From: a virus
Taxonomy: Duplodnaviria > Caudoviricetes
Length of the DNA stretch: 52,727 bases
Reading direction: 5' to 3' (one strand)
Virus record (IMG/VR): IMGVR_UViG_3300032050_000188
Location: 1-52,727 of that record
Shown here: piece after piece, positions 1 through 52,727 of the stretch
Position numbering within the stretch: the stretch's first letter is position 1
Layout: every line of letters starts with the position of its first letter
The notes under the pieces: model-generated
What the model was told of the DNA's origin: nothing
What the model saw: only the letters and a program-made list of their open reading frames with translations
Database searches by the model: none
Made by a program: the position numbers and the translations under genes

Positions 1-10
1 AGGAGCTGAA

Positions 11-1558
11 TTGACCGTTGCAGACACGTTCGATGACCTGACAGACGACGATATCGATCTGTTGGTTGCCAACATCGAGCAGTTTGACTCTTCGGAGCAG
101 GAGGAGATCCTGCAGATTGCAGAAGCCCTGTCAGGCAGGCGTCAGGCCCAGCGTTGTCGGGACGATCTGATCGAGTTCTGCAAGCACATACAGCCGGATT
201 ACAAGGTAGGTAAGCATCACCGGATCTTGGCTGACATGCTGATGGCGATTGCCGAAGGTAAGAAGGATCGGGTGTGCGTGAACATCCCGCCCCGGCATGG
301 CAAAAGCCAGCTTGTGTCGATTTATTTCCCGGCGTGGTTCATCGGCAAGTACCCTACCAAGAAGGTGCTGATGGTCTCGCACACGTCAGATCTTGCCGTG
401 GACTTCGGGCGTAAGGTGCGTAACATCATCGACACCGATGCTTACAAGCAGGTGTTTCCTACGGTGTTCCTGGCCCAGGACAGCAAGTCTGCGGGTCGGT
501 GGAATACAAATGTAGGGGGCGAATACTACGCCTGCGGCGTAGGTTCCGCGCTGGCTGGGCGCGGTGCGGATTTGCTTCTGGTGGACGACCCACATAACGA
601 GCAGGACATCATCAACGGCAACTTTGAGGTGTTCGACAAGGCGTATGAGTGGTTTACATACGGTGCCCGTACGCGTCTCATGCCGGGTGGACGTGTTGCC
701 ATCATCCAGACCCGCTGGCATTTGAGTGACCTGACGGGTCGGGTGACCAAGGATATGGGGCAGAACCCCGACGCAGATCAGTATGAGGTAGTGGAGTTCC
801 CCGCGTTGTTTGAACGCAATGGTGGTTCGCAGAGTGCGTTGTGGCCGGAGTTCTATGACGTCTCTGCCCTGCTACGGACCAAGGCGTCCATGCCGTTGTT
901 CCAGTGGAATGCTCAGTACCAGCAGAACCCCACCGCCGAAGAAGCGTCGGTCATCAAGCGGGAGTGGTGGAACACTTGGGAAGGGGAGGACCCGCCCAGG
1001 TGCGAGTACGTCATCATGTCCTTGGACGCGGCAGCGGAATCCCACAACCGTGCTGACTTCACGGCGCTTACTACCTGGGGTGTGTGGTTCAACGATGAGG
1101 AAGATTGCCACAACATCATCCTGCTCAACAGTATCAAGAAGCGCTTGGAGTTCCCAGAATTGAAGGCGCTGGCGCTGGAAGAGTACAAACAGTGGGAGCC
1201 GGATTCGTTCATCGTTGAAAAAAAGTCCAGCGGTACGGCGTTGTATCAGGAGATGCGGCGCATGGGGTTGCCCGTGCAGGAATACACCCCACACAGGGGT
1301 TCCGGGGATAAACTTGCCCGACTCAACTCCGTAGCCGATATCGTCAAGTCCAAGCTGTGCTGGGTGCCACAAACCCGATGGGCTGAAGAGGTTGTGGAGG
1401 AGATTGCCGGGTTCCCGTTCATGTCGAACGACGACTTGGTGGACTCCACGGTGATGGCGCTGATGCGGTTTCGCCAAGGTGGGTTTGTACGCTTGCCTAC
1501 GGACGAGCGGGAAGAACAACGGTACTTCAAGAGCAGCCGGCGTACTGCTTACTACTAA
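11..1558 (+). CDS. terL: Terminase large subunit
   Basis: Walker A PPRHGKS, Walker B LLVDDPH, C-terminal nuclease with SLDAA and NDDLVDS acidic motifs; SD AGGAG at 1-5 before a TTG start. Confidence 0.95.
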   Translation: MTVADTFDDLTDDDIDLLVANIEQFDSSEQEEILQIAEALSGRRQAQRCRDDLIEFCKHIQPDYKVGKHHRILADMLMAIAEGKKDRVCVNIPPRHGKSQLVSIYFPAWFIGKYPTKKVLMVSHTSDLAVDFGRKVRNIIDTDAYKQVFPTVFLAQDSKSAGRWNTNVGGEYYACGVGSALAGRGADLLLVDDPHNEQDIINGNFEVFDKAYEWFTYGARTRLMPGGRVAIIQTRWHLSDLTGRVTKDMGQNPDADQYEVVEFPALFERNGGSQSALWPEFYDVSALLRTKASMPLFQWNAQYQQNPTAEEASVIKREWWNTWEGEDPPRCEYVIMSLDAAAESHNRADFTALTTWGVWFNDEEDCHNIILLNSIKKRLEFPELKALALEEYKQWEPDSFIVEKKSSGTALYQEMRRMGLPVQEYTPHRGSGDKLARLNSVADIVKSKLCWVPQTRWAEEVVEEIAGFPFMSNDDLVDSTVMALMRFRQGGFVRLPTDEREEQRYFKSSRRTAYY

Positions 1559-1567
1559 GGACAGATC

Positions 1568-4045
1568 ATGGCTACAAACATCGACAGCGCACTCTCCCCG
1601 ATGGACCCTATGCTCATGACGGACGAGCCCGCCATCGAGATTGAAATCGAGGACCCTGAAGCCGTAAACATCGGAATTGGTGGGGTCGAAATCGAATTAA
1701 CGCCGGAAACCCCCACGGCAGAAGATTTTGACGCAAACCTCGCGGAGTTCATGGACGAGGGGGAGATGCAGTCCCTAGCGTCTGAGATCATTGCTTTGGT
1801 GGACGCGGACATCAACTCGCGCAAGGACTGGGCTGAAGCCTACGTCAAGGGGTTGGAAGTCCTGGGGATGAAGTATGAGGAGCGCACGGAGCCGTGGAAC
1901 GGTGCTTGTGGTGCGTATTCCCCGCTGCTGACAGAAGCTGCAGTGAGATTCCAGTCAGAGTTGATCACGGAGACATTCCCGGCTCAAGGACCGGTTAAGA
2001 CGCAGATCATCGGGGAGGAGACCCAGGAGAAGAAGGAAGCCGCGATACGCGTGCAGGACGACATGAACTTCCGTCTCACAGAAGAGATGGTGGAGTACCG
2101 GTCGGAGCACGAGCGGATGCTGTTCAACCTGGGCCTGTCGGGGTCCGCGTTCAAGAAGATCTACTTCGACCCCAGCCTTGAGCGTCCTGCTGCTCCGTTC
2201 ATTCCCGCAGAGGACATGGTCATCCCGTACGGGGCGTCGAATATCTACAGCGCCGAGCGTGTAACCCACGTGATGCGTAAGACCGAGAACGAGATCAAGA
2301 AGCTGCAGGTAGAAGGGTTCTACCGTGAGGTAGAGCTTGGGGAGCCCGTGCGGATCTTCACGGACGTGGAGAAGAAGAAAGCCGAGGAGCAGGGGTACTC
2401 ACTCACTGACGACGACCGGTATCAGATCCTTGAGGTGCATATTGACTGGAATATGCCTGGGGATGAGGACGAAGACGGTATCGCGCTCCCTTACGTTGTC
2501 ACCATCGACCGGGGCACATCCACGGTTCTGGCTATTCGACGTAACTGGGACGAGTCGGATTCCCGCAGGCTCAAGCGCCAGCACTTTTCTCAGTACACGT
2601 ACGTGCCTGGGTTCGGCCCATACGGCATTGGCTTGATCAACCTCGTGGGCGGGTACGCCCGTGCGGGTACGTCGATTCTGCGCCAATTGGTCGATGCTGG
2701 CACCCTGAGCAACCTGCCCGGTGGCTTGAAGAGCCGTGGGTTGCGTATCAAGGGCGACGACACGCCGATTGCTCCGGGCGAGTTCAGGGATGTGGACATC
2801 CCCAGCGGGACGGTCAAAGACAACATCATGGCCCTGCCGTACAAGGAGCCGAGTCAGGTTCTGGCGGTGTTGCTGCAGCAGCTTACCGATGACGGGCGGC
2901 GTCTGGCGGCTATTGCTGACCTGAAGATCAGTGACATGTCTGCCCAGGCCCCAGTGGGTACGACGCTGGCTATCCTTGAGCGTCAACTCAAGATCATGGG
3001 CGCTGTGCAGGCCCGGGTGCATGACAGCCTGAAGATGGAGTTCAAGCTCCTGAAGAAGGTTATCCGTGATTTCCTGCCACCGGACTATTCCTACACCCCA
3101 GAAGGCGGTGATCGGTCGGTCAAGCAGTCTGACTACGACCAAGTGGAGATCATCCCGGTCAGCGACCCTAACGCGGCCACTATGGCGCAGCGGATCATGC
3201 AGTACCAAGCTGCACTGCAACTCGCACAAGGGGCTCCGCAGATCTACGACATGCCGCAGTTGCACCGGCAGATGCTTGAGGTTTTGGGGATCAAGAACGC
3301 GGCCAAGTTGGTGCCTATCGAGGACGATCAGACGCCGAAAGACCCTATTTCCGAGAACATGGCGTTCTTGACGGGCAAGCCGACCAAGGCGTTTATCTAC
3401 CAAGACCACGAAGCCCACATTGCGACACACATGGCCCTGATGAAGGACCCCATGATCATGCAGATGCTTGGGCAGAGTCCGATGGCGCAACAGATGATGG
3501 GAGCGATCATGGCCCACATTTCGCAGCACTTGGCGTTCAGCTACAGGGCCCAGGTGGAAGAGCAGTTGGGCGTGCCGTTGACCGCGCCTGATGCTGACTT
3601 GGATGAGAACACGGAAGTCCAGTTGAGTCGTCTCGTGGCGCAAGCCTCGCAACAGTTGCTGCAAAACAACATGCAGAAGGCCCAGGCACAGCAAGCGCAG
3701 CAGATGGCCCAGAACCCTGAAGTACAGATGAAGCAGGCCGAGCTGCAGTTGAAGGCCGAGGAGTTGCGGCGCAAGGAGGCTGACAGCCAGCGGGATTTCC
3801 AGATCGCTCAAGGCAAGCTGCAGATTGAACAAGCCCGGTTGGCGCTTGATGCCCAGAGAAAGCAGGGTGAGGACCCCCGCCTGAAGGCGGCTATGGCGCA
3901 GCAGGACATGCAACACAAGGAGCAGCTTCACCAGCAGAAGGTCAGGCAACAGACCCAAACAAGCCAGATGCGCATGCAACAGCAAGCGCAGCAGGCCGCA
4001 CAACGCGCTGCACAGCCCAAGCCCAAACCCCAACCCAAACAGTAA
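1568..4045 (+). CDS. Portal protein (podovirus type) with Gln-rich C-terminal coiled coil
   Basis: 825 aa directly after TerL; typical segments EERTEPW.GACG, GSAFKKIY, GTLSNLPGGLK, APVGTTLA. Confidence 0.88.
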   Translation: MATNIDSALSPMDPMLMTDEPAIEIEIEDPEAVNIGIGGVEIELTPETPTAEDFDANLAEFMDEGEMQSLASEIIALVDADINSRKDWAEAYVKGLEVLGMKYEERTEPWNGACGAYSPLLTEAAVRFQSELITETFPAQGPVKTQIIGEETQEKKEAAIRVQDDMNFRLTEEMVEYRSEHERMLFNLGLSGSAFKKIYFDPSLERPAAPFIPAEDMVIPYGASNIYSAERVTHVMRKTENEIKKLQVEGFYREVELGEPVRIFTDVEKKKAEEQGYSLTDDDRYQILEVHIDWNMPGDEDEDGIALPYVVTIDRGTSTVLAIRRNWDESDSRRLKRQHFSQYTYVPGFGPYGIGLINLVGGYARAGTSILRQLVDAGTLSNLPGGLKSRGLRIKGDDTPIAPGEFRDVDIPSGTVKDNIMALPYKEPSQVLAVLLQQLTDDGRRLAAIADLKISDMSAQAPVGTTLAILERQLKIMGAVQARVHDSLKMEFKLLKKVIRDFLPPDYSYTPEGGDRSVKQSDYDQVEIIPVSDPNAATMAQRIMQYQAALQLAQGAPQIYDMPQLHRQMLEVLGIKNAAKLVPIEDDQTPKDPISENMAFLTGKPTKAFIYQDHEAHIATHMALMKDPMIMQMLGQSPMAQQMMGAIMAHISQHLAFSYRAQVEEQLGVPLTAPDADLDENTEVQLSRLVAQASQQLLQNNMQKAQAQQAQQMAQNPEVQMKQAELQLKAEELRRKEADSQRDFQIAQGKLQIEQARLALDAQRKQGEDPRLKAAMAQQDMQHKEQLHQQKVRQQTQTSQMRMQQQAQQAAQRAAQPKPKPQPKQ

Positions 4046-4054
4046 GGACGAGTC

Positions 4055-4252
4055 ATGGCTACCACTGCGTTTTCCGTGGTATTGAAAGAAATCGAAGAGC
4101 GGCGCGATGCACTCGCGCAGGTTCTCATCTCGGGTGCTTCAAAAGATTTCCCCGAGTACAAGTCGATGTGTGGAGAAATCCGGGGTCTTTCTCTAGCGCA
4201 TTCCTTTATCACCGACCTCGTGCGAACTATGGAGCAAAATGACGATGAGTGA
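4055..4252 (+). CDS. Small conserved phage protein
   Basis: 65 aa, SD AAGGA, motif EYKSMCGEIRGL; lies between portal and GroES. Confidence 0.75.
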   Translation: MATTAFSVVLKEIEERRDALAQVLISGASKDFPEYKSMCGEIRGLSLAHSFITDLVRTMEQNDDE

Positions 4253-4643
4253 ACTACTCCTGAGCGACGGCCAAAACACGACCGTGTTGCCGCAGACCGA
4301 CGAAGAAAAGGCCCGACAAGTGCCTGATCCGGTGACTTACCACCTGCTGTGCGTACTCCCCAAGGCAGAAGAAGAGTATGAGAGCGGACTTGCCAAGGCG
4401 GGTCAGACCATGCACTTTGAAGAGGTAATGAGCCCGGTGCTGTTCGTGGCAAAGATGGGGCCAGACTGCTACAAAGATCCGCTGCGCTTTCCCAGTGGGC
4501 CTTCATGCAAAGTTGGTGACTTCGTGCTTGTCCGGCCTAACACGGGTACGCGGCTGAAGATCCACGGCCAAGAGTTCCGCTTGATCAACGACGATAGCGT
4601 CGAGGCGGTTGTGCAAGATCCCCGTGGCATCAAGCGCGGTTAA
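4239..4643 (+). CDS. groES: GroES-like co-chaperonin
   Basis: Cpn10-like pattern: P..YHLL, V.KMGPDCY, CKVGDFVL, G..FRLINDDSVEAVV. Confidence 0.8.
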   Translation: MTMSELLLSDGQNTTVLPQTDEEKARQVPDPVTYHLLCVLPKAEEEYESGLAKAGQTMHFEEVMSPVLFVAKMGPDCYKDPLRFPSGPSCKVGDFVLVRPNTGTRLKIHGQEFRLINDDSVEAVVQDPRGIKRG

Positions 4644-4653
4644 GGAGTAACTC

Positions 4654-5544
4654 ATGCAAAACCACCAGCACGAAGAAACTTTTCGGTTCCCCGACGAAAA
4701 GCCGGAAGAGATTCAGGTTGAAGTTGAAGGCGAAACCGAGATTGAGGTTGTAGACGATACCCCCGAGGTAGACCGGGGCCGTACTCCGATGAAGGACCCC
4801 CCTGCGGAGGTCACGGATGAGGAGTTGTCGCAATACAGTGACAGCGTCAAGAAGCGCATCCAGCACTTCTCCAAGGGATACCACGATGAGCGCCGAGCCA
4901 AGGAAACCGCGTTGCGCGAACGCGAAGAAGCGCTACGTGCAGCGGTAGTATTGGCCGAGGAGAATAAGCGACTCAAGGCTACGGAGCGCAAGAAAATTGT
5001 CGATGCTGAGTTGGCAGACGCCAAACGCAAGCTCCAACAAGCGTATGAGACGGGGGATTCTGGACTTCTGATTGCAGCGCAGGATGCACTTGCCGCAGCA
5101 AAAATTGAAGAAGACAAACTGAAAAGCGGGGAAGGTTCTTTACAGCGCGAAGAAAGTGCGGTACAAACCCCTCCGGCAACTCAGTCGCCGCCCCAAGTTG
5201 ATCAAAAAGCCCGTGCGTGGCAGCAAGCCAATCCGTGGTTTGGAGAGAACGAGGAAATGACGGCGGTTGCGTTGGCAGTACACAAGCAACTTGTGAGTTC
5301 GGGGGTAGACACGAACAGTGATGGGTATTACGACGCGATCAACACCCGCATTCGTAATCGTTTTCCAGAAGCGTTTTCCTCTGGAAAGACCCGGAAGTCT
5401 GTCGTATCCCCAGCCACGCGTAGCACAGCGCCCAAAAAGATCGTGCTGACGCAATCACAAGTGAGTATCGCCAAGCGGCTCGGACTGACCAATGAACAGT
5501 ACGCCCGTGCGGTTGCGGAAGAAATGAGGAAACAAAATGGCTGA
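4654..5544 (+). CDS. Putative capsid scaffolding protein
   Basis: Acidic N-terminus, long coiled coil, W...NPWFG motif, C-terminal LTQSQVSIAKRLGLT.EQYA; upstream of capsid genes. Confidence 0.65.
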   Translation: MQNHQHEETFRFPDEKPEEIQVEVEGETEIEVVDDTPEVDRGRTPMKDPPAEVTDEELSQYSDSVKKRIQHFSKGYHDERRAKETALREREEALRAAVVLAEENKRLKATERKKIVDAELADAKRKLQQAYETGDSGLLIAAQDALAAAKIEEDKLKSGEGSLQREESAVQTPPATQSPPQVDQKARAWQQANPWFGENEEMTAVALAVHKQLVSSGVDTNSDGYYDAINTRIRNRFPEAFSSGKTRKSVVSPATRSTAPKKIVLTQSQVSIAKRLGLTNEQYARAVAEEMRKQNG

Positions 5545-5986
5545 GAATAGAATTTCACGTGAATTGGACACCCGCGCAAAGGCTGAACGGCCTAAGCAGT
5601 GGATGCCTCCCCAACTCCTGCCCGATCCGAACCCGGAAGAAGGGTATGCTTTCCGTTGGATTCGCATCAGCACCCTCGGGAACAACGACCCGATGAACGT
5701 CTCCTCAAAACTCCGCGAGGGCTGGGAGCCCGTAAAAGCAAGCGAACATCCTGAGATTCAACTGGGTGGAGGCGGTTCAGGTCGCTTCCCCGACAGTATT
5801 GAAGTCGGTGGTCTGCTGCTTTGCAAAACCCCAAAGGAGTTCACTGAACAGCGTAATGCCTACTACCAGCGTCAAGCTGAAGGGCAGATGCAGTCGGTGG
5901 ACAACAACTTCATGCGCGAGAGTGATGCTCGTATGCCGCTGTTCAAGGAACGGCGCAGCGAAGTATCGTTCGGACGCGGTTCTTAA
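5537..5986 (+). CDS. Conserved head-module protein of unknown function
   Basis: 149 aa, FRWIR / KLREGWEPV / VGGLLLCK motifs; overlaps the upstream stop; SD GAGG. Confidence 0.7.
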   Translation: MAENRISRELDTRAKAERPKQWMPPQLLPDPNPEEGYAFRWIRISTLGNNDPMNVSSKLREGWEPVKASEHPEIQLGGGGSGRFPDSIEVGGLLLCKTPKEFTEQRNAYYQRQAEGQMQSVDNNFMRESDARMPLFKERRSEVSFGRGS

Positions 5987-6002
5987 TTCAAGGAGTCTCT
6001 AA

Positions 6003-6833
6003 ATGGGATACCCCACGCTAGACGGACCATACGGCTACAAGCCGGTCAATTTGATTGGCGGTCAGGTATTTGCGGGTTCTACTCGTGAGTACGCAGTCGC
6101 CTACAACTACGGCACTTCGATCTTCTTTGGTGATCCGGTCGTCATCACGAACGGTTTCGTCAACATCGCAACGCTGCCGATCAACACCACCAACACCACG
6201 GTCGGTGTCTTCATGGGCTGCTCGTACACCGATCCGGTGACCAAGCAGAAGCGCTTCAGCCAGTACTACCCTGCCAACACCCTGGCTGGTGACATCAAGG
6301 CAATCATCTGTGACGATCCTGATGCGGTCTTCCGTATTGCGGTTGTGACGGCTGCTGGTGTGACCACCATCGGTTCGGCGTCTCAGTTGACGGTTGGCGT
6401 GAACTTGGCTGGCTCCTCCACCACGGGCAATGCAGCGACTGGCAACAGCACGCTGGGTGTCGTGGGCGCTGCTGCCACCACCGCCAACGCGGGCTTCCGT
6501 GTCCTGAGTCTGGTTCCTGATACCCAAGTTGCTACCCAAGCGACTTATGTGTCCGGTTCTGGCTCGACTTCGGTTGTGGTGTCTGGCCTGACGGTTGGTC
6601 AAGTCCTGCCGATTGGCACGGACATCTACCAGTTGGTTGCCGCGACGGGTCAGCTCCAGTTCACTGGCGCTTCTCTGACCGCTGCGACCACGGTGACGAC
6701 CACGGGCAGCACGACTTTGACGGTGACCAACTCGCCTGCCAACTCTGTGACTGGGCCTACCCTGGCTCTGATCCAGACTCCGGAAGTGCTGGCGAAGATC
6801 AACTTCAACGTCCATCGCTACAACATCGCCTAA
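6003..6833 (+). CDS. Putative capsid decoration / minor capsid protein
   Basis: Thr/Gly/Val-rich, GVFMGCSYTDP motif, directly upstream of the MCP, strong SD AAGGAG. Confidence 0.6.
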   Translation: MGYPTLDGPYGYKPVNLIGGQVFAGSTREYAVAYNYGTSIFFGDPVVITNGFVNIATLPINTTNTTVGVFMGCSYTDPVTKQKRFSQYYPANTLAGDIKAIICDDPDAVFRIAVVTAAGVTTIGSASQLTVGVNLAGSSTTGNAATGNSTLGVVGAAATTANAGFRVLSLVPDTQVATQATYVSGSGSTSVVVSGLTVGQVLPIGTDIYQLVAATGQLQFTGASLTAATTVTTTGSTTLTVTNSPANSVTGPTLALIQTPEVLAKINFNVHRYNIA

Positions 6834-6845
6834 GGAGCATTCATC

Positions 6846-7754
6846 ATGGCAATTTCACGTGCCCAACTACTCAAGGAATTGCTCCCTGGTCTGAACGCTC
6901 TGTTCGGCATGGAGTACAAGCGCTACGGCGAAGAGCACAAGGAGATCTACGAGACCGAGTCCTCAGAGCGCTCGTTCGAAGAGGAAACCAAGCTCGCCGG
7001 TTTTTCCGCAGCCCCGGTGAAGAACGAAGGTTCGGCCATCCAGTACGACAACGCACAGGAAGCCTGGACCGCTCGTTACAACCACGAGACCATCGCTATG
7101 GGCTTCTCCATCACCGAAGAGGCGATGGAAGACAACCTGTACGACAGCCTGTCCGCTCGGTACACCAAGTCACTGGCTCGCGCCATGTCTTACACCAAGC
7201 AGGTCAAGGCTGCAGCAGTCCTGAACAACGGTTTCAACGCCTCCGTGGTCTACGGTGACGGTCAAGCCCTGTTCTCGACGGCTCACCCGATTGTCTCTGG
7301 TGGCACCAACAGCAACCGTCCCGCGACGGCTGCAGACCTGAACGAAACGTCTCTTGAAGCGGCTGTGATCCAGATCGCTGCTTGGACGGACGAAAAGGGC
7401 CTGCTGATTGCTGCCAAGCCCCGCAAGCTGATCGTTCCGCCTGCTCTGCAGTTCGTTGCTACCCGTCTGTTGGAAACCAGCCTGCGCGTTGGCACCACCG
7501 ACAACGACATCAACGCCCTGAAGAACAACGGCTCGATCCCGGAAGGCTACACCATCAACCACTTCTTGACCGACACCAATGCTTGGTTCTTGAAGACTGA
7601 TGTGCCCAACGGTCTGAAGCACTTTGTTCGCGTGCCTCTGGGTACGTCAATGGACCAAGATTTCGACACCGGGAACAACCGCTACAAGGCGCGAGAGCGC
7701 TACAGCTTTGGTGTGAGCGACAGTTTGGGTGTGTACGGTTCGCCGGGCGCATAA
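6846..7754 (+). CDS. Major capsid protein (Mu gpT-like, HK97 fold)
   Basis: MAISRAQLLKELLPGLNALFG start, DGQALFSTAHP, PRKLIVPP, DFDTGN.RYKARERYSFG; highly biased codons; followed by a terminator. Confidence 0.9.
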   Translation: MAISRAQLLKELLPGLNALFGMEYKRYGEEHKEIYETESSERSFEEETKLAGFSAAPVKNEGSAIQYDNAQEAWTARYNHETIAMGFSITEEAMEDNLYDSLSARYTKSLARAMSYTKQVKAAAVLNNGFNASVVYGDGQALFSTAHPIVSGGTNSNRPATAADLNETSLEAAVIQIAAWTDEKGLLIAAKPRKLIVPPALQFVATRLLETSLRVGTTDNDINALKNNGSIPEGYTINHFLTDTNAWFLKTDVPNGLKHFVRVPLGTSMDQDFDTGNNRYKARERYSFGVSDSLGVYGSPGA

Positions 7755-7762
7755 CCCAACAA

Positions 7763-7775
7763 AATCAAGCACTTA
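7763..7775. promoter_or_regulatory. IHF consensus site
   Basis: AATCAAGCACTTA matches WATCAANNNNTTR. Confidence 0.4.
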
Positions 7776-7785
7776 GCGCGATTGA

Positions 7786-7813
7786 GAGGCCCCTTCGGGG
7801 GCCTTTTCTTTTT
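7786..7813 (+). terminator. Rho-independent terminator after the MCP
   Basis: AGGCCCC-TTCG-GGGGCCT followed by a T tract. Confidence 0.85.
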
Positions 7814-7817
7814 CCTA

Positions 7818-7847
7818 TTGACACACGGCGTGTGTTGGGTGTAGCAT
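7818..7847 (+). promoter_or_regulatory. sigma70-like promoter for the GIY-YIG gene
   Basis: TTGACA-18 nt-TAGCAT; inverted repeat ACACAC-GGC-GTGTGT overlaps the -35 box and spacer. Confidence 0.55.
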
Positions 7848-7878
7848 TATGGCTCTCGAAACCTGTAACGGAGCACCC

Positions 7879-8715
7879 ATGAAAGAGCCAGTTATTTACA
7901 AAATTCGCAACGTGGTCAACGGTAAGTTTTATGTTGGAAGCACTACAAGCACCCGAGAACGCTTTCGTAACCACAGAAAAATGTTGCGCGGCAACCGTCA
8001 TCATTGTTTGCACCTTCAGGCCTCATGGAACAAATACGGAGAGGACTGCTTTAAGTTTGAGGTTGTTGAAACAGCAGTGTCTGAAGAAATGCTTTGGCAA
8101 GTTGAAGATCGGTGGCTGGATGAAAATTTCGGCAAGCCGCACTGTTACAACTCAGGGAGATCTGCTGCTGCGCCAATGAGAGGCCGCACAGGAGAACTTA
8201 GCCCCAATTACGGGCGTGTTTGGGGGCAGGAGTTCAAAGACAGAGTTTCTGATGGCGTCAAAGCTCTTTATGCCGCAGACCCGTCCAGTCACCCAAGACT
8301 TGGTAAACAGCACACAGAGGAAACAAAAGCAAAGATTAGTGCCAAGGTTCAACAGGCTGTAGCAGAAGGGCGTGGCGGAGCGTTTATACCCTCCGACGAG
8401 ACTCGTCAGAAGATGTCAGACGCGCTTAAGGGTAACCAAAACGCCCTTGGCTACAAGCGAACTGACGCTGAACGCGAGGCTATCCGTCAACGGACGCTGG
8501 GCAACAAGAACTTCCTTGGCAAAACCCACACTGAGGCGTCCAAGGAAAAGATGCGCAAGAAGGTGCTGGAGCAGACCTCAGGACAGTTGTTTGACAGCCT
8601 GACCGCTGTGCTGACGCACTACCAAATGACCATGCCCACGTTGCGCCGTGCTTTGGTCTCCGGCAAACCAATTGGCAAGGGCAAGTTTACGGGGCTTGTG
8701 TTTGTTTACGCTTGA
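7879..8715 (+). CDS. GIY-YIG homing endonuclease with NUMOD3 repeats
   Basis: VIYKIRN...FYVGST...RFRNH; NUMOD3-type HTEETKAKIS, SDETRQKMS, HTEASKEKM; start set at ATG 7879 (SD GGAG), while the ORF track starts at 7849. Confidence 0.88.
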   Translation: MKEPVIYKIRNVVNGKFYVGSTTSTRERFRNHRKMLRGNRHHCLHLQASWNKYGEDCFKFEVVETAVSEEMLWQVEDRWLDENFGKPHCYNSGRSAAAPMRGRTGELSPNYGRVWGQEFKDRVSDGVKALYAADPSSHPRLGKQHTEETKAKISAKVQQAVAEGRGGAFIPSDETRQKMSDALKGNQNALGYKRTDAEREAIRQRTLGNKNFLGKTHTEASKEKMRKKVLEQTSGQLFDSLTAVLTHYQMTMPTLRRALVSGKPIGKGKFTGLVFVYA

Positions 8716-8740
8716 CTCCCCCACCCCGCTATGCTACCCT
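8712..8740 (+). promoter_or_regulatory. sigma70-like promoter with extended -10
   Basis: TTGACT-17 nt-TACCCT with TG at the extended -10 position; start site would fall just before the structured RNA. Confidence 0.6.
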
Positions 8741-8748
8741 GCTACAAA

Positions 8749-8807
8749 CCTAGACCTTCACGCTTGCCGACCGACTAGGCGGACTTCTCCTCAGAGACGG
8801 CAAGAGC
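8749..8807 (+). ncRNA. Pseudoknotted RNA element, probably the Mu-gpT-DE motif
   Basis: CCTAG 8749-53 pairs with CTAGG 8775-79, crossing CTTGCCG 8763-69 with CGGCAAG 8798-8804; small TCTC/GAGA hairpin; downstream of a gpT-like MCP. Confidence 0.55.
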
Positions 8808-8823
8808 AGATTGAGGACAAATC

Positions 8824-9318
8824 ATGGGATTTTCTACGCTCTCTGGCCCGGTTCGCATGGGCACCCAACGCTACGGCGCTGGCACGAACACCGGCCTGCC
8901 GGTTCTGACCCAATCCACCAACGTGCCGTTCTCTGCGATGGCTACATCGCCCACGGCGCAGAACCTGTTCACGCTCCCGGCAGGTGCCAAGATCCTGCGC
9001 TTCACGGTTGAGAAGACCACTGCCATCTCTGGCGGCTCGGTCACTGCGGTGAATACGACCTTTGGCAAGGTTGGCACTGCCAATGCGTTCCAGACCACGA
9101 TTGACATCGGTCTGACCACGGCTCAAACCGCTCGGGCGACTCTGGACGCTGCGCTGGTTTCTTCGGCCACCGACAACATTGGTACGGCGGATGTGGTGGT
9201 GACGGGTACGTTCACTGCGGCGGGGGGTAACCCCACGGCGGGTGCGACTGTGGTGACGGTGGAATATATCCAGCGTGCAGACAACGGCGCTCAGGCACCG
9301 ACCACGTTCCAGAACTGA
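8824..9318 (+). CDS. Putative virion structural protein
   Basis: 164 aa, MGFSTLSGPVR start, beta-rich, LPAGAKI motif, SD GAGGA. Confidence 0.6.
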   Translation: MGFSTLSGPVRMGTQRYGAGTNTGLPVLTQSTNVPFSAMATSPTAQNLFTLPAGAKILRFTVEKTTAISGGSVTAVNTTFGKVGTANAFQTTIDIGLTTAQTARATLDAALVSSATDNIGTADVVVTGTFTAAGGNPTAGATVVTVEYIQRADNGAQAPTTFQN

Positions 9319-9327
9319 TGAACCCAG

Positions 9328-9352
9328 CCCCGCTTCGGCGGGGTAGTCTTTT
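9328..9352 (+). terminator. UUCG hairpin, possible weak terminator
   Basis: CCCCGC-TTCG-GCGGGG then TAGTCTTTT. Confidence 0.5.
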
Positions 9353-9361
9353 GGGGGCCGC

Positions 9362-9616
9362 ATGGCAAAGACCAACTTTAGTCCGACGTTCCCGATGTTT
9401 CCGGGGGACGCCGCTGCAGTCACGCCCAGTGACACGAACAACCTGCGTGAGCCTTCGGTGATCTTTGTGGGCACCACGGGTTCGCTGCGTGTGTTGACGG
9501 CTCAGGGCAGTGATGTGACGTTTGCTGCTGTCCCGGGCGGCACGGTGGTGCCGTTGCAGGTGATCCGCGTGTTTGCGTCTGGTACGTCCGCTACCAACAT
9601 TGTCAGGATTTTCTGA
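9362..9616 (+). CDS. Head spike base protein (RcGTA head-spike base-like)
   Basis: 84 aa, AAAVTPSD...IFVG..G.L.V....VTF..VP.G...P.QV.RV..SGTSATNIV pattern; followed by a fibre gene. Confidence 0.65.
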   Translation: MAKTNFSPTFPMFPGDAAAVTPSDTNNLREPSVIFVGTTGSLRVLTAQGSDVTFAAVPGGTVVPLQVIRVFASGTSATNIVRIF

Positions 9617-11124
9617 TGTCGTTCGGGTTTGGCTTCGCGCTTCCTGCGTACCCGTTGCGTGGTGGCACGGGGAACAACCCGTTCAATCAGCTTGGCCCGA
9701 CGTTGGACCTGTCTTTTGCGGGGGTGGTGACTGACCTAACCGACCCAAACGGGTACACGCTCAACACCGATTTCATCATCCCGCAGTATCAGATTGCTGC
9801 TCAATATGTAGTTTGGGAGACCGGCGTGGGACTCGTAGACAAAACCTTCTCGCAGATCATCACCTTTACCCGTGCATCGACGGCTACCTACTTCGACTCT
9901 GCCGGCGTGTTGCAGAGCGCCGCCATCGACGCCCCCCGCCTGGACTACAACCCGAGCACGCTTGCTGCGCAAGGCTTCTTGATTGAGGAGGCGAGGACGA
10001 ATTCACTGCCGCGCAGCGAAGAGTTCAGTGATGCAAGCTGGACAAAGGGCGGGGCTACCGTAACTGCTGATTCAACGACAGCGCCCAGCGGGACAGCCAC
10101 GGCAGACACGCTTGTTGAAGACACCTCAACCGGGCAGCACCGCGTTTATCGGTCGGTATCTGGCACGACAAACACAAACCCATATACCTACTCAATCTTT
10201 GCCAAGGCCAGCACACGAACTCGTGTCTACGTTGGTATTGCAGAGGGGACTACGTTTGTTCGCCAAGGAAATGCTGTTTTTGATTTGTCGGCGGGCATTG
10301 TTGTGAGTGCAGGGGGCGGAAGCGGAGGTGCTACCGGAGGTTCAGCAACAATTCAAAACGTCGGCAACGGCTGGTATCGCTGCACTTACACGCTGACCCT
10401 TGGCGGCACGGACACGACTATCTTTGGCGACATCAACTTAGTCAGTACAGGCACAACGATCAGCTACACCGGAAATGGAACAGCAGGCCTGTTCATCTGG
10501 GGCGCTCAACTCGAAGCCGGAGCCTTCGCCACCAGCTACATCCCCACAACGACAACGGCACTGACGCGCTCTGCTGACGTTGCCAGCGTGAATACGTTGT
10601 CGCCTTGGTATAACGCGACGGCTTCGACGCTTTACACCGAGTTCAACACTCCTGTGCCAACTACGGTAACAAACTCCGCAGTTGTTGCTGGGTATGACGA
10701 TGGAACTGCAAACAATCGGTTCTCAAACTTTTATACGTCAAACACAGGTGCTGTAAACACTATCCAAGTGACCGGTGGCGCAACAAACTACACAATCTCC
10801 GCTGTCACTGGGCTGGCGCTTTCCAACGTGCAAAAGCAGGCAACACGCTTTCAGGCGGGGAGCTATGCGTCATCCGCAAACGGCGCGGCGGCGGTAACGG
10901 ACTCGTTTGCTTCTGCACCGCCTACAGTCAACACGCTAAGGTTCGGTCTGCGCCCAAGTGGCACTCAAGCAAATATGTGGCTTCGCAGGGTGACTGTGTA
11001 TCCACGCGGCCTCACAAACCTAGAACTGCAAACGATCACGCTGCCAGCGGGTGCGACGATTACCACGCAAGACTACTCGTTTGATTCCAACTTCACCGGC
11101 AACACGGTTGCTATCGGGTCGTAA
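9616..11124 (+). CDS. Head spike fibre / LamG-like lectin protein (copy 1)
   Basis: TFTRASTATYFD...PRLDY...GFLIEEARTN and QLEAGAFATSYIPT...TR.AD motifs; GNGWYRC carbohydrate-binding-type insert. Confidence 0.7.
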   Translation: MSFGFGFALPAYPLRGGTGNNPFNQLGPTLDLSFAGVVTDLTDPNGYTLNTDFIIPQYQIAAQYVVWETGVGLVDKTFSQIITFTRASTATYFDSAGVLQSAAIDAPRLDYNPSTLAAQGFLIEEARTNSLPRSEEFSDASWTKGGATVTADSTTAPSGTATADTLVEDTSTGQHRVYRSVSGTTNTNPYTYSIFAKASTRTRVYVGIAEGTTFVRQGNAVFDLSAGIVVSAGGGSGGATGGSATIQNVGNGWYRCTYTLTLGGTDTTIFGDINLVSTGTTISYTGNGTAGLFIWGAQLEAGAFATSYIPTTTTALTRSADVASVNTLSPWYNATASTLYTEFNTPVPTTVTNSAVVAGYDDGTANNRFSNFYTSNTGAVNTIQVTGGATNYTISAVTGLALSNVQKQATRFQAGSYASSANGAAAVTDSFASAPPTVNTLRFGLRPSGTQANMWLRRVTVYPRGLTNLELQTITLPAGATITTQDYSFDSNFTGNTVAIGS

Positions 11125-11135
11125 GGAGCGAAGGC

Positions 11136-12368
11136 ATGCCAACCGTAACCACATACCCAGGCGTTTTTGGGCCTTACAGCCCGATCACCTTCACCCGTGC
11201 CAGCACGGCCACGTACTTCGACAGCACGGGCACCCTGCAGAGCGCAGCCATTGACGCTCCACGCCTGGACTACAACCCCAGCACGCTGGCGGCTCAGGGG
11301 CTGCTGATTGAGGAGGCGAGGACGAACAGCATCCGCAACAACACCATGGTGGGTGCGGTAGCTGGGACGCCGGGGACGCTGCCGACGAATTGGACTACAA
11401 GCCTTGCTGGAGGCGTATCAAGGGAAATTGTTGGTATTGGAACTGCAAACGGCATCAACTACATTGACATCCGTATTTTTGGAACAACCACAAACACAAA
11501 CCTTGCGCTCAATCTTGTGCTTGAAGGAAATACAATTGCTGCTGCGGTTGGACAAGTTTGGACAAGCAGTGCTTGGGTGTCTCTTGTCGGCGGCACTACT
11601 ACAGGAATAACTAACGTATACCTTACTCAGACTGAAAGATCCTCCGGTGGTACAGATTTAGCGTATTTAAATGGAACAAGCTTTCTTTCAACAATAAATT
11701 CAAATGTACGCAGAACATATTCTCCAACTTTAAGCAACGCATCCACTGCTTTTATTGTTCCGTCACTTTGGGTAACGCATACAGGTATTGGAGCGGCTGT
11801 TGACTTCACCTTGCGCATCGGCCTTCCCCAGCTAGAGCAGGGCGCGTTTGCCACCTCCGTCATCCCCACCACCACCACCGCGCTGACCCGTGCCCAAGAC
11901 CGTGCTGTAGTCAATACGATCAGCCCTTGGTACAACAGTGTGGCTGGCACCATTTACGCGGAGTTCTCGCTCACTTTGCCTGCGTCTGGGGGTAATCAGT
12001 TTTTTACGCAAACTAGCGATAATAGTTATAACAATCGTATTGTTAATAACATTAGTTCTACTGCTTTTCCAAATACCTCGACAGTGTCTGGCGGCACATC
12101 TGACGGATTTGCTTCTACAGCCGGTGCAGTAACGGCAAACACAACAGTAAAAGTCGCTGCGGCTTATGCGTCAAATGATTTAGCGATTTCTTTGAATGGC
12201 GGAACTGTAGCCACTGACAACACGGTAACCATTCCAAGTGGACTAACGCGCTTTGATCTTGGTTCGGATCACTTGGGTTTCAACAACGTCAAAGCAGGCT
12301 ACCTCCGCCGCATAACCTACTACCCCACGCGGTTGTCCAACGCCCAGTTGCAGGCCATCACAGCATGA
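11136..12368 (+). CDS. Head spike fibre / LamG-like lectin protein (copy 2)
   Basis: Same conserved blocks as copy 1 with different inserts; ends YYPTRLSNAQLQAIT. Confidence 0.7.
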   Translation: MPTVTTYPGVFGPYSPITFTRASTATYFDSTGTLQSAAIDAPRLDYNPSTLAAQGLLIEEARTNSIRNNTMVGAVAGTPGTLPTNWTTSLAGGVSREIVGIGTANGINYIDIRIFGTTTNTNLALNLVLEGNTIAAAVGQVWTSSAWVSLVGGTTTGITNVYLTQTERSSGGTDLAYLNGTSFLSTINSNVRRTYSPTLSNASTAFIVPSLWVTHTGIGAAVDFTLRIGLPQLEQGAFATSVIPTTTTALTRAQDRAVVNTISPWYNSVAGTIYAEFSLTLPASGGNQFFTQTSDNSYNNRIVNNISSTAFPNTSTVSGGTSDGFASTAGAVTANTTVKVAAAYASNDLAISLNGGTVATDNTVTIPSGLTRFDLGSDHLGFNNVKAGYLRRITYYPTRLSNAQLQAITA

Positions 12369-12442
12369 CCCACTTCCTACGCGGATTCCTAGACGGCTTG
12401 GCGTTGATGCCGCTGGTGCGCTGGATCAGGAAACGCAAATGA
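12365..12442 (+). CDS. 25-aa peptide MTHFLRGFLDGLALMPLVRWIRKRK (not in ORF track)
   Basis: Fills the gap exactly with ATGA overlaps at both ends. Confidence 0.55.
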   Translation: MTHFLRGFLDGLALMPLVRWIRKRK

Positions 12443-12789
12443 CCTACGACCCCTTCGACCCATTCAACGAGGTGCCCATGTACCACGATACCTTCCTGAA
12501 ATTCGCTGACGAAGCCGAGGCCAACGCGGCGCTGTTCACCGAGCAGACCAACGTGCAGGGCGATGTGGTCGAGACGGTGCTGGTGCCCAAGTACGCGGCG
12601 GTGGATGTCGTTGGCACCATCTACAAGCCCACGGGCAAGGTGCTGCCTGCTGAGGACGAAAGCGGCGAAGCGGTGGATGAGATGGCTCCGATTGACGGCT
12701 GGCATGTCAACGTGCGCCACACCGACGAGGCCCCGGAGTTGGCACCGTACCAAGTATTTCCGGTAACGCCTGCGAGAATGTGGGCCTGA
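12439..12789 (+). CDS. Fibre-associated protein (possible chaperone)
   Basis: LKFADEAEA...DVVGTIYKPTG...GWHVNVR...P.TP.R.WA pattern typical of genes after such fibres. Confidence 0.6.
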   Translation: MTYDPFDPFNEVPMYHDTFLKFADEAEANAALFTEQTNVQGDVVETVLVPKYAAVDVVGTIYKPTGKVLPAEDESGEAVDEMAPIDGWHVNVRHTDEAPELAPYQVFPVTPARMWA

Positions 12790-12791
12790 TC

Positions 12792-13046
12792 ATGGCTAAG
12801 TCGCCTGCTTGGACCCGGAAGGAAGGCAAGGCAGAATCAGGCGGTCTGAACGCCAAGGGCCGTGCCAGCTACAACAAAGCCAACCCCGGCAAGCCTGGGC
12901 TGAAAGCGCCGCAACCCGAAGGTGGCCCGCGCCGAGATTCGTTCTGCGCCCGGATGAAGGGTATGAAAGCCAAGCTCACCAGCGAGAAGACGGCCAAAGA
13001 TCCGAACTCTCGTATCAACAAAAGCCTGAGGGCATGGAAGTGTTGA
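12792..13046 (+). CDS. Small basic phage protein (DUF6321-like)
   Basis: AWTRKEGK..GGLN.KGRASYN...RR.SFCARM.G...SRINKSLRAWKC. Confidence 0.7.
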   Translation: MAKSPAWTRKEGKAESGGLNAKGRASYNKANPGKPGLKAPQPEGGPRRDSFCARMKGMKAKLTSEKTAKDPNSRINKSLRAWKC

Positions 13047-13047
13047 G

Positions 13048-13296
13048 ATGGAAGCGACAATACTCTGGAACCTCGTCCTGACCATCCTGATCGGTGCAGT
13101 GGCGTTCTTCATGTCCTCCAAATTCCGGGAGCTTGACCGCATATCTATCCTGCTCAACCGCACGCGGGAAGAGATTGCCCGTGACCACATCACGCGGTCT
13201 GAGTTCCGGCAAGACATGAAAAGTCTCTTTGAGCGTTTTGATGCCATAGAGAAAAAATTGGACAATCTGCGTGAGCGCAAGCGGGAGATAGACTGA
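13048..13296 (+). CDS. Membrane-anchored coiled-coil protein
   Basis: N-terminal hydrophobic helix, LLNRTREEIARD, coiled-coil tail. Confidence 0.65.
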   Translation: MEATILWNLVLTILIGAVAFFMSSKFRELDRISILLNRTREEIARDHITRSEFRQDMKSLFERFDAIEKKLDNLRERKREID

Positions 13297-13643
13297 TGGC
13301 CTCTCAAAAAGAAGATGGTGATATTCAAGAAATACACCCAACAGAAGTTTATAAACCTCCCGTTAAAAAACTGGATGCGAAAGAACGTGCGCTAAAAGTT
13401 TTGAAAAATTGGAGGGGCTCTCCAACAGCATTTAACCCTGCAGTTGGCGCTTACACAGATATGGCGTATGAGGCATATAAAAAGTTAACCGGCAATGCTC
13501 CGCTGGAAGACTTGTCGGATAAAGTGCGAAGGGCAGCAAAAGACACCCCCAAAATGGCAACAGAAAAATTTGCTGCTGGTGGTAAAGTCCGCCAAATTGA
13601 CGGCTGCGCACAGCGCGGAAAGACCAAAGGGCGGGTGGTGTAG
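13296..13643 (+). CDS. Hypothetical protein with C-terminal FAAGG / GKTKG tail
   Basis: AT-rich body; ends FAAGGKVRQIDGCAQRGKTKGRVV. Confidence 0.65.
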   Translation: MASQKEDGDIQEIHPTEVYKPPVKKLDAKERALKVLKNWRGSPTAFNPAVGAYTDMAYEAYKKLTGNAPLEDLSDKVRRAAKDTPKMATEKFAAGGKVRQIDGCAQRGKTKGRVV

Positions 13644-13954
13644 TGCCCCTTAAGTCGGAAGCTCAAAAACGGTTCATGTATGCCTCTCTCGCTGGCAAGA
13701 CGGATGTCCCGCCTAGCGTAGCGAAGAAGTTTGTCGGGCCAGAGGCCCATAAGGAGTCTGAGATGGCTGAGTCGAAGAAGATGATCGGTAAGGAGTTGGC
13801 CTTCATGAAAAAGAAGGGCGCTCCGAAGTCCATGATCAAGCACGAGATGGCCGAGGCCAAAGGTAAGGGTTACGCCCGAGGCGGCGGCATCGAGTCCAAG
13901 GGTAAGACCAAGGGCAAGATGGTCAAGATGGCAATGGGCGGCAAAGCCTGCTAA
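13643..13954 (+). CDS. Small basic protein with YARGG and MAMGG motifs
   Basis: GTG start overlapping the upstream stop; internal SD AAGGAG before ATG 13763. Confidence 0.65.
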   Translation: MPLKSEAQKRFMYASLAGKTDVPPSVAKKFVGPEAHKESEMAESKKMIGKELAFMKKKGAPKSMIKHEMAEAKGKGYARGGGIESKGKTKGKMVKMAMGGKAC

Positions 13955-13964
13955 GAGGTAAATC

Positions 13965-14186
13965 ATGGACTACGCAGCCGAAGCTAAACGAGAAGTTGGT
14001 TCTCTCAGGAAGCGCTACCCCGAGAAGCCGCCTGCAGGCATCCGTGCCGAGTTGGACGCCATGAAGCAGGAAAAGGCCAATGAGGCTGGCATGAAGGTCC
14101 ATGAAGGCCGCAAGCTCGCCAAAGGCGGCTCCGTCAAAGGCGGCGGCTGTGAGCAGCGTGGCCTGAGAAAGTGCAAGGTGATGTAA
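13965..14186 (+). CDS. Small basic protein with LAKGG motif
   Basis: SD GAGG; ends LAKGGSVKGGGCEQRGLRKCKVM. Confidence 0.65.
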   Translation: MDYAAEAKREVGSLRKRYPEKPPAGIRAELDAMKQEKANEAGMKVHEGRKLAKGGSVKGGGCEQRGLRKCKVM

Positions 14187-14426
14187 GTGCGTGCATCACG
14201 CGGTATGGGTGCCATCCGCCCGGAACTCAAAGGCAAGGTCAAGAAGCGCCGTGACAACACCGACTTTACCGAGTACGCCGAGGGCGGCGAAGTTGGCCTC
14301 TACGCCAACATCAATGCCAAGCGCAAACGGATTGCCGCAGGATCGGGCGAAACCATGCGCAAGCCGGGTGCTCCCGGCGCTCCTACTGCCAAAGCGTTTA
14401 AGCGTTCCGCAATGACGGCGAAGTGA
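14187..14426 (+). CDS. Small basic protein with YAEGG motif
   Basis: MRASRGMGAI start, GLYANINAKRKRI motif. Confidence 0.65.
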   Translation: MRASRGMGAIRPELKGKVKKRRDNTDFTEYAEGGEVGLYANINAKRKRIAAGSGETMRKPGAPGAPTAKAFKRSAMTAK

Positions 14427-14427
14427 A

Positions 14428-15123
14428 ATGACAACCTCCGGCACCACTACATTTGACATGGATCTCAACGAGTACGTTGAGGAAGCCTTTGAGCGCTGTG
14501 GTGCGGAGCTTCGCACGGGTTATGACCTGAAGACCGCACGGCGGTCCATGAACCTGCTTTTTACAGACTGGGCCAACCGGGGGATTAACCTTTGGACGGT
14601 AGAGCAAGGATCGCAAGTCTTGACACCCGGTACAAATACGTACACCCTTCCTGCCGACACGGTGGATCTTCTTGAGCATGTGATCCGCACAGGTGCGGGG
14701 AACGTCTCCACGCAGACAGACCTGACTATCACGCGCATCTCGGTCTCCACCTACTCCAGCATCCCGAACAAACTGCAACAGGCAAGGCCGATCCAGATCT
14801 GGATCAACCGCCAAGCGCCCGCGCCGCAGTTCACGGTGTGGCCCACGCCCGACAACTCGCAGACCTACACGCTGGTCTACTGGCGGCTGCGCCGCATACA
14901 GGACGCTGGTGCCGGTGGCACGTACACGCAGGACATCCCGTTCCGCTTCTTGAATGCTTTGGTCGCCGGTCTTGCATACTACCTGTCCATGAAGATCCCA
15001 GGCGCGATGGAAAGAATGCAGGTATTGAAGGCTCAATATGACGAAGCTTGGGACCTTGCCTCGACGGAAGACCGTGAGAAGGCTGCGGTGCGGTTTGTGC
15101 CGCGCCAGATGTTTATAAGCTGA
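14428..15123 (+). CDS. Head-tail adaptor / head completion protein
   Basis: EEAFERCG, ARRSMNLLF.DWANRGINLWT, WPTPD, PFRF...LVAGLAYYL. Confidence 0.65.
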   Translation: MTTSGTTTFDMDLNEYVEEAFERCGAELRTGYDLKTARRSMNLLFTDWANRGINLWTVEQGSQVLTPGTNTYTLPADTVDLLEHVIRTGAGNVSTQTDLTITRISVSTYSSIPNKLQQARPIQIWINRQAPAPQFTVWPTPDNSQTYTLVYWRLRRIQDAGAGGTYTQDIPFRFLNALVAGLAYYLSMKIPGAMERMQVLKAQYDEAWDLASTEDREKAAVRFVPRQMFIS

Positions 15124-15131
15124 GGTTCGTT

Positions 15132-15770
15132 ATGCTCGACTTAAACATCAACGAAATAAAAAGACCTAATGGAGCTATTGGCTTCCAAGGTGTAGATGCG
15201 GAAAACATTCGTAGTATTTTAAAAAATGTAGCAAAGCTGCCCATACCAGAAAATGCTTCAATGCGTGAGATGGTTGATATTTTTAAACAAAACCCAGAAG
15301 CACAAAATAAAGTAAGAAGTTTAATGCTCAAACAACCTTTAGAAGGTTTTGAGCTACCTGATGGAACAATCTCCATAAAAGACGGGCATCATCGTGCGTT
15401 TTTGTTAAACCAAGTTGGCGACAAGACGTTGCCTGCAAGTATAAAAGACTACACCGGCCCATCAAAACCAAAAGCCGTTGGCAAAGCAGGTATTGCTGCA
15501 GCCCTAGCCGGTGGCGCTGGTGCGGCCAGCGCAGGAGACCTTCGCCGTGCAGCGGGGGATGTGGCCGAATCGTTTTTGCCGCTGGGGGTAACACCATCTA
15601 CACTGGCCCCAGGTACACTGACGCCCGAGCAACGCGCCGCTTCTGATGCGGCGACACAACGTAAACGCCAGCAGGAAGAAGCAGCCAAGATGAAGGCCCA
15701 GGCGTTGCTGCGTACAGGTGTGCCAATGCCAGATGAGTACCGCCAAGGCGGTCGGGTCAGGATGATCTGA
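15132..15770 (+). CDS. ParB/Srx-like domain protein with C-terminal YRQGG motif
   Basis: I.IKDGHHRA motif in the AT-rich N-half; GC-rich Ala/Gly-rich C-half ending YRQGGRVRMI. Confidence 0.55.
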   Translation: MLDLNINEIKRPNGAIGFQGVDAENIRSILKNVAKLPIPENASMREMVDIFKQNPEAQNKVRSLMLKQPLEGFELPDGTISIKDGHHRAFLLNQVGDKTLPASIKDYTGPSKPKAVGKAGIAAALAGGAGAASAGDLRRAAGDVAESFLPLGVTPSTLAPGTLTPEQRAASDAATQRKRQQEEAAKMKAQALLRTGVPMPDEYRQGGRVRMI

Positions 15771-15771
15771 C

Positions 15772-16164
15772 ATGGCTAACAGGTTTGCAAACGGCGCAAA
15801 GGCATTCGGTTTCTGCGATGTCTGTGGGTTTCGTTTCGACCTGAAGAAGCTGAAAAATTTGGTCGTCAAGACAAAAAACACACAAATCCGTTCGTGTCCT
15901 TCGTGCTGGAGTCCTGATCATCCACAACTCCAATTGGGCATGTATGAAATTTCGGACCCCCAGGCCATCCGAGATCCTCGTCCAGACACAAACACTTGGT
16001 ACGCCTCGGGCCAAACGGCTATCGGGTCTATTGGTGAAGGCAGCAGAGTGATTGAGTGGGGCTGGGCACCTGTAGGCGGGTCCAGCGGGTTTGATGCGCC
16101 CTTGACGCCAAACGCCTTGGCACCACAGGGTTTAGTAGGTACAGTCACGGTGTCCGTGACCTAA
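15772..16164 (+). CDS. Zinc-binding phage protein
   Basis: CDVCG...CPSCW..DHPQL...DPQA.RDPRPD. Confidence 0.7.
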   Translation: MANRFANGAKAFGFCDVCGFRFDLKKLKNLVVKTKNTQIRSCPSCWSPDHPQLQLGMYEISDPQAIRDPRPDTNTWYASGQTAIGSIGEGSRVIEWGWAPVGGSSGFDAPLTPNALAPQGLVGTVTVSVT

Positions 16165-16170
16165 GGAGCG

Positions 16171-16335
16171 ATGATGAAAGATGTCCACAAGCACGAGCGT
16201 GCAATGCACCCAGGTAAGCCGCTGACCAAGTTGGCAAAGGGCGGCAAAGCCTTCAAAAAGGGCGGCCCCACCACCGATGACCGCATGCGCCTGGGCAAGA
16301 ATATGTCCCGCGCCATGAACCAGAAGACGGGGTGA
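16171..16335 (+). CDS. 54-aa basic protein with LAKGG / FKKGG motifs (not in ORF track)
   Basis: SD AAGGAG; MMKDVHKHERAMHPGKPLTKLAKGGKAFKKGGPTTDDRMRLGKNMSRAMNQKTG. Confidence 0.7.
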   Translation: MMKDVHKHERAMHPGKPLTKLAKGGKAFKKGGPTTDDRMRLGKNMSRAMNQKTG

Positions 16336-16338
16336 GCC

Positions 16339-16527
16339 ATGAAGACCAAGAAACTTGCTCCTGCCAAGTCCAGCTATCCCCAAGGTGCTGAGAACCCCCG
16401 TGACCTGTGCATGGTGGTTGGGAACTCCTCCAAGGAGGTTGCTCCCCCGGCCAAAACCTCTGGCGTGAAGATGCGCGGTGCTGGTGCGGCTACCCGTGGC
16501 TTCATGGCCCGTGGGCCGATGGCGTGA
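16339..16527 (+). CDS. Small basic protein
   Basis: Ends KTSGVKMRGAGAATRGFMARGPMA. Confidence 0.65.
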   Translation: MKTKKLAPAKSSYPQGAENPRDLCMVVGNSSKEVAPPAKTSGVKMRGAGAATRGFMARGPMA

Positions 16528-16535
16528 GGTAAACA

Positions 16536-17189
16536 GTGGCGCTCTCGTACTCGCAGCTTCAAGCTGCCGTGGAAGATTATTGCGAAAATACGTTTTCCGC
16601 GACAGATTTCGGGGTTATGACCGGGCTGGCTGAGCAACGTATTTACAACGCTGTTCAGTTGCCGATCCTTCGTAAGAACGTCTTGGGCACTTTGACAATT
16701 GGTAACCAATACCTCTCAGCGCCACCGGACTTCTTGTCGGTTTTTAGTCTCGCGGTTGTAAACGGCTCCAGTTACGAGTTCCTTCTGAACAAAGATGTGA
16801 ACTTTATTCGGGAGTCGTTTCCAAATCCTGCATCTACCGGAGTGCCAAAGTATTACGCGCTGTTTGGACCGAATTCTGTGACCCCCACGGAGCAGACGTT
16901 TATTCTTGGCCCAACGCCAAGCGCAGCGCTGGTAACGGATCTGAACTATTTTGGATACCCCGAGAGCATCGTGACAGCCACCAATACATGGCTTGGCGAC
17001 AATTTTGACAGCGTGCTGTTCAACGCGGTACTGGTCGAAGCTGCCCGGTTCATGAAGCAAGAGCCTGACATCGTGGCCGAGACGGACAAGCAGTACGTGC
17101 AATCCCTGACGCTGCTGAAGAACCTGGGTGATGGTAAAAATAGGATGGATGCGTATCGTAGCGGGCAGGTAAGAACGCAGGTGATCTGA
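16536..17189 (+). CDS. Tail adaptor / tail tubular protein A-like
   Basis: Y..L...V.DY.E, AEQRIYN, G.PKYYA.F, LGPTP, TWLGDN, D.YRSG. Confidence 0.6.
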   Translation: MALSYSQLQAAVEDYCENTFSATDFGVMTGLAEQRIYNAVQLPILRKNVLGTLTIGNQYLSAPPDFLSVFSLAVVNGSSYEFLLNKDVNFIRESFPNPASTGVPKYYALFGPNSVTPTEQTFILGPTPSAALVTDLNYFGYPESIVTATNTWLGDNFDSVLFNAVLVEAARFMKQEPDIVAETDKQYVQSLTLLKNLGDGKNRMDAYRSGQVRTQVI

Positions 17190-17190
17190 T

Positions 17191-17613
17191 ATGGCTATTG
17201 TTCAAACGCAGACCACCAGCTTCAAGGCGGAACTATTCACAGGCACGCATGTGTTTGGGACGGACACGTTCAAACTTGCCCTGTATGCTTCAACTGCGGA
17301 CCTTGGTGCGGCCACGACGGTCTACACAACTTCCAGTGAGGTGCCCGCAAGCGGCACTTACGCGGCTGGCGGCGGGGTATTGACAGGCGTGTTGGTCTCC
17401 AGTTCTGCCACGACGGCTTGGGTGACGTTTGACAATATCTCGTTCACATCTGCCACGATCACTGCCCGTGGAGCGCTGATCTACAATTTCAGTAAAGGCA
17501 ACAAGAGTGTTGCGGTGCTGGATTTTGGCTCTGACAAAGTGGTAGCAGGCGGCACGTTTACAGTGCAGATGCCCATTGCAAACGCAAGCAACGCATTGAT
17601 TCGCATCGCATAA
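17191..17613 (+). CDS. Virion structural protein
   Basis: SFKAEL, FKLALY, Y.AGG..L, ITARGALIYN, VLDFGSDK. Confidence 0.65.
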   Translation: MAIVQTQTTSFKAELFTGTHVFGTDTFKLALYASTADLGAATTVYTTSSEVPASGTYAAGGGVLTGVLVSSSATTAWVTFDNISFTSATITARGALIYNFSKGNKSVAVLDFGSDKVVAGGTFTVQMPIANASNALIRIA

Positions 17614-17623
17614 GAGGTAAGAA

Positions 17624-18028
17624 ATGGCAAATGCAATTTATCCGAAGTACAAGGAAACCATCCTTGGAGCAGCGACGAACACCAATCTGCTGTCTGGCAC
17701 GGTGAAGGTTGCTCTGGTTGATACAGGTACATACACCTACTCTGCGGCGCATCAGTTTCTGACTTCACTGACTGGCGTGGTTGGGACGGCTCAGACGATT
17801 GGTGCCACCAAGACTGTGACCGATGGTGTATTTGATGGTGCTGATGTGACCTACACCTCGGTGACTGGCAACTCGGTTGAGGCGCTGGTCATTTATGTTG
17901 ACACTGGTTCGTCGGCAACTTCGCCGCTCGTTGCATATATTGACACCGGAGTAACGGGTTTGCCAGTCACGCCTAATGGCGGCAATATCAGCATTACGTG
18001 GAACGCCAGCGGTATCTTTGCGCTGTAA
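17624..18028 (+). CDS. Virion structural protein, distant relative of 17191-17613
   Basis: VKVALV, ALVIY, LVAYID, PVTPNGGNISITW. Confidence 0.6.
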   Translation: MANAIYPKYKETILGAATNTNLLSGTVKVALVDTGTYTYSAAHQFLTSLTGVVGTAQTIGATKTVTDGVFDGADVTYTSVTGNSVEALVIYVDTGSSATSPLVAYIDTGVTGLPVTPNGGNISITWNASGIFAL

Positions 18029-18031
18029 GGT

Positions 18032-18685
18032 ATGTCTCTCCCAAATGACTCAATCGCCGTCACCCCTGGCTCGGGGGCGACGGTGGCCACACAACTGGTG
18101 TCCTCCAAGGAGTACCAAGTGGTCATGCTGGCGCTGCCAGACGGGCACCTGAGTGGCAGCCTGCCGCAGTACCGCATGATCTGCCCCGCGCAGGCGGTGG
18201 GTGCCAACAAGGTGTTTTTGGACCTGTTCAACGCCACCGGAAGCGGGGTTTCGCTGCGCGTGCTGTCCGCGTACTGTTACGTGGACAACGACACGGCAGT
18301 GACGGGCACCTTGGGGGTTGAGGTCAACCTGACGCGCACCACGGCGGTAGGAACGGGCGGCACCGCGGCTACTGCCGATGGCACCTCGCTGACCGCCATC
18401 ACCATCAGCAAGATGGATACCGCTAACGCTGCGCTGTCGGCCAACATCACGGCCCGTTCTGCTCCCGGTGGTGGAGCAACGGCTGGCGCTCTGATCGGAC
18501 AGCGGTTTGTGTTCACCGAGGAGACCAACGCCGCCAGCGGCATTGCTGGGGTCTTGGGAGCGGAGTTTGTCCGCAACGAGGGCGCGGACTTGATCGTGCG
18601 CGAGAACACCGGCCTGCGGTTTGTACAAGGCTCTGTGGCGTCTGTAGGCAGTCTGTCCTTCGAGATCACCTTCGAGGTGTTCTAA
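18032..18685 (+). CDS. Putative tail / virion protein
   Basis: 217 aa, beta-rich, co-directional within the tail module. Confidence 0.5.
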   Translation: MSLPNDSIAVTPGSGATVATQLVSSKEYQVVMLALPDGHLSGSLPQYRMICPAQAVGANKVFLDLFNATGSGVSLRVLSAYCYVDNDTAVTGTLGVEVNLTRTTAVGTGGTAATADGTSLTAITISKMDTANAALSANITARSAPGGGATAGALIGQRFVFTEETNAASGIAGVLGAEFVRNEGADLIVRENTGLRFVQGSVASVGSLSFEITFEVF

Positions 18686-19720
18686 ATGTCGTTGCTACTG
18701 CTGTTTAGAGACAGCGGAAGCGGACCAGCGACACAGGTCCTAACTCCGGACCTGTACAACAACACCCAGACCTTTTACGGTCCAACGGTCACGCGTGGTA
18801 CGGTCACGCTGACTCCGGCGCTGTTTACAAACAGCAACAGCCTTTTCTCTGCTACGGTCAGCGCAACAAACACGTTGACCCCGGCGCTGTACACGAACAC
18901 TAACACGTTCTTTGCAGCAACGGTTTCTCAAGGCGGAGCAACTCAGACCCTTTCGCCTTCGCTGTTTACGAACAGCAATGAGTTCTTCAGCCCGACAGTA
19001 GCTCGTGGCACGGTAACGCTGCAACCGGCTCGGTACGATAACGCACAGAGCTTCTTTGTCCCCACCATTACTCGTGGCGCAGTTGCCCTTACCCCTGCAC
19101 GCTACGACAACGAACAGACCTTCTACGGCCCGACAGTAGCTCGTGGCGCTGTCACACTTACTCCCGCCCGTTACGACAACGCGCAGAGCTTCTTTTCAGC
19201 CACCTTGACGCAGGGCACGGTAACGCTCCAACCGGCTCGATACGACAACAGTCAAAGTTTCTTTGCGTCCACGGTCACGACAAGCAGCACGCTGAACCCG
19301 GTAAGGTACGACAACGAGCAGGTGTTTTTTGCCCCGGTAGTCAGTGACGCGTATATCCTGACCCCTGCAAGATTCGACAACCCGCAGGAGTTTTACGCCC
19401 CTGTAGTTGCCGACACGTACACAGTAACCCCGGAACGGTACGACAACAGCCAGAACTTCTACCCGGCAACGGTTGATGGCGGCAACGTCGTTACCATAGT
19501 TTTGACTGGCGTGCAAGCCGTTGGGCTGTTAGGATACGTAAACGTCTGGGGGCTGACCCCTGGCCCACCAATTTTGGAGTGGGATGCTGTAGAAGATGCG
19601 CAAACGCCAAACTGGGCCGCAGCGGGTACAGTTCAAACACCTGGGTGGCTCCCACCATCAACGACTCAAGTCCCCGGATGGGCGCTTGTGACAGACACGC
19701 AAAACCCCAACTGGCAATAA
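18686..19720 (+). CDS. Repeat-containing fibre-like virion protein
   Basis: 11 copies of ~22-aa L(T/Q)PA(R/L)(Y/F)xNxQxFxxxTV; C-terminal QTP.W repeats. Confidence 0.6.
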   Translation: MSLLLLFRDSGSGPATQVLTPDLYNNTQTFYGPTVTRGTVTLTPALFTNSNSLFSATVSATNTLTPALYTNTNTFFAATVSQGGATQTLSPSLFTNSNEFFSPTVARGTVTLQPARYDNAQSFFVPTITRGAVALTPARYDNEQTFYGPTVARGAVTLTPARYDNAQSFFSATLTQGTVTLQPARYDNSQSFFASTVTTSSTLNPVRYDNEQVFFAPVVSDAYILTPARFDNPQEFYAPVVADTYTVTPERYDNSQNFYPATVDGGNVVTIVLTGVQAVGLLGYVNVWGLTPGPPILEWDAVEDAQTPNWAAAGTVQTPGWLPPSTTQVPGWALVTDTQNPNWQ

Positions 19721-19723
19721 ATT

Positions 19724-20752
19724 ATGGCCTCATACACCACAAGCCTTCGACTGGTACAGCCTGCCACCGGGGAATACTCGGGCACCTGGGGTACTCAGGT
19801 CAACAATGGCCTGACCGCGCTGGTTGATACGTCCATTGCTGGAACTGCCAGCATCACAATGACGGCGGCGAACTACACGCTGTCCAACAACAACGGTGCC
19901 TCAGACGAAGCACGGGCCATGTTCCTTGTGCTTGGGGGGACTCCAGGGGCTTCGTTTAACGTCATCTGCCCTGCGGTCAGCAAGCTGTACTTCGTGACCA
20001 ACAGCACTGGTCATGCGCAGACGGTGAAGACCTCTGCCGGGTCAGGTATCTCTGTGCCCAACGGGGCATCGATGACGCTGCGGTGCAACGGCACTGACGT
20101 TGTTGTGGCTCAGAACTACTTCGGCTCTCTGACGCTGGGCGCGGCTTTACCGGTGGCTTCGGGCGGTACGGGTGCGGCTACGTTGACTGGGTATGTAAAA
20201 GGTGCCGGAACCAGTGCTTTTACTGCTTCTGCAACGATACCTGTTGCGGATTTGTCAGGAACACTTCCCGTTGGGAATGGCGGTACTGGTGCTACCACGC
20301 TGACCGGAGTGTTAAAAGGCAATGGCGCATCGGCGTTTAGCGCTGCAGTTGCAGGCACGGACTATGTGACGCCAACAGGGTCGGAAACTCTGACCAACAA
20401 AACGCTGACCAATCCTTCGGTAAACAACTACACCGAGGGTGTAGTTGCAATTGGTACTGTCACCACCTCACACACTTTTGTCCTAACTTCAGGCACGGTT
20501 CAAACGGCCACACTCACGGCGTCTACTGCCTGCACGTTCACAATGCCAACCGCTACAGCGGGCAAATCTTTTGTGCTACTGCTCAAACAAGCCGCTAGCA
20601 CGGGTAATGGGTCTGCCACATTTACTGGAGTTAAGTGGAGCGCTTTAGGTGCCCCAACAATTACTTTAACCGCTGGCAAAATGGATATCCTTAGTTTTGT
20701 TTCAGACGGAACTAATTGGTATGGATCTTATGCTCAGGGATACACACCGTAA
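19724..20752 (+). CDS. Tail fibre protein
   Basis: TGEYSGTWG N-terminus, LPV..GGTGA repeats, TLTNKTLT, D..SF.SDGTNWYG C-terminus. Confidence 0.75.
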   Translation: MASYTTSLRLVQPATGEYSGTWGTQVNNGLTALVDTSIAGTASITMTAANYTLSNNNGASDEARAMFLVLGGTPGASFNVICPAVSKLYFVTNSTGHAQTVKTSAGSGISVPNGASMTLRCNGTDVVVAQNYFGSLTLGAALPVASGGTGAATLTGYVKGAGTSAFTASATIPVADLSGTLPVGNGGTGATTLTGVLKGNGASAFSAAVAGTDYVTPTGSETLTNKTLTNPSVNNYTEGVVAIGTVTTSHTFVLTSGTVQTATLTASTACTFTMPTATAGKSFVLLLKQAASTGNGSATFTGVKWSALGAPTITLTAGKMDILSFVSDGTNWYGSYAQGYTP

Positions 20753-21531
20753 TGTTTGCAGCTAAAAATTTATTTTTAGTTGGCGCTAATTTGCCGACAG
20801 GTCAACAGGCTTATACAACGCCTGGATCATACTCATGGACTGCCCCTGCGGGCGTTACGTCTGTTTGCGTAGTTTGTGTTGGCGGCGGCGGGGCAGGATT
20901 TTATAACACCTCCACTGATTATGCTGGGGGCGGTGGTGGTGGACTGGGATGGAAAAATAATATAGCAGTTATCCCTGGAAATTCTTACACCGTAGTTGTT
21001 GGTAGCGCAACCGGGGCGAGTTCTTTTATAAGCACAGGTACTGTTTTGGGGGGCGCGGGAGGAAATGGGGCATCTGGTACTGCAGGAATTGGAGGCACGT
21101 ATACAGGTGACGGCGGTGGAAACGGTGGCGACGGCGCGACATACGCATTTATACCTTCTCCTTTCCCAAGCCTAGCTGGCGGCGGTGGTGGCGGAGCAGG
21201 TGGGTATAGCGGTAATGGGGGTTCTGCGGCAAGTAATGGCGGGAATGCCGGTAGCGGCGGCGGCGGCAGTGGTGGTGGCCCGGATTATGGATACAACGGT
21301 AATGATGGTGGGGGCGTAGGTATTTTGGGCCAGGGCTCAAGTGGCGCAAATGTTGACGGGTATCCATCTGGAATTCCGCCCTATGCTGGAAATCCAGGCT
21401 CTGGTGGAACCGGTAAAACCTATGGTGGTGGGCAAGGCGCCGCTACATCTGGTGGAGCAGGGACTGGTGCTGTAAGGATCATCTGGGGTATCGGACGCGC
21501 TTTCCCGTCAACTAATACAGCGGATCTGTAA
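20752..21531 (+). CDS. Glycine-rich tail-tip / receptor-binding protein
   Basis: YTTPGSYSWTAPAGVTSV..VCVGGGG...GAVRIIW; start at ATG 20752 (TAATG overlap). Confidence 0.7.
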   Translation: MFAAKNLFLVGANLPTGQQAYTTPGSYSWTAPAGVTSVCVVCVGGGGAGFYNTSTDYAGGGGGGLGWKNNIAVIPGNSYTVVVGSATGASSFISTGTVLGGAGGNGASGTAGIGGTYTGDGGGNGGDGATYAFIPSPFPSLAGGGGGGAGGYSGNGGSAASNGGNAGSGGGGSGGGPDYGYNGNDGGGVGILGQGSSGANVDGYPSGIPPYAGNPGSGGTGKTYGGGQGAATSGGAGTGAVRIIWGIGRAFPSTNTADL

Positions 21532-21635
21532 TGGAAATTCCTAAGCTCACCCCGGTTGTTCAGTTCTGCACTGCTGCGTTTGCACTGGCGGTGGGGGGCT
21601 TTACGGCCAAGATCAAAGAACTTGTAGAGGTCTAA
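21531..21635 (+). CDS. 34-aa hydrophobic peptide (not in ORF track)
   Basis: MEIPKLTPVVQFCTAAFALAVGGFTAKIKELVEV; overlaps the upstream stop and abuts the next ATG. Confidence 0.45.
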   Translation: MEIPKLTPVVQFCTAAFALAVGGFTAKIKELVEV

Positions 21636-22037
21636 ATGGAGCCCGATCCCATCAAACTCCTGAAGGTCCAAGCTCAAGTTGAGCTTGATCGTCTTGAGGC
21701 GCAAGCCACTGCAAGAGAAGTGGCGTCTAAATCCATTGGCAAACAAGCCTTGGCGTGGATCTTCCTGCTGGTCTTGGTGGGTGTAGGTTCTAGCTTCATG
21801 CTTGCCCCCGAGGCGCTGGCTCCGGTAATCGGTCTTGTAGCTACAGCCACAATGGCTCTGATCCAAATGGTTTCAGGGATCGTTACCGAGACCAAGAAGG
21901 AAGAGAAGCCTGAGGTTGCCATCATCCGTGAGTTGATTGCTCGGCTTGACCAGCGAGAGCCTCCGATGCGCGTTGATGTGGCAGATGGCAAAGTCACAGT
22001 CTCCAAGGGAGATGACAAAGTAACAACGGGAGCCTGA
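21636..22037 (+). CDS. Two-TM membrane protein of the lysis module
   Basis: Two hydrophobic helices; upstream of holin and lysozyme. Confidence 0.55.
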   Translation: MEPDPIKLLKVQAQVELDRLEAQATAREVASKSIGKQALAWIFLLVLVGVGSSFMLAPEALAPVIGLVATATMALIQMVSGIVTETKKEEKPEVAIIRELIARLDQREPPMRVDVADGKVTVSKGDDKVTTGA

Positions 22038-22038
22038 C

Positions 22039-22542
22039 ATGCTGTCTCTTCTTTCCACCCTCGGTGGCCTGTTGATCTCGGGCTTGCCCAAGCTGCTGGA
22101 CTTCTTCCAGAACCGTGCGGACCAGAAGCATGAACTGGCGCTTGCCCGCGTTCAAACAGAGCGGGAACTGCAACTCGCTGCCCAAGGTTTTGCCGCCCAA
22201 GCTCGGATGGAAGAGATCAGGACCGAGCAGGTCCAGATGCAGACTGAAGCCTCCATGACAGAGAGGGCTCTGGAGCATGATGAGAAGGTGCTGGAGAAGG
22301 CATCTCGTTGGGTGGCGAACTACGTTGGGACTGTGCGTCCGACCGTAACCTACATCTTCATCTTTGAGCTTGTAGCCATCAACGCAGCTATTGCTTGGTA
22401 TGCGTTTAACCAGCCTGGGCTGATCAAGGATGTGGACAGCCTGATCCGCGTGACCGCTGTGATCTTCTCTGAAGACGAAATGGCGATGCTCGGCGGGATT
22501 ATTGGGTTTTGGTTCGGGACGCGGAGTTGGAGCAAGAAGTGA
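22039..22542 (+). CDS. Holin (GTA 3TM-holin-like)
   Basis: KHEL coiled coil, VRPTVTY, IIGFWFGTR C-terminus, TM helices. Confidence 0.7.
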   Translation: MLSLLSTLGGLLISGLPKLLDFFQNRADQKHELALARVQTERELQLAAQGFAAQARMEEIRTEQVQMQTEASMTERALEHDEKVLEKASRWVANYVGTVRPTVTYIFIFELVAINAAIAWYAFNQPGLIKDVDSLIRVTAVIFSEDEMAMLGGIIGFWFGTRSWSKK

Positions 22543-22544
22543 AG

Positions 22545-23102
22545 TTACTCTTCGGCCAGACTCGCCCAGCGTTTGCCTTTTTCGATAAGGTAGATGGTGG
22601 AGGCGTGAACGCCAGCAATGATTGCCAAAGAGTTAGCGGAGACGCCGGCACGAAGAGCGCGTCGGATATGAATCACTTGCTGTTGGGAGAGCTTGTGCCC
22701 AGGAGCATTTTCTCCTCGCAAGTCAACAAGCCCCGTGGCCCATTGATGTTTGGTGTTCTCCGAAGGAGTTACCCACTCAAGGTTTTCCGGTCTGTTGTCC
22801 AGTTTGTTTCCGTTGATGTGGTTGACCGTCAGCCCATCCACAAAACCGGGCACAAAAGCCAGGGCAACCAACCTGTGAACAAAAACTTTTGGACGTATGT
22901 CGCCAAGTTTTGCAGAGACAACGTGGTATCCGTTGCTGCTGACCCACGGACGAATCTCTGTGGCTTGACGAACGCTGGTAAAAGACTGCTGTTTGCCATT
23001 TCTAGTTCTAATAGATGTGGTAACAATCTCTGGTCGAAAGATGCTGGCATCCTCGCGGACAAGCCACTCAATGCCTTTTTCGGTAACGGGTATTTGCTTC
23101 AT
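22545..23102 (-). CDS. HNH homing endonuclease, antisense inside the lysis cassette
   Basis: VHRLVALAF...VNHINGNKLDNRPENLEWVTPSEN..H plus C-terminal HTH; start set at ATG 23102. Confidence 0.88.
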   Translation of the reverse strand: MKQIPVTEKGIEWLVREDASIFRPEIVTTSIRTRNGKQQSFTSVRQATEIRPWVSSNGYHVVSAKLGDIRPKVFVHRLVALAFVPGFVDGLTVNHINGNKLDNRPENLEWVTPSENTKHQWATGLVDLRGENAPGHKLSQQQVIHIRRALRAGVSANSLAIIAGVHASTIYLIEKGKRWASLAEE

Positions 23103-23109
23103 GCTGTCA

Positions 23110-23138
23110 ATGGTACAGTAGGACACGGGTAGAGGCAA
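23110..23138 (-). promoter_or_regulatory. sigma70-like promoter for the HNH gene (leaderless)
   Basis: TTGCCT-17 nt-TACCAT on the minus strand, 7 nt before ATG 23102. Confidence 0.55.
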
Positions 23139-23141
23139 GCC

Positions 23142-23645
23142 ATGCGCTTATCCGACAAGGGCAAAGGGTTAATTCAGTTTTACGAGGGTTTCCGTAACCG
23201 GCCATACTTGTGTTCGGCGCAGGTCTGGACGGTGGGCTGGGGAAGGGTTCTGTACCAAGAGCAGATCAGGCTTCCTGTCGCAAGGGTAGGCGATTACACT
23301 GGGGTCATCCGCAAGGAGTACCCGCTGCGCCCAGAGGACAACCGGGTCTGGAGCCGAGATGAGATTGAAGAGCTTTTCAGCCAGGATGTCGCATCTTTTG
23401 AGCGTGGTGCTCTTCGACTGTCTCCTAATCTGGCTGATCGTCAAGGCGCATTTGACGCTGTTGTTTCTTTTAGTTTCAACGCCGGGTTAGGCAACTACCA
23501 GCGAAGCACCATCCGCATGAAGAACAACCGGGGTGACTTTGAAGGCGCAGCCGACGCGTTCATGGCCTGGACCAAGGGCGGCGGCAAAGAATTGCCTGGG
23601 CTGGTAAAGCGCCGCAAAGATGAACGTGCGCTGTTTTTGGGGTAA
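23142..23645 (+). CDS. Endolysin, GH24 lysozyme
   Basis: YEGFR..PY.C....WTVGWG, FDAVVSFSFN.G, W.KGGG..LPGLVKRR..E..LF. Confidence 0.9.
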   Translation: MRLSDKGKGLIQFYEGFRNRPYLCSAQVWTVGWGRVLYQEQIRLPVARVGDYTGVIRKEYPLRPEDNRVWSRDEIEELFSQDVASFERGALRLSPNLADRQGAFDAVVSFSFNAGLGNYQRSTIRMKNNRGDFEGAADAFMAWTKGGGKELPGLVKRRKDERALFLG

Positions 23646-23647
23646 CC

Positions 23648-25597
23648 ATGCCGTTGAAGAAACTTCTCCCCGCACCCGGCGTAAACCGTGAGAACACGCG
23701 CTACACGAACGAAGGGCGTTGGTACTCCTGCGACAAGGTTCGGTTCCGCCAAGGTACGCCGGAAAAGATTGGCGGTTGGCAGCAGGTAAGCAACGAGCAA
23801 TTCCTGGGGGTCTGCCGCTCTCTTTGGCCTTGGGCAGCACTGGGTGGGCAGACATATGTTGGTATCGGCACCAACTTAAAATATTACATTGCCCTTGCTG
23901 GTGGTGGCGCGTACAACGATGTCACACCTATTAGGGCGGTAACCGCCCCCGGCGATGTATCTTTCTCCGTCACTGTTGGGTCAAACATAATGACCGTGAC
24001 AGATGTAAACCACGGCTGCGTTACAGGCGATTTTGTAACTTTTAGCGGAGCCACTGGGTTTGGTGGAAACGTAACTGCGGCGGTCATTGATCAAGAGTAC
24101 CAAGTCACAGTTTTAACAGCGGACACATACACCGTCGTACTGCCTGTGGTAGCAAATGTCTACGATGACATCTACCTTGATCTTGACTTTGTAACGCCCG
24201 ATTACGAAATCTGGGAAACCGCTGAAACTGCAGTAGCCACATACCAAATCAATGTTGGTGACGCAATTCAAACAGCGGTTACCGGCTGGGGCGCAGGTGG
24301 TTGGGGTAGTGGCGGCTGGGGGGTTGGAACAACAACTACTACGTCAATTCGTATTTGGAACCACTACAACTTTGGCGAAGACCTAATCTTCGGTCCCAAA
24401 GACGGGCCGATGTACTACTGGGATCAGACCGCTGGACTAACAACGCGCGGGGTCGCGCTTACGTCTCTCTCAGGCGCGTCTGATGTTCCCACGGTGCAGC
24501 ACTTGTTGATAGTGTCCGACGCCTCGCGTTTTGTCCTTGCGTTTGGCTGCAATGATTACGGCTCGGCTACGCAAGACCCCATGCTGATCCGGTGGTCGGA
24601 CCAAGAGACTGCTGTCAACTGGACCCCTGCCGCAACCAACCAAGCGGGCAGTCTTCGTGTATCGCACGGATCGGCCATTGAAGCGGTAGCTCAGGTCCGC
24701 CAAGAAATCTTGGTGTGGACGGACGTAGCGCTGTACTCCCTGCAGTACCTTGGCCCTCCGGTGGTGTGGGGTTCGCAGCTTTTGTCAGACAACGTCTCTA
24801 TCGTCTCTGACCGCGCCTGGGGCACGGCTGCTGGCGTCACCTACTGGATGGGTAACGAGAAGTTCTATATGTACGACGGTCGCGTACAAAACCTCGTCTG
24901 CGACTTGCGCCAGTTCATCTTCAGCGACTTGAACTTCAACCAACTCCAGCAGATCTTTGCCGGGACCAACGAACAATTTAACGAGATCTGGTGGTTCTAC
25001 TGCTCCGCAAACAGCACGGCGGTTGATCGCTACGCCATCTACAACTACGTAGAGAAGGCTTGGTACTACGGCAACCTGGGCAGGACCGCCTGGATGGATA
25101 CGAGCGTAGCCTCCAATGTGCCTATTGCTGCGGACTACAACAGCCGACTGATCAACCATGAGACGGGCGTAGACGACAATGCCACGACGACCACGCTCCC
25201 GATTGAGTCCTACATCACTTCTGCTGAGTTTGACATTGAAGACGGACACAACTTCGGGTTTGTGTGGCGGGTCCTGCCTGATGTGAACTTTACTGGTTCA
25301 AGCGCAGCCAACCCGACGATGAACCTGACACTGCTGCCGTTGCAGAACTCTGGCTCAGGGTATACCCGAGGTGTGGACCCTGTTGCGTCGGTAACGTCCG
25401 ATATGTCGGTAGCGGGGGACAACGCTTTCCCCGTAGTACGCAGTGCGACGGTTCCTGTTGAGCGCTATACCGGGCAGGTAAACATTCGGGTACGTGGAAG
25501 GCAGATGTCCATCAAGGCGGCTTCTGACCAGATTGGGGTTCAGTGGCAGTTAGGTGCTTGCCGACTCGATATCCGTCCTGACGGCAGGAAGAGCTGA
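23648..25597 (+). CDS. Tail nozzle / stabilization protein (P22 gp10-like)
   Basis: 649 aa, KVRFR.G.PEKIGGW, IRWSDQE, F.EIWWFY, R.RGRQ, R.DIRPDGR. Confidence 0.7.
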   Translation: MPLKKLLPAPGVNRENTRYTNEGRWYSCDKVRFRQGTPEKIGGWQQVSNEQFLGVCRSLWPWAALGGQTYVGIGTNLKYYIALAGGGAYNDVTPIRAVTAPGDVSFSVTVGSNIMTVTDVNHGCVTGDFVTFSGATGFGGNVTAAVIDQEYQVTVLTADTYTVVLPVVANVYDDIYLDLDFVTPDYEIWETAETAVATYQINVGDAIQTAVTGWGAGGWGSGGWGVGTTTTTSIRIWNHYNFGEDLIFGPKDGPMYYWDQTAGLTTRGVALTSLSGASDVPTVQHLLIVSDASRFVLAFGCNDYGSATQDPMLIRWSDQETAVNWTPAATNQAGSLRVSHGSAIEAVAQVRQEILVWTDVALYSLQYLGPPVVWGSQLLSDNVSIVSDRAWGTAAGVTYWMGNEKFYMYDGRVQNLVCDLRQFIFSDLNFNQLQQIFAGTNEQFNEIWWFYCSANSTAVDRYAIYNYVEKAWYYGNLGRTAWMDTSVASNVPIAADYNSRLINHETGVDDNATTTTLPIESYITSAEFDIEDGHNFGFVWRVLPDVNFTGSSAANPTMNLTLLPLQNSGSGYTRGVDPVASVTSDMSVAGDNAFPVVRSATVPVERYTGQVNIRVRGRQMSIKAASDQIGVQWQLGACRLDIRPDGRKS

Positions 25598-26967
25598 TGA
25601 CTATCTGGTCAACCATCGTCAAGCGCTTCAAAGCGCCGTCATTGCCTAAACCGGAAACGCAGTACGAGCGCGTTTACTTTGACAGTCTCGTCAACATTCT
25701 GCGGTTGTACTTCAACCAGCTAGACAACCTGCTGGAGCAGATCGTGGCGACAACAAACGGCGTGGTGCCTGTAAGTATTGGCGGGACGAACGTAGATGCG
25801 TTTGGCAGGGTACGTGTTAGCCAGCCCTACACGTTGTTTGACTCCCAAAACCGTTACGCTATCGACAATCAGTTCGACACCAGCACGGCTACTGGGGGTT
25901 CAACCACGTACCTGCCCAATGAAGCCTCGGTGCGGATGGATGTCACCACCTCAAGTGGCTCTGAAGTTGTAAGGCAGACTTACAGGTGCATGCCGTACCA
26001 GCCCGGTAAGGGCCTGTTGATGCTGGGCACGTTCGTGATGAACTCGCCCAAGACAGGACTCCGTCAACGGATGGGGTACTTTGGCGCTCAGAACGGCGTC
26101 TTCATCCAGCAGAACGACAGCACCGTTTCCTTCGTCCTTCGGACTTACATCTCAGGCTCCGTGAGCGATGCGCGGGCAGTCAACCAAGCCGACTGGAACG
26201 GCGACAAACTTAACGGCACTGGAGACTCAGGGTATACCCTTGATCTGACCAAAGCGCAGATTTTGTGGACGGACTTTGAGTGGCTGGGAGTCGGGTCTGT
26301 TCGGTGTGGGTTCATCATTGATGGTGAGTACATCGTCTGCCACACGTTTGAGAATGCAAACGAAGTTACTTCTGTTTACATGACCACGGCAATTCTGCCG
26401 GTGCGCTACGAGATCACCAACACCGCAGCAACGGCAAGCGCTTCGTCCATGAAGCAGATTTGTGCCTCCGTAGTTTCTGAAGGCGGCTATGAGCAGACAT
26501 CCATTGAGCACGTAGCGCGTAGAACTGCAACGCTGACCGGGATCAGTACGACCTTTGTGCCTTTGGTTTCCATCCGGCTTGCTTCTACGGCGTTAAACGC
26601 CGTGGTGCTGCCTGCCAAATTTAACGTGATGCCAACCTCAACGGGGGATGACTTTGAGGTAGTTCTGGCTAAGAACTGTACCGGGCTGACATCGGCCTCT
26701 TGGGCTGCGGTAGCAAGTGATGCAAATGTGGAGATGGATACTTCTGCCACTGCTATGACGCTGGGCACCATCGTGGATATCCAGTACGTAAAGTCCACCA
26801 ATCAGTCCAGCGGGACGATCAACCAGACTGCCGGGTACAACTGGGATCTTCAGTTGGGGTCGTCCTTGACGGGGACGAGCGATATCTATACGCTGGGCAT
26901 CCGGGTGCTGTCAGGCTCCTCTGGTGCGGCCATCGGGTCTTTGACCTTCTACGATTTGACGCAATGA
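25597..26967 (+). CDS. Tail-associated protein
   Basis: LRLYFNQLD N-terminal helix, DAFGR.RVS.P.TLFD, YQPGK, EWLGVG.VR.GF beta domain. Confidence 0.6.
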   Translation: MTIWSTIVKRFKAPSLPKPETQYERVYFDSLVNILRLYFNQLDNLLEQIVATTNGVVPVSIGGTNVDAFGRVRVSQPYTLFDSQNRYAIDNQFDTSTATGGSTTYLPNEASVRMDVTTSSGSEVVRQTYRCMPYQPGKGLLMLGTFVMNSPKTGLRQRMGYFGAQNGVFIQQNDSTVSFVLRTYISGSVSDARAVNQADWNGDKLNGTGDSGYTLDLTKAQILWTDFEWLGVGSVRCGFIIDGEYIVCHTFENANEVTSVYMTTAILPVRYEITNTAATASASSMKQICASVVSEGGYEQTSIEHVARRTATLTGISTTFVPLVSIRLASTALNAVVLPAKFNVMPTSTGDDFEVVLAKNCTGLTSASWAAVASDANVEMDTSATAMTLGTIVDIQYVKSTNQSSGTINQTAGYNWDLQLGSSLTGTSDIYTLGIRVLSGSSGAAIGSLTFYDLTQ

Positions 26968-29900
26968 TCCCACGCCTTCAAACCGAGTACGAAGTAGAAG
27001 ACGCAGCGGACGAAGACGAACTGCGTCGGATTGTGCGCGGCGCTGCGCCTGCGCCTAGCCCCGCTCCGGCTCCGGCCCCTGCTGCCTCCACCACAGACTG
27101 GATGTCAAACACCCCCACGGGTTGGGGCGGGTTTACTGGCGAGGAAAAGATACAGTATTTCAACCAACATGGGATAACGCCTGAGCAACTAGCGCCTTAC
27201 GCCACCCCTGAAGAGATCCAGTATTTCTATGACCACATGGGGTACACGGTAGGGAAGCCTACTACTGCCCCTGCTCCAACTGTTGCTCCTGCTCCTCCTT
27301 TAACGCCATTTGACGTTTTTAAGCAGGATCTGTTTACAACAGAAATGTTGCCAACTGGAGCATCTCCGGAAACTGGAGCAGATCAGTTTCAGGCTGGCGC
27401 AAGAAGTTACCAACTAGGAAATCAAACCGTTGTCCCTGACGATCAAGGTGGCTACGTTGTTAACACGCCGACTGCGCAGGATGGCATTTACAAAGCCGAA
27501 CGCTTTGATGCTTCTGGAAAGAAAATTGGCGAGTTCATCAATGACGCTCGCAATACGGACCTGCAAGATTTAGCTCAGTTAGCCACATTTGCCCTTGGCG
27601 TTGGCCCATTAGGTGGGATGCTCGGCAGCACTGTTGCTGGAGCACTAGGTATACCTGTAGCCACTGCAACATCAGCAGGGCTGACTGCCGCCCAACTAGC
27701 GGCGCTTGGAACTACAGTTGGCAGCGCAGGACTTGGTATCCTGCAGGGCCAAGACCCACTGGATGTCCTTCAAAACGCAATCAGGGCAGGTGCTACAGCG
27801 TTCCTGCCCAGCCAAGTCTCGTCTTTCATCCCATCGACAGGCACAGCAGCGCTTGATGCTGCGCTTAAGACTGCCACTGAAGCAGGTGTACGTACTGCTG
27901 TAAACGGCGGGGATGTTGAGAGCGCAGTTATTGGTTCGTTGGTTAACAGCGGTGTCGGAGCTGCTACGGGGGCGACAGGACTCCCACCAGAACTTGTTAA
28001 CGCGGCAATTAATGTTGCCAAGTCTGGCGGCGATCCGCAGAAAATATTTAACGCGGTAGTTAGCGCTGGCCCTGCAATTCAAGGTCTTCAGAACTACTAC
28101 AGCAAGACAGACACAGGTGACGAAACTGCCCGCCTTACGGCCCGGTATGGTACTGCATTTGATAATTTTAATTCATATCTAAAACAAGTAGCTGCAAACG
28201 CAGAGCCGTTTGAACCAACGCAATTTGCATCCCCAGAACAAGCAAGTATCTTTGACAATTTTGTAGAACAGTTTGCAAATGGGGCCGGAAGAGCGCCTGA
28301 CGCTGACGAAACTACGTTGTTATTGGCACTAGCCAACCCTGATTTAGCCAACAAGTTAAATACAACAGTTACAGATACTGGCACATCTGCATTACATGAA
28401 CTATTAAATAAAAAACCGCAAGCAGCATCATTGCTACAAACAATACTAGAAAGAACCCCAGGACAGGGTGATTTATTAGAGTTGTTAAAAAAACCAGTTC
28501 AATCTGGTGTGGCACAAACACCAGCATTGCCGCAGGCGGCAATGACAGCAAGAGATTTATTTAGGGGTGCCGGAAGTGAATACACCAATGTTTACCCTGG
28601 TGCTTTATTAACTTCAGGTACTGGTGGTCAAGGATGGTTTGCGGGTCCAGGAGCAGCTACGTTTGCGTCAGAAATGATGGGTCTAATGTCAGATCCAACC
28701 CTGACAGCAGAAGAGCGCGCATTTTTTACTGACCAGCTACGCCAAGCAGCGATGAAACCGGAGCTTGTCAATCAAGTACCGGGGTTGGCAACGTATAACC
28801 CATACATTTCGGATACGTCTAGGACACGAGAAGGTACATCTGCTACAAGCGCAGGCGGGGGGAAAGATGGCGGAGGTAAAGATAATACTGGTAGCGACGG
28901 GGGTGTAACCACACTGCCACCTTTTGTTACCGCTGGCACAAGAATTGCAAACCCTGCTGCCATTGATGCATTAATTGACGTTATTGGGGGAAGCTCTGTA
29001 GATCCTATTACCGGGTCTGTAATCCCAGATGGCGGGAATCAATTAGATACAGCCACAATAGTTGGGCAAGATGAAGATGGAAACCCTATAACCACAGGTG
29101 ATATTTTGGGGGGTTCCGCGTCTATACCTACGTCAAGCATTAGGACTGCCGAAAATGTAACAACCCCCGATTTTGATTTGGACACAAGCCAAATAATTAA
29201 CGACTACGTAAACGACATTTTGGGTGGGCAAGCTGTTTCAGATATTCCTTCAGTTACTCCCTCAGGTACGCCAGCGTTAGATGCTTACGAAGTGTTGTGG
29301 ACTAATCCAGTCACCGGGGAAAATGTAACAAAAGAAGACCTTGGAGTAACTGCTACGGTAAGCCCCTCAGTCACGCCATCGGTTGCCCCTGCCGCTGCAC
29401 CCGCCACGGGGACAATTTTGTCAACGGACCCCACGCAGGGCACGGCGCTGGTGGTTGATCCCAGCGGGAACACCAAAGTTGTTGATGTCTCACCCGACTC
29501 CAAGCCCGGAGATACCGTAAATATTGGCGCTGCACCAACGCCTGCACCAACGCCTGCGGCTCCTGCTCCTGCTCCCGCGTTGAATCTTTCCACGCCGATT
29601 GCCACTGATCCCGCAACTGGCGAAGTGCTTACGCTTGGCGATGTACTGCCTTCTCCGCCCCCTGCTCCAAGCCCCGCACCAAGCCCCGCACCAAGCCCTG
29701 CTCCTGCTACAACAACGGCATTGGTAACTGCGCCAGCACCTGCTCCGGCACCTAGCCCCGCTCCAAGTCCTGCTCCAAGCCCTGCTCCGGCACCCGCAGT
29801 TGACCTTACAACTCCTGTCGCAGTAGATCCAATAACAGGCGAGACGCTGACACTTGCGGATGTAACGCCTTCGACGCCAGCTCCGGCACCCGCAGAAGTA

Positions 29901-30962
29901 AAGACTGAAGTTGCTGCGCCAAGTCCTGCTCCTGCCGAAGCTCCCGCTCCTAGTCCAGCACCAGCGCCCTCAGAAGCACCTGCGCCCGCTCCAGCCCCCG
30001 CTAAAGTTACCGCTCCTGCTGAGGCACCGGCTCCAAGTCCTGCTTCAACGGAAGCGCCTGCACCAGCGCCGAGTACAACTGAGACCAAGACGGAAGCCCC
30101 GGCACCTGCCGCGCCATCTCCCGCGCCTGCCCCAACGACGACTGAAACCAAAACAGAAGCACCCGCTCCAGCCCCCACAACCACGGAAACCAAAACGGAA
30201 GCGCCGGCTCCCGCCCCGGCAACTACGGAAACTAGGACTGAGGCACCTGCGCCTGCTCCGAGCACAACGGAAACAAAGACCGAGGCACCTGCTCCGGCAC
30301 CTACGACCACTGAAATTAAGACTGAGGCACCCGCTCCTGCTCCGACGACAACTGAGACTAAAACAGAGGCTCCTGCACCTGCCCCAAGCACAACGGAAAC
30401 TAAGACCGAAGCACCTGCTCCGGCACCTAGTCCTGCACCGGCTCCTGCAGAAGTAACTACCGCAGCGCCGGCTCCTGCACCAGCACCCGCGCCAACAACT
30501 CAAGCTCCTACACCTGCGCCTCCTCCGGCTCAACCGCCTGCACAACCTCCAGCGCAGCCACCGTCTCAGCCCCCCGCACAACCTCCCGCGACCACACCCC
30601 CTGGAGAGGACGTTCTGCCGCCTGTGACAGAGGAAGAGTTGCGCGAGATTGTTTCCGGGCCTCCACCGGCACCGCCTGCGCCAACACCTGCGCCCCCAGC
30701 ACCAACGCCTGCGCCTCCCGCACCTACGCCGGCACCTCCTGCGCCGACAGTTAAACCTCCAGCGGTTAAACCAACTAGCCCTGCGCCGTCTCCTGCGGCA
30801 CAATTGGCTATGCCTAAGATGACGCCAGAGTTGGCTAACTTCATTCAAGAACTGATGCAGACGGACGAAGCAGATCTGCTCCAGTTGACCACCGCGCTCA
30901 AAGCAGAGCGTGAAGAAAAACGTGAAGGCTTGCGTGGCAAGCTGAAATCTAGAAAGGCTTGA
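26964..30962 (+). CDS. Large Pro/Ala/Thr-rich putative internal virion protein
   Basis: 1332 aa; hydrophobic Gly/Ala helices; long PAPAP and TTETKTEAPAPA repeats. Confidence 0.55.
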   Translation: MIPRLQTEYEVEDAADEDELRRIVRGAAPAPSPAPAPAPAASTTDWMSNTPTGWGGFTGEEKIQYFNQHGITPEQLAPYATPEEIQYFYDHMGYTVGKPTTAPAPTVAPAPPLTPFDVFKQDLFTTEMLPTGASPETGADQFQAGARSYQLGNQTVVPDDQGGYVVNTPTAQDGIYKAERFDASGKKIGEFINDARNTDLQDLAQLATFALGVGPLGGMLGSTVAGALGIPVATATSAGLTAAQLAALGTTVGSAGLGILQGQDPLDVLQNAIRAGATAFLPSQVSSFIPSTGTAALDAALKTATEAGVRTAVNGGDVESAVIGSLVNSGVGAATGATGLPPELVNAAINVAKSGGDPQKIFNAVVSAGPAIQGLQNYYSKTDTGDETARLTARYGTAFDNFNSYLKQVAANAEPFEPTQFASPEQASIFDNFVEQFANGAGRAPDADETTLLLALANPDLANKLNTTVTDTGTSALHELLNKKPQAASLLQTILERTPGQGDLLELLKKPVQSGVAQTPALPQAAMTARDLFRGAGSEYTNVYPGALLTSGTGGQGWFAGPGAATFASEMMGLMSDPTLTAEERAFFTDQLRQAAMKPELVNQVPGLATYNPYISDTSRTREGTSATSAGGGKDGGGKDNTGSDGGVTTLPPFVTAGTRIANPAAIDALIDVIGGSSVDPITGSVIPDGGNQLDTATIVGQDEDGNPITTGDILGGSASIPTSSIRTAENVTTPDFDLDTSQIINDYVNDILGGQAVSDIPSVTPSGTPALDAYEVLWTNPVTGENVTKEDLGVTATVSPSVTPSVAPAAAPATGTILSTDPTQGTALVVDPSGNTKVVDVSPDSKPGDTVNIGAAPTPAPTPAAPAPAPALNLSTPIATDPATGEVLTLGDVLPSPPPAPSPAPSPAPSPAPATTTALVTAPAPAPAPSPAPSPAPSPAPAPAVDLTTPVAVDPITGETLTLADVTPSTPAPAPAEVKTEVAAPSPAPAEAPAPSPAPAPSEAPAPAPAPAKVTAPAEAPAPSPASTEAPAPAPSTTETKTEAPAPAAPSPAPAPTTTETKTEAPAPAPTTTETKTEAPAPAPATTETRTEAPAPAPSTTETKTEAPAPAPTTTEIKTEAPAPAPTTTETKTEAPAPAPSTTETKTEAPAPAPSPAPAPAEVTTAAPAPAPAPAPTTQAPTPAPPPAQPPAQPPAQPPSQPPAQPPATTPPGEDVLPPVTEEELREIVSGPPPAPPAPTPAPPAPTPAPPAPTPAPPAPTVKPPAVKPTSPAPSPAAQLAMPKMTPELANFIQELMQTDEADLLQLTTALKAEREEKREGLRGKLKSRKA
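29655..30795 (+). repeat. Coding tandem repeats (APSP, APAPxTTETKTE, PPAQ, PPAPT units)
   Basis: About eight 12-aa APAPxTTETKTE units at ~30055-30420, flanked by shorter Pro-rich repeats. Confidence 0.9.
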
Positions 30963-33865
30963 TCATGTCTGACGAGTTGGACCGCCTGGGTGAAGTTACT
31001 GGCCCCGCAACAATGACAGGGACCGAATATCAAGATTATTTGTCGGCGGCCCCAAACCTTTCTGGCCTCACCAGCCTGCTAACTCCGTTCAAAGGCATCT
31101 TTGACCGCTTGAAGTCTGGCAACACCACGGCCAATGATGTAAACGCGGCGCTAGGTGTACTTGGTTTGATCATGCCCAGTCTGAACAGACCTCAGACCGC
31201 CGGGTGGAAAGGCTCCATCGACATGAACAAGCAGTTCACCCGAACGCCGATTGCTCAGCCGGAGTACAAACCGTACGCTCAGAGTGCTTCGCCTGTGATG
31301 GGGCGACAGTTCTTTACTTCCTCGTATAGCGCTGCCCCCGCTGCGCCTCCTGCTGCCGGTGGTGCGTTGCCTCCACCCGCTACGCCTCCTGCTACAAATC
31401 CTGATCTGGACAGTCCATCTTCTACTGGCGGTAAGGCCAAAGGTGGTATTGCATCGCTGCGTAAATTTGAAGGTGGCGGCGATGTTGGCCAACCAAAGGC
31501 AGGCCCTCAGTTCTATGACTACCACGTTGGCGCAAACGCCAGAATGGTGGATGTGCCCGGTATTGAAAAGCCGGTGCTGATGTTCTTTGACATTCCTAAC
31601 AACCGAGTTGTTGTCAGCGACGAAGGGTACTGGAACCCCAACGCTCCAATTGGGGAAGACCTAAACAAAGCCGTTGCTTGGGCGCGTGATCAAGGACTCC
31701 AGGCGGGCGTGGTTGTGTCGCCATATTCTTGGGATGCGTTTGGTAAAGACGCAATTGGCGAAGACCTTGAGTCCGGCTCCGCGCATCCTCGCTCCATGCC
31801 CGGTGCATCCTTTGACCAGTTGAAGGATTACATGAACGCTGCGGATTTTGTTGTGACTGATCCATATGTTGTCAGCGCACAAACCGCTACGCCGGGAGTT
31901 CAAGAGAAACTGATCCAGATCACCGGTATGATCGGTGATCATGCGCAGGAAACTAATAAGCCCGCATGGCTGGTGCTTGGTGGATCAACCGCTCCTGAGG
32001 GCACCGATCCAAACCTGATTTACAACTACACAGACAATTTGCTTGCCAATACGGCGAACAAGTTTAATCAAGTGTCTGTGTTTGAAGGGACGCGAGATCT
32101 ACAGCCGGGAGCATATTTGCCAACGTGGGATTATTTGCAAGCGTCAAATGTTCTTGCAAAACACGGCATTCAACCAACAGGCACTTACGGACAGGCGTAT
32201 GAAAACCAAACCTCAGTTCCTGCTACGCCCTATGTTGGGTATGACGTAGGCAGCATAAAAGTTGGATCAGTGCAGGACTTTTTGCAAGGTGCAGGAACAT
32301 CATCACAAGCGCATTTCCAGCCTGGAGTGCATCTTGGTAACACGCCTGTTAATCAACCCGCCGCTCTCACTGGTCTTGCAGGGTCGCTTCCTTCCGGGTG
32401 GTCGGGCTACGATGCCGGCCAAAAGATTGATTGGTACAACCAAAACCAAGTGACGCCTGATCAGTTGCTCGGTGCTGGAGTGCAGCAAGATGAGCTTGAT
32501 TGGATGGGCACACAAGGCTATCTTGGCGGCCAGCAGCAACCTTCGCAACCAATAGCGCAACCTGCGCAACCTATGGCTCAGCCTATGGCTCAGCAAACTG
32601 CTGCGCAACCGGCATCTCAACCACAGACCCCTCAAACTCCGCAGCGATTCCCCATGCCTAATTTTCAACTTGGACAAGGGGAAGAAGTTGAAGCCGCCCA
32701 AGGTGGCCTGATGGGTCTTGCCCGAGGTGGCAAGTTGCCACCTAGGTATCTCCGAGGCCAAACTGATGGCATGGCAGACAAGATCCCGAGTAACATCGAC
32801 GGTGTGCAGCCTGCCAAATTGAGCCACGGTGAGTTCGTGATTCCCGCTGATGTGGTCTCACATCTGGGTAATGGCAACTCTGATGCTGGCGCAAAGGTTC
32901 TCTACGGCATGATGGATCGTGTGCGTAAAGCTCGGACAGGGACCAAGAAGCAAGGCCGTCAGATCAACCCGGAAAAATTTACACCGGGCGGCATCGCTGG
33001 TTACGCTGGTGGTGGCGCGGTTGCTTTCAATGCTGGTGGTGCTGCCCCCGCACCGCCTACGGCCCCGCTTGGAACTTCCACTGAGACCAACATCTCTTCA
33101 TGGGCAGGCCCGTATGTGGGTGACATGCTCAGTAAGACATCTGCTCTTACTAACACACCGTATCAAGCCTACCAAGGACCGATGGTCGCCGGGACGGCTC
33201 CTCTGCAAAGCAAGGTGTTCAGCGGCCTAGAAGGTTTGAACTTCCCCGGCCAACTGGGGCAGTCGTTCTCAGCACAAGGTGCTTATCAACTTCCAAGCAT
33301 GACTCCGGGTGGTATGACCGGGCAAGCAACTGGTCCGACCGGGGTTGCCTCTCAGTACATGAATCCGTACCTGAGTGCAGTGCTGACCCCTCAACTGGAT
33401 GAACTGCGTCGGCAAAGCCAGATCACGCAGATGGGGACGGCTGGAAAACTGGCTCAGGCTGGTGCGTTTGGCGGATCCCGTCAAGCCATCATGGATGCTG
33501 AGACGCAACGTAATCTTCTGCAGGAGCAGAACAAAGCTATCGGTACTGGGTATGCAAACGCCTATGACCGGGCGATGGGGCAGTTCAATGTGGAGCAAGG
33601 CCAAGCCAAGACCCTTGCTGACATGATGGCCGGAGCGGGTCAGCAGCAGCGTGGCATTGAGCAAGAAGGTATCACTGCTCTTCAAAGGCAGTACGAGACG
33701 GAGTTGCTTGATCCATACACCAAGCTGCGGTTCCAGAAGGAAATGCTTCAGGGTCTGCCTGTTGCAACGGCTGCGACGACGGCGAATACGAGTCAGTTGG
33801 GTGAAGTTAGGGGTGGTTTGTCAGACTTGGTAAAGAGTCTTGAGGCACTGGGCCTGAAGGGTTGA
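30959..33865 (+). CDS. Internal / ejection protein with several xxxGG motifs and an inserted globular domain
   Basis: G.TDGMADKIP, A.LSHGEFVIPADVVSHLGNG, YMNPY, GAFGGSR motifs; start may be ATG 30965. Confidence 0.65.
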   Translation: MIMSDELDRLGEVTGPATMTGTEYQDYLSAAPNLSGLTSLLTPFKGIFDRLKSGNTTANDVNAALGVLGLIMPSLNRPQTAGWKGSIDMNKQFTRTPIAQPEYKPYAQSASPVMGRQFFTSSYSAAPAAPPAAGGALPPPATPPATNPDLDSPSSTGGKAKGGIASLRKFEGGGDVGQPKAGPQFYDYHVGANARMVDVPGIEKPVLMFFDIPNNRVVVSDEGYWNPNAPIGEDLNKAVAWARDQGLQAGVVVSPYSWDAFGKDAIGEDLESGSAHPRSMPGASFDQLKDYMNAADFVVTDPYVVSAQTATPGVQEKLIQITGMIGDHAQETNKPAWLVLGGSTAPEGTDPNLIYNYTDNLLANTANKFNQVSVFEGTRDLQPGAYLPTWDYLQASNVLAKHGIQPTGTYGQAYENQTSVPATPYVGYDVGSIKVGSVQDFLQGAGTSSQAHFQPGVHLGNTPVNQPAALTGLAGSLPSGWSGYDAGQKIDWYNQNQVTPDQLLGAGVQQDELDWMGTQGYLGGQQQPSQPIAQPAQPMAQPMAQQTAAQPASQPQTPQTPQRFPMPNFQLGQGEEVEAAQGGLMGLARGGKLPPRYLRGQTDGMADKIPSNIDGVQPAKLSHGEFVIPADVVSHLGNGNSDAGAKVLYGMMDRVRKARTGTKKQGRQINPEKFTPGGIAGYAGGGAVAFNAGGAAPAPPTAPLGTSTETNISSWAGPYVGDMLSKTSALTNTPYQAYQGPMVAGTAPLQSKVFSGLEGLNFPGQLGQSFSAQGAYQLPSMTPGGMTGQATGPTGVASQYMNPYLSAVLTPQLDELRRQSQITQMGTAGKLAQAGAFGGSRQAIMDAETQRNLLQEQNKAIGTGYANAYDRAMGQFNVEQGQAKTLADMMAGAGQQQRGIEQEGITALQRQYETELLDPYTKLRFQKEMLQGLPVATAATTANTSQLGEVRGGLSDLVKSLEALGLKG

Positions 33866-33868
33866 AAT

Positions 33869-35437
33869 ATGTACGCACAACAATCTAGAACCGGGGTACC
33901 AGAACTTGATGCTGTTCTTGCAACAGCACAGATGGTCACACCCGAACAGACGCCCACTGTTGCTGCACAAGTAGCTCAGGCCGCGCAACAGAAATTATCC
34001 CCTCCAACAACACCCCCCGGCATCGGTGCTCTGATGCCCGGTGTTAGGCAGCAAGCCGTAAACGCGGCGCAGGCTGCGCAGCCCGTAACACAGGCTCAAA
34101 TGCAACAAGCACTGCAACAAAGCCAAATGGCGCAGCAAAGCCAAGGCGTGGCTGGGTTGCCTGCTGACAACATGCGCACGTTCACTGCGGCGCAGGGTGG
34201 TGTTGTTGGTTATGCGGGGAAAGAAGGGTCATATGTTGATCCGCAGTTCCCTTCTGTGTACGAAAATTACGTTGAGCCGACACGCGAAGCAAGGACAGGC
34301 CGAGAAGAAGATGAGTTGTTTGGGCCGATGAAGTCTGAAAGACAACGGGTAATTGAAGCCGTGGCTGAAGAACTTTTGGGGCCAATGACAAAGGAGAGAC
34401 TGGCTGCTGCTCCTCAGAGGCAAACGCAGCAAAGAAGCGAAGCGACTCCTGCGCCCCGTCCGCCAGCACCTCGCCCACCGGCACCTCGTCCTCCCGCTCC
34501 ACCAGCGGCACCGTCAGCGCCTCAAGGAGGCATTGCACAGCTTGCTGCACGCCCAACATATGACACGGCGGGTATCGCCGTTGCTGGTGCGCCTTACATG
34601 ACAGCAGGAGAAGGTGATGTCAACCGACTTCGTGAAGCAGAAGGTAAACGTGCTGAGTTTGAAAAGACACTGCCTGACCTGAGTGCCAAAGGGATCGAAG
34701 CGCTACGTCAACGTATGGCAGATGTTGAATCGGCGGAAGCGTCAAGAAAAGAAAGTCTTGGGTTAGACCGTGTAATCCAACAACTTTTGGGCGGGATGCA
34801 AGGTGCTGGCGGCGCGGCGCGTGCAGACATTCAGTTTATGAATGCTCAAAAAGCCGCAGCGGATGCCTTTAGTCAAGCAAGACTTGAAAATCAACGGGCA
34901 CAACTACTGCTTGAAAAGGCCCAACAAGAGCGGCAACTTGGTAGGCTCGACCGTGCGATTGCTCTTGAGAAGGAAGCCTCCGCTCTCATGGAGAAGGCCC
35001 GTGACAACGCACTCAAGGCGCAGGAAATTCGACAAAGAAGCGCAGGGGCTCAGTATGAAGGTGCGGTGAAATTGCGCGGCCAAGACATCACGGCACAGAC
35101 CGCTGCGGAAGACCGTGCGAATGCTTTGAAGATTGCAAATATCCGTAATACAGCAGGGGAAGCGAAAGGTGCTCTCACTCCTCGGGATATCGCTCGACTC
35201 CGTGCACAAGCTGAAAAAGATGTGGACGCACAACTGGGGAAAGATCCCAGGTACGTATCGATGAAAGTGCGTGACCCCGCCAACGCGGAAACGTACAGGA
35301 CTAGAATGATCGACGAGCGGTTGAAGCGGGTGCTGGCTGAAGAAGGGTATGGTGCCGCTGCTTCCGCACCCCCACCTGCTGCAGGGGTTTCTCCCGAACT
35401 TCTTAGCCAGTTCAAAGTTCGTCCTGTAGGACAGTAA
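33869..35437 (+). CDS. Internal / ejection protein (helical)
   Basis: 522 aa, Gln/Ala-rich coiled coil, AAQGGVVGYA motif. Confidence 0.6.
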   Translation: MYAQQSRTGVPELDAVLATAQMVTPEQTPTVAAQVAQAAQQKLSPPTTPPGIGALMPGVRQQAVNAAQAAQPVTQAQMQQALQQSQMAQQSQGVAGLPADNMRTFTAAQGGVVGYAGKEGSYVDPQFPSVYENYVEPTREARTGREEDELFGPMKSERQRVIEAVAEELLGPMTKERLAAAPQRQTQQRSEATPAPRPPAPRPPAPRPPAPPAAPSAPQGGIAQLAARPTYDTAGIAVAGAPYMTAGEGDVNRLREAEGKRAEFEKTLPDLSAKGIEALRQRMADVESAEASRKESLGLDRVIQQLLGGMQGAGGAARADIQFMNAQKAAADAFSQARLENQRAQLLLEKAQQERQLGRLDRAIALEKEASALMEKARDNALKAQEIRQRSAGAQYEGAVKLRGQDITAQTAAEDRANALKIANIRNTAGEAKGALTPRDIARLRAQAEKDVDAQLGKDPRYVSMKVRDPANAETYRTRMIDERLKRVLAEEGYGAAASAPPPAAGVSPELLSQFKVRPVGQ

Positions 35438-35438
35438 T

Positions 35439-38400
35439 ATGGCCTTGTATCGCGTCACTGCCCCCAACGGAAAAGATTACGAAATTGAGGGTCCAGCGGG
35501 GGCCAGCAACGCGCTGGTTGTTCAGGCACTACTTGCTCAGTACCCAGACGCAGCGAAGAAACCGCCTGAAACCACTGTCCTCGGTCAAGTCAAAGAAGGC
35601 TTCAAGGGGCTGGTGCCCGGTGCAGTAGGTCTTGTTGAAAGCGCGGCTGTGGGTGCCTCTGCGCTCCTGCCAGAACAGTACGAAAAAGCCGCTCGGGAGA
35701 AGATTGCCAGCATCGCTGGCGTAGCCAAGGCCCCGTTCGCTGCTTCCGCAGGATACGAAGACACTGTTGGGCGTAAGCTGGGCGAAGCCATTGGCTCAAC
35801 GGTGCCGTTCTTGGCTGCTGGCCCCCTGGGTCTTGCGGGGCGCATCGGCGCAGTCGGTCTTGGTGTCGGAGCCGGTGCTGGGGAAGCACGCGGGCGTGCC
35901 GAGCAAGGAGGTGCCACTGCTGAACAACGCAGCACAGCCACGGCGCTGGGCATCATCCCTGGAGCGATGGAGGTCTTCGCTCCCTTCCGCATCTTGTCGC
36001 GCATTCCTGACGCTGCCACGGCTCAGGGCGTCCAGTTGGTCAAGCGGGCGCTTGTCGCTGGTGGGGAAGAAGCAGCACAGGAAGCTGCATCAGGCTTCGC
36101 TCAGAACCTGATCGCCAAGGGTGTCTACAAGCCCGAGCAGGAACTCATTGAGGGTCTGGGTGAGCAGGCCGCTTACGGCGGTGCCACTGGTGCCATCGTG
36201 CAGGGGTTGATGGACCTTGCGTTGGGTCGTCGCGCACGTGCTGCGCAGCCTGCTCCGGGTACTCTGCCCGGTGAAACACCAATTGAGCGTGCCGAACGCC
36301 TTGCGGCTGAAGTGGCAGCGGCCAAAGCCGCACAACAACCCCCAGCACCTCCGGTGCCTGCACCGGCACCTGAACCCCCAGCACCGCCGCCCGTGGTGGA
36401 AACACCAGCGCCACCGCCCATCGAGGAGCCCAAGGTTAGAAAGCCCGGTGAGCCGCCCGCTGGCGGTATGCAGCCTGCTGAGATCGAAGGGCTTGGCATC
36501 TCAAAGAAGCAGCCGATCTACCGGCGCATGCTGGGCAAGGACCTTGAGAACCCCGAGCAGCGTACAGAGGTGCTTGCTGACATCGAGAACTACCTGACCA
36601 AGGGTCTGGGTAGCGAAGAGTCACGCGCCAAGCTGACGGAGTTCAAGGCCAAGTTTGCTCCGCCCCCGGTAATTGAAACCCCTGCTGTGCCCCCGGCAGA
36701 GGCTCCGGTGGGCGGAGCGCCCGTTGTTGAACCTACACCACCTGCACCCCCAGTATCGGAGACACCCAGTGTCGCAACTACACCAACTGAACCAGAAGCA
36801 GGTGGAGCAGGCGCTCCAGTGGCTGGCGGACCCGCTGCCGTCGCCGCCCCCGAAGGGGCTGGAGCCGTTGAACCAACTGGAGTGGTTCCTCCTGTCGCGG
36901 ATGCTGGACAGCCTGCTAGAAGAGAAGAAGCAAAGCCCGCTGCAGTAACCCCGGCACCGGCACCCAAGCCCGCACCCGTCACTCCTGAATATACCCAGGA
37001 AGACATCGACCGGGCAGTGGATACCGGACTCCTGACCGAGGAGCAAGCCGAGGTGTACCGCGCAGAACTGCGCGACGAAGGTCCACCCACTGCAATGGGC
37101 ACTGCGTTCCAAAAGCAGGTGGATCAGATCAAGGCGCAGATGGATGCGCTGCGCCGTAACGGTAAGGCTCCGGCCAAGAAGTCACCCGCCCGTGCCAAGT
37201 ACGATGAATTGCAAGCGCAGCTTGATGCGTTGGCACCCAAGGAAGAGGGTGATCTTGTAGATCGTCTGGAGAAGATGGAGGCTTCTGGTGTAGTGGGTAC
37301 CCGTGGGGAAAGGCCCATCATCGACCTCGACGCTGTACGGGAGAACCTGATCAAGGCCCGCGCCGCGCCCAAGATATACGAGGCGATCCTGAACTACATC
37401 GGCGTGGATGCCGATGGCAACTTCCTGCCGAGCACCTACTCACGCGAAGATGCTGCTGAGATGGCGGGCCTTGCGCGAAGCACTGGAGCCAACGTGACCC
37501 GCGCCGCACAGGCGATGGGTATAACTGCCGATGTGGTGAGTCGGTTCCATGCTGGGCAGACGGACATCATCGTCCGTGGCAAGAACGTCTCTGAGGCAGG
37601 GACGGGGGCCACCGACCTGCAGCCCACTCGTGGTGTGCTGTACGAAGCGCCGAAGAAGAACCAGCCCGGAAAAGCAGCCGGGTTCCTGCGCGGTGCACTG
37701 ACTTCTGACGGGAAGCTGGACTTCACAGGGCTCGACAACAAGCAGATTGCTGAGATCTACGCCCGTGCGTCGAACTACGACCCAAAGCGTGGCGGCAACC
37801 TAGAGGTCATCAAGAAGCTCAACGCTGAGATTGCTACTCGTACCAAGACAGACCGTAGGGGGATGCAGTCGGCACTCGACCGCGCCTATCGTGTGGTCCG
37901 TACTGAGGAAGAGGCTGCTGCGGAGCAGACTGAGACCGACCGCGTTGCTGAAGAGGGTGTTGAGGCAGAAGAAGTCGAAACAGAGGACAAGACGCGTCGG
38001 TTGAGCGATGAAGAGGCAGACGAGTCCCAATACCAACTTCGTCAGAAGCCCACGACTGGGATGACTAAGGAGCGGGTAGAGAAGGTAGTTGCTCAGGTCA
38101 CTGAGGGTTGGACCAACCTACCACCTATCGAGGTGGTGCAGTCAGAAACCGACCTCCCTGCGAATATCCAAGAGCAGATAAAACGCGATAAAGTTTCGGG
38201 GCAGGTTCCGGGGCTGTACAACAACGGCAAAGTCTGGTTAATTGCGGACAACAACGCCGCGCCTGTAGAAATCTTCGACACCATCGCGCATGAAGTCACT
38301 GGGCACTACGGCCTACGTGGTGTGCTCGGAGATAAGTACAGCGAAACGATGGGTAGGATCTACACCAGCGATGCTGAGATTCGGATGAAGGCTGTTGAGA

Positions 38401-41324
38401 AAATGCAGCGTCAGCCGAAGTTGACCCGTGATGTGGCAGTGGAGGAAGTTCTTGCAGATATGCAGGAGAAGGACCGTTCGCGCCCGCTCTATAAGCGTAT
38501 CGTTGGCGTCATCCGCACCGCGCTTCAAAAGATCTTTAAGGGTTCACATTACTTCAGTCGTGATCAAGTCGAAGATCTCCTACGACAATCACGCATTTGG
38601 GTAAAGCGTGGGAAGAAAGCAGAAGGCAAAACGGCAGCGACAACCGACGAAGCGCAATACCGCATCACCGCTCAAACCGAAGCTGCTGTCCAAGGTGTCG
38701 ATGTCATCGGGGATAAGGAGCGCCAGACGCTCACCCAGCGCATCAAGACCGATCTGTCCAACAACCCTGCCCTCAAGGCACGGGTCAAGCTCACGGACTC
38801 TCTGGCTGCGCTGGAGGACTTCTTCGTCAACGCCTACGGCGGTGCGACCCGCACTACGAAGACCGGCAGGCTGAACCCGATGGTGCTCATCTCTCGGGCG
38901 CTCGACGCAACCCGCGTCAGCAAGGCGGCGCAGGAGCAAGGCGGGCTGGGCTTCGACACTGGGCTCATCGTTGCCACAGAACTGAAGAACGCCGATGGGC
39001 AGAACATCAGCTACCAGGGCGTCATGGGGCGCATCGCTGAAGCTGCCAAGCAACAAGGCGAGACCTACGAGCAGTTCCGCACCAAGGTAGACACCGTGCT
39101 CTACGGGCACCGGGAATACAACCTGCGGGAGAAGAACAAGACCCTGCCCCCTGATGAGCAGGTCGAGCTGCTGCTGGACGACAAGCAGATCGACGCACTG
39201 GAAGCTGCGTTCCAGAAGGACGACTTCATCAAGGGTGTCTCGTCTGACCTCGACACGATCCGTTTCAACCTGCTGGACACACTTGTGCAGGCGAAGCGCA
39301 TTTCTGAAGAGCAGGCCAAGGACTACAAGGACGCCATCGGCTACATCCCCTTTGAGCGTATTGGAGAGTACGAAAACGCCTGGGCCAATGCGACCCGTGG
39401 TGCCAACCGTGGCGTAGCTGCACTGAAGAACATCCGCAAGCTGGAAGGCAGCGAAGAGCGCAAGACCACATCCGTCACCGAGAACTTCTCCAAGCTCATG
39501 GATTGGGGAACGAAGGAGGCGATGAAGAACGATGCGGCTCTACGTGCGCTGAAGGACATGGTGCTGATGGGCGCTGCGTTCAAGCGCCCCAACAAGCCGA
39601 AGACTGACTCTCCCGGTGACATGATCACCGTGTTCGACGACGGCAAGCCCGTTTCGTTCTACGTGCCTGACCCGGCGCATGTGGTGGCGTTCAGCATCGC
39701 TGACCCGCAACTGTCCAACGTACTCAAGGCATTCCAGCGGGGTTCGCAGGTGCTGCGTGCGGGTGTGACTTCCCTGCCACCGTTCGCTATCAAGCAGGTC
39801 TTCGACGACATCGTCCGCGCCTACACCTACGCAGGGGTGAAGAACAACGCCGCGCTTGTCAAGAGCGTGATGCTCAACTTCCCCAAGAACTGGGTCAACG
39901 AGATCTTCAAGCGCAAGCCCAAGGACATCAAAGCGCTGGAAGGGCTTGGCATTGTCGGCACGTTCGACTTCACACAGCAAGGCAACCTGAAGAACATCCT
40001 TGAGGAAGCCGGGGCGAAGAAGGAGAGCTTGGGCTCCTCGATCATGCGCGTGATGGAAGCTGGTGCCAAGGCATCAGACCTTGCGGTGCGCCAAGCTATC
40101 TACAACCAAGTGATGAAGGAAACCGGGGACAAGGCTCAAGCCGAGTCTGCCGCACGAGAGATCATCAACTTCAGCCGCCGTGGATCTTCAAGGCTCATGG
40201 GGCAGATGATCAGCATCATCCCCTTCTTCAACGCCTATGCGCGAGGCATGGACAAGCTGGCAACGGCTGCTGCGGGTAACGTGGTGGGGCAGGCTACAGG
40301 CACCGCCCGGTCGATGTTCTACAAGCGCATGGCAGTCATGACCTCGATGGGTCTGGCCTATGCCCTGATGATGCAGGACGATGAGGAATACCAGAACCTG
40401 CCTGACCATGTGCGGGATACGAACTGGGTCCTGCCTTACGGCAAGGAGTTAGGCTTCACTCCGGTCATCCCGATTCCTGCTGAACTCGCGTTCTTCTTCA
40501 AGGCTATCCCTGAACGCATCGTCCGGTACTACAAGCTGTACGGCACCGACGAAGAGCAAGCCGCTCTGGATGTGCTGGGTAACCTGACTTCCCGTGGCAT
40601 CGACGTATTCTCGTCGCCCAACATCACGCCGCAGGTGCTCCGCCCGTTCCTTGAGAACATCGCCAACTACTCGTTCTTTCTTGGCCGTCCGTTGGAGAGT
40701 CAGGCGCAGCAAGCCCTGCGCCCCTTTGAGCGCTACGGCACGGGCACCTCGGACGCCATGAAGGCGATAGCCAAGGGGCTGGAAGACGCTGCCAACGCTA
40801 CAGGCATCGAAGCCTTCGCTGTGTCTCCGATCAAGCTGGAGAACGCGATCCGGGGCATCTTCGGCACCGCTGCAGGGCTGGGCTTGTCGATGGCTGACAT
40901 GATGGTCAACCCGGGGCGCACCGACCGCCCCCTGCATCAACAGCTTGGTTCTCAGCTTACGGGCCTGAGCGCGGTGACGAAGGACCCCATCGGCAGTCGC
41001 AACCTCGACTTCATCTACGACTTGGAGAAGCGCGTCGAGCAGGTCAACGGTACAGTGAACCGTTTGATGGAACGCAAGCCCGAGGATGCGGAGCAGTTCA
41101 TCAAGGATAACATCGGCCTGTACTCGATCCGTGGTGCCGTGCAAGGGGTCATGGAAGGCATCCGCACGCTCAACAAAGCCGCGATGGCGGTCAATCAAGA
41201 CAAGTCCGTGAGCCCCGAGGAGCGCCGCAAACAGATCGACCTGCTGCGTATCGACCAGAACAAGTTGGCTCAGCAGGCGATGATGCTGCGCAAGATGGCA
41301 CGGGACATCCAGATGGGGCGGTGA
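35439..41324 (+). CDS. Large polyvalent ejection protein with zincin-like peptidase and LPD38-like C-terminal domain
   Basis: 1961 aa; IAHEVTGHYGL...VEEVLA; INFSRRG, IPFFNAY, Y.NLPD.VRD.NW..P, PIP.E....FK..PE. Confidence 0.7.
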   Translation: MALYRVTAPNGKDYEIEGPAGASNALVVQALLAQYPDAAKKPPETTVLGQVKEGFKGLVPGAVGLVESAAVGASALLPEQYEKAAREKIASIAGVAKAPFAASAGYEDTVGRKLGEAIGSTVPFLAAGPLGLAGRIGAVGLGVGAGAGEARGRAEQGGATAEQRSTATALGIIPGAMEVFAPFRILSRIPDAATAQGVQLVKRALVAGGEEAAQEAASGFAQNLIAKGVYKPEQELIEGLGEQAAYGGATGAIVQGLMDLALGRRARAAQPAPGTLPGETPIERAERLAAEVAAAKAAQQPPAPPVPAPAPEPPAPPPVVETPAPPPIEEPKVRKPGEPPAGGMQPAEIEGLGISKKQPIYRRMLGKDLENPEQRTEVLADIENYLTKGLGSEESRAKLTEFKAKFAPPPVIETPAVPPAEAPVGGAPVVEPTPPAPPVSETPSVATTPTEPEAGGAGAPVAGGPAAVAAPEGAGAVEPTGVVPPVADAGQPARREEAKPAAVTPAPAPKPAPVTPEYTQEDIDRAVDTGLLTEEQAEVYRAELRDEGPPTAMGTAFQKQVDQIKAQMDALRRNGKAPAKKSPARAKYDELQAQLDALAPKEEGDLVDRLEKMEASGVVGTRGERPIIDLDAVRENLIKARAAPKIYEAILNYIGVDADGNFLPSTYSREDAAEMAGLARSTGANVTRAAQAMGITADVVSRFHAGQTDIIVRGKNVSEAGTGATDLQPTRGVLYEAPKKNQPGKAAGFLRGALTSDGKLDFTGLDNKQIAEIYARASNYDPKRGGNLEVIKKLNAEIATRTKTDRRGMQSALDRAYRVVRTEEEAAAEQTETDRVAEEGVEAEEVETEDKTRRLSDEEADESQYQLRQKPTTGMTKERVEKVVAQVTEGWTNLPPIEVVQSETDLPANIQEQIKRDKVSGQVPGLYNNGKVWLIADNNAAPVEIFDTIAHEVTGHYGLRGVLGDKYSETMGRIYTSDAEIRMKAVEKMQRQPKLTRDVAVEEVLADMQEKDRSRPLYKRIVGVIRTALQKIFKGSHYFSRDQVEDLLRQSRIWVKRGKKAEGKTAATTDEAQYRITAQTEAAVQGVDVIGDKERQTLTQRIKTDLSNNPALKARVKLTDSLAALEDFFVNAYGGATRTTKTGRLNPMVLISRALDATRVSKAAQEQGGLGFDTGLIVATELKNADGQNISYQGVMGRIAEAAKQQGETYEQFRTKVDTVLYGHREYNLREKNKTLPPDEQVELLLDDKQIDALEAAFQKDDFIKGVSSDLDTIRFNLLDTLVQAKRISEEQAKDYKDAIGYIPFERIGEYENAWANATRGANRGVAALKNIRKLEGSEERKTTSVTENFSKLMDWGTKEAMKNDAALRALKDMVLMGAAFKRPNKPKTDSPGDMITVFDDGKPVSFYVPDPAHVVAFSIADPQLSNVLKAFQRGSQVLRAGVTSLPPFAIKQVFDDIVRAYTYAGVKNNAALVKSVMLNFPKNWVNEIFKRKPKDIKALEGLGIVGTFDFTQQGNLKNILEEAGAKKESLGSSIMRVMEAGAKASDLAVRQAIYNQVMKETGDKAQAESAAREIINFSRRGSSRLMGQMISIIPFFNAYARGMDKLATAAAGNVVGQATGTARSMFYKRMAVMTSMGLAYALMMQDDEEYQNLPDHVRDTNWVLPYGKELGFTPVIPIPAELAFFFKAIPERIVRYYKLYGTDEEQAALDVLGNLTSRGIDVFSSPNITPQVLRPFLENIANYSFFLGRPLESQAQQALRPFERYGTGTSDAMKAIAKGLEDAANATGIEAFAVSPIKLENAIRGIFGTAAGLGLSMADMMVNPGRTDRPLHQQLGSQLTGLSAVTKDPIGSRNLDFIYDLEKRVEQVNGTVNRLMERKPEDAEQFIKDNIGLYSIRGAVQGVMEGIRTLNKAAMAVNQDKSVSPEERRKQIDLLRIDQNKLAQQAMMLRKMARDIQMGR

Positions 41325-41325
41325 T

Positions 41326-41362
41326 GAAAAAATCCCCCGGAGGCTTGCGCCGTGCCGGGGGT
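41326..41362 (-). terminator. Terminator of the leftward operon at the convergence point
   Basis: CCCCCGG...CCGGGGG stem followed by ATTTTTT on the minus strand. Confidence 0.75.
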
Positions 41363-41405
41363 AATCATCAGGAGAAACAAGCTGGCAACTGAACCAGCGG
41401 GCGCA

Positions 41406-41645
41406 TTATGGGGTACACCAGACCCGAATGCCAAGCACTCCGTTCTCGATCCGCTCCGCCCAGACCAGCGGGTAACGGTTCTTGTAGTGCCGATCCACAG
41501 CAGCGAAGGTCTCCTTGTGCTTCAAGCTGGGGATAAAGAAGCTCTGCAAAGGTGCCAGCGCGTCGGGGATATCAAACTCCGCCCCCTTGATCCGCAGAGG
41601 GCGTCTGTAGTAGTTAAGCCTCTTCTGCAATAGGGATGAAGTCAT
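41406..41645 (-). CDS. Small conserved phage protein
   Basis: SFFIP.L and ENGVLGIRVW motifs; start uncertain. Confidence 0.6.
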   Translation of the reverse strand: MTSSLLQKRLNYYRRPLRIKGAEFDIPDALAPLQSFFIPSLKHKETFAAVDRHYKNRYPLVWAERIENGVLGIRVWCTP

Positions 41646-44418
41646 CGGCTTGGAAACCTAACACCGCCTCTGCGTCTCTAATGCAGTAGGCATTCACCGC
41701 TCCAAAGTCTGCGTCCCACCCGGAGCCCATACGCTTCTTGACGACTTCCAGTTTCTGCTTGGTCTCTGCTTCAAACAAGTCAGGCAACTCACGCGTGTTG
41801 ATGTACTGATCCACGCACCACCGGTTGAAGTCCTTCTGCACGATGAACAGGATTTTAGTATCAGGTTCATACCGAATGACAAGCTGACCTTTGGGCTTCA
41901 CATAGGCTTGGTTCTGCAAGCCGTTAGCCCGTGAGGTGGCGTCCACGATCAGCATGTTGTTGACGTTCTTGTTGACGAACGATGCAATGGATTCCGATGC
42001 CTTGGTAGCTTGGAGCAGCATCTGAGCCCCAGCATTGGATACGAGCCTGACCATCTTACGGGCGATTCTCACGATGTTGTAAGAGACCAACCCAAGATTC
42101 TGCAGGACAACTCCTGCTGTAACCGCGCAGATCACTGCGTTTAGTCGATACCGTTCTGTCTGGGTCCAGTTACCCCTTGAGTAGATAGCGGCCTGCGTCT
42201 CCAACCACATGGCCTGCACCTCTTCTAAATGCGGGACAACGTACTTGAGAAACGCATCCCCGGCGTGGCCGTAATTGTCTGCCAGTGCGTTGAAGACCCT
42301 CTGTATTTCCAGAACATCTTTAGGAACGGGTGTCTGTAGGTAGATCTCGATGGTCCGCGCCATCTCACCCTGCGGGTCTACCTTGATCTTGCTCAGTTGG
42401 TCTTCTAGGTTGGCGTTTGTAGACCAGATCGAGGTGCCCTTCCAAGTGATGTCGTTCGTGCGCTCCGCGTTTCTACCCGCCTCCATGCGGTCTCGGGCAC
42501 GCCCCTGCGTGCTGCCGTAGAGCAGGGCGGAGATCTCTTCCGGCGAGGCGTTGGTCATCTCGTCCAAGCACATGGCGATGCCGTTCCACACCCCCATCCG
42601 GTGCACCTTGGTCATGTGCGTGTCCTGCGCATCCTTCATCATGGCCTTGGGGTCACCGAAGATCGAGTTGACCATCCGCAGGATAGTGGTCTTGCCGGTG
42701 CCGCTGCGCTTGGAGTAGTAGTTGATCACCGCCCCGTTCTCGGGGGACAGCGCCATGAGCACACTGCCGAAGCCAGACAGCAGACCGAAGGCGTGCAGGT
42801 CGAACCGAGGGTCGTTGTAAGCGTTGGCGATCTCCTTCCACTTCTCCAAGGAGCCCCGTAGCGCAAACCAGGGGACGTACTTCTCAACTGACTTACCCAC
42901 CGGGGAACTGACTACGCCATGTTTTGTGTACTCACGATCACCCACAATGAACGTGCCGTTCTTAGTCCATCCAAAACGAGTATGCACATCATCCGCCTTC
43001 ATTCTGAGTTGAAGTTCTTGAATCGACTTGCCCACATAAGTCTGCAACTTGACAAGCTGCGCCTGGGCGAAGACTGCTACACCTTCTGCACTGAGCTTGT
43101 CCCGGAACTTGTCCAATGCACCGATGTCTTTTTGCGGAACCATGAAGTCCCGCACTGCATCATTAGGCAGGTGGTGGCGGAGCCAAACCACATCCCCTAA
43201 CTCCGACTCTCGCATCCGTTTGTATACGTAGAGGTCATAGGGGTAGACTACCTCGGACTTCATCTCATCGCCAACTTTAACGTCGGTATAGACCCCGCCG
43301 TTCGCTCCACGGTAGTAGGGCCACGGGTATGCAGGAATCTCAAACTTCTTCTCTGCGATAATAATCTCAGTAGGCCCCGGTGGCGCAGCTTTGATCGCAG
43401 CACCGAGTTGGATCGGGGACGTTATCTTGCCACTATGCGGACAACCCGCGCACAGTGACGCAGTCTCCATGCCCTGAAAAGTCTCACAGGTATACGGACC
43501 CTTCGTGCCAATAGCCTTTCGCTCGGTTTCATCCGCCGAGTAATTCGGGTGCTTCTCCGACACCGCATGGATGGCCCAGTCACGGTCTTCGCAGTGTTGT
43601 GCAACCGAAAGTACGCCCCGCCAGACAGGCTCTGGTAGCGTATCAGATTGGTCAATCGCGTTTTGTATTTGCGCACAGCCATCTCCCTTGACTGATTTAG
43701 TCCAAATTATTTCGAACTTGCTAATTCGGTTAGGGTCACCACCTGCCAAACTTTTTGTCAGGCTCGATGGTGAAGTCTTTGAGATAGCCTTTGCCTTGTC
43801 AAAAGCAAAGATCTCTGGTGCCCCAATAGCCTTCTTCAGTTCTTCAAAGTCGTATTGGGTGATTGGGGTGAGCAGCGTAACGGTGCTACCGTTCTTGGAG
43901 TTGATCGTCTCAGGTACACGCAGGACGCGAACTGCATCCGCAGTGCAGACAGGATCAGCTTTGAAGTCGTGCTCTTTGCAGAGCGCTTTGAGTCCGCTGG
44001 CTACCTCGATCCATGAGTGGACAGGTACAGCGTCGAAGAAAATCCAGTGGGCGTGTAGGCCGTTGCCCGAATCCACGATGGTGGGACGAGGCAGGTTTGT
44101 TGTCTTACAAAACTCTCTCAGTGCTTGTGCACCCTCGCCCTTGTCAGCGTAGGGCTTGTTGGGACCGCAGTCCACATCAATGTACAGTTCTCTCTTGGCT
44201 ACAGCGTTTTCCGATGTTGCGGTGTCTCCTGCCCCAAACCCAGCAGTGACGTAATAAACATCGTATCCATTATCAACATAAGTCTGTATCTCATCGGCCA
44301 TATCTTGGACTGACGAGAAGAACCGATTGAATGCGCTGCCTGTTGCCTTCTTGATTATTCTGAGAGAGTACCGCGTTCCTTCTGGGAGAATGCCTTCTAG
44401 GAATCTAAGTTGAGACAT
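41614..44418 (-). CDS. Primase-helicase (AEP/RepB-like primase, DUF927, P-loop helicase)
   Basis: YIDVD, VDSGNGLHAHW, RVLRVP, CETF...C..CPH, FGW, Walker A SGTGKTT, Walker B CLDE. Confidence 0.85.
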   Translation of the reverse strand: MSQLRFLEGILPEGTRYSLRIIKKATGSAFNRFFSSVQDMADEIQTYVDNGYDVYYVTAGFGAGDTATSENAVAKRELYIDVDCGPNKPYADKGEGAQALREFCKTTNLPRPTIVDSGNGLHAHWIFFDAVPVHSWIEVASGLKALCKEHDFKADPVCTADAVRVLRVPETINSKNGSTVTLLTPITQYDFEELKKAIGAPEIFAFDKAKAISKTSPSSLTKSLAGGDPNRISKFEIIWTKSVKGDGCAQIQNAIDQSDTLPEPVWRGVLSVAQHCEDRDWAIHAVSEKHPNYSADETERKAIGTKGPYTCETFQGMETASLCAGCPHSGKITSPIQLGAAIKAAPPGPTEIIIAEKKFEIPAYPWPYYRGANGGVYTDVKVGDEMKSEVVYPYDLYVYKRMRESELGDVVWLRHHLPNDAVRDFMVPQKDIGALDKFRDKLSAEGVAVFAQAQLVKLQTYVGKSIQELQLRMKADDVHTRFGWTKNGTFIVGDREYTKHGVVSSPVGKSVEKYVPWFALRGSLEKWKEIANAYNDPRFDLHAFGLLSGFGSVLMALSPENGAVINYYSKRSGTGKTTILRMVNSIFGDPKAMMKDAQDTHMTKVHRMGVWNGIAMCLDEMTNASPEEISALLYGSTQGRARDRMEAGRNAERTNDITWKGTSIWSTNANLEDQLSKIKVDPQGEMARTIEIYLQTPVPKDVLEIQRVFNALADNYGHAGDAFLKYVVPHLEEVQAMWLETQAAIYSRGNWTQTERYRLNAVICAVTAGVVLQNLGLVSYNIVRIARKMVRLVSNAGAQMLLQATKASESIASFVNKNVNNMLIVDATSRANGLQNQAYVKPKGQLVIRYEPDTKILFIVQKDFNRWCVDQYINTRELPDLFEAETKQKLEVVKKRMGSGWDADFGAVNAYCIRDAEAVLGFQADDFIPIAEEA

Positions 44419-44474
44419 GGTGACGAAGGGGTAACCACAGACGCAGGGTCGTGGTTCGGGTGGCGGGGGGCTGG

Positions 44475-44708
44475 TCAGGCCGGAGGAAGAAGGCGACGAT
44501 AGTACGTCAGCACCTTGTCGCGCAAGTGCTTTCCGACCTCGTGTTTACCCGAGAACCACCGATAGACAGCGGCCTTGGAAACGTCGAGGTCAGTGCACAC
44601 TTGCGCGACAGGATGCTTGAGGTATATGCACAGGCGTCCGAGTTGGACGCCCAGCATCGCCGGATCTGCATCCGCGTTCAGCCGAACGATCTTCGCTGAG
44701 TAGGTCAT
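44475..44708 (-). CDS. HTH (Cro/XRE-like) regulator
   Basis: PVAQVCTDLDVSKAAVYRWFSG. Confidence 0.7.
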   Translation of the reverse strand: MTYSAKIVRLNADADPAMLGVQLGRLCIYLKHPVAQVCTDLDVSKAAVYRWFSGKHEVGKHLRDKVLTYYRRLLPPA

Positions 44709-44714
44709 GGTGAC

Positions 44715-44736
44715 AAAGAGGGGGCCGTAGCCCCCC
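44715..44736 (-). terminator. Terminator / attenuator hairpin after the SSB-like gene
   Basis: GGGGGC-TACG-GCCCCC then TCTTT on the minus strand. Confidence 0.6.
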
Positions 44737-44743
44737 GCCTTAC

Positions 44744-45688
44744 TCAGTCGTCAGCGTCATCACCCCAGTCGGACAGGATCGACTTCACGCTCACAGGTGC
44801 TGCCGCTTTGGCTTCCCGCACCACGGGCTCCTCGACCACCTCAACGGCGGCGGGTTCAGCCTTCTTGGGCTTCTCCACCTTGAACTCAGCCTTGGCAGCG
44901 GGCGCTGCGGCTTTGGGCTGGATGAACACAGGCTGCTCCACAGGAGCGGGCGCAGGGGCAGCGGCTTCCGGCGTACCGTCAATTTCCGCAACGGTCATCG
45001 TGACTGCTTCGATGGCGGCAGGCTCATCCATGCGGGCCTTGACCATCTCCCACTCGTGCTCTTCCAGCGGGCGCACGGCGCTGAACACCAGCTTCATGTT
45101 GGCAGAAGTGTCGAAGCGCATCTCGGTCACCACTGCGTTGACTTCGATACCGTGACCGCCAAGGAAGCGTGCGTACTGCTGCAAGCCCATCTTGCGACCT
45201 TCGCCCTGGGCAAAGAGGCTCGACGCGTTGATGCTCATCGCGTAGATGTCACCCTGGATGTCGGAAGCCAGCAGCACTGCCAGACGACGGCTGTAACGGC
45301 AGGCCTTGGAGTCACCCTGCCCAGAGCCCTTGATGTCTTGCGGGCAACCCGTGCAGGACTTGTGCTGCGGGTTCTTGACGTTGGCGTGGGGCTTGGTGCT
45401 GTCATCAGACCAGCAGAGGGGGCGACCCTTCACACCCTTCTCATACTGAGAGCCGTAGAACGTACGGGCGTTGTTGTCCGACGCACGGACGACGATGATG
45501 TTCATGGCGCGGTCTTCGTTCACCGCGACCGACTTGCCACCCACCAGCATCGTGAAGACGTTGTTGTCAATACTGATGCGCTTGCTGCTGCCACCGCCCA
45601 TCAGGGACTTGGTTAGCGAACTCAACTCACCCCTGCGCAGATGTGCAGGCAGTGCGTTACCGGATTGGAAAAGGGTCAGATCAGACAT
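44744..45688 (-). CDS. Putative ssDNA-binding / annealing protein
   Basis: P.CWS.D, C..CPQ..KGSG...KACRY.RRLAV, Pro/Ala linker, acidic tail WGDDADD. Confidence 0.6.
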   Translation of the reverse strand: MSDLTLFQSGNALPAHLRRGELSSLTKSLMGGGSSKRISIDNNVFTMLVGGKSVAVNEDRAMNIIVVRASDNNARTFYGSQYEKGVKGRPLCWSDDSTKPHANVKNPQHKSCTGCPQDIKGSGQGDSKACRYSRRLAVLLASDIQGDIYAMSINASSLFAQGEGRKMGLQQYARFLGGHGIEVNAVVTEMRFDTSANMKLVFSAVRPLEEHEWEMVKARMDEPAAIEAVTMTVAEIDGTPEAAAPAPAPVEQPVFIQPKAAAPAAKAEFKVEKPKKAEPAAVEVVEEPVVREAKAAAPVSVKSILSDWGDDADD

Positions 45689-46089
45689 TAGGATCTCCTA
45701 ACAGTTACTGTGTACTTGGATTCGACGTTCATACCCTTGGGCATTTGGTCGGGGTTTGCTTTGAGGTATTCCCCCATCGCACGTTGCGCAATGCGTCTCT
45801 CTAGCAGTTCAAGCGCGTTGTTCTCCTTGATGAAGTTGTGCATAGCCTCCCAGTCGGAGGTCCAGTAGCGTGTATCTACGCCACGAATTACCACGCCAAC
45901 ACCGGGGATGCTGACGTTGCCACCTGCACGCTTGCAGGCTTCTAGCAGGAAGTTCTCAACTACCCGCATCTGCTCTTTGATCTCTTTGTCTTTCGTCTCG
46001 TACTCAGCACTCAACACACTACGCGCATCGCGCATCTTGATGTAGGCCTTGACGAGCTTTTCAGTTGGAGGAAGTTCTTGGTCTTCCAT
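45688..46089 (-). CDS. Conserved phage protein of the replication module
   Basis: LVKAYIKMRD coiled coil, YWTSDW...FI, LLERRIAQ; strong SD CAGGAG. Confidence 0.7.
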   Translation of the reverse strand: MEDQELPPTEKLVKAYIKMRDARSVLSAEYETKDKEIKEQMRVVENFLLEACKRAGGNVSIPGVGVVIRGVDTRYWTSDWEAMHNFIKENNALELLERRIAQRAMGEYLKANPDQMPKGMNVESKYTVTVRRS

Positions 46090-46118
46090 GTTGGTCTCCT
46101 GATGAAGTGAGGGGATAA

Positions 46119-46147
46119 AGTTTACATCGCAACTTTTTAGGCGTCAA
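46119..46147 (-). promoter_or_regulatory. sigma70 promoter for the 46089-SSB-HTH-primase genes
   Basis: TTGACG-17 nt-TAAACT; inverted repeat AAAGTT-N8-AACTTT at 46117-46136. Confidence 0.7.
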
Positions 46148-47678
46148 GCTCCTCCCGATAAAGATTGAGCAGGGTGTCCATGTCTTCGGTCTTGAGGTCC
46201 AGCGCGTCATAGAGCTTGCGCTCCACGTTGCAGCCACACAACCTCACGACGAGACAGGGGTTCTTCTGACCTGCCCGGTGCACGCGGGCGTTGGCTTGGT
46301 GCCAAATTTCGTTGGAGGTCACAGGACCCCACCAGACCACGGTGTTCGCTGCGTGTAGGGTCACGCCGTGCGATGCAGCCGCAGGCTGGATGAGCAGGAT
46401 GCGGGGCTCGGGCTGGGTCTGGAAGTTCTTGAAGATCTCCGTGCGGTTGTTGACAGAGACCCCGCCGTGGATCACATCCACTGCGTACCCATCCTTGCGG
46501 AGCCGGTCGCGCAGCACCTCGATGGCGTGCCTGAACGGAACGAAGACCAGCACCTTGTGGGTGCTCTCCTCGATGGCTTCCACCAGCACGTTGTACCGGT
46601 GCGTGATGTCGAACTCCACCGTGTTGCCGTCGTCTGTGTACACCGCGCCACTGGCTACCTGCAATAGCTTGTTCAGGTTCGTCGCAGCATTAACGGAAGT
46701 GACGGTCTCCCCTGCCGCTGCCATGATGAACTGATCCTTCAGCATCTTGTAATACTTCGCCTGCTGCGGGGTCAACGACACTTCACGCGTGGTGTACAGC
46801 AGTTCAGGCAGGTCCAGGCACTCATCCTTGGTGAAGCGTATCGCGGGTTGAAGCACTCTGTTGACGACCTCCGCTGCGTTCTTCTTCGCCGCCCATTTGA
46901 ACTGGGTGACCTTGTACATCACCTGATCTCTGAAGGAGTAGAAGTGCGGAGGTACGGAGGAAGGATTCAACATACGGGCTATGCCGTATGCGTCTATCGG
47001 AGACTGCGAAGCGGGGGTGCCGGTCGCCATCCATAACCACGTTTCTGGAGTGATGAGTGAGTTGATTGATTTCCATCTTTTAGTTGTAGCAGTCTTCACT
47101 GCATTAGCTTCGTCAATGATGACGAGGTCGAACCCCCCGGCCTTGAGTTCAGGCAGGACTGTCTCTACACCGTCGAAGTTGATGATGACGAACTCAGCCC
47201 CGGAGTTGATGACCTTGACCCGCTTGTCCCTGCTACCGTGTGCTACGTCCACAGTACGGTGCATGATGGTCTTGAACAGGTCCGCCTGCCATGCCGAGTT
47301 CATGATCGACAGCGGGCAGATGACCAGCACGCGTTTGACGTAGCCCTTGTCCAGCAGGTAGTCAGCAGCCCACGCGAAGCTGGCTGTCTTGCCCGTGCCT
47401 GGGTCGTTGAAGCAGAACGCCCTGCGGTGCAGGGTCATGAACGCTGCGGTCTCCCGTTGGTGGTCGAACGGCTTGAACAGCCCCGGCCATTTGTAGCGCC
47501 CCTCGATGGGTGAGGGGACGTTCTTGACCCCGAGGTTCTTCAGGACCTGAGCTTCCTCAAGCCCCCACCGCACCAGCACCTGCCCATCGTCCAGACGCCT
47601 GCTCTTGGGTATGGTGTTGAGCACCCGCTCGGGGTGCCGCAGTTTGAGCAGGAGCGCTTTACTGTCGATGATTTGCAT
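46137..47678 (-). CDS. SNF2-family helicase
   Basis: PGTGKT, VICPLS, IIDEA, ATGTP, HGVTL, QANARVHRAGQ. Confidence 0.9.
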   Translation of the reverse strand: MQIIDSKALLLKLRHPERVLNTIPKSRRLDDGQVLVRWGLEEAQVLKNLGVKNVPSPIEGRYKWPGLFKPFDHQRETAAFMTLHRRAFCFNDPGTGKTASFAWAADYLLDKGYVKRVLVICPLSIMNSAWQADLFKTIMHRTVDVAHGSRDKRVKVINSGAEFVIINFDGVETVLPELKAGGFDLVIIDEANAVKTATTKRWKSINSLITPETWLWMATGTPASQSPIDAYGIARMLNPSSVPPHFYSFRDQVMYKVTQFKWAAKKNAAEVVNRVLQPAIRFTKDECLDLPELLYTTREVSLTPQQAKYYKMLKDQFIMAAAGETVTSVNAATNLNKLLQVASGAVYTDDGNTVEFDITHRYNVLVEAIEESTHKVLVFVPFRHAIEVLRDRLRKDGYAVDVIHGGVSVNNRTEIFKNFQTQPEPRILLIQPAAASHGVTLHAANTVVWWGPVTSNEIWHQANARVHRAGQKNPCLVVRLCGCNVERKLYDALDLKTEDMDTLLNLYREELDA

Positions 47679-47859
47679 TTGTTTTGTAGTAGGTCATGAC
47701 AGCGCCGACAGCATCATGTACGGTAACGCCGCACAGTTGTGCTACGCTTGCGTACACATTTAGTGTTACTTCTAAAGCCTCTCGATTGTCCAAATCTTGG
47801 TCTTGAAGCATTTGAAGCATGAACCCGGCGATTTCTTTAAGTTCAGTTTGTGTAGCCAT
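47659..47859 (-). CDS. Hypothetical protein
   Basis: 66 aa, fills the gap, SD GAGG. Confidence 0.55.
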   Translation of the reverse strand: MATQTELKEIAGFMLQMLQDQDLDNREALEVTLNVYASVAQLCGVTVHDAVGAVMTYYKTNANHRQ

Positions 47860-47861
47860 GA

Positions 47862-48395
47862 TTACCTCAGTGGGAACTTAGCTTCTTCCTGCATCTTCAG
47901 CAGACGCAGGGCTTGGGTCTTGGCATCGTCCAGCGCATGATGTCCGGTGCCTACTCGCTCGATCTTGGTCTTCATGAACATCGCAGCGATGGTGCGGTAG
48001 CAGCGATCATTCCAGTAGTGCCAAGGCGTATCCATCTTCAGCGCCCGGTAGGCAGCGGCCACCAGCGTGTTGTCAAAGTTCGCTCCGTTACCCCAGACCA
48101 ACACCGTGTCAATTGGCGGCATCCACATGGTGAACTTAGTCAGCGCGACATTCAGGCTGAACTCACCCTTGAACGCAGCGGCGCGAGCCTCAGCAGACTG
48201 CTTACCCCACCACTCCAACGTGCTCTTCTGTGCACGAAGTCCTGCTGCTTTGCAGGACTCAGGGTCAATGGTGACGTAGAATTCTTCACCCAACCCGTTC
48301 TCATCGAACTTCACAGCACCGATACTGAGGATGGTATCCCCCGGCCTAGTGCCTAGTGTCTCAATGTCCATCATTACGTTCTTCATTACCGACAT
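47862..48395 (-). CDS. DEDDh 3'-5' exonuclease
   Basis: MDIETLG, WGNGANFD, RCYRT, HHALDDA; start ATG 48395 with SD CAGGAG. Confidence 0.85.
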   Translation of the reverse strand: MSVMKNVMMDIETLGTRPGDTILSIGAVKFDENGLGEEFYVTIDPESCKAAGLRAQKSTLEWWGKQSAEARAAAFKGEFSLNVALTKFTMWMPPIDTVLVWGNGANFDNTLVAAAYRALKMDTPWHYWNDRCYRTIAAMFMKTKIERVGTGHHALDDAKTQALRLLKMQEEAKFPLR

Positions 48396-48475
48396 TTTTA
48401 TCTCCTGATGCAGATAGCAGAACGGCCCGATAGGGGGAACCCATCGAGCCAAGACCCTCGGTCTAGCGCCGAGGA

Positions 48476-48505
48476 AACGAAAGCATAGCCCCAGCGGGGC
48501 TATGC
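48476..48505 (-). terminator. Rho-independent terminator
   Basis: GCATAGCCCC-GCT-GGGGCTATGC then TTTCGTTT. Confidence 0.7.
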
Positions 48506-48506
48506 G

Positions 48507-48776
48507 TCAACGCCCGCCTGAGCGGGGACCTTTGAAATTTTTCGCGCTGTTGGCGCTGAAGCTCTTGAGCCGCACGTTTCCGGGCTTGCTCTTCCCACCA
48601 TCCTTGATGGGGGTCACATGATCGAGGGCTTTGCCCTTTCGAGAATCCTTACCGTGTTCCTTGTCCCAGGCACGGCGTGCACGCTGCCGCTCGGACTGCT
48701 TGGCTCTGCCTCCGTTGGCGAGGAAGTCAGCGTACTCCTTCTTGTGGTCTCGGTCGGACATATCCTTGTAGGGCAT
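48507..48776 (-). CDS. Small HNH-like protein
   Basis: R..ARR...GK.LDHVTPI.DGG....NVRL....N. Confidence 0.6.
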   Translation of the reverse strand: MPYKDMSDRDHKKEYADFLANGGRAKQSERQRARRAWDKEHGKDSRKGKALDHVTPIKDGGKSKPGNVRLKSFSANSAKNFKGPRSGGR

Positions 48777-48813
48777 GGCTCTTCTCCAAAATCAAGTTCC
48801 AGTTGAACCCAGT

Positions 48814-49497
48814 TCATCCGTTGGCTCCGTTGTGTGGGCAGCTTGTTACCACGCAGTGTTTCCTGCACAGACCTGACGGGTTGGGGTTCCAGACGCCAGA
48901 CTTGTACGCCCCTTCCAGCCTGCCGATGTCCTGCATCCACTGCCGCCAGTAGTTCTTCTCCTGCGTCCGGTCGTAGTCCGCCCGCTTGAAGTCGTTCGCC
49001 ACGACGAAGAGCAACCCTGCCCTGACCCTGCGGATCGCCGGGAAGTGCTTGAAGACCATGAGCGCCATCAGTTCCAACTGCGCCGTGTCGGCGTACTTGG
49101 CAGACTTGCCAGTCTTGTAGTCCACGATCCGGGCGATGCCTGTCTCCTCGTTGACGATGAGCAGGTCAGCCACACCCCGGCACCATACATCTTTCGCGTC
49201 GAAGGCACAAGCCTCTAGCTGCTGCGTCAGGCCCATCTTGTACTCACACAGCTTGGTCCCCTCGATGGACCGCAGGGTGTCGAGGTGCGACTTGACGTAG
49301 CTGAACGCCTCAGGCAGGGGGGTGCCATCGCGCACATAGTGCTCAGCCGCTTCGTGGAAACTGCTCCCGTACAGCGTTGCTTCTGTGAACGGCGGCTCCG
49401 TGAAGTTCCTGTAGACCTTGACCTCAGCAAACTGCTTCGGGCATGTCTTGAACTTCTTCAGGGACGAATACGACCAAGCACCGGGCAGACTCATCAC
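48814..49497 (-). CDS. PD-(D/E)xK (Cas4/RecB-like) nuclease
   Basis: WSYSSL..F..CP, G..FH, GVADL, VDYKTGK, QLELMAL, C..HC....C. Confidence 0.85.
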   Translation of the reverse strand: MMSLPGAWSYSSLKKFKTCPKQFAEVKVYRNFTEPPFTEATLYGSSFHEAAEHYVRDGTPLPEAFSYVKSHLDTLRSIEGTKLCEYKMGLTQQLEACAFDAKDVWCRGVADLLIVNEETGIARIVDYKTGKSAKYADTAQLELMALMVFKHFPAIRRVRAGLLFVVANDFKRADYDRTQEKNYWRQWMQDIGRLEGAYKSGVWNPNPSGLCRKHCVVTSCPHNGANG

Positions 49498-49664
49498 TGC
49501 TCCTTCGTAGCCCGAATAGCGTTGTACGTCAGCTTGGCTTCAGCCATCGCAACCAGTGCGTGTTCAAGCGCGGCATCTATGTCGTTTTGCAACATTGCCT
49601 GATGTAGTTCCTTCAGTGCCTTCTCCGCCATCATGCACGGGTAGGCGTAATCAACAATCCCCAT
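49494..49664 (-). CDS. 56-aa helical protein (not in ORF track)
   Basis: MGIVDYAYPCMMAEKALKELHQAML...; SD AGGAAGGA; fills the polymerase-nuclease gap. Confidence 0.65.
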   Translation of the reverse strand: MGIVDYAYPCMMAEKALKELHQAMLQNDIDAALEHALVAMAEAKLTYNAIRATKEQ

Positions 49665-51525
49665 ATGTCCTTCCTATTCCACTTTCACAGTTGATAGGGC
49701 ACCCCTGTGCCCACTTGGGAACCCAGCGCATACATTCTTCAACGTATGCCTGAGCTTGTTCAGCTTCTTCCTCACGGGCAATGGCAGCTACAGCATCATG
49801 CACAGTCAGGACCACATGCAGCTTCTTGGAGATCTTCAGTAGCTGCTGCATCACAACGATGCGGGCCAGCGCTTGCACCACGTTCTCAACCAGCTTGCCA
49901 CCGTAGATGTCCACCAGCCCAGTCTCATCCTTGTACTGCCACGCCTCCATCGCCATGCCGTTCTTGTTCTTCACCCCACGGTGCAGTTGCGGGTAGCTGA
50001 TGTACAGCCCACTGGGCAGCTTGATCCCTTTGCGCCCTTCGACCAGCACGACACCTTCACGACCGAACCACATGGTCTTGTCACTGTGCATGGTCTCAAT
50101 AGCTGCCTCACCTTCACGCCACAGCCTTGTGATGGCAGGGACTGACTGCCGGTATGTGTCAATGATCTGCTTGCATGCGTCCAGTTCCAAGTCCATGTTC
50201 ATTTCGGACGCCTTCAGTGTCACCTGAAGTTTCACTGCACCGGTCTGGTATCCGCAACCAAGCACCACAGTTTTACCTACGAACCGTTCACGCTTATCGG
50301 CTTTCGTTACCTCTCTGCCGAATATCTTTCCAGACATCTTGCAGTACACATCAACACCGTTGGCGAAGTCTTCTACAAGATCTTCCTGCCCCGCCAGCCA
50401 CGCAAGCATCCGCGCCTCGATGTTGGACGAGTCGCAGTCAATGATCACGTAGCCCGGAGGTGCCTCGATACAGCGCTTGAGCTTGTTAGCCTGCGCCCCA
50501 CGAGCCGGGAGGTTTTGCAGGTTTATACCATCAGTGCCGCCCAAGCGGTGGGTTCTCGCAGCGGAATATCGCAGGGGCACCGGGAACAGCGGGCTTCGCC
50601 CCGCCATGTCAATGAACCGTTGCGTGCGGGTCTCCTCCAAGGTGCTCTTGACTCCCATCCGCGCAGCCACCACAGCCTGCACCCGCTCGTCGGGGTGGTC
50701 CAGCAGGGCCTTCATAGCCGGGTCAGTCTTGGCGAAAGCGAACGCTTGCTTGCCCGTGGTCGGGCTGATCTTCATCGGCGGAACAACCCCAAAACTCTCC
50801 AGCACCAAAGCGAACTTCGGGTTGGACATGAGGTCTTCCTTGGCGATGCCCGCGTTGGACAGCAGTTCCTCCTTGCGGCGGATCACATCTGCCAGATGCT
50901 CCTCCAACTGCGCCTTGTTGAGGTGTAGGACAGGCTCGGTGTACATCCTGATGAGCTTGTCGATGAGCTTGAGTTCCTGCGTAGGGTAGGGGTCCCGATG
51001 ATCGAACGTCTCCGGGTTATACCAACCGTTGGACATAAGGAAGAACAACTCATGGCATAGCTCTACGTCATGCAGGCAGTAGTCAGCGTACTTGGCGAAC
51101 TCCTCCGGAGTGAAGTCAGCCCTGCGTTTGCCCATCGCGTTCTGCACCTCAGTGCCCTTGTCCTCCAGCCCGTAACGCTTGGCAAGCAAAGCCAGCGAGT
51201 TGCCCTTCATCCCGAACATGGCACGGGCCATAGACAGGGTGTCCAGCCACGCAGCAGGCTTCACCCCGAACCGCCACGCGAGAATGGCGGCATCGAACAA
51301 TGTGTTGTGCGCCAGCACCGCGTACTTGCCCCACTCGATGGCATCCAGCCGGTACTGCACCTCTGCTTCGGTGCCAGTGATGATCTCCTTCTTTCCGTCC
51401 GGCCAGCGTATGCCCAGCATGATGACCTCGAAACGTGGGTCCCGAACGTAGGCTTCCATCGTCATCTTCGATAATGAAAACTCCTTGTCGTAGTACGTTT
51501 CGAAGTCTACCGTTAGGATGTCCAC
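49651..51525 (-). CDS. polA: DNA polymerase, family A
   Basis: Exonuclease DFET, AHN..FD, YC..D; NLQNLP; motif A DSSNIEAR; motif B RFVGKTVVLGCGY; motif C VHD. Confidence 0.92.
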   Translation of the reverse strand: MDILTVDFETYYDKEFSLSKMTMEAYVRDPRFEVIMLGIRWPDGKKEIITGTEAEVQYRLDAIEWGKYAVLAHNTLFDAAILAWRFGVKPAAWLDTLSMARAMFGMKGNSLALLAKRYGLEDKGTEVQNAMGKRRADFTPEEFAKYADYCLHDVELCHELFFLMSNGWYNPETFDHRDPYPTQELKLIDKLIRMYTEPVLHLNKAQLEEHLADVIRRKEELLSNAGIAKEDLMSNPKFALVLESFGVVPPMKISPTTGKQAFAFAKTDPAMKALLDHPDERVQAVVAARMGVKSTLEETRTQRFIDMAGRSPLFPVPLRYSAARTHRLGGTDGINLQNLPARGAQANKLKRCIEAPPGYVIIDCDSSNIEARMLAWLAGQEDLVEDFANGVDVYCKMSGKIFGREVTKADKRERFVGKTVVLGCGYQTGAVKLQVTLKASEMNMDLELDACKQIIDTYRQSVPAITRLWREGEAAIETMHSDKTMWFGREGVVLVEGRKGIKLPSGLYISYPQLHRGVKNKNGMAMEAWQYKDETGLVDIYGGKLVENVVQALARIVVMQQLLKISKKLHVVLTVHDAVAAIAREEEAEQAQAYVEECMRWVPKWAQGCPINCESGIGRTYGDC

Positions 51526-51815
51526 AATGACCTTTCATGGAACCACTCTTCAAGCAGTTCCGTTGTGTCTTCACGCACTACCATAGCCGAGCCCCCGGCT
51601 TTGTGGATCTCCGCCATCTCGCGCTCTTGCAGGGCGGTGGGCTTGTTAAAGCCTGCCTTGCATTCTACACCCAAGAACATGCCTCGATAGCACACGATGA
51701 TGTCTGGTATACCCGCACGACCGTAGCCGTTCTGCGCAGGAAAGAAGTAGTAGCCCTTGTACTTCTTGATGATGTCCACGCAGCGGGACTTAACTTTCGA
51801 TTCGGGGGTGGCCAT
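51513..51815 (-). CDS. VRR-NUC nuclease
   Basis: TPE.KV, G..GIPDII, GVECK, PTALQ, AGG.A.VV. Confidence 0.85.
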   Translation of the reverse strand: MATPESKVKSRCVDIIKKYKGYYFFPAQNGYGRAGIPDIIVCYRGMFLGVECKAGFNKPTALQEREMAEIHKAGGSAMVVREDTTELLEEWFHERSLWTS

Positions 51816-52035
51816 CGTTGAACTCCTCTACTTCAATCAGTTTCTGGATGTAATGCGCTGCTTTACGTAGGTCTTGCACGCCACCCTTGTGCTTCCAGCG
51901 GGACAGGTACTTGACGGCATTACCGTCGAGGTAGCCGAGTTCCCAGTCGAGGATTACGTTCCACGTTTCGTACTTAAATTTCTTGTAGTGTGTGCCGCCA
52001 TGCTGCACATCATCAGCGTTTTGTGTTGGTTGCAT
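51790..52035 (-). CDS. DUF3310 protein (T7 gp1.7-like nucleotide kinase)
   Basis: GGTHY, GNAVKYLSR..KGG..DL.KA.HY. Confidence 0.8.
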   Translation of the reverse strand: MQPTQNADDVQHGGTHYKKFKYETWNVILDWELGYLDGNAVKYLSRWKHKGGVQDLRKAAHYIQKLIEVEEFNDGHPRIES

Positions 52036-52065
52036 TTTGGGGGTTGGTTGATTGGTTTTGGGGTT

Positions 52066-52210
52066 GAGGGGGAGAAACAGATTCCTAGCCCCCTCGGTCT
52101 AGGTTGGGGAGAGCATCACGCGCTACAAACTCCAGCGGGCACGCGTGATGCGTAAGAAAGGCTTCACATCTGTTGGGCTAGAACCAGTCCTACGGTATGC
52201 ACTGCCCGCT
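52066..52210 (-). ncRNA. Candidate multi-pseudoknot structured RNA
   Basis: At least five complementary segment pairs of 5-10 bp, several crossing; see findings. Confidence 0.55.
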
Positions 52211-52225
52211 AAATTAGTGCTACGC

Positions 52226-52441
52226 CTACGGCGCAGGCTTCTTGGTACTTGGATTTATGTGGGGCAGCATTGACAATGCAGCGTCCTTCTCGGTAGGAGT
52301 AGAGGAAGGGCCAGGGACGATCCGCTCCTCGGTCCAAAATTTGTGCAGGTTTGCACATTGGTAGCGACGGCGGCGCGATCCATCTTTGCGCATCCGCGTA
52401 TCCAGAACTTCCGTCCATGTTCCGCACTCGGGGCATTTCAT
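52226..52441 (-). CDS. Zinc-ribbon protein (NrdR N-terminal / Ogr-like)
   Basis: MKCPECG...V.DTR......RRRYQC.N.H.F.T.E; ATGA-coupled start. Confidence 0.7.
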   Translation of the reverse strand: MKCPECGTWTEVLDTRMRKDGSRRRRYQCANLHKFWTEERIVPGPSSTPTEKDAALSMLPHINPSTKKPAP

Positions 52442-52623
52442 TCCTCCTTGTTCTCCGTAAATGATGGGCACTTCTCATCCTCCATGATCCACGGCCCCAT
52501 CCACCACTGGCGGTCGGACTTCGGGTTCACGGGTGAGTTGGCTACGTTGCGTTTACATGCCTTGCAGTATTCAAAGCATGGGTTACCCGCACAGCGGGCA
52601 AAGTCTTGGGCTTCGTATCTCAT
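52438..52623 (-). CDS. Small Cys-rich protein
   Basis: DFARC.G..C..C..C.R...CPSF; ATGA overlaps at both ends. Confidence 0.6.
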   Translation of the reverse strand: MRYEAQDFARCAGNPCFEYCKACKRNVANSPVNPKSDRQWWMGPWIMEDEKCPSFTENKEE

Positions 52624-52727
52624 CTCGACCTCACGCAACGGTACTCGTTAGTCTTGATACTCAATTGACGAGCGGCGTTTTCACACATTTCTTGAGCACT
52701 GATTTTGCGCTCCAAGACCTCTTGATG
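52620..52727 (-). CDS. 3' end of a CDS that starts outside the window
   Basis: Open frame ...HQEVLERKISAQEMCENAARQLSIKTNEYRCVRSR* ending in an ATGA overlap. Confidence 0.5.
   Translation of the reverse strand, partial: HQEVLERKISAQEMCENAARQLSIKTNEYRCVRSR

Follow-up and report, generated by a model that had tools for sequence, protein, structure and literature searches.

Late proteins of a podophage carry short conserved end-modules with a Gly-Gly motif at their edge, and as judged from sequence comparison these end-pieces are most likely address labels that fix otherwise variable proteins in the virus particle. The DNA analysed is a stretch of 52,727 nucleotides (the window; IMG/VR record IMGVR_UViG_3300032050_000188), a podophage genome with Pelagibacter phage HTVC023P, Phage DSL-LC04 and Planktothrix phage Pag-Yong1 among its relatives by portal. 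By analogy with the C-terminal loop of T7 gp7.3, the end-pieces stand a nearly even chance of being docking modules for small proteins that would be borne in the virion and ejected.

Results

The Gly-Gly motif and its background

A sequence-only reading of the window had listed 16 copies of phi-x-x-Gly-Gly in eight proteins, and all 16 were recovered in eight ORFs on the + strand, of which ORF 16171-16335 is called only with a minimum ORF length of 20 aa:

13569, + strand: FAAGGKV, in ORF 13296-13643
13871, + strand: YARGGGI, in ORF 13643-13954
13928, + strand: MAMGGKA, in ORF 13643-13954
14115, + strand: LAKGGSV, in ORF 13965-14186
14274, + strand: YAEGGEV, in ORF 14187-14426
15738, + strand: YRQGGRV, in ORF 15132-15770
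16231-16266, + strand: LAKGG and FKKGG, in the 54-aa ORF 16171-16335
ORF 30959-33865, + strand: seven copies
ORF 33869-35437, + strand: one copy

The second motif described there, G.[AE]..G.[TR]K, is likewise present, as GCAQRGKTK and GCEQRGLRK.

We assessed enrichment with 2000 within-protein shuffles of the 53 window proteins. Set against the Gly-rich background, the loose phi..GG pattern is only weakly enriched over all 53 proteins (52 observed vs 37.9 expected, with 20 of the 2000 shuffles reaching 52) and GG alone is found 169 times vs 141 expected, but in the six small proteins the narrower pattern [FYLM][ARKTE].GG occurs eight times vs 0.47 expected (0/2000 shuffles). Over the whole window this narrower pattern was observed 21 times vs 7.0 expected (0/2000 shuffles), a count that is inflated because the pattern was defined after the hits had been seen, and its excess is confined to the eight named proteins. 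Proteins 30959 and 33869 hold five copies vs 0.91 expected (4/2000), with no excess in the other 33 late proteins (6 vs 4.7; 676/2000) or in the 12 early proteins (2 vs 0.94; 506/2000). An unbiased word count returned YA.GG five times vs 0.55 expected, second among the 14 words of the same shape found in at least five proteins, and A.GG 31 times vs 16.7 expected (rank 17 of 837). It is the AP repeats of a 1332-aa protein, and not the GG motif, that give the window its strongest words.

At the nucleotide level, GG codons acting as internal Shine-Dalgarno sites were ruled out, with GGAGG-like codon pairs at 4/200, as was a conserved DNA or RNA element, with weak short DNA repeats only and many synonymous codons in use. 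Promoter- and terminator-like sites were not above shuffles. In full-text literature (a restricted set of papers without supplementary files), the matches listed for the motif strings were all unrelated to phages.

Genes around the motif-bearing proteins

The motif genes sit among tightly packed late genes, just up- and downstream of two SU10_adaptor genes; the small-family genes lie directly upstream of the first adaptor, and the small ORFs 16171 and 16339 directly upstream of the second. Features of this neighbourhood and predicted virion parts are as follows:

12780..13046, + strand: 88-aa DUF6321 protein, another small basic module (PF19846, E 1.2e-18)
14428..15123, + strand: SU10_adaptor-family adaptor protein (PF24175, E 4e-13; the DSL-LC04 homologue is annotated adaptor)
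16536..17189, + strand: second SU10_adaptor-like protein (PF24175, E 6.9e-15)
23648..25597, + strand: nozzle protein, candidate docking partner (PDB 8zkk 'nozzle gp16', E 3.3e-6; phrog_3287)
35439..41324, + strand: 1961-aa large polyvalent-type protein with an LPD38 domain (PF18857, E 4.2e-36), a likely ejected protein

Together with the 1332-aa protein, the 1961-aa protein is one of the two largest likely internal proteins, and from the motif listing both have zero [FYLM][ARKTE].GG matches. A zincin protease in the 1961-aa protein was ruled out, its motif being H-E-x-x-x-H with zero HExxH in the protein. Furthermore, a Pfam scan of 50 of the 53 window proteins (three small early ORFs left out) found no protease family, which agrees with the earlier remark that no prohead protease is recognisable and leaves its suggestion of cleavage at GG unsupported. 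The capsid protein has 302 aa and its gene is preceded by a separate gene at 4654-5544, which matches phrog_28737, a family of unknown function, and which we take as a putative scaffold from its position and helical C-terminus; its terminal helical segment has no GG motif. The motif might also be likened to the mobile loop of GroES, the phage having a GroES-like gene (4239-4643), a likeness that gained no support.

The DUF6321 protein scored 67.9 bits vs a curated cut-off of 28.5, placing it in that family, and it aligns with the terminal part of phrog_3477 (928 positions) and of phrog_727 (450 positions). In other phages DUF6321 forms the C-terminal end of far larger proteins, and no mention of it was found in the same restricted set of papers.

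A C-terminal module shared by tandem paralogues

The motif carriers had been described as otherwise dissimilar. Several families are indeed represented, but proteins 13296, 13643 and 13965 are tandem paralogues, basic and predicted to be disordered, with a variable N-terminus and one ~25-residue C-terminal module in common:

13296..13643, + strand: small basic protein, family member 1, 115 aa, pI 9.6
13569-13640, + strand: its C-terminal module, FAAGGKV...GCAQRGKTKGRVV, then stop
13643..13954, + strand: small basic family variant, 103 aa, pI 10.0, with a conserved N-terminal piece, then the module
13871-13951, + strand: its module, YARGGGIESKGKTKGKMV, then KMAMGGKAC, then stop
13965..14186, + strand: small basic family member, 73 aa, pI 9.8
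14115-14183, + strand: its two-Cys form of the module, LAKGGSVKGGGCEQRGLRKCKVM, then stop

The shared pattern is YAKGG..DGCAQRGKTKGR.V, and the consensus of the last ~25 residues reads K-[KG]-Y-A-K-G-G-[SV]-[VT]-R-[AG]-D-G-C-A-Q-R-G-K-T-K-G-R-x-V, followed by the protein end. Residues beside GG are specific, with Y at 0.68 in position -3, A at 0.82 in -2 and K at 0.79 in -1, which speaks against a mere hinge. BLAST homologues of the 13643 protein occur in 58 of 80 loci, and its 80% consensus (30 aligned rows) retains K..GG..G..KGKTKGK.VKM..GGK.C.

Related contigs number 598 or more, and module subtypes include the two-Cys, GHTKG, QRGKTKG and KM..GGK.C forms. We found the module in 108 ORFs at 57 of the 80 related loci, with one to four per locus, and among 227 proteins including database matches it forms the very end in 201, with 1-11 residues following in the other 26. 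At least 1985 database proteins match it at E <= 0.01, the best 120 of which have no Pfam family, and the PDB sequence search with the module profile gave no matches. Likewise, no families came out of a Pfam scan of eight long small-family members together with two 14187-family proteins of the NYTKP type. Among phages, the module profile matches Pag-Yong1 (E 4.1e-7) and, weakly, DSL-LC04 (E 0.041), with no match in HTVC023P, CRP-901 or Caulobacter phage RW, so it is not needed by all relatives that share the portal type. Using tblastn against cultured phages, the 13296 protein reached only Pag-Yong1, MinM2 and Pra-JY27, at E 0.8. A 308-aa family member is encoded immediately before the adaptor region in the cultured carriers Pag-Yong1 and Synechococcus phage MinM2.

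Mean net charge is +5.1 for the 25-residue module and +0.062 per residue for the N-terminal parts, the small proteins having pI values of 9.6-10.8, a composition rich in A/K/G/R/E/P, and up to seven phi..GG units per protein in a repeat-like pattern. Family members span 67-334 aa with fast-changing N-terminal parts; 220 distinct ones fall into 44 BLAST clusters, the largest of which holds 111 under single linkage, so that 'hypervariable' applies only in a relative sense. They resemble basic disordered chains rather than effector domains, and the ESM Atlas model of the 13296 protein has a mean pLDDT of 0.43.

Conservation sits in the protein and not in the DNA. The invariant G at -13 is encoded by GGC 52, GGT 20, GGA 2 and GGG 4 times, and third-position differences dominate (28519 vs 15519 and 16654). 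The close relatives L002 and L003 carry duplicated units, and within the window a 35-nt stretch at 13924-13958 is 86% alike to 16227-16261.

The 14187 family and the ORFs before the second adaptor

In the 14187 family the arrangement is reversed, with the GG motif closing a constant leader ahead of swapped C-terminal modules:

14187..14426, + strand: 79-aa basic protein
14187-14294, + strand: its constant N-terminal leader, RGMG...RRDNTDFTEYAEGGEV
14295-14423, + strand: its swappable C-terminal module, here phrog_16028
16171..16335, + strand: 54-aa basic ORF, pI 10.8, with LAKGGKAFKKGGPT; homologues in 63 of 80 loci
16339..16527, + strand: 62-aa basic ORF that has homologues in 71 of 80 loci and closes with KTSGVKMRGAGAATRGFMARGPMA before the stop

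All 54 distinct homologues of 14187 have the leader, followed by a phrog_16028-like module in 19, NYTKP..QWSARKAQ in 28 and another module in seven; since the constant part is N-terminal here, a single docking rule does not fit all cases. ORF 16171 has the conserved pattern FKKGGPT..DR...GKN..RAMNQK.G, and its LAKGGKA unit is an insertion present in the window and in five of 24 other aligned rows. ORF 16339 resembles the small family in style and has no phi..GG.

A related tail after the adaptor gene

A similar ending closes a larger protein in the slot after the first adaptor:

15132..15770, + strand: 212-aa protein in a variable slot, with a variable N-terminal domain that has a DGHHR motif
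about 15480 to 15767, + strand: its conserved tail of ~100 residues
15735-15767, + strand: terminal motif EYRQGGRVRMI, then stop

Across 19 aligned sequences G206, G207, R208, R210 and I212 are nearly invariant and the best-kept residues of the family. Beside GG, the tail has Y at -3 (0.86), V at +3 (0.97) and R at +4 (0.96) in common with the small-family module. Depending on the locus, the slot holds either a 15132-type gene ending in EYRQGGRVRMI or a small-family gene ending in ..[YK][KR]GG.VK...G.G[CI]..RG.T.G..[VI], for example EYKRGGKVKAHRGDGIAQRGRTKGRMI.

At least four or five unrelated N-terminal domain types precede the 15132-type tail, among them Kinase-PolyVal in three of ten proteins scanned (P0252, P0276 and P0290; E 4.8e-10 to 3e-9, 37.5-40.1 bits vs a curated cut-off of 27). 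The window's own protein has a different N-terminal domain, for which a ParB-like nuclease reading comes from the DGHHR motif only, without a Pfam match. Its AlphaFold2 model has a mean pLDDT of 53.9, with the motif segment below 50, and a fold search with it gave nothing at E <= 0.001; Spo0J (rank 14, E 2.2) and the ParB N-domain (rank 36, E 3.1) were not significant.

The motif was found to be real and placed at the edge of conserved end-modules, and the idea of one portable tag was borne out insofar as these modules sit on different partners, but the 16 copies are not one thing. Swapped effectors fared similarly, with Kinase-PolyVal on the 15132-type tail in favour, but small-family N-termini that look basic and disordered.

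Motif copies in the 968-aa and 522-aa proteins

The remaining copies lie in two longer proteins:

30959..33865, + strand: 968-aa protein in which 'gene A' and 'gene B' are fused
32693-32986, + strand: conserved A domain, opening with AAQGGLMGLARGG
32978-33040, + strand: fusion linker FTPGGIAGYAGGGAVAFNAGG, with three motif copies
after the linker, to 33862, + strand: B part of the 968-aa protein
33869..35437, + strand: 522-aa protein
34187-34219, + strand: AAQGGVVGYAG, closing the conserved N-terminal region of the 522-aa protein

Genes A and B are separate in 33 of 40 relatives. AAQGG at 32693, where the conserved domain opens, differs in its local pattern, having A at -3 and L/M at +2/+3. 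Residues 568-968 were modelled using AlphaFold2 with a mean pLDDT of 60.2, which is too weak for a fold search, the motif segments falling below 50, and the PDB sequence search with the C-terminal half gave no matches. In the 522-aa protein, MAEGGVVG[FY]A is retained in four homologous ORFs (three distinct sequences), with divergence after it.

Discussion

Under the address-label reading, phi-A-x-G-G would be the leading edge of short conserved 'address' modules carried by several protein families around the two adaptor genes and in the ejection-protein block. By its constant end each protein would dock on a part of the particle that is conserved and symmetric, in the portal-adaptor-nozzle channel or in an internal core. 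Its basic variable chain would run along the DNA, and the module-bearing proteins would exit with the DNA at infection; we infer virion presence, docking and ejection. A complex prediction of nozzle, adaptor and a 40-residue module, with an alignment for each, scored 0.00 in a run that had no controls and speaks neither for nor against docking. Counting against a single docking reading, the copies in the 968-aa protein have another local pattern or lie in the fusion linker, a very basic end-piece could act on DNA alone without a docking site, and the 1332-aa and 1961-aa proteins have no [FYLM][ARKTE].GG match.

Acting on DNA alone is the core of a rival explanation, in which the end-piece itself would be a short, strongly basic DNA-binding or condensing peptide with a disordered basic spacer in front, coating or neutralising packaged or entering DNA. 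The charge of the module and of the N-terminal parts, the high pI with predicted disorder and the repeat-like phi..GG units all speak for it; however, Y, A, D-G-C and the exact spacing from the C-terminus are strongly conserved and plain charge binding needs none of them, the same motif closes the 15132 tail where it is attached to folded, enzyme-like domains, and known DNA-binding families had no Pfam match at E <= 1, which makes this explanation unlikely but still worth taking seriously. We give only a small chance to a functionless motif, a flexible, slippage-prone Gly-Gly joint for module shuffling or gene fusion that gathered at domain borders as a by-product. It would account for the motif at the module swap of the 14187 family (19, 28 and 7 of 54), in the gene-fusion linker of the 968-aa protein, in the duplicated units of relatives, in the 35-nt repeat and in segments with pLDDT below 50, but a hinge would not retain Y (0.68-0.86), A or R at -2 and V at +3, the 16 residues after the motif are also retained via many synonymous codons, and the GG and its neighbours are the best-kept residues of the 15132 family.

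That the motifs are protease processing sites, where a cut after GG would free basic end-peptides or variable parts, seems very improbable. A hydrophobic residue does stand at a fixed distance before GG, the end-piece after GG has about 16-20 residues, and small basic proteins of this sort resemble adenovirus core-protein precursors; against this, the Pfam scan found no protease family in 50 of the 53 proteins, a separate scaffold-capsid gene layout would usually go without a prohead protease, the hydrophobic residue is one place farther from GG than in the adenovirus rule, and everything between GG and the stop codon is conserved together, as would be expected of a module that is kept. Finally, a motif that is merely what a Gly- and Ala-rich proteome yields could draw on the commonness of GG, the small excess of loose phi..GG, the lack of excess in the other 33 late and 12 early proteins and the motif's absence from the top words of the window, but it has next to no chance of being right and is already contradicted by comparative data, given eight copies vs 0.47 expected in the six small proteins (0/2000 shuffles) and column-for-column conservation over 57 loci and at least 1985 database proteins.

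Taking the address-label reading further, it is conceivable, if doubtful, that this podophage lineage, which is abundant, mostly uncultured and represented chiefly by metagenome contigs, fills its particles with a swappable arsenal for delivery with the DNA. Loading would depend on an address peptide that needs no protease and is mostly C-terminal, Y-[AR]-x-G-G-x-V-[RK] followed by a basic end. The arsenal would comprise small proteins that evolve fast and effector domains that stand solo, for example a kinase or ParB-like domain, in a mirror image of the T4 system of capsid targeting sequence (CTS) and internal proteins, and the peptide would be a ready-made cargo tag for podophage capsids.

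How podophages choose their small or internal particle proteins is known for few model phages only. Here one short end-piece is common to a very large unnamed family, and effector-type domains carry a related one. If the address label holds, it would explain the exchange of delivered proteins among these phages, mark a new pool of candidate anti-defence proteins and offer a simple way of tagging cargo for podophage capsids; if the end-piece is merely a DNA-binding tail or a hinge, this is still a new, widespread family of phage late proteins.

Comparison with known systems

K-G-G in small basic, Gly-rich, disordered proteins recalls PF10685, which we take to be the KGG repeat of stress-induced proteins, and this family gave no Pfam match at E <= 1 in ten proteins scanned. 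Gly-Gly also marks the (M/I/L)XGG-X sites of adenovirus and, as Gly-Gly-X, the processing sites in polyproteins of African swine fever virus. The adenovirus-type rule calls for a hydrophobic P4, G at P2 and P1 and a cognate cysteine protease, whereas here the hydrophobic residue is at P5, with Y at -3 from the first G. The C-terminal coat-binding domain of the P22 scaffolding protein is used as an encapsulation tag, and its basic C-terminal piece suffices to bring cargo into the procapsid; the modules are alike in being basic and C-terminal, but the P22 domain is a helix-turn-helix. Nothing on the small proteins was found in the available part of the Pam1 paper.

In T4, the CTS lies at the N-terminus, and the prohead protease cuts it off. 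As a short conserved terminal peptide on diverse internal proteins, it serves only head entry and can load foreign proteins (PMC3012670). In contrast, the constant piece here is C-terminal in two families, namely 201 of 227 small-family proteins and the 15132 family, the Pfam scan of 50 of the 53 proteins turned up no protease family, and the sequences are dissimilar; only the 14187 family has a constant N-terminal leader. Kinase-PolyVal belongs to a class of domains for which delivery together with the phage DNA is predicted, polyvalent-protein domains having late-gene contexts and argued delivery on invasion (PMC5512222). The likeness lies in Kinase-PolyVal on the 15132-type tail in relatives and LPD38 in the 1961-aa neighbour, but the available part of that paper describes no Gly-Gly address motif, and polyvalent proteins string domains into one giant protein whereas the domains here are solo with a shared tail.

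In T7, residues 84-98 of gp7.3 are anchored on two subunits of the nozzle where it joins the adaptor, K84 and K85 contact the end of the DNA, and the N-terminus, which is basic and unresolved, lies around the DNA; loops of gp6.7 bind the portal barrel and gp15, and both proteins are modelled to exit the particle at infection (PMC11784390). Alignment of the module profile with gp6.7 (DUF5476) and gp7.3 using hhalign showed no detectable homology (probability about 0.1%), and unlike the tandem family with one end-piece, the T7 proteins are single genes. Their particle location is shown in that paper, whereas for the proteins described here it is inferred. The T7 sequences contain ARAGGKKSL, VAGGLAGLAGG, EFGGSS and SAFGGKK, and like gp7.3 and gp6.7 (99 and 88 aa), the proteins described here are small, have genes among head and tail genes and carry Gly-Gly motifs beside basic residues.

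Genome content and relatives

The 52,727 bases of the window are those of a podophage genome, with the features listed here.

Features of the window and the basis of their assignment
2 to 41324, + strand: late genes
41614 onward, - strand: replication genes
6846-7754: capsid protein (Pfam)
14428-15123 and 16536-17189: two SU10_adaptor proteins (Pfam, E 4e-13 and 6.9e-15)
ORF 23648-25597: nozzle (match to the solved podophage nozzle 8zkk, E 3.3e-6)
ORF 35439-41324: LPD38 in the 1961-aa protein (Pfam)
Approximately 38100-38140, in ORF 35439-41324: H-E-x-x-x-H stretch (by eye)
Also by Pfam: terminase, GIY-YIG endonuclease, phage lysozyme; family A DNA polymerase, SNF2 helicase, DUF927 protein

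Using tblastn with the portal, the nearest cultured relatives were found at 33-44% identity and comprise Synechococcus phage MinM2, Planktothrix phage Pag-Yong1, Phage DSL-LC04, Pelagibacter phages HTVC023P and HTVC027P, Roseobacter phages CRP-901 and CRP-902, and Caulobacter phage RW. This phage group is well represented in uncultured viral sequence, with at least 598 stretches encoding a relative of the adaptor and the same number a relative of the nozzle.

The two SU10_adaptor-family genes are paralogues, with small basic Gly-rich ORFs ahead of each. A GroES-like gene (4239-4643; phrog_3188, E 5e-7) is flanked by the portal gene and a putative scaffold gene, and a GIY-YIG/NUMOD3 homing endonuclease gene (7849-8715) lies between the capsid gene and gene 8824-9318, which is syntenic with a DSL-LC04 gene annotated 'cement protein'. 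The adjoining genes 9616-11124 and 11136-12368 share similar ends and a near-identical stretch of ~47 residues (beginning at residue 84 of one protein and at residue 19 of the second); their products are probably paralogous fibre or spike proteins. ORF 18686-19720 contains a 69-nt tandem repeat (3.1 copies, 18983-19195) whose units contain ARYDN, the word RYDN being seen 6 times against 0.05 expected, and the 1332-aa protein (ORF 26964-30962) has long Ala-Pro-rich tracts within 29667-30739 and, in the same interval, seven copies of a 42-nt tandem repeat (14-aa, TTETKTEAPAPAP-like). A candidate metalloprotease motif in the 1961-aa LPD38 protein was rejected, as the stretch reads H-E-x-x-x-H, not HExxH, and matches no peptidase family.

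Motif copies in the window

All 16 copies of the hydrophobic-x-x-Gly-Gly motif (phi..GG) listed in the sequence-only reading were correctly placed, in eight plus-strand ORFs, one of which (16171-16335) encodes 54 aa and is missed at a 60-aa cut-off. Measured against 2000 within-protein shuffles, enrichment of phi..GG, which that reading took to be a recurrent tag, proved mild, with 52 occurrences against 37.9 expected and 20 of the 2000 shuffles reaching 52. A sharper pattern, [FYLM][ARKTE].GG, defined only after the hits were seen, occurred 21 times against 7.0 expected, a count reached by none of the 2000 shuffles. This excess was confined to the eight named proteins, with 8 matches in the six small ones (0.47 expected) and 5 in the 968-aa (30959-33865) and 522-aa (33869-35437) proteins (0.91 expected), and there was none in the other 33 late proteins (6 vs 4.7 expected) or the 12 early proteins (2 vs 0.94 expected). 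In an unbiased word count, YA.GG (5 in the window vs 0.55 expected) ranked second of 14 same-shape words present in at least five proteins; the window's strongest words come from Ala-Pro repeats in the 1332-aa protein. On these counts, the window alone gives moderate support for the motif; it is the sequences of the relatives that make the support decisive.

A constant C-terminal module on small basic proteins

We retrieved 80 related loci via the adaptor (73-100% identity), and BLAST identified homologues of the small ORFs, named here by start coordinate, in 36 (13296), 58 (13643), 32 (13965), 57 (14187), 63 (16171) and 71 (16339) of these, with homologues of 15132 in only two. Alignments showed 13296, 13965 and the variant form 13643 to be a single family, with a constant stretch of ~25 residues at the C-terminal end, termed the module, and ahead of it an N-terminal part of variable length and sequence. 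By pattern scan, 57 of the 80 loci have one to four ORFs each with the module, 108 in total (105 distinct, 67-334 aa). When 8000 candidates were scored with a profile of the last 40 residues, at least 1985 proteins matched at E <= 0.01. The best 120 of these matches are 71-351 aa long and carry no Pfam family, their source names being only 'hypothetical protein' plus one 'rubrerythrin'.

The module forms the extreme C-terminal end of 201 of the 227 proteins carrying it, and the other 26 have 1-11 residues after it, mostly a KM..GGK.C ending as in 13643. Single-linkage BLAST clustering placed 220 distinct N-terminal parts in 44 clusters, the largest with 111 members, so these parts are widely varied yet not all unrelated. 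In these parts A, K, G, R, E and P are frequent, W, C, F and I are scarce, and the net charge is +0.062 per residue; the module's mean is +5.1. The window's small proteins have a pI of 9.6-10.8, and an ESM Atlas model of the 13296 protein had a mean pLDDT of 0.43. Family proteins contain 0-7 phi..GG units (one in 95/227, two in 76/227), with upstream units recurring at a period of ~7-8 residues.

Among 78 distinct DNA versions of the last 16 codons, conserved residues were encoded by several synonymous codons, and differences were more numerous at the third position (28519) than at the first (15519) and second (16654). DNA-level repeats were weak, the best being 35 nt, 86% alike (13924-13958 vs 16227-16261). 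The motif is therefore a protein feature and not a nucleic-acid signal. We also rejected GG codons as ribosome-binding sites, as merely 4 of 200 GG codon pairs resemble one.

The 14187 protein is constant over its first 36 residues, which end in YAEGGEV. All 54 distinct homologues have this leader, followed by a phrog_16028-like module in 19, an NYTKP..QWSARKAQ module in 28 and other sequence in seven. By PHROG matches, two small modules of the window, DUF6321 and phrog_16028, make up the ends of far larger proteins of other phages; no mention of DUF6321 was found in the literature searched. A single TAA with a GTG start immediately after it (14184-14189) divides ORF 13965-14186 from ORF 14187-14426, which is in the same frame, and read-through of this TAA would fuse the two small proteins.

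The 15132 protein and its tail

The 15132 gene occupies a variable slot (15123-15772) bounded by the adaptor gene on one side and the conserved 15772 gene on the other, the latter encoding a 130-aa Cys-rich protein. The slot exceeds 150 nt in 21 of 79 loci, holding a 15132-type gene in two, a small-family gene in four and, in ~11, a putative homing endonuclease gene with an HNH-like end, and is an insertion hot spot for extra genes of at least three kinds.

A database search found 157 relatives of the 15132 protein, and in most of them similarity is confined to the C-terminal 36-48% of the window protein. When aligned, they show a conserved ~100-residue tail in which the last residues are best kept (G206, G207, R208, R210, I212), and among the best 120 of the 157 relatives, phi..GG stands 2-8 residues from the end in 71, and GG is present in the final 27 residues of 115. 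The N-terminal parts joined to the tail are unrelated: four proteins have the window's type, 85 a large unnamed type and three a third type, and a further one is Kinase-PolyVal, detected in three of ten proteins scanned (37.5-40.1 bits; cut-off 27). A search of 1.84 billion cluster representatives with the tail gave 31 clusters at E <= 0.001, only one of which had a Pfam family, again Kinase-PolyVal.

The 15132 end and the small family have a common local pattern (Y at -3, GG, V at +3, R at +4), and the small-family genes in the slot encode E-Y-K-R-G-G-K-V-K ahead of the basic end-piece, which is the best evidence for one short unit common to different proteins. The idea of a portable tag is supported in part; the 16 copies as a set are of mixed nature.

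Motif copies in the large proteins

Two genes, A and B, are fused in the 968-aa protein, with B supplying its last ~270 residues. Gene B is separate in 33 of 40 related loci, 32 of which have a separate gene A upstream that ends where the window reads ..KF-TPGG; the fused form is present in five of the 40, and two loci are only distantly related. Since A and B are separate in most related loci, FTPGG, YAGGG and FNAGG (32978-33040) form the linker of the fusion, a feature specific to this clade. AAQGG (32693) begins the ~100-residue conserved end-domain of gene A, and distant relatives have [MYF]-A-x-G-G-[IL] at this position. This end-domain has at least 8000 database candidates at E <= 0.001 (8000/8000 scored) and is preceded by variable N-terminal parts, which in four of the best 120 matches have SGNH/GDSL hydrolase families; no functional name is attached to the best 120 listed. 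An AlphaFold2 model of part of the 968-aa protein (mean pLDDT 60.2) has the motif segments below pLDDT 50 and long helices in the gene B part. The conserved N-terminal region of the 522-aa protein ends with MAEGGVVG[FY]A in the four homologous ORFs found (3 distinct sequences).

In the 470-aa database protein P0366, one of those found by the tail search of cluster representatives, the 15132 tail region is joined, by eye, to a stretch resembling the gene A conserved domain, and two more M-A-x-G-G units are visible. Its layout, also by eye, is an acetyltransferase-like N-terminus, the tail region, M-A-K-G-G and the gene-A-like stretch, and if true it connects the two module classes.

Possible roles

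The constant end-pieces resemble address modules in their behaviour: they persist as partners change, lie at the extreme chain end and belong to genes that flank the two adaptor genes. Docking of these end-pieces in the particle, which would anchor putatively ejected proteins, is the likeliest of the readings considered here, though tentative. The mixed nature of the copies counts against it, as does the finding that the 1332-aa and 1961-aa proteins, the two largest likely internal ones, had no [FYLM][ARKTE].GG match in the window motif listing, read by eye.

The end-piece is strongly basic, and a purely DNA-binding role for it is conceivable, if unlikely. The motif might also serve as a hinge or recombination joint, which we consider rather improbable. 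The sequence-only reading had also offered the motif as a cleavage site, and this idea is weakened by the lack of any Pfam protease family among the 50 of 53 window proteins scanned; cutting by a host protease or one that Pfam does not recognise is possible, and protease processing at the motif is on the whole very unlikely. Chance origin, set beside the shuffles and the relatives, is scarcely credible.

Comparison with known systems

In a T7 study (PMC11784390), two nozzle subunits at the adaptor junction hold the C-terminal loop of gp7.3 (residues 84-98), K84 and K85 contact the end of the DNA, and the protein's N-terminus, basic and unresolved, surrounds DNA. The portal barrel, gp14 and gp15 are connected by loops of gp6.7, and in the ejection model both proteins exit the particle at infection. 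The closest working model for these modules is that of gp7.3 and gp6.7. Their sequences contain ARAGGKKSL, VAGGLAGLAGG, EFGGSS and SAFGGKK, and no homology of the family profile to either was detected, so the likeness is one of design and not of membership. The module profile matched Pag-Yong1 (E 4.1e-7) and, weakly, DSL-LC04 (E 0.041), and was not found in HTVC023P, CRP-901 or Caulobacter phage RW, so it is a lineage trait, a further point against the docking reading.

Kinase-PolyVal, LPD38 and DdrB-type ParB domains are placed among proteins delivered with phage DNA in PMC5512222. No phage paper was among the matches listed for the motif strings in the literature searched. T4 offers a second comparison, of different proteins with one common targeting sequence: its internal proteins are described in PMC3012670 as diverse, with only a capsid targeting sequence common to all. 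Address peptides at the termini of small or internal proteins of virions are already known, and the present modules would be a variant of this kind.

Follow-up and report, generated by a model that had tools for sequence, protein, structure and literature searches.

The window, i.e. the whole stretch of 52,727 nt that was analysed, is a 52.7-kb viral contig with an estimated completeness of 84%. The plus strand carries the terminase, portal, head, tail, and virion genes, the last of which is a 1961-aa ORF that ends at 41324. The minus strand carries the replication module, which encodes a DNA polymerase, a PD-(D/E)XK nuclease, an HNH-like protein, a 3'-5' exonuclease, a 66-aa ORF, an SNF2 helicase, the 133-aa product of gene 46089, a 314-aa protein, a 77-aa HTH protein, a DUF927 primase-helicase, and a 79-aa ORF. 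The two modules converge on an 81-nt gap and the element described here sits in this gap. No DNA match to the window was found among 50,697 phage records, and the best protein match of the primase, in Pseudomonas phage Rollin, has 26% identity. The 79-aa ORF matched no family, and its relatives were found by tblastn in syntenic loci. Among the late genes, three ORFs of 1332, 968, and 522 aa (26964-35437, plus strand) matched no PHROG family at E up to 1e-5. The features of the gap and of the end of the replication operon are as follows.

41406..41645, minus strand: 79-aa ORF, the final gene of the replication operon, with the putative small-RNA promoter inside its last 10 codons
41429..41434, minus strand: -35 hexamer TTGGCA, within Leu-Gly-Ile codons of the 79-aa ORF
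41405..41410, minus strand: -10 hexamer CATAAT, overlapping the TAA stop codon (41408-41406) of the 79-aa ORF
41327..41398, minus strand: proposed small RNA of ~72 nt, from the base of the hairpin through the last base of the U-run
41381..41398, minus strand: 5' hairpin, GCTGGT / loop TCAGTT / GCCAGC
41362..41380, minus strand: single-stranded linker (the seed), CU-rich and predicted to be unpaired
41375-41365, minus strand: anti-Shine-Dalgarno (anti-SD) 11-mer TCTCCTGATGA, inside the linker
41327..41361, minus strand: intrinsic terminator, CCCCCGG...CCGGGGG (41361-41334) followed by T6 (41332-41327)

A preliminary description of this stretch had placed the hairpin, the 11-mer, and the ribosome-binding site (RBS) words that match it, and all of these coordinates and matches proved correct on the minus strand. 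The hairpin is composed of GCTGG (41398-41394), TTCAGTTG (41393-41386), and CCAGC (41385-41381). The predicted MFE fold of the RNA consists of this hairpin, an open linker, and the terminator (-31.2 kcal/mol, z = -3.2), and the mean probability of being unpaired for the linker core is 0.89 in the window. The terminator is directional because the plus strand has no T-run; read on that strand, 41327-41361 has an A-run before the terminator and no T-run after it. The U-run at the 3' end is compatible with dependence on an RNA chaperone (Hfq or ProQ). Of 24 sequencing runs listed, 3 are recorded as RNA and each of these contains part of the stretch. Four RNA-library runs were examined as contigs, from which ends, strand, and level are unreadable. 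One of these runs covers all 30 bins (7.8 kb) evenly, both convergent genes included, and one 151-nt contig spans 41278-41431. No joint linking the element to either RBS was found in the contigs of the four runs.

Relatives were collected by protein-anchored scans, which gave 61 loci (L002-L062). The complete gap region is present in the window and in 42 viral or metagenome loci, which together hold 25 distinct sequences; distinct sequences were counted because some loci are the same contig filed in two collections. Among the relatives that have the gap region the identity of the primase ranges from 94% down to 53%, and gene order is kept. All 43 loci have the same layout of stop codon, hairpin, CU-rich stretch with CUCC, GC-rich terminator, and U-run, with L045 and L046 as the exception at the hairpin. 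The terminator, scored by a script as a GC stem with at least four T in a row behind it (4-6), was found in 43/43 loci. A 5' hairpin of 6-12 bp is present in 24 of the 25 distinct sequences and is built from 18 different stems, examples of which are GCTGG/CCAGC, ACTGG/CCAGT, GCCGG/CCGGC, GCCGATT/AGTCGGT, GTCAA/TTGAC, and GCTGAGT/ACTCGGC. This hairpin is more stable on the minus strand in 19/24 cases by virtue of G.U pairs. The linker is conserved while the adjoining hairpin sequence turns over, and its CUCC core is predicted to be unpaired (>=0.6) in 22/25 distinct sequences. The hairpin was analysed sequence by sequence because differences in loop length misaligned it in MAFFT and RNAalifold, a combination that recovered the terminator only. 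At the level of sequence, the architecture of the element is shown by this comparison to be conserved.

The 5' hairpin is absent from L045 and L046, which belong to the same clade. In this clade (L045:3070-3126 and L046) the -10 hexamer is followed by 4 nt and then by CUCCUCCUAAGG and the terminator, and this form would represent a minimal version of the RNA of ~50 nt. A pattern scan of viral contigs for the promoter region returned 37 stretches and no new clade: 26 came from contigs already in the set, 2 were new members of known sequence types, and 9 were unrelated AT-rich chance matches. A search of Rfam found no family at its gathering score. The best hit on the element was NsiR1, with 20.6 bits against the 39 needed (E = 1.7), and apart from it nothing was found on the element at E up to 10, the phage C4 antisense RNA included.

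The candidate promoter TTGGCA-18-CATAAT (41434-41405) is sigma-70-like and scores 10/12 in a consensus scan. The scanned 12.5-kb region contains 4 promoter-like matches and shuffled sequences contain 4.0, so the promoter call rests on conservation. The -35 hexamer is TTGGCA in 41/43 loci and the -10 hexamer is CATAAT, TATAGT, or TATGAT (yATrrT) in 42/43, at a fixed spacing of 18 nt. The last residue of the 79-aa ORF (P, A, L, or V) and its stop codon (TAA, TAG, or TGA) vary while the -10 hexamer stays yATrrT. In 31 distinct tails of the coding sequence, the Leu codon under the -35 is CTT in 30 and the Gly codon is GGC in 29, as compared with the 4-5 codons in use at other equally conserved Leu, Gly, Pro, and Arg columns of the same ORF. 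The synonymous sites that spell the -35 are thus frozen, and the comparison shows a constraint of the kind expected for a promoter. A sigma-54 reading of TTGGCA...TCTGG was rejected on inspection by eye, the -12 GC being replaced by the TG of an invariant Trp codon.

The hairpin starts 6-7 nt downstream of the -10 throughout. From this geometry, the primary transcript would therefore be ~72 nt long and would run from 41398, at the foot of the hairpin, to about 41327. The most distant member with the region, L047 (5728-5817), has lost the -35 and -10 inside the ORF; a TATACT is found in a 13-nt insert after its stop codon, still 6 nt before the hairpin. The complement of the L047 seed to gene 46089 (GGAGACGC) extends into the hairpin stem. 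The preliminary description had called the element a candidate 3'-UTR sRNA. It is indeed the 3' end of the operon, but it is probably more than a 3' UTR because the promoter that overlaps the stop codon would start a separate RNA at the hairpin.

These features also bear on whether the motif acts on the opposite strand. Plus-strand read-through transcripts would carry UCAUCAGGAGA, which could be recognised in the same manner as at the two RBSs by the 30S subunit or by a phage translational repressor, or, in a variant of this explanation, could serve as the RBS of a plus-strand gene. Read-through is plausible given a terminator with no T-run on the plus strand, and a 93-aa antisense ORF lies on that strand (41352..41633). 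However, promoter and terminator alike have the opposite orientation, and the hairpin is more stable on the minus strand. Additionally, no ATG, GTG, or TTG is found 3-12 nt downstream in 20/25 distinct sequences, which rules out the variant with an RBS on the opposite strand. A plus-strand RNA motif is therefore considered highly improbable.

The sites that the linker could pair with lie upstream on the same strand, in the replication module.

45688..46089, minus strand: gene 46089 (133 aa), first cistron of the unit that ends at the terminator of the element
46119..46147, minus strand: promoter of the gene-46089 unit, TTGACG-17-TAAACT, overlapping the stop codon of the SNF2 helicase
46095..46105, minus strand: target 1, TCATCAGGAGA, in the SD region of gene 46089; exact complement over 11 nt
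46060..46067, minus strand: CAACTGAA, a complement of the hairpin loop that falls within codons 8-10 of gene 46089
47862..48395, minus strand: 3'-5' exonuclease gene, whose unit continues into the SNF2 helicase
48401..48410, minus strand: target 2, CATCAGGAGA, in the SD region of the exonuclease; complement over 10 nt

Each of the two words lies 5 nt upstream of an ATG, that of gene 46089 at 46089 and that of the exonuclease at 48395. When both strands of the 52.7 kb were searched, the longest complements to the linker were the RBS of gene 46089 (11 nt) and the RBS of the exonuclease (10 nt). The predicted duplexes of the linker with these two RBSs have energies of -19.6 and -17.5 kcal/mol and span the SD, from about -17 to -5. 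With one mismatch or fewer, the 11-mer occurs at only three sites, which are the element and the two RBSs. With up to 2 mismatches it occurs 16 times, as compared with 11.7 +/- 3.1 expected, and is not enriched. In L002 the two RBSs are again the top two complements, with 12 nt at the exonuclease, and in L005 they tie for the longest among three matches of 9 nt. The anti-SD core would pair with any strong SD, and for this reason the specificity would lie in the few bases that flank it. A further 9-nt complement, GGTAATCAT (47858-47866, minus strand), matches the 3' part of the linker (AUGAUUACC) and spans the start codon of the 66-aa ORF (47659..47859), an ORF that was not found in L002.

Taken from this one genome, the sequence makes a moderate case against chance. 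The SD match is placed above chance by its conservation and covariation in relatives, a support that the loop match does not have. The preliminary description had proposed the loop 8-mer as a second seed. The match is real in the window, where 385 of 20,000 shuffles gave one as good (nominal p about 0.02), but it is not conserved: it reaches 8 nt in 2/28 distinct pairs (the window and L020, the latter at a different site) and 7 nt in L002, and is 6 nt or fewer in 25/28. The loop match is probably due to chance, or is at most specific to a clade.

Both targets are the first cistrons after promoter-like non-coding regions. It had been noted earlier that gene 46089 is the first gene after the promoter at 46119-46147, and the comparison agrees: the pattern TTGAC-N-TA[AG]ACT is kept in 43/49 loci, 23-29 nt upstream of the start codon. 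Because this promoter is so near to the start codon, the leader of gene 46089 would be only ~20 nt long, and half of it consists of the complementary word. The exonuclease is preceded by a non-coding stretch of ~110 nt (48396-48510, minus strand) that contains a promoter-like sequence and a terminator-like hairpin. Gene 46089 matches PHROG 13900, 'minor head protein' (E = 1.6e-17), despite its place in the replication module and its early-type promoter, and this label is probably unreliable.

An anti-SD stretch just 5' of the terminator that is complementary to both RBSs, as first seen in the window, was found in 43/43 loci with the region, and its flanks covary with the flanks of the SDs. In the window and L002, the seed UCUCCUGAUG occurs with CAUCAGGAGA at both genes (CATCAGGAGA at the exonuclease). 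The L005 group has the seed CCUAGUGAG with CUCACUAGG at both genes, and in its member L021 a C-to-U change leaves the pair intact as G.U. The L025 group has the seed CUCCUGUG with CACAGGAG at both genes. In L046 the seed CUCCUAAGG occurs with C(C)UUAGGAG at both genes, and CUUAGGAG with CUCCUAAG. In L048, L020, and L034, the seed has CUCC twice (UCUCCCUCC) and the exonuclease has a double word as its counterpart, GGAGnGGAGA (-17 to -19 kcal/mol). The remaining clades have CUCCUAG paired with CUAGGAG. A quick primase tree places the covarying states on separate, well-supported branches, and the coordinated changes of seed and SD flank count as four or five independent events.

Own and permuted pairings of seeds and targets were also compared, in tests whose p-values overstate independence because the clades are related and so are not literal probabilities: for 14 distinct seeds the summed longest match was 220 for own pairs as compared with 173.6 +/- 8.5 (fraction 1e-5), and for 12 clade representatives it was 184 as compared with 153.5 +/- 6.0 (fraction 3.5e-5), or 98 as compared with 83.1 +/- 3.6 when the better of the two targets was taken (fraction 5e-4), while the duplex energy of own pairs was -392.3 kcal/mol as compared with -331.5 +/- 12.1 kcal/mol, a value that 0/100,000 permutations equalled.

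The match is not equally long in every clade. The match to gene 46089, the target within the operon of the element, extends over 11 nt in the window and over 7-9 nt in most clades, and the seed follows the exonuclease site no less faithfully than the gene-46089 site. In several clades the match is no more than the generic 7-mer CTAGGAG. The matches amount to 7 nt at each site in L040 and to 7 and 8 nt at the two sites in L010, and in L017, L020, and L034 the longest exact runs are no better than those of many other 7-mers of the locus. The SD of gene 46089 in L010-L016, L028, and L044 (CCACAGGAGG) matches the seed by only 5-7 nt, and the seed tracks the exonuclease flank (7 nt) alone in L011-L016, L028, and L044. 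The preliminary description held that complementarity should extend beyond the generic core across relatives; this is borne out by the coordinated flanks on four or five branches, but not in the several clades with CTAGGAG only. The best match of the linker is in some loci the RBS of an extra inserted gene (L022:3381, 10 nt; L011:4513, 10 nt; L030:3430, 8 nt), as if newly acquired genes adopted the same SD 'address'. Such matches fit an RNA with multiple targets, though they were not predicted.

It could be argued that the linker is a generic CU-rich spacer whose match to strong SDs is accidental, or the decayed remains of an inverted RBS duplication, given that the single-genome statistics are weak and that many clades show CTAGGAG only. 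Of all the explanations considered this one is the least probable. Neither form of it accounts for coordinated changes on four or five branches, for significant tests of own against cross pairing, or for a linker that is kept while the neighbouring hairpin turns over, and no similarity is found outside the word itself. The relic inverted duplication, which the preliminary description had offered as an alternative, fails in particular on the coordinated changes. At the level of sequence, the complementarity and its covariation are shown by the comparison.

Covariation alone fits a DNA motif as well as it fits an RNA. In such a case the three copies would be 8-11-bp sites, in either orientation, of a phage DNA-binding regulator such as the 77-aa HTH protein, and would co-evolve with that protein instead of with one another at the RNA level. 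Each of the three copies has a promoter-like element upstream, and the operon does contain an HTH gene. We nevertheless consider a DNA site behind three promoters quite unlikely on several grounds. The distance from the -10 to the motif ranges from 4 nt (L045) to about 35 nt among homologues, and the copy in the element is constantly found in the unpaired gap between two RNA structures, next to a hairpin with strand-specific G.U pairs. The conserved core is exactly an SD or an anti-SD. Additionally, many seeds carry CUCC twice and most of the targets lack a matching second copy; L021 retains its pairing through a G.U pair.

Together these results suggest that the element is a gene for a small base-pairing RNA of ~72 nt in a clade of uncultivated tailed phages, and that this RNA masks the RBSs of replication genes; on balance we hold this to be the probable explanation. 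Transcription would start at a sigma-70-type promoter whose -35 lies within the closing codons of the last operon gene and whose -10 lies on that gene's stop codon; transcripts that read through the operon would end in the element too. For the RNA, the predicted fold comprises a 5' hairpin, a CU-rich linker that stays open, and an intrinsic terminator. The linker would present a free anti-SD with 3-7 adjacent clade-specific bases and would pair with the extended SD at the first cistron of each of two transcription units of the replication module, one running from the 3'-5' exonuclease to the SNF2 helicase and the other from gene 46089 to the primase. The SD would be hidden from the 30S subunit, leading to less translation of the first cistron and perhaps, through polarity, of the rest of each unit. 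The outcome would be negative feedback on, or shut-off of, replication functions. We infer the position of the 5' end, that the RNA is a discrete molecule, that the direction of its effect is repression, and that it acts in trans. The phage would then probably use an RNA to lower the translation of two replication genes.

Action in trans is favoured because the second target lies outside the transcript. The element could instead be a purely cis-acting 3' UTR, as in icaR, in which the anti-SD folds back on the SD of gene 46089 within a polycistronic mRNA of ~4.8 kb and controls its translation or decay without a separate sRNA. The unit transcribed from the gene-46089 promoter does end with the element, and the complementarity to the SD of gene 46089 is real. 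However, the exonuclease site belongs to another, upstream unit and is tracked at least as well, the L010-L016 group matches at the exonuclease flank only, and a conserved promoter with frozen synonymous sites stands directly before the hairpin. An effect in cis of this kind would be compatible with a small RNA, but as the sole function of the element it is unlikely.

Several known systems resemble the element in part. OppZ and CarZ of Vibrio cholerae are autoregulatory sRNAs that arise at the 3' ends of operons (Hoyos et al. 2020, described in PMC9438474). Like the element, they have a terminator in common with the operon and, according to the same source, pair with the RBS of a cistron of their own operon, which results in negative feedback (PMC9438474). 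OppZ is there described as cut out by RNase E, without a promoter of its own, and as directed at an internal cistron (PMC9438474), whereas the element has a conserved promoter, would target a first cistron, has a second predicted target in another unit, and is found in a phage; the sequences are unrelated. Because of the conserved promoter, the element would be OppZ-like in its working but not in its type of biogenesis. In the latter respect it is closer to DapZ, whose promoter is described as lying a short way upstream of the preceding gene's stop codon (PMC9438474). DapZ, MicL, and MicX are likewise short seed-bearing RNAs with a promoter embedded in an ORF and a terminator common with the mRNA (PMC9438474), and the sequence of the element has an ORF-embedded promoter, a common terminator, and an accessible covarying seed. 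The three RNAs are presented in that source as chromosomal and stress-regulated with unrelated host mRNAs as targets (PMC9438474), whereas the element has a near-generic anti-SD seed and its predicted targets are the phage's own replication genes.

In the icaR mRNA of Staphylococcus aureus, a UCCCC motif in the 3' UTR is described as pairing with the mRNA's own SD (PMC3868564). The likeness lies in a C/U-rich anti-SD word in a 3' UTR that is complementary to the SD of the same transcript (PMC3868564). The icaR case is monocistronic and intramolecular in that account (PMC3868564), in contrast to the element with its 4.8 kb polycistronic RNA, outside target, and dedicated promoter. The c4 antisense RNA of phages P1 and P7 is reported to act in trans, to block translation around the RBS of a phage mRNA, and to control an antirepressor and immunity through complementary sequences that are probably in loops (PMC12197685). 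It resembles the element as proposed here, being a phage-encoded small RNA that covers a phage RBS (PMC12197685). The element differs from c4 in that its seed is in a linker, its predicted targets are replication genes, and it has no match to c4 in Rfam. RsaE and other UCCC-motif sRNAs of S. aureus are described as using C-rich unpaired motifs to target several SDs (PMC2790875), and these are host RNAs with the motifs in loops (PMC2790875). Their resemblance to the element is one of logic only. In phage T4, RegA binds the SD regions of early mRNAs and RegB cuts at GGAG; both are proteins, and the SD-directed shut-off of early phage mRNAs is again a likeness in logic only. Searches of open-access full text returned no description of a phage sRNA with an anti-SD seed against replication genes. 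The best reading of the sequence is that the element represents a new family of phage small RNAs, outside the named families, that combines a DapZ-like promoter with OppZ-like feedback.

Few sRNAs of lytic or uncultivated phages have predicted targets and fewer have comparative support. In this clade, whose phages come from freshwater and other environments, the case is compact: a 72-nt RNA and two short 5' UTRs, with the natural compensatory variants as a ready mutational series. If the proposal is true, OppZ-like logic exists in phages, where the end of an operon feeds back on its start; a few flanking bases can make a nearly generic anti-SD specific; and the final codons of a gene can hold a promoter under dual constraint. 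Rfam would gain a family as well, and a tool-like orthogonal set of seed and RBS pairs would become available.

A broader role is possible, though we regard it as doubtful. The element may be a 'free anti-Shine-Dalgarno' riboregulator, the equivalent in RNA of the shut-off by RegA and RegB of T4, that reads a short address code next to the SD, and late antisense read-through may remove the RNA and so act as an early-to-late timer. The address code would mark the first cistrons of the replication-module operons, and in some relatives inserted genes, and would co-evolve with the seed by clade. Read-through from the late structural operon would be perfectly antisense to the RNA if the terminator does not stop plus-strand transcription, and an RNA-RNA timer at the convergent junction of the modules would couple the early-to-late switch. 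As a separate observation, late transcripts may extend antisense to both the small RNA and the primase operon.

Several additional features were observed in the leaders of the two target genes. The gene-46089 promoter is, after that of the element, the second promoter in the operon that is written over the end of a gene, and in it (L002-L061 too) the spacer word AAAGTT is also kept in nearly all relatives. In the exonuclease leader, a promoter-like site TTGACG-17-TATGCT overlaps the TGA of the HNH gene as well as a 10-bp hairpin (48505-48483) that is followed by T-rich sequence, and two more hairpins lie upstream of the SD. In distant relatives, a hairpin and a U-rich tract are found directly before the exonuclease SD in an attenuator-like arrangement.

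Follow-up and report, generated by a model that had tools for sequence, protein, structure and literature searches.

An uncultured phage genome carries, at a boundary between two cistrons of its early replication operon, a conserved and self-contained structured RNA of ~145-160 nt (minus strand, 52210-52066). The predicted architecture is that of two H-type pseudoknots locked by a 7-bp loop-loop helix, in which the apical loop of a hairpin in the first pseudoknot pairs with loop 3 of the second. We put the probability that this RNA is real and pseudoknotted, with the architecture given here, at about 0.9. The element is probably transcribed in the sense direction within the operon. It matches no described RNA family, and its status as a new structured-RNA family is well supported. 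It extends from the stop codon of the upstream ORF to 30 nt ahead of the start of the downstream gene, DUF3310.

The window, by which we mean the whole stretch of DNA analyzed, is an IMG/VR record of 52,727 bp with a completeness estimate of 84%. In scans against Pfam and PHROGs, the plus strand carries the structural and terminase genes, including a terminase large subunit of the Terminase_6C family, and the minus strand carries the replication block. In the order of transcription, this block runs from a small Zn-ribbon gene through a 190-nt spacer (52225-52036) to DUF3310 (52035-51790) and then to a VRR-NUC-like nuclease, a family-A DNA polymerase (PolA), a PD-(D/E)XK nuclease, an exonuclease, an SNF2 helicase and a DUF927 primase-helicase. 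The small upstream gene (minus strand, 52478-52209) has two conserved reading frames. Frame A (52471-52226) is a Zn ribbon ending at 52226 (Pfam Zn_ribbon_NrdR, E 1.8e-7), whereas frame B (52478-52209) has a WPFLYSY... C-terminus and a stop codon at the foot of the first helix of the element, with homologues of 74-90 aa. DUF3310 starts with the ATG at 52035-52033 and matches Pfam PF11753 (E 8.7e-10) and phrog_236 (E 4.2e-22). Of the nucleotide-kinase, nuclease and polymerase block that an earlier note on this DNA had placed downstream of the RNA, the VRR-NUC-like nuclease and the family-A polymerase are found; the “nucleotide kinase” label of DUF3310 comes from PHROG family names only. Among the 18 window ORFs scanned against Pfam and PHROGs, none matches an RNA-polymerase or reverse-transcriptase family. 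The closest cultured PolA sequences, from Rhizobium phages, are 36% identical, and a DNA search of cultured phages returned two short weak matches only and no close relative. The element family belongs to uncultured freshwater-type phages.

Seven helices are predicted on the minus strand (Pa, Pc, Pc2, Pb, K, Pd and Pe). The 5' arm of Pa, AGCGGGCA (52203-52210), pairs over 8 nt with its 3' arm, UGCCCGCU (52134-52141), and its first two bases are also the last two of the frame-B stop codon, UAG (52211-52209). Pb is a 10-bp stem between GCAUCACGCG (52142-52151) and CGCGUGAUGC (52113-52122), its 5' arm joined without linker to the 3' arm of Pa. Pa crosses Pb to form the first H-type pseudoknot (A), which has a loop 3 of 11 nt (52123-52133; ~10-14 nt in the homologues, judged by eye on alignment A7) and an extended hairpin inserted in loop 1. 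In this hairpin, Pc pairs GUAGGA (52188-52193) with UCUUAC (52152-52157), and Pc2 pairs GGUUC (52181-52185) with GAAGCC (52160-52165), where the G at 52162 is bulged. The second H-type pseudoknot (B) is built in the same manner from Pd, which pairs CCUAG (52099-52103) with CUAGG (52084-52088), and Pe, which crosses it and pairs GAGGGGG (52089-52095) with CCCCCUC (52066-52072). The 5' arm of Pe is contiguous with the 3' arm of Pd, and its 3' arm is the 3' end of the conserved element. In both pseudoknots, 0 bases separate the S2 5' arm from the S1 3' arm. Finally, the kissing helix K would join AACAGAU in the apical loop of Pc2 (52168-52174) to AUCUGUU (52076-52082) inside the 11-nt loop 3 of pseudoknot B. 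Both Pa/Pb and Pd/Pe consist of two crossing helices that are kept in homologues, the mark of an H-type pseudoknot, and the supported helices are all mutually compatible.

Homologues were collected with exact patterns taken from the 3' pseudoknot and the Pc2 loop, and then with a pattern from the divergent 5' domain of one of them, L097. The collection comprises 31 distinct sequences from viral and metagenome contigs, namely 29 distinct full-length sequences together with L179 and L180, which were added by the L097 pattern. The first patterns returned 29 IMG/VR contigs; in the metagenome scan they returned 21 contigs, 16 of them true members and five (L111, L124, L127, L129 and L130) chance matches that do not belong to the family. 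A scan of representative prokaryotic genomes gave a single match, in an Acidobacteriaceae MAG, which is a chance 24-mer within coding-looking sequence. The nearest PolA relative of the phage (L002, 85% PolA identity) has a homologous spacer at ~77% identity. The covariance model built for the family (R1) finds one copy in the window (52066-52226, 157.6 bits) and none in 79 further PolA-relative loci (L003-L081).

How well do the homologues keep the predicted pairs? In alignment A7 (29 sequences), 97.2% of the 1240 cells of six helices are paired, a count that includes inherited changes because the family is shallow and its sequences are closely related. The alignment was fitted to the nested helices of model R1, and sliding the partners by 1-3 columns as a control lowers the paired fraction to 37-56%. 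Changes on both sides occur at 15 of the 43 pairs, a number reached by none of 500 shuffles, and 13 of the 43 include G-U pairs in the sense strand. Since MAFFT and the model misalign the 5' arm of Pd, this helix was recounted by anchored parsing, separately from the other six, while K lies outside the covariance model.

Covariation supports five of the predicted helices, Pc, Pc2, Pb, Pd and K. All cells of Pb are paired (100%), with double changes at eight of its ten pairs, and Pc has double changes at five of six (both in A7). Pc2 is paired in 97.2% of cells, and its closing pyrimidine-purine pair covaries, being C-G in eight and U-A in six of 18 sequences. The first pair of K is C-G in 23 sequences, A-U in five and U-A in one, with no mismatch among the 29; its second pair passes from A-U to G-U in L097 and to G-C in L179 and L180. 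The third pair of Pd is U-A in 13, C-G in 15 and U-G in one, again with no non-pair in 29 sequences, and the covarying partner position was either N in the search patterns or outside them. The two remaining helices vary less. Pa is paired in 98.7% of cells on the 29 sequences and is nearly invariant; its seventh pair changes from C-G to U-A in L094, and the whole helix is replaced by GGCGGC/GCCGCC in L097, L179 and L180. Pe is paired in 99.5% of cells with an almost invariant sequence, so that it shows no covariation and its support is that of conservation. The invariance of Pe, of the 3' strands of Pd and K and of the Pc2 loop is partly by construction, since the search patterns were taken from them, whereas the covarying positions were free in these patterns.

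Independent folding agrees with this picture. Pc, Pc2, Pb and Pe are also predicted by RNAalifold, which was run blind to the model presented here. The folding energy of the minus strand is -58.9 kcal/mol (z = -2.57; one of 200 shuffles as low), whereas the plus strand has z = +0.95. A scan of all column pairs for covariation reveals no further helix, only scattered noise of the kind that tolerates G-U. In the single-sequence minimum-free-energy fold, the 5' flank GCGUAGCAC pairs with the loop of pseudoknot A; this helix is not kept in the homologues (by eye), is absent from the RNAalifold prediction and was rejected.

The dense, multi-pseudoknotted RNA proposed for this region in the earlier note is therefore borne out on the minus (coding) strand by compensatory changes in homologues and by the folding energy. 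Every complementary pair that the note had named is present. A repeat search for pairs of 7-10 nt recovers the 10-bp stem 52113-52122/52142-52151 (100% identical), the 8-nt pair 52134-52141/52203-52210 and the 7-nt pairs 52066-52072/52089-52095, 52076-52082/52168-52174 and 52085-52091/52175-52181; the 5-nt CCTAG/CTAGG pair lies below the length limit of this search and is visible directly in the sequence. One of these pairs did not fare as expected. CTAGCCC (52085-52091) and GGGCTAG (52175-52181) had been put forward as an alternative helix, and are indeed complementary in the window, but the homologues do not maintain the pairing, the central base being G, A or T opposite an invariant partner, without compensation. 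This is the only helix that would exclude others (Pe and Pd), and the suggestion that mutually exclusive helices make the element a switch falls with it: a varying central base and the lack of any further helix leave no comparative evidence of mutually exclusive conformations. Covariation among homologues and transcription across the region had been proposed as checks on the note's reading. Covariation is found, in five helices, and contigs from two RNA libraries cover the region, with DNA carry-over possible.

Both flanking genes lie on the minus strand, which is thus the sense orientation for the element. The RNA-library contigs come from two different studies. One (X15) is 517 nt long and covers 51917-52430 with 38 differences and five gaps; the other (X16) is 204 nt long and covers 51945-52146 with two differences and one gap. 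A third RNA library (X19) holds a variant. These contigs speak for presence only, not for strand, ends or level, they may derive from DNA carry-over, and the parts left uncovered in X16, X19 and X17 carry no evidential weight. Two contig ends, at 52146 and 52133, are 13 nt apart and coincide with the passage from variable to conserved sequence, a place at which assembly graphs are prone to break. A scan for promoters and terminators returned nothing promoter-like. Its single terminator-like site, below the number in shuffled sequences, belongs to the plus strand; the minus strand has none in 50500-52727.

Comparison with known RNAs bears out the earlier statement that the fold was not a recognized one. 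The 4227 models of Rfam 15, which include riboswitches, ribozymes, Intron_gpI, Phage_pRNA and tmRNA, give 0 matches at gathering scores in the whole window and 0 at E<=10 in 51950-52300, and ARAGORN finds 0 tRNA or tmRNA genes in the window. Titles and abstract openings of the DUF3310 literature, among the matches listed, mention no RNA element.

The position of the element with respect to the genes is highly regular on one side and variable on the other. The frame-B ORF ends with UAG or UAA against Pa, the stop codon overlapping the first one or two bases of this helix, in 28 of 29 distinct upstream sequences. In the 29th, L097, it is a DUF3310 stop codon that adjoins Pa; members of the L097 group have 2-3 nt between this stop and the helix. 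Downstream, the next gene is DUF3310 in 29 of 36 contexts, VRR-NUC in two and unassigned in two, while an HTH-like 132-aa ORF, a 68-aa ORF and a 92-aa ORF occur once each. The element thus precedes at least four different downstream genes.

It is also optional. Among 46 loci with the upstream ORF, 18 have the element and 28 (20 distinct sequences) do not. At 12 of these 20 element-less junctions, the stop codon overlaps or touches the next start codon (NTGA or TGAATG; ATGA type); the others have a ~66-nt spacer (1/20), an unrelated A-rich hairpin region (6/20) or a partial match (1/20). The position of the element hence matches the cistron boundary at which relatives have abutting or overlapping stop and start codons. 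On a tree of the upstream gene with 46 distinct rows (27 with the element, 19 without), at least five changes of state are needed, three of them forced by well-supported branches. DUF3310, the 68-aa ORF and the HTH-like ORF are each found with and without the element, which makes it a self-contained accessory module at a cistron boundary, and one that is not needed for expression of these genes, since relatives express them without it.

Between the last helix and the start codon of DUF3310 lies an A/C-rich leader (52065-52036). As the earlier note had observed, these 30 nt contain 0 G and no Shine-Dalgarno (SD) sequence. By comparison, the same span holds three or more G at every one of the 43 rough gene starts in the window, and an SD-like 4-mer is present at 30 of them and absent at 13. 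In the family, 16 of 23 distinct leaders have no SD-like 4-mer, seven have one and eight lack any G. SD-less leaders are enriched beside the element; the counts of leaders and starts are not phylogenetically independent. Leaders of the types “...CAACAUC-AUG” and “...CCGAAAGCA...AUG” are seen again ahead of different genes. Between the last helix and the start codon there are 17 to 94 nt. The lack of SD and G in leaders may also be passive, an adaptation against mispairing with the fold's C-runs. A structured ribosome-entry element was among the earlier suggestions. With such variable spacing, and an SD-like motif in 7 of 23 leaders, a precisely positioned entry site of the IGR-IRES type is unlikely, whereas the 16 leaders without SD suggest a looser link to SD-independent initiation.

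What could such a module do between two cistrons? We tentatively favor, at less than even odds, an element that acts in cis between the cistrons, taking the place of translational coupling and controlling the entry of ribosomes into the block of replication genes. Its insertion would break the ATGA-type coupling of the small upstream ORF to the gene that follows. To terminate upstream, a ribosome would have to melt Pa, because the stop codon overlaps this helix or lies no more than ~3 nt before it. The very stable GC-rich fold may sequester the G-rich and C-rich segments of the spacer, and a short leader, unstructured and for the most part G-poor and without SD, would be where ribosomes enter the downstream block, either by reinitiation or hand-over from the ribosome that terminates upstream or by de novo SD-independent loading. 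This entry could be gated by a factor recognizing the invariant 3' pseudoknot, which is a likely recognition surface. The stop codon at the foot of Pa, the abutting ORFs of element-less relatives and the enrichment of SD-less leaders are in favor of this model. Against it, the element precedes several different genes and is missing from relatives, and could be a module unrelated to those genes; the SD-like motifs of some leaders and the variable spacing indicate that ribosomes are not precisely positioned. In our judgment, moreover, the fold is more elaborate than an insulator or operator needs and is more typical of aptamers, ribozymes and nuclease-resistant RNAs. An insulator and nothing more is made less likely by this elaborateness and by the lack of dependence on the downstream gene, and ribozyme, aptamer and decoy readings stay in play: the element may instead be a self-cleaving ribozyme, or a ligand-binding RNA, of a class not described before.

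Cleavage of the early polycistronic transcript is a possible, if doubtful, alternative. The element would then be either a self-cleaving ribozyme of an undescribed class or a site dedicated to processing by an RNase, and a cut there might separate the message of the upstream regulator gene from that of the replication genes, so that the two parts could differ in stability. A complex fold, a sense intercistronic site and a patchy distribution are common to several classes of small self-cleaving ribozymes in phage genomes. The element resembles them in its complex pseudoknotted fold with near-invariant strands, in its sense orientation between cistrons and in its patchy, accessory distribution among related phages. 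However, no known ribozyme family matches at E<=10, and no cleavage site can be inferred, the contig ends at 52146 and 52133 lying at a likely assembly-break boundary.

An accessory RNA that is freed from the operon transcript and acts in trans is rather doubtful as well; it would serve as a decoy or sponge for a host or defense factor or a signaling nucleotide, or else multimerize. In the multimeric version, the 7-nt loops would pair between molecules instead of forming the intramolecular kissing helix, and covariation cannot tell the two kinds of loop pairing apart. In its gains and losses the element behaves as an accessory gene would, it is not tied to any one downstream gene, and in L097, L179 and L180 the 3' pseudoknot keeps an invariant sequence although unrelated sequence of the same architecture has taken the place of the 5' domain. 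An RNA acting in trans would, on the other hand, not be expected from an element that lacks a minus-strand promoter-like or terminator-like site of its own and whose place is always in the sense orientation, bounded by the stop of one gene and the start of the next. The SD-less leaders enriched beside it likewise point to a relationship in cis.

Such a relationship could take a more specific form than the replacement of coupling that we favor. In a phage ribosome relay, the double pseudoknot would capture a terminating ribosome or a free 30S subunit and deliver it across ~150 nt of folded RNA, a reading that we regard as unlikely. The SD-less, G-free leader would then serve as a landing pad, and the whole would be a bacteriophage analogue, in function, of shunting or of initiation at an IRES.

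A riboswitch with, for instance, a nucleotide-related ligand, which would control translation or Rho-dependent termination before the kinase-like and replication genes, is improbable. The element has the complexity of an aptamer, with conserved junction and loop bases in a conserved structured domain, DUF3310 is the next gene in most contexts, and the C-rich, G-free leader resembles, by inference, a Rho loading site. Yet no expression platform is apparent: there is no minus-strand terminator-like site, no SD/AUG to sequester and no supported alternative helix. The variety of downstream genes, the relatives without the element and several members without a C-rich leader are also contrary to this reading. 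Improbable, too, is that the element acts as a mechanical or nuclease roadblock, stabilizing the upstream message against 3' exonucleases or the downstream message against 5'-end-dependent decay. Two stacked GC-rich pseudoknots locked by a third helix between cistrons would suit such a role, but simple hairpins normally suffice, in our judgment, and the invariance of Pe and of the loop sequence would be unexplained. Finally, a signal at the DNA level (an origin, recombination linker or protein-binding site), for which the mosaic boundary adjoining replication genes could speak, or a chance set of inverted repeats, is highly improbable in view of compensatory changes that keep pairing, G-U pairs in the sense strand only, strand-asymmetric folding and an architecture common to all 31 distinct homologues.

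If the fold is confirmed, the element would define a new complex RNA family with seven helices, two pseudoknots and a long-range loop-loop lock in ~160 nt. RNAs of such complexity are often aptamers, ribozymes, or mimics that bind ribosomes or enzymes. Related phages with and without the element before the same genes provide clean natural controls, and the SD-less leaders, together with the start of the element at a stop codon, allow a connection with SD-independent or coupled initiation in bacteria to be tested directly. The size of the element suits chemical probing, crystallography and cryo-EM as well as reporter assays in standard laboratory hosts, and it merits such experiments.

Several known systems share single features with this RNA. 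Recoding pseudoknots have the classic S1-L1-S2-S1'-L3-S2' order seen in both pseudoknots of the element, which, moreover, starts at a stop codon. Differently to them, it has no slippery heptamer 5-9 nt upstream, and the reading frames are closed before or at the first helix; in the window, in-frame continuation past the frame-B stop meets another stop within 14 codons (by eye). A stimulator of -1 frameshifting or readthrough is therefore rejected, with X_XXY_YYZ in 0 of 27 frame-switch zones of the upstream genes and no open extension frame.

The group I intron core has the order P3-[P4-P6]-P7-P3'-P8-P7'. Pseudoknot A, with the order Pa-[Pc/Pc2 hairpin]-Pb-Pa'-loop-Pb', is similar in topology, but the element has neither P1/P10 nor a P8 hairpin. 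Intron_gpI gives no match at E<=10, and the element stands between two separate ORFs that abut in element-less relatives; an intron is thus rejected as well.

The ncRNAs of UG27 reverse transcriptases, which form arrays beside the RT in gut phages (bioRxiv 10.64898/2026.09.22.753630), were considered because their unit, as described in part of that source, is similar in size to the element. They are rejected on the same description, since the element is single-copy and none of the 18 window ORFs scanned matches an RT family.

The pRNA of phi29-type phages is a phage-encoded RNA whose function needs loop-loop pairing. The element is of similar size and has loop-loop base pairing too; it differs in having no Rfam match, in belonging to a Terminase_6C phage and in being embedded between cistrons of a replication operon.

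In T4, an H-type pseudoknot precedes the start codon of gene 32, a member of the DNA-replication set, and an unstructured, G-poor leader fills the interval between the two. This leader pseudoknot has a role in gp32 autoregulation and has no Rfam model, according to the parts of a study on phage structured RNAs that bear on it (Fremin et al., 2023; PMC10690425). That study derives a catalogue of structured RNAs from IMG/VR intergenic regions, the same source as our element, and its text gives 8,495 candidates, of which 879 lie no more than 25 bp upstream of a gene with a known domain (Fremin et al., 2023; PMC10690425). The passages of its text that were compared name neither DUF3310 nor this fold; since the comparison is by text, the element may itself be among the candidates (PMC10690425). 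An autoregulatory operator of the gene 32 type is rejected here, since downstream lie DUF3310 and then the VRR-NUC-like nuclease and PolA, and the Pfam and PHROGs scans find no SSB family in the eleven ORFs of the minus-strand block 41614 to 52638 (of which the ORF at 52438-52638 and both frames of the upstream gene lie 5' of the element). The likeness between the two RNAs is that of a phage pseudoknot followed by a G-poor, unstructured leader and a gene of the replication set. The differences are that the present element combines two pseudoknots with a long-range loop-loop helix in ~160 nt, precedes DUF3310, VRR-NUC or another gene instead of a ssDNA-binding protein, and is an optional part of the genome among related phages.

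The small gene that lies upstream of the double-pseudoknot element (52209-52478, minus strand) carries two conserved reading frames, A and B, both in the window and in the loci compared with it (L133-L178, only some of which have the element). The product of frame A is an NrdR/Ogr-like Zn ribbon, and across the first ~105 nt third-position variability tracks this frame. Frame B, offset by -1 relative to frame A in all 31 distinct loci (31/31), encodes the conserved C-terminus WPFLYSY..VN.A..K..Y..A..G.A.x*. In relatives, the frame-B stop overlaps the start of the next gene. Gene-calling programs report the frame-B products as hypothetical proteins 74-90 aa long. A canonical slippery heptamer was found in this small gene in 0 of 27 cases. 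The two frames may represent overlapping genes or a non-canonical recoding event.

Within the element (minus strand 52210-52066), five loci (L087, L089, L091, L092 and L002, the nearest PolA relative) carry a 23-nt insertion that folds into a hairpin with a 7-bp stem and a GCAA tetraloop. The insertion occupies the internal loop separating Pc2 from Pc, the two parts of the hairpin inserted in pseudoknot A, and this loop therefore tolerates an extra helix. Immediately 3' of the element, L082, L107 (one copy each) and L099 (two copies) contain an extra GC hairpin (GGGGCC..GGGGGCCCC) with the 12-nt direct repeat CCCCTCACTAAT on both sides; the arrangement resembles a minor duplication or insertion at the element's 3' edge. 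In L083, the 8-nt sequence CACTAATT occurs twice, directly 5' of Pa (the first helix) and directly 3' of Pe (the last); CACT is the sole part of it in common with other members. This repeat may be due to chance or be a vestige of the insertion of the module.

The template strand of the A/C-rich leader between Pe and the DUF3310 start is rich in G-runs (TTTTGGGGGTTGG..TTTTGGGGTTGAGGGGG, 52036-52072, plus strand) that look G-quadruplex-like. These runs are probably incidental, since they are not kept in other members. Elsewhere in the window, a 1332-aa ORF (26964-30962, plus strand) contains long imperfect tandem repeats at 29500-30800, with a period of 42 nt and seven copies, together with many Pro/Ala-rich repeats phased at 12 nt.

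Eight of the compared loci share a conserved region in which a hairpin (GAGCCCCGG-ACAC-CCAGGGCTC) and then two more hairpins come after an A7 run. This region lies 3' of the frame-B stop in L138, L141, L146, L153, L155 and L156, and 3' of DUF3310 in L133 and L135. On the opposite strand its sequence resembles an intrinsic terminator that would serve convergent genes.
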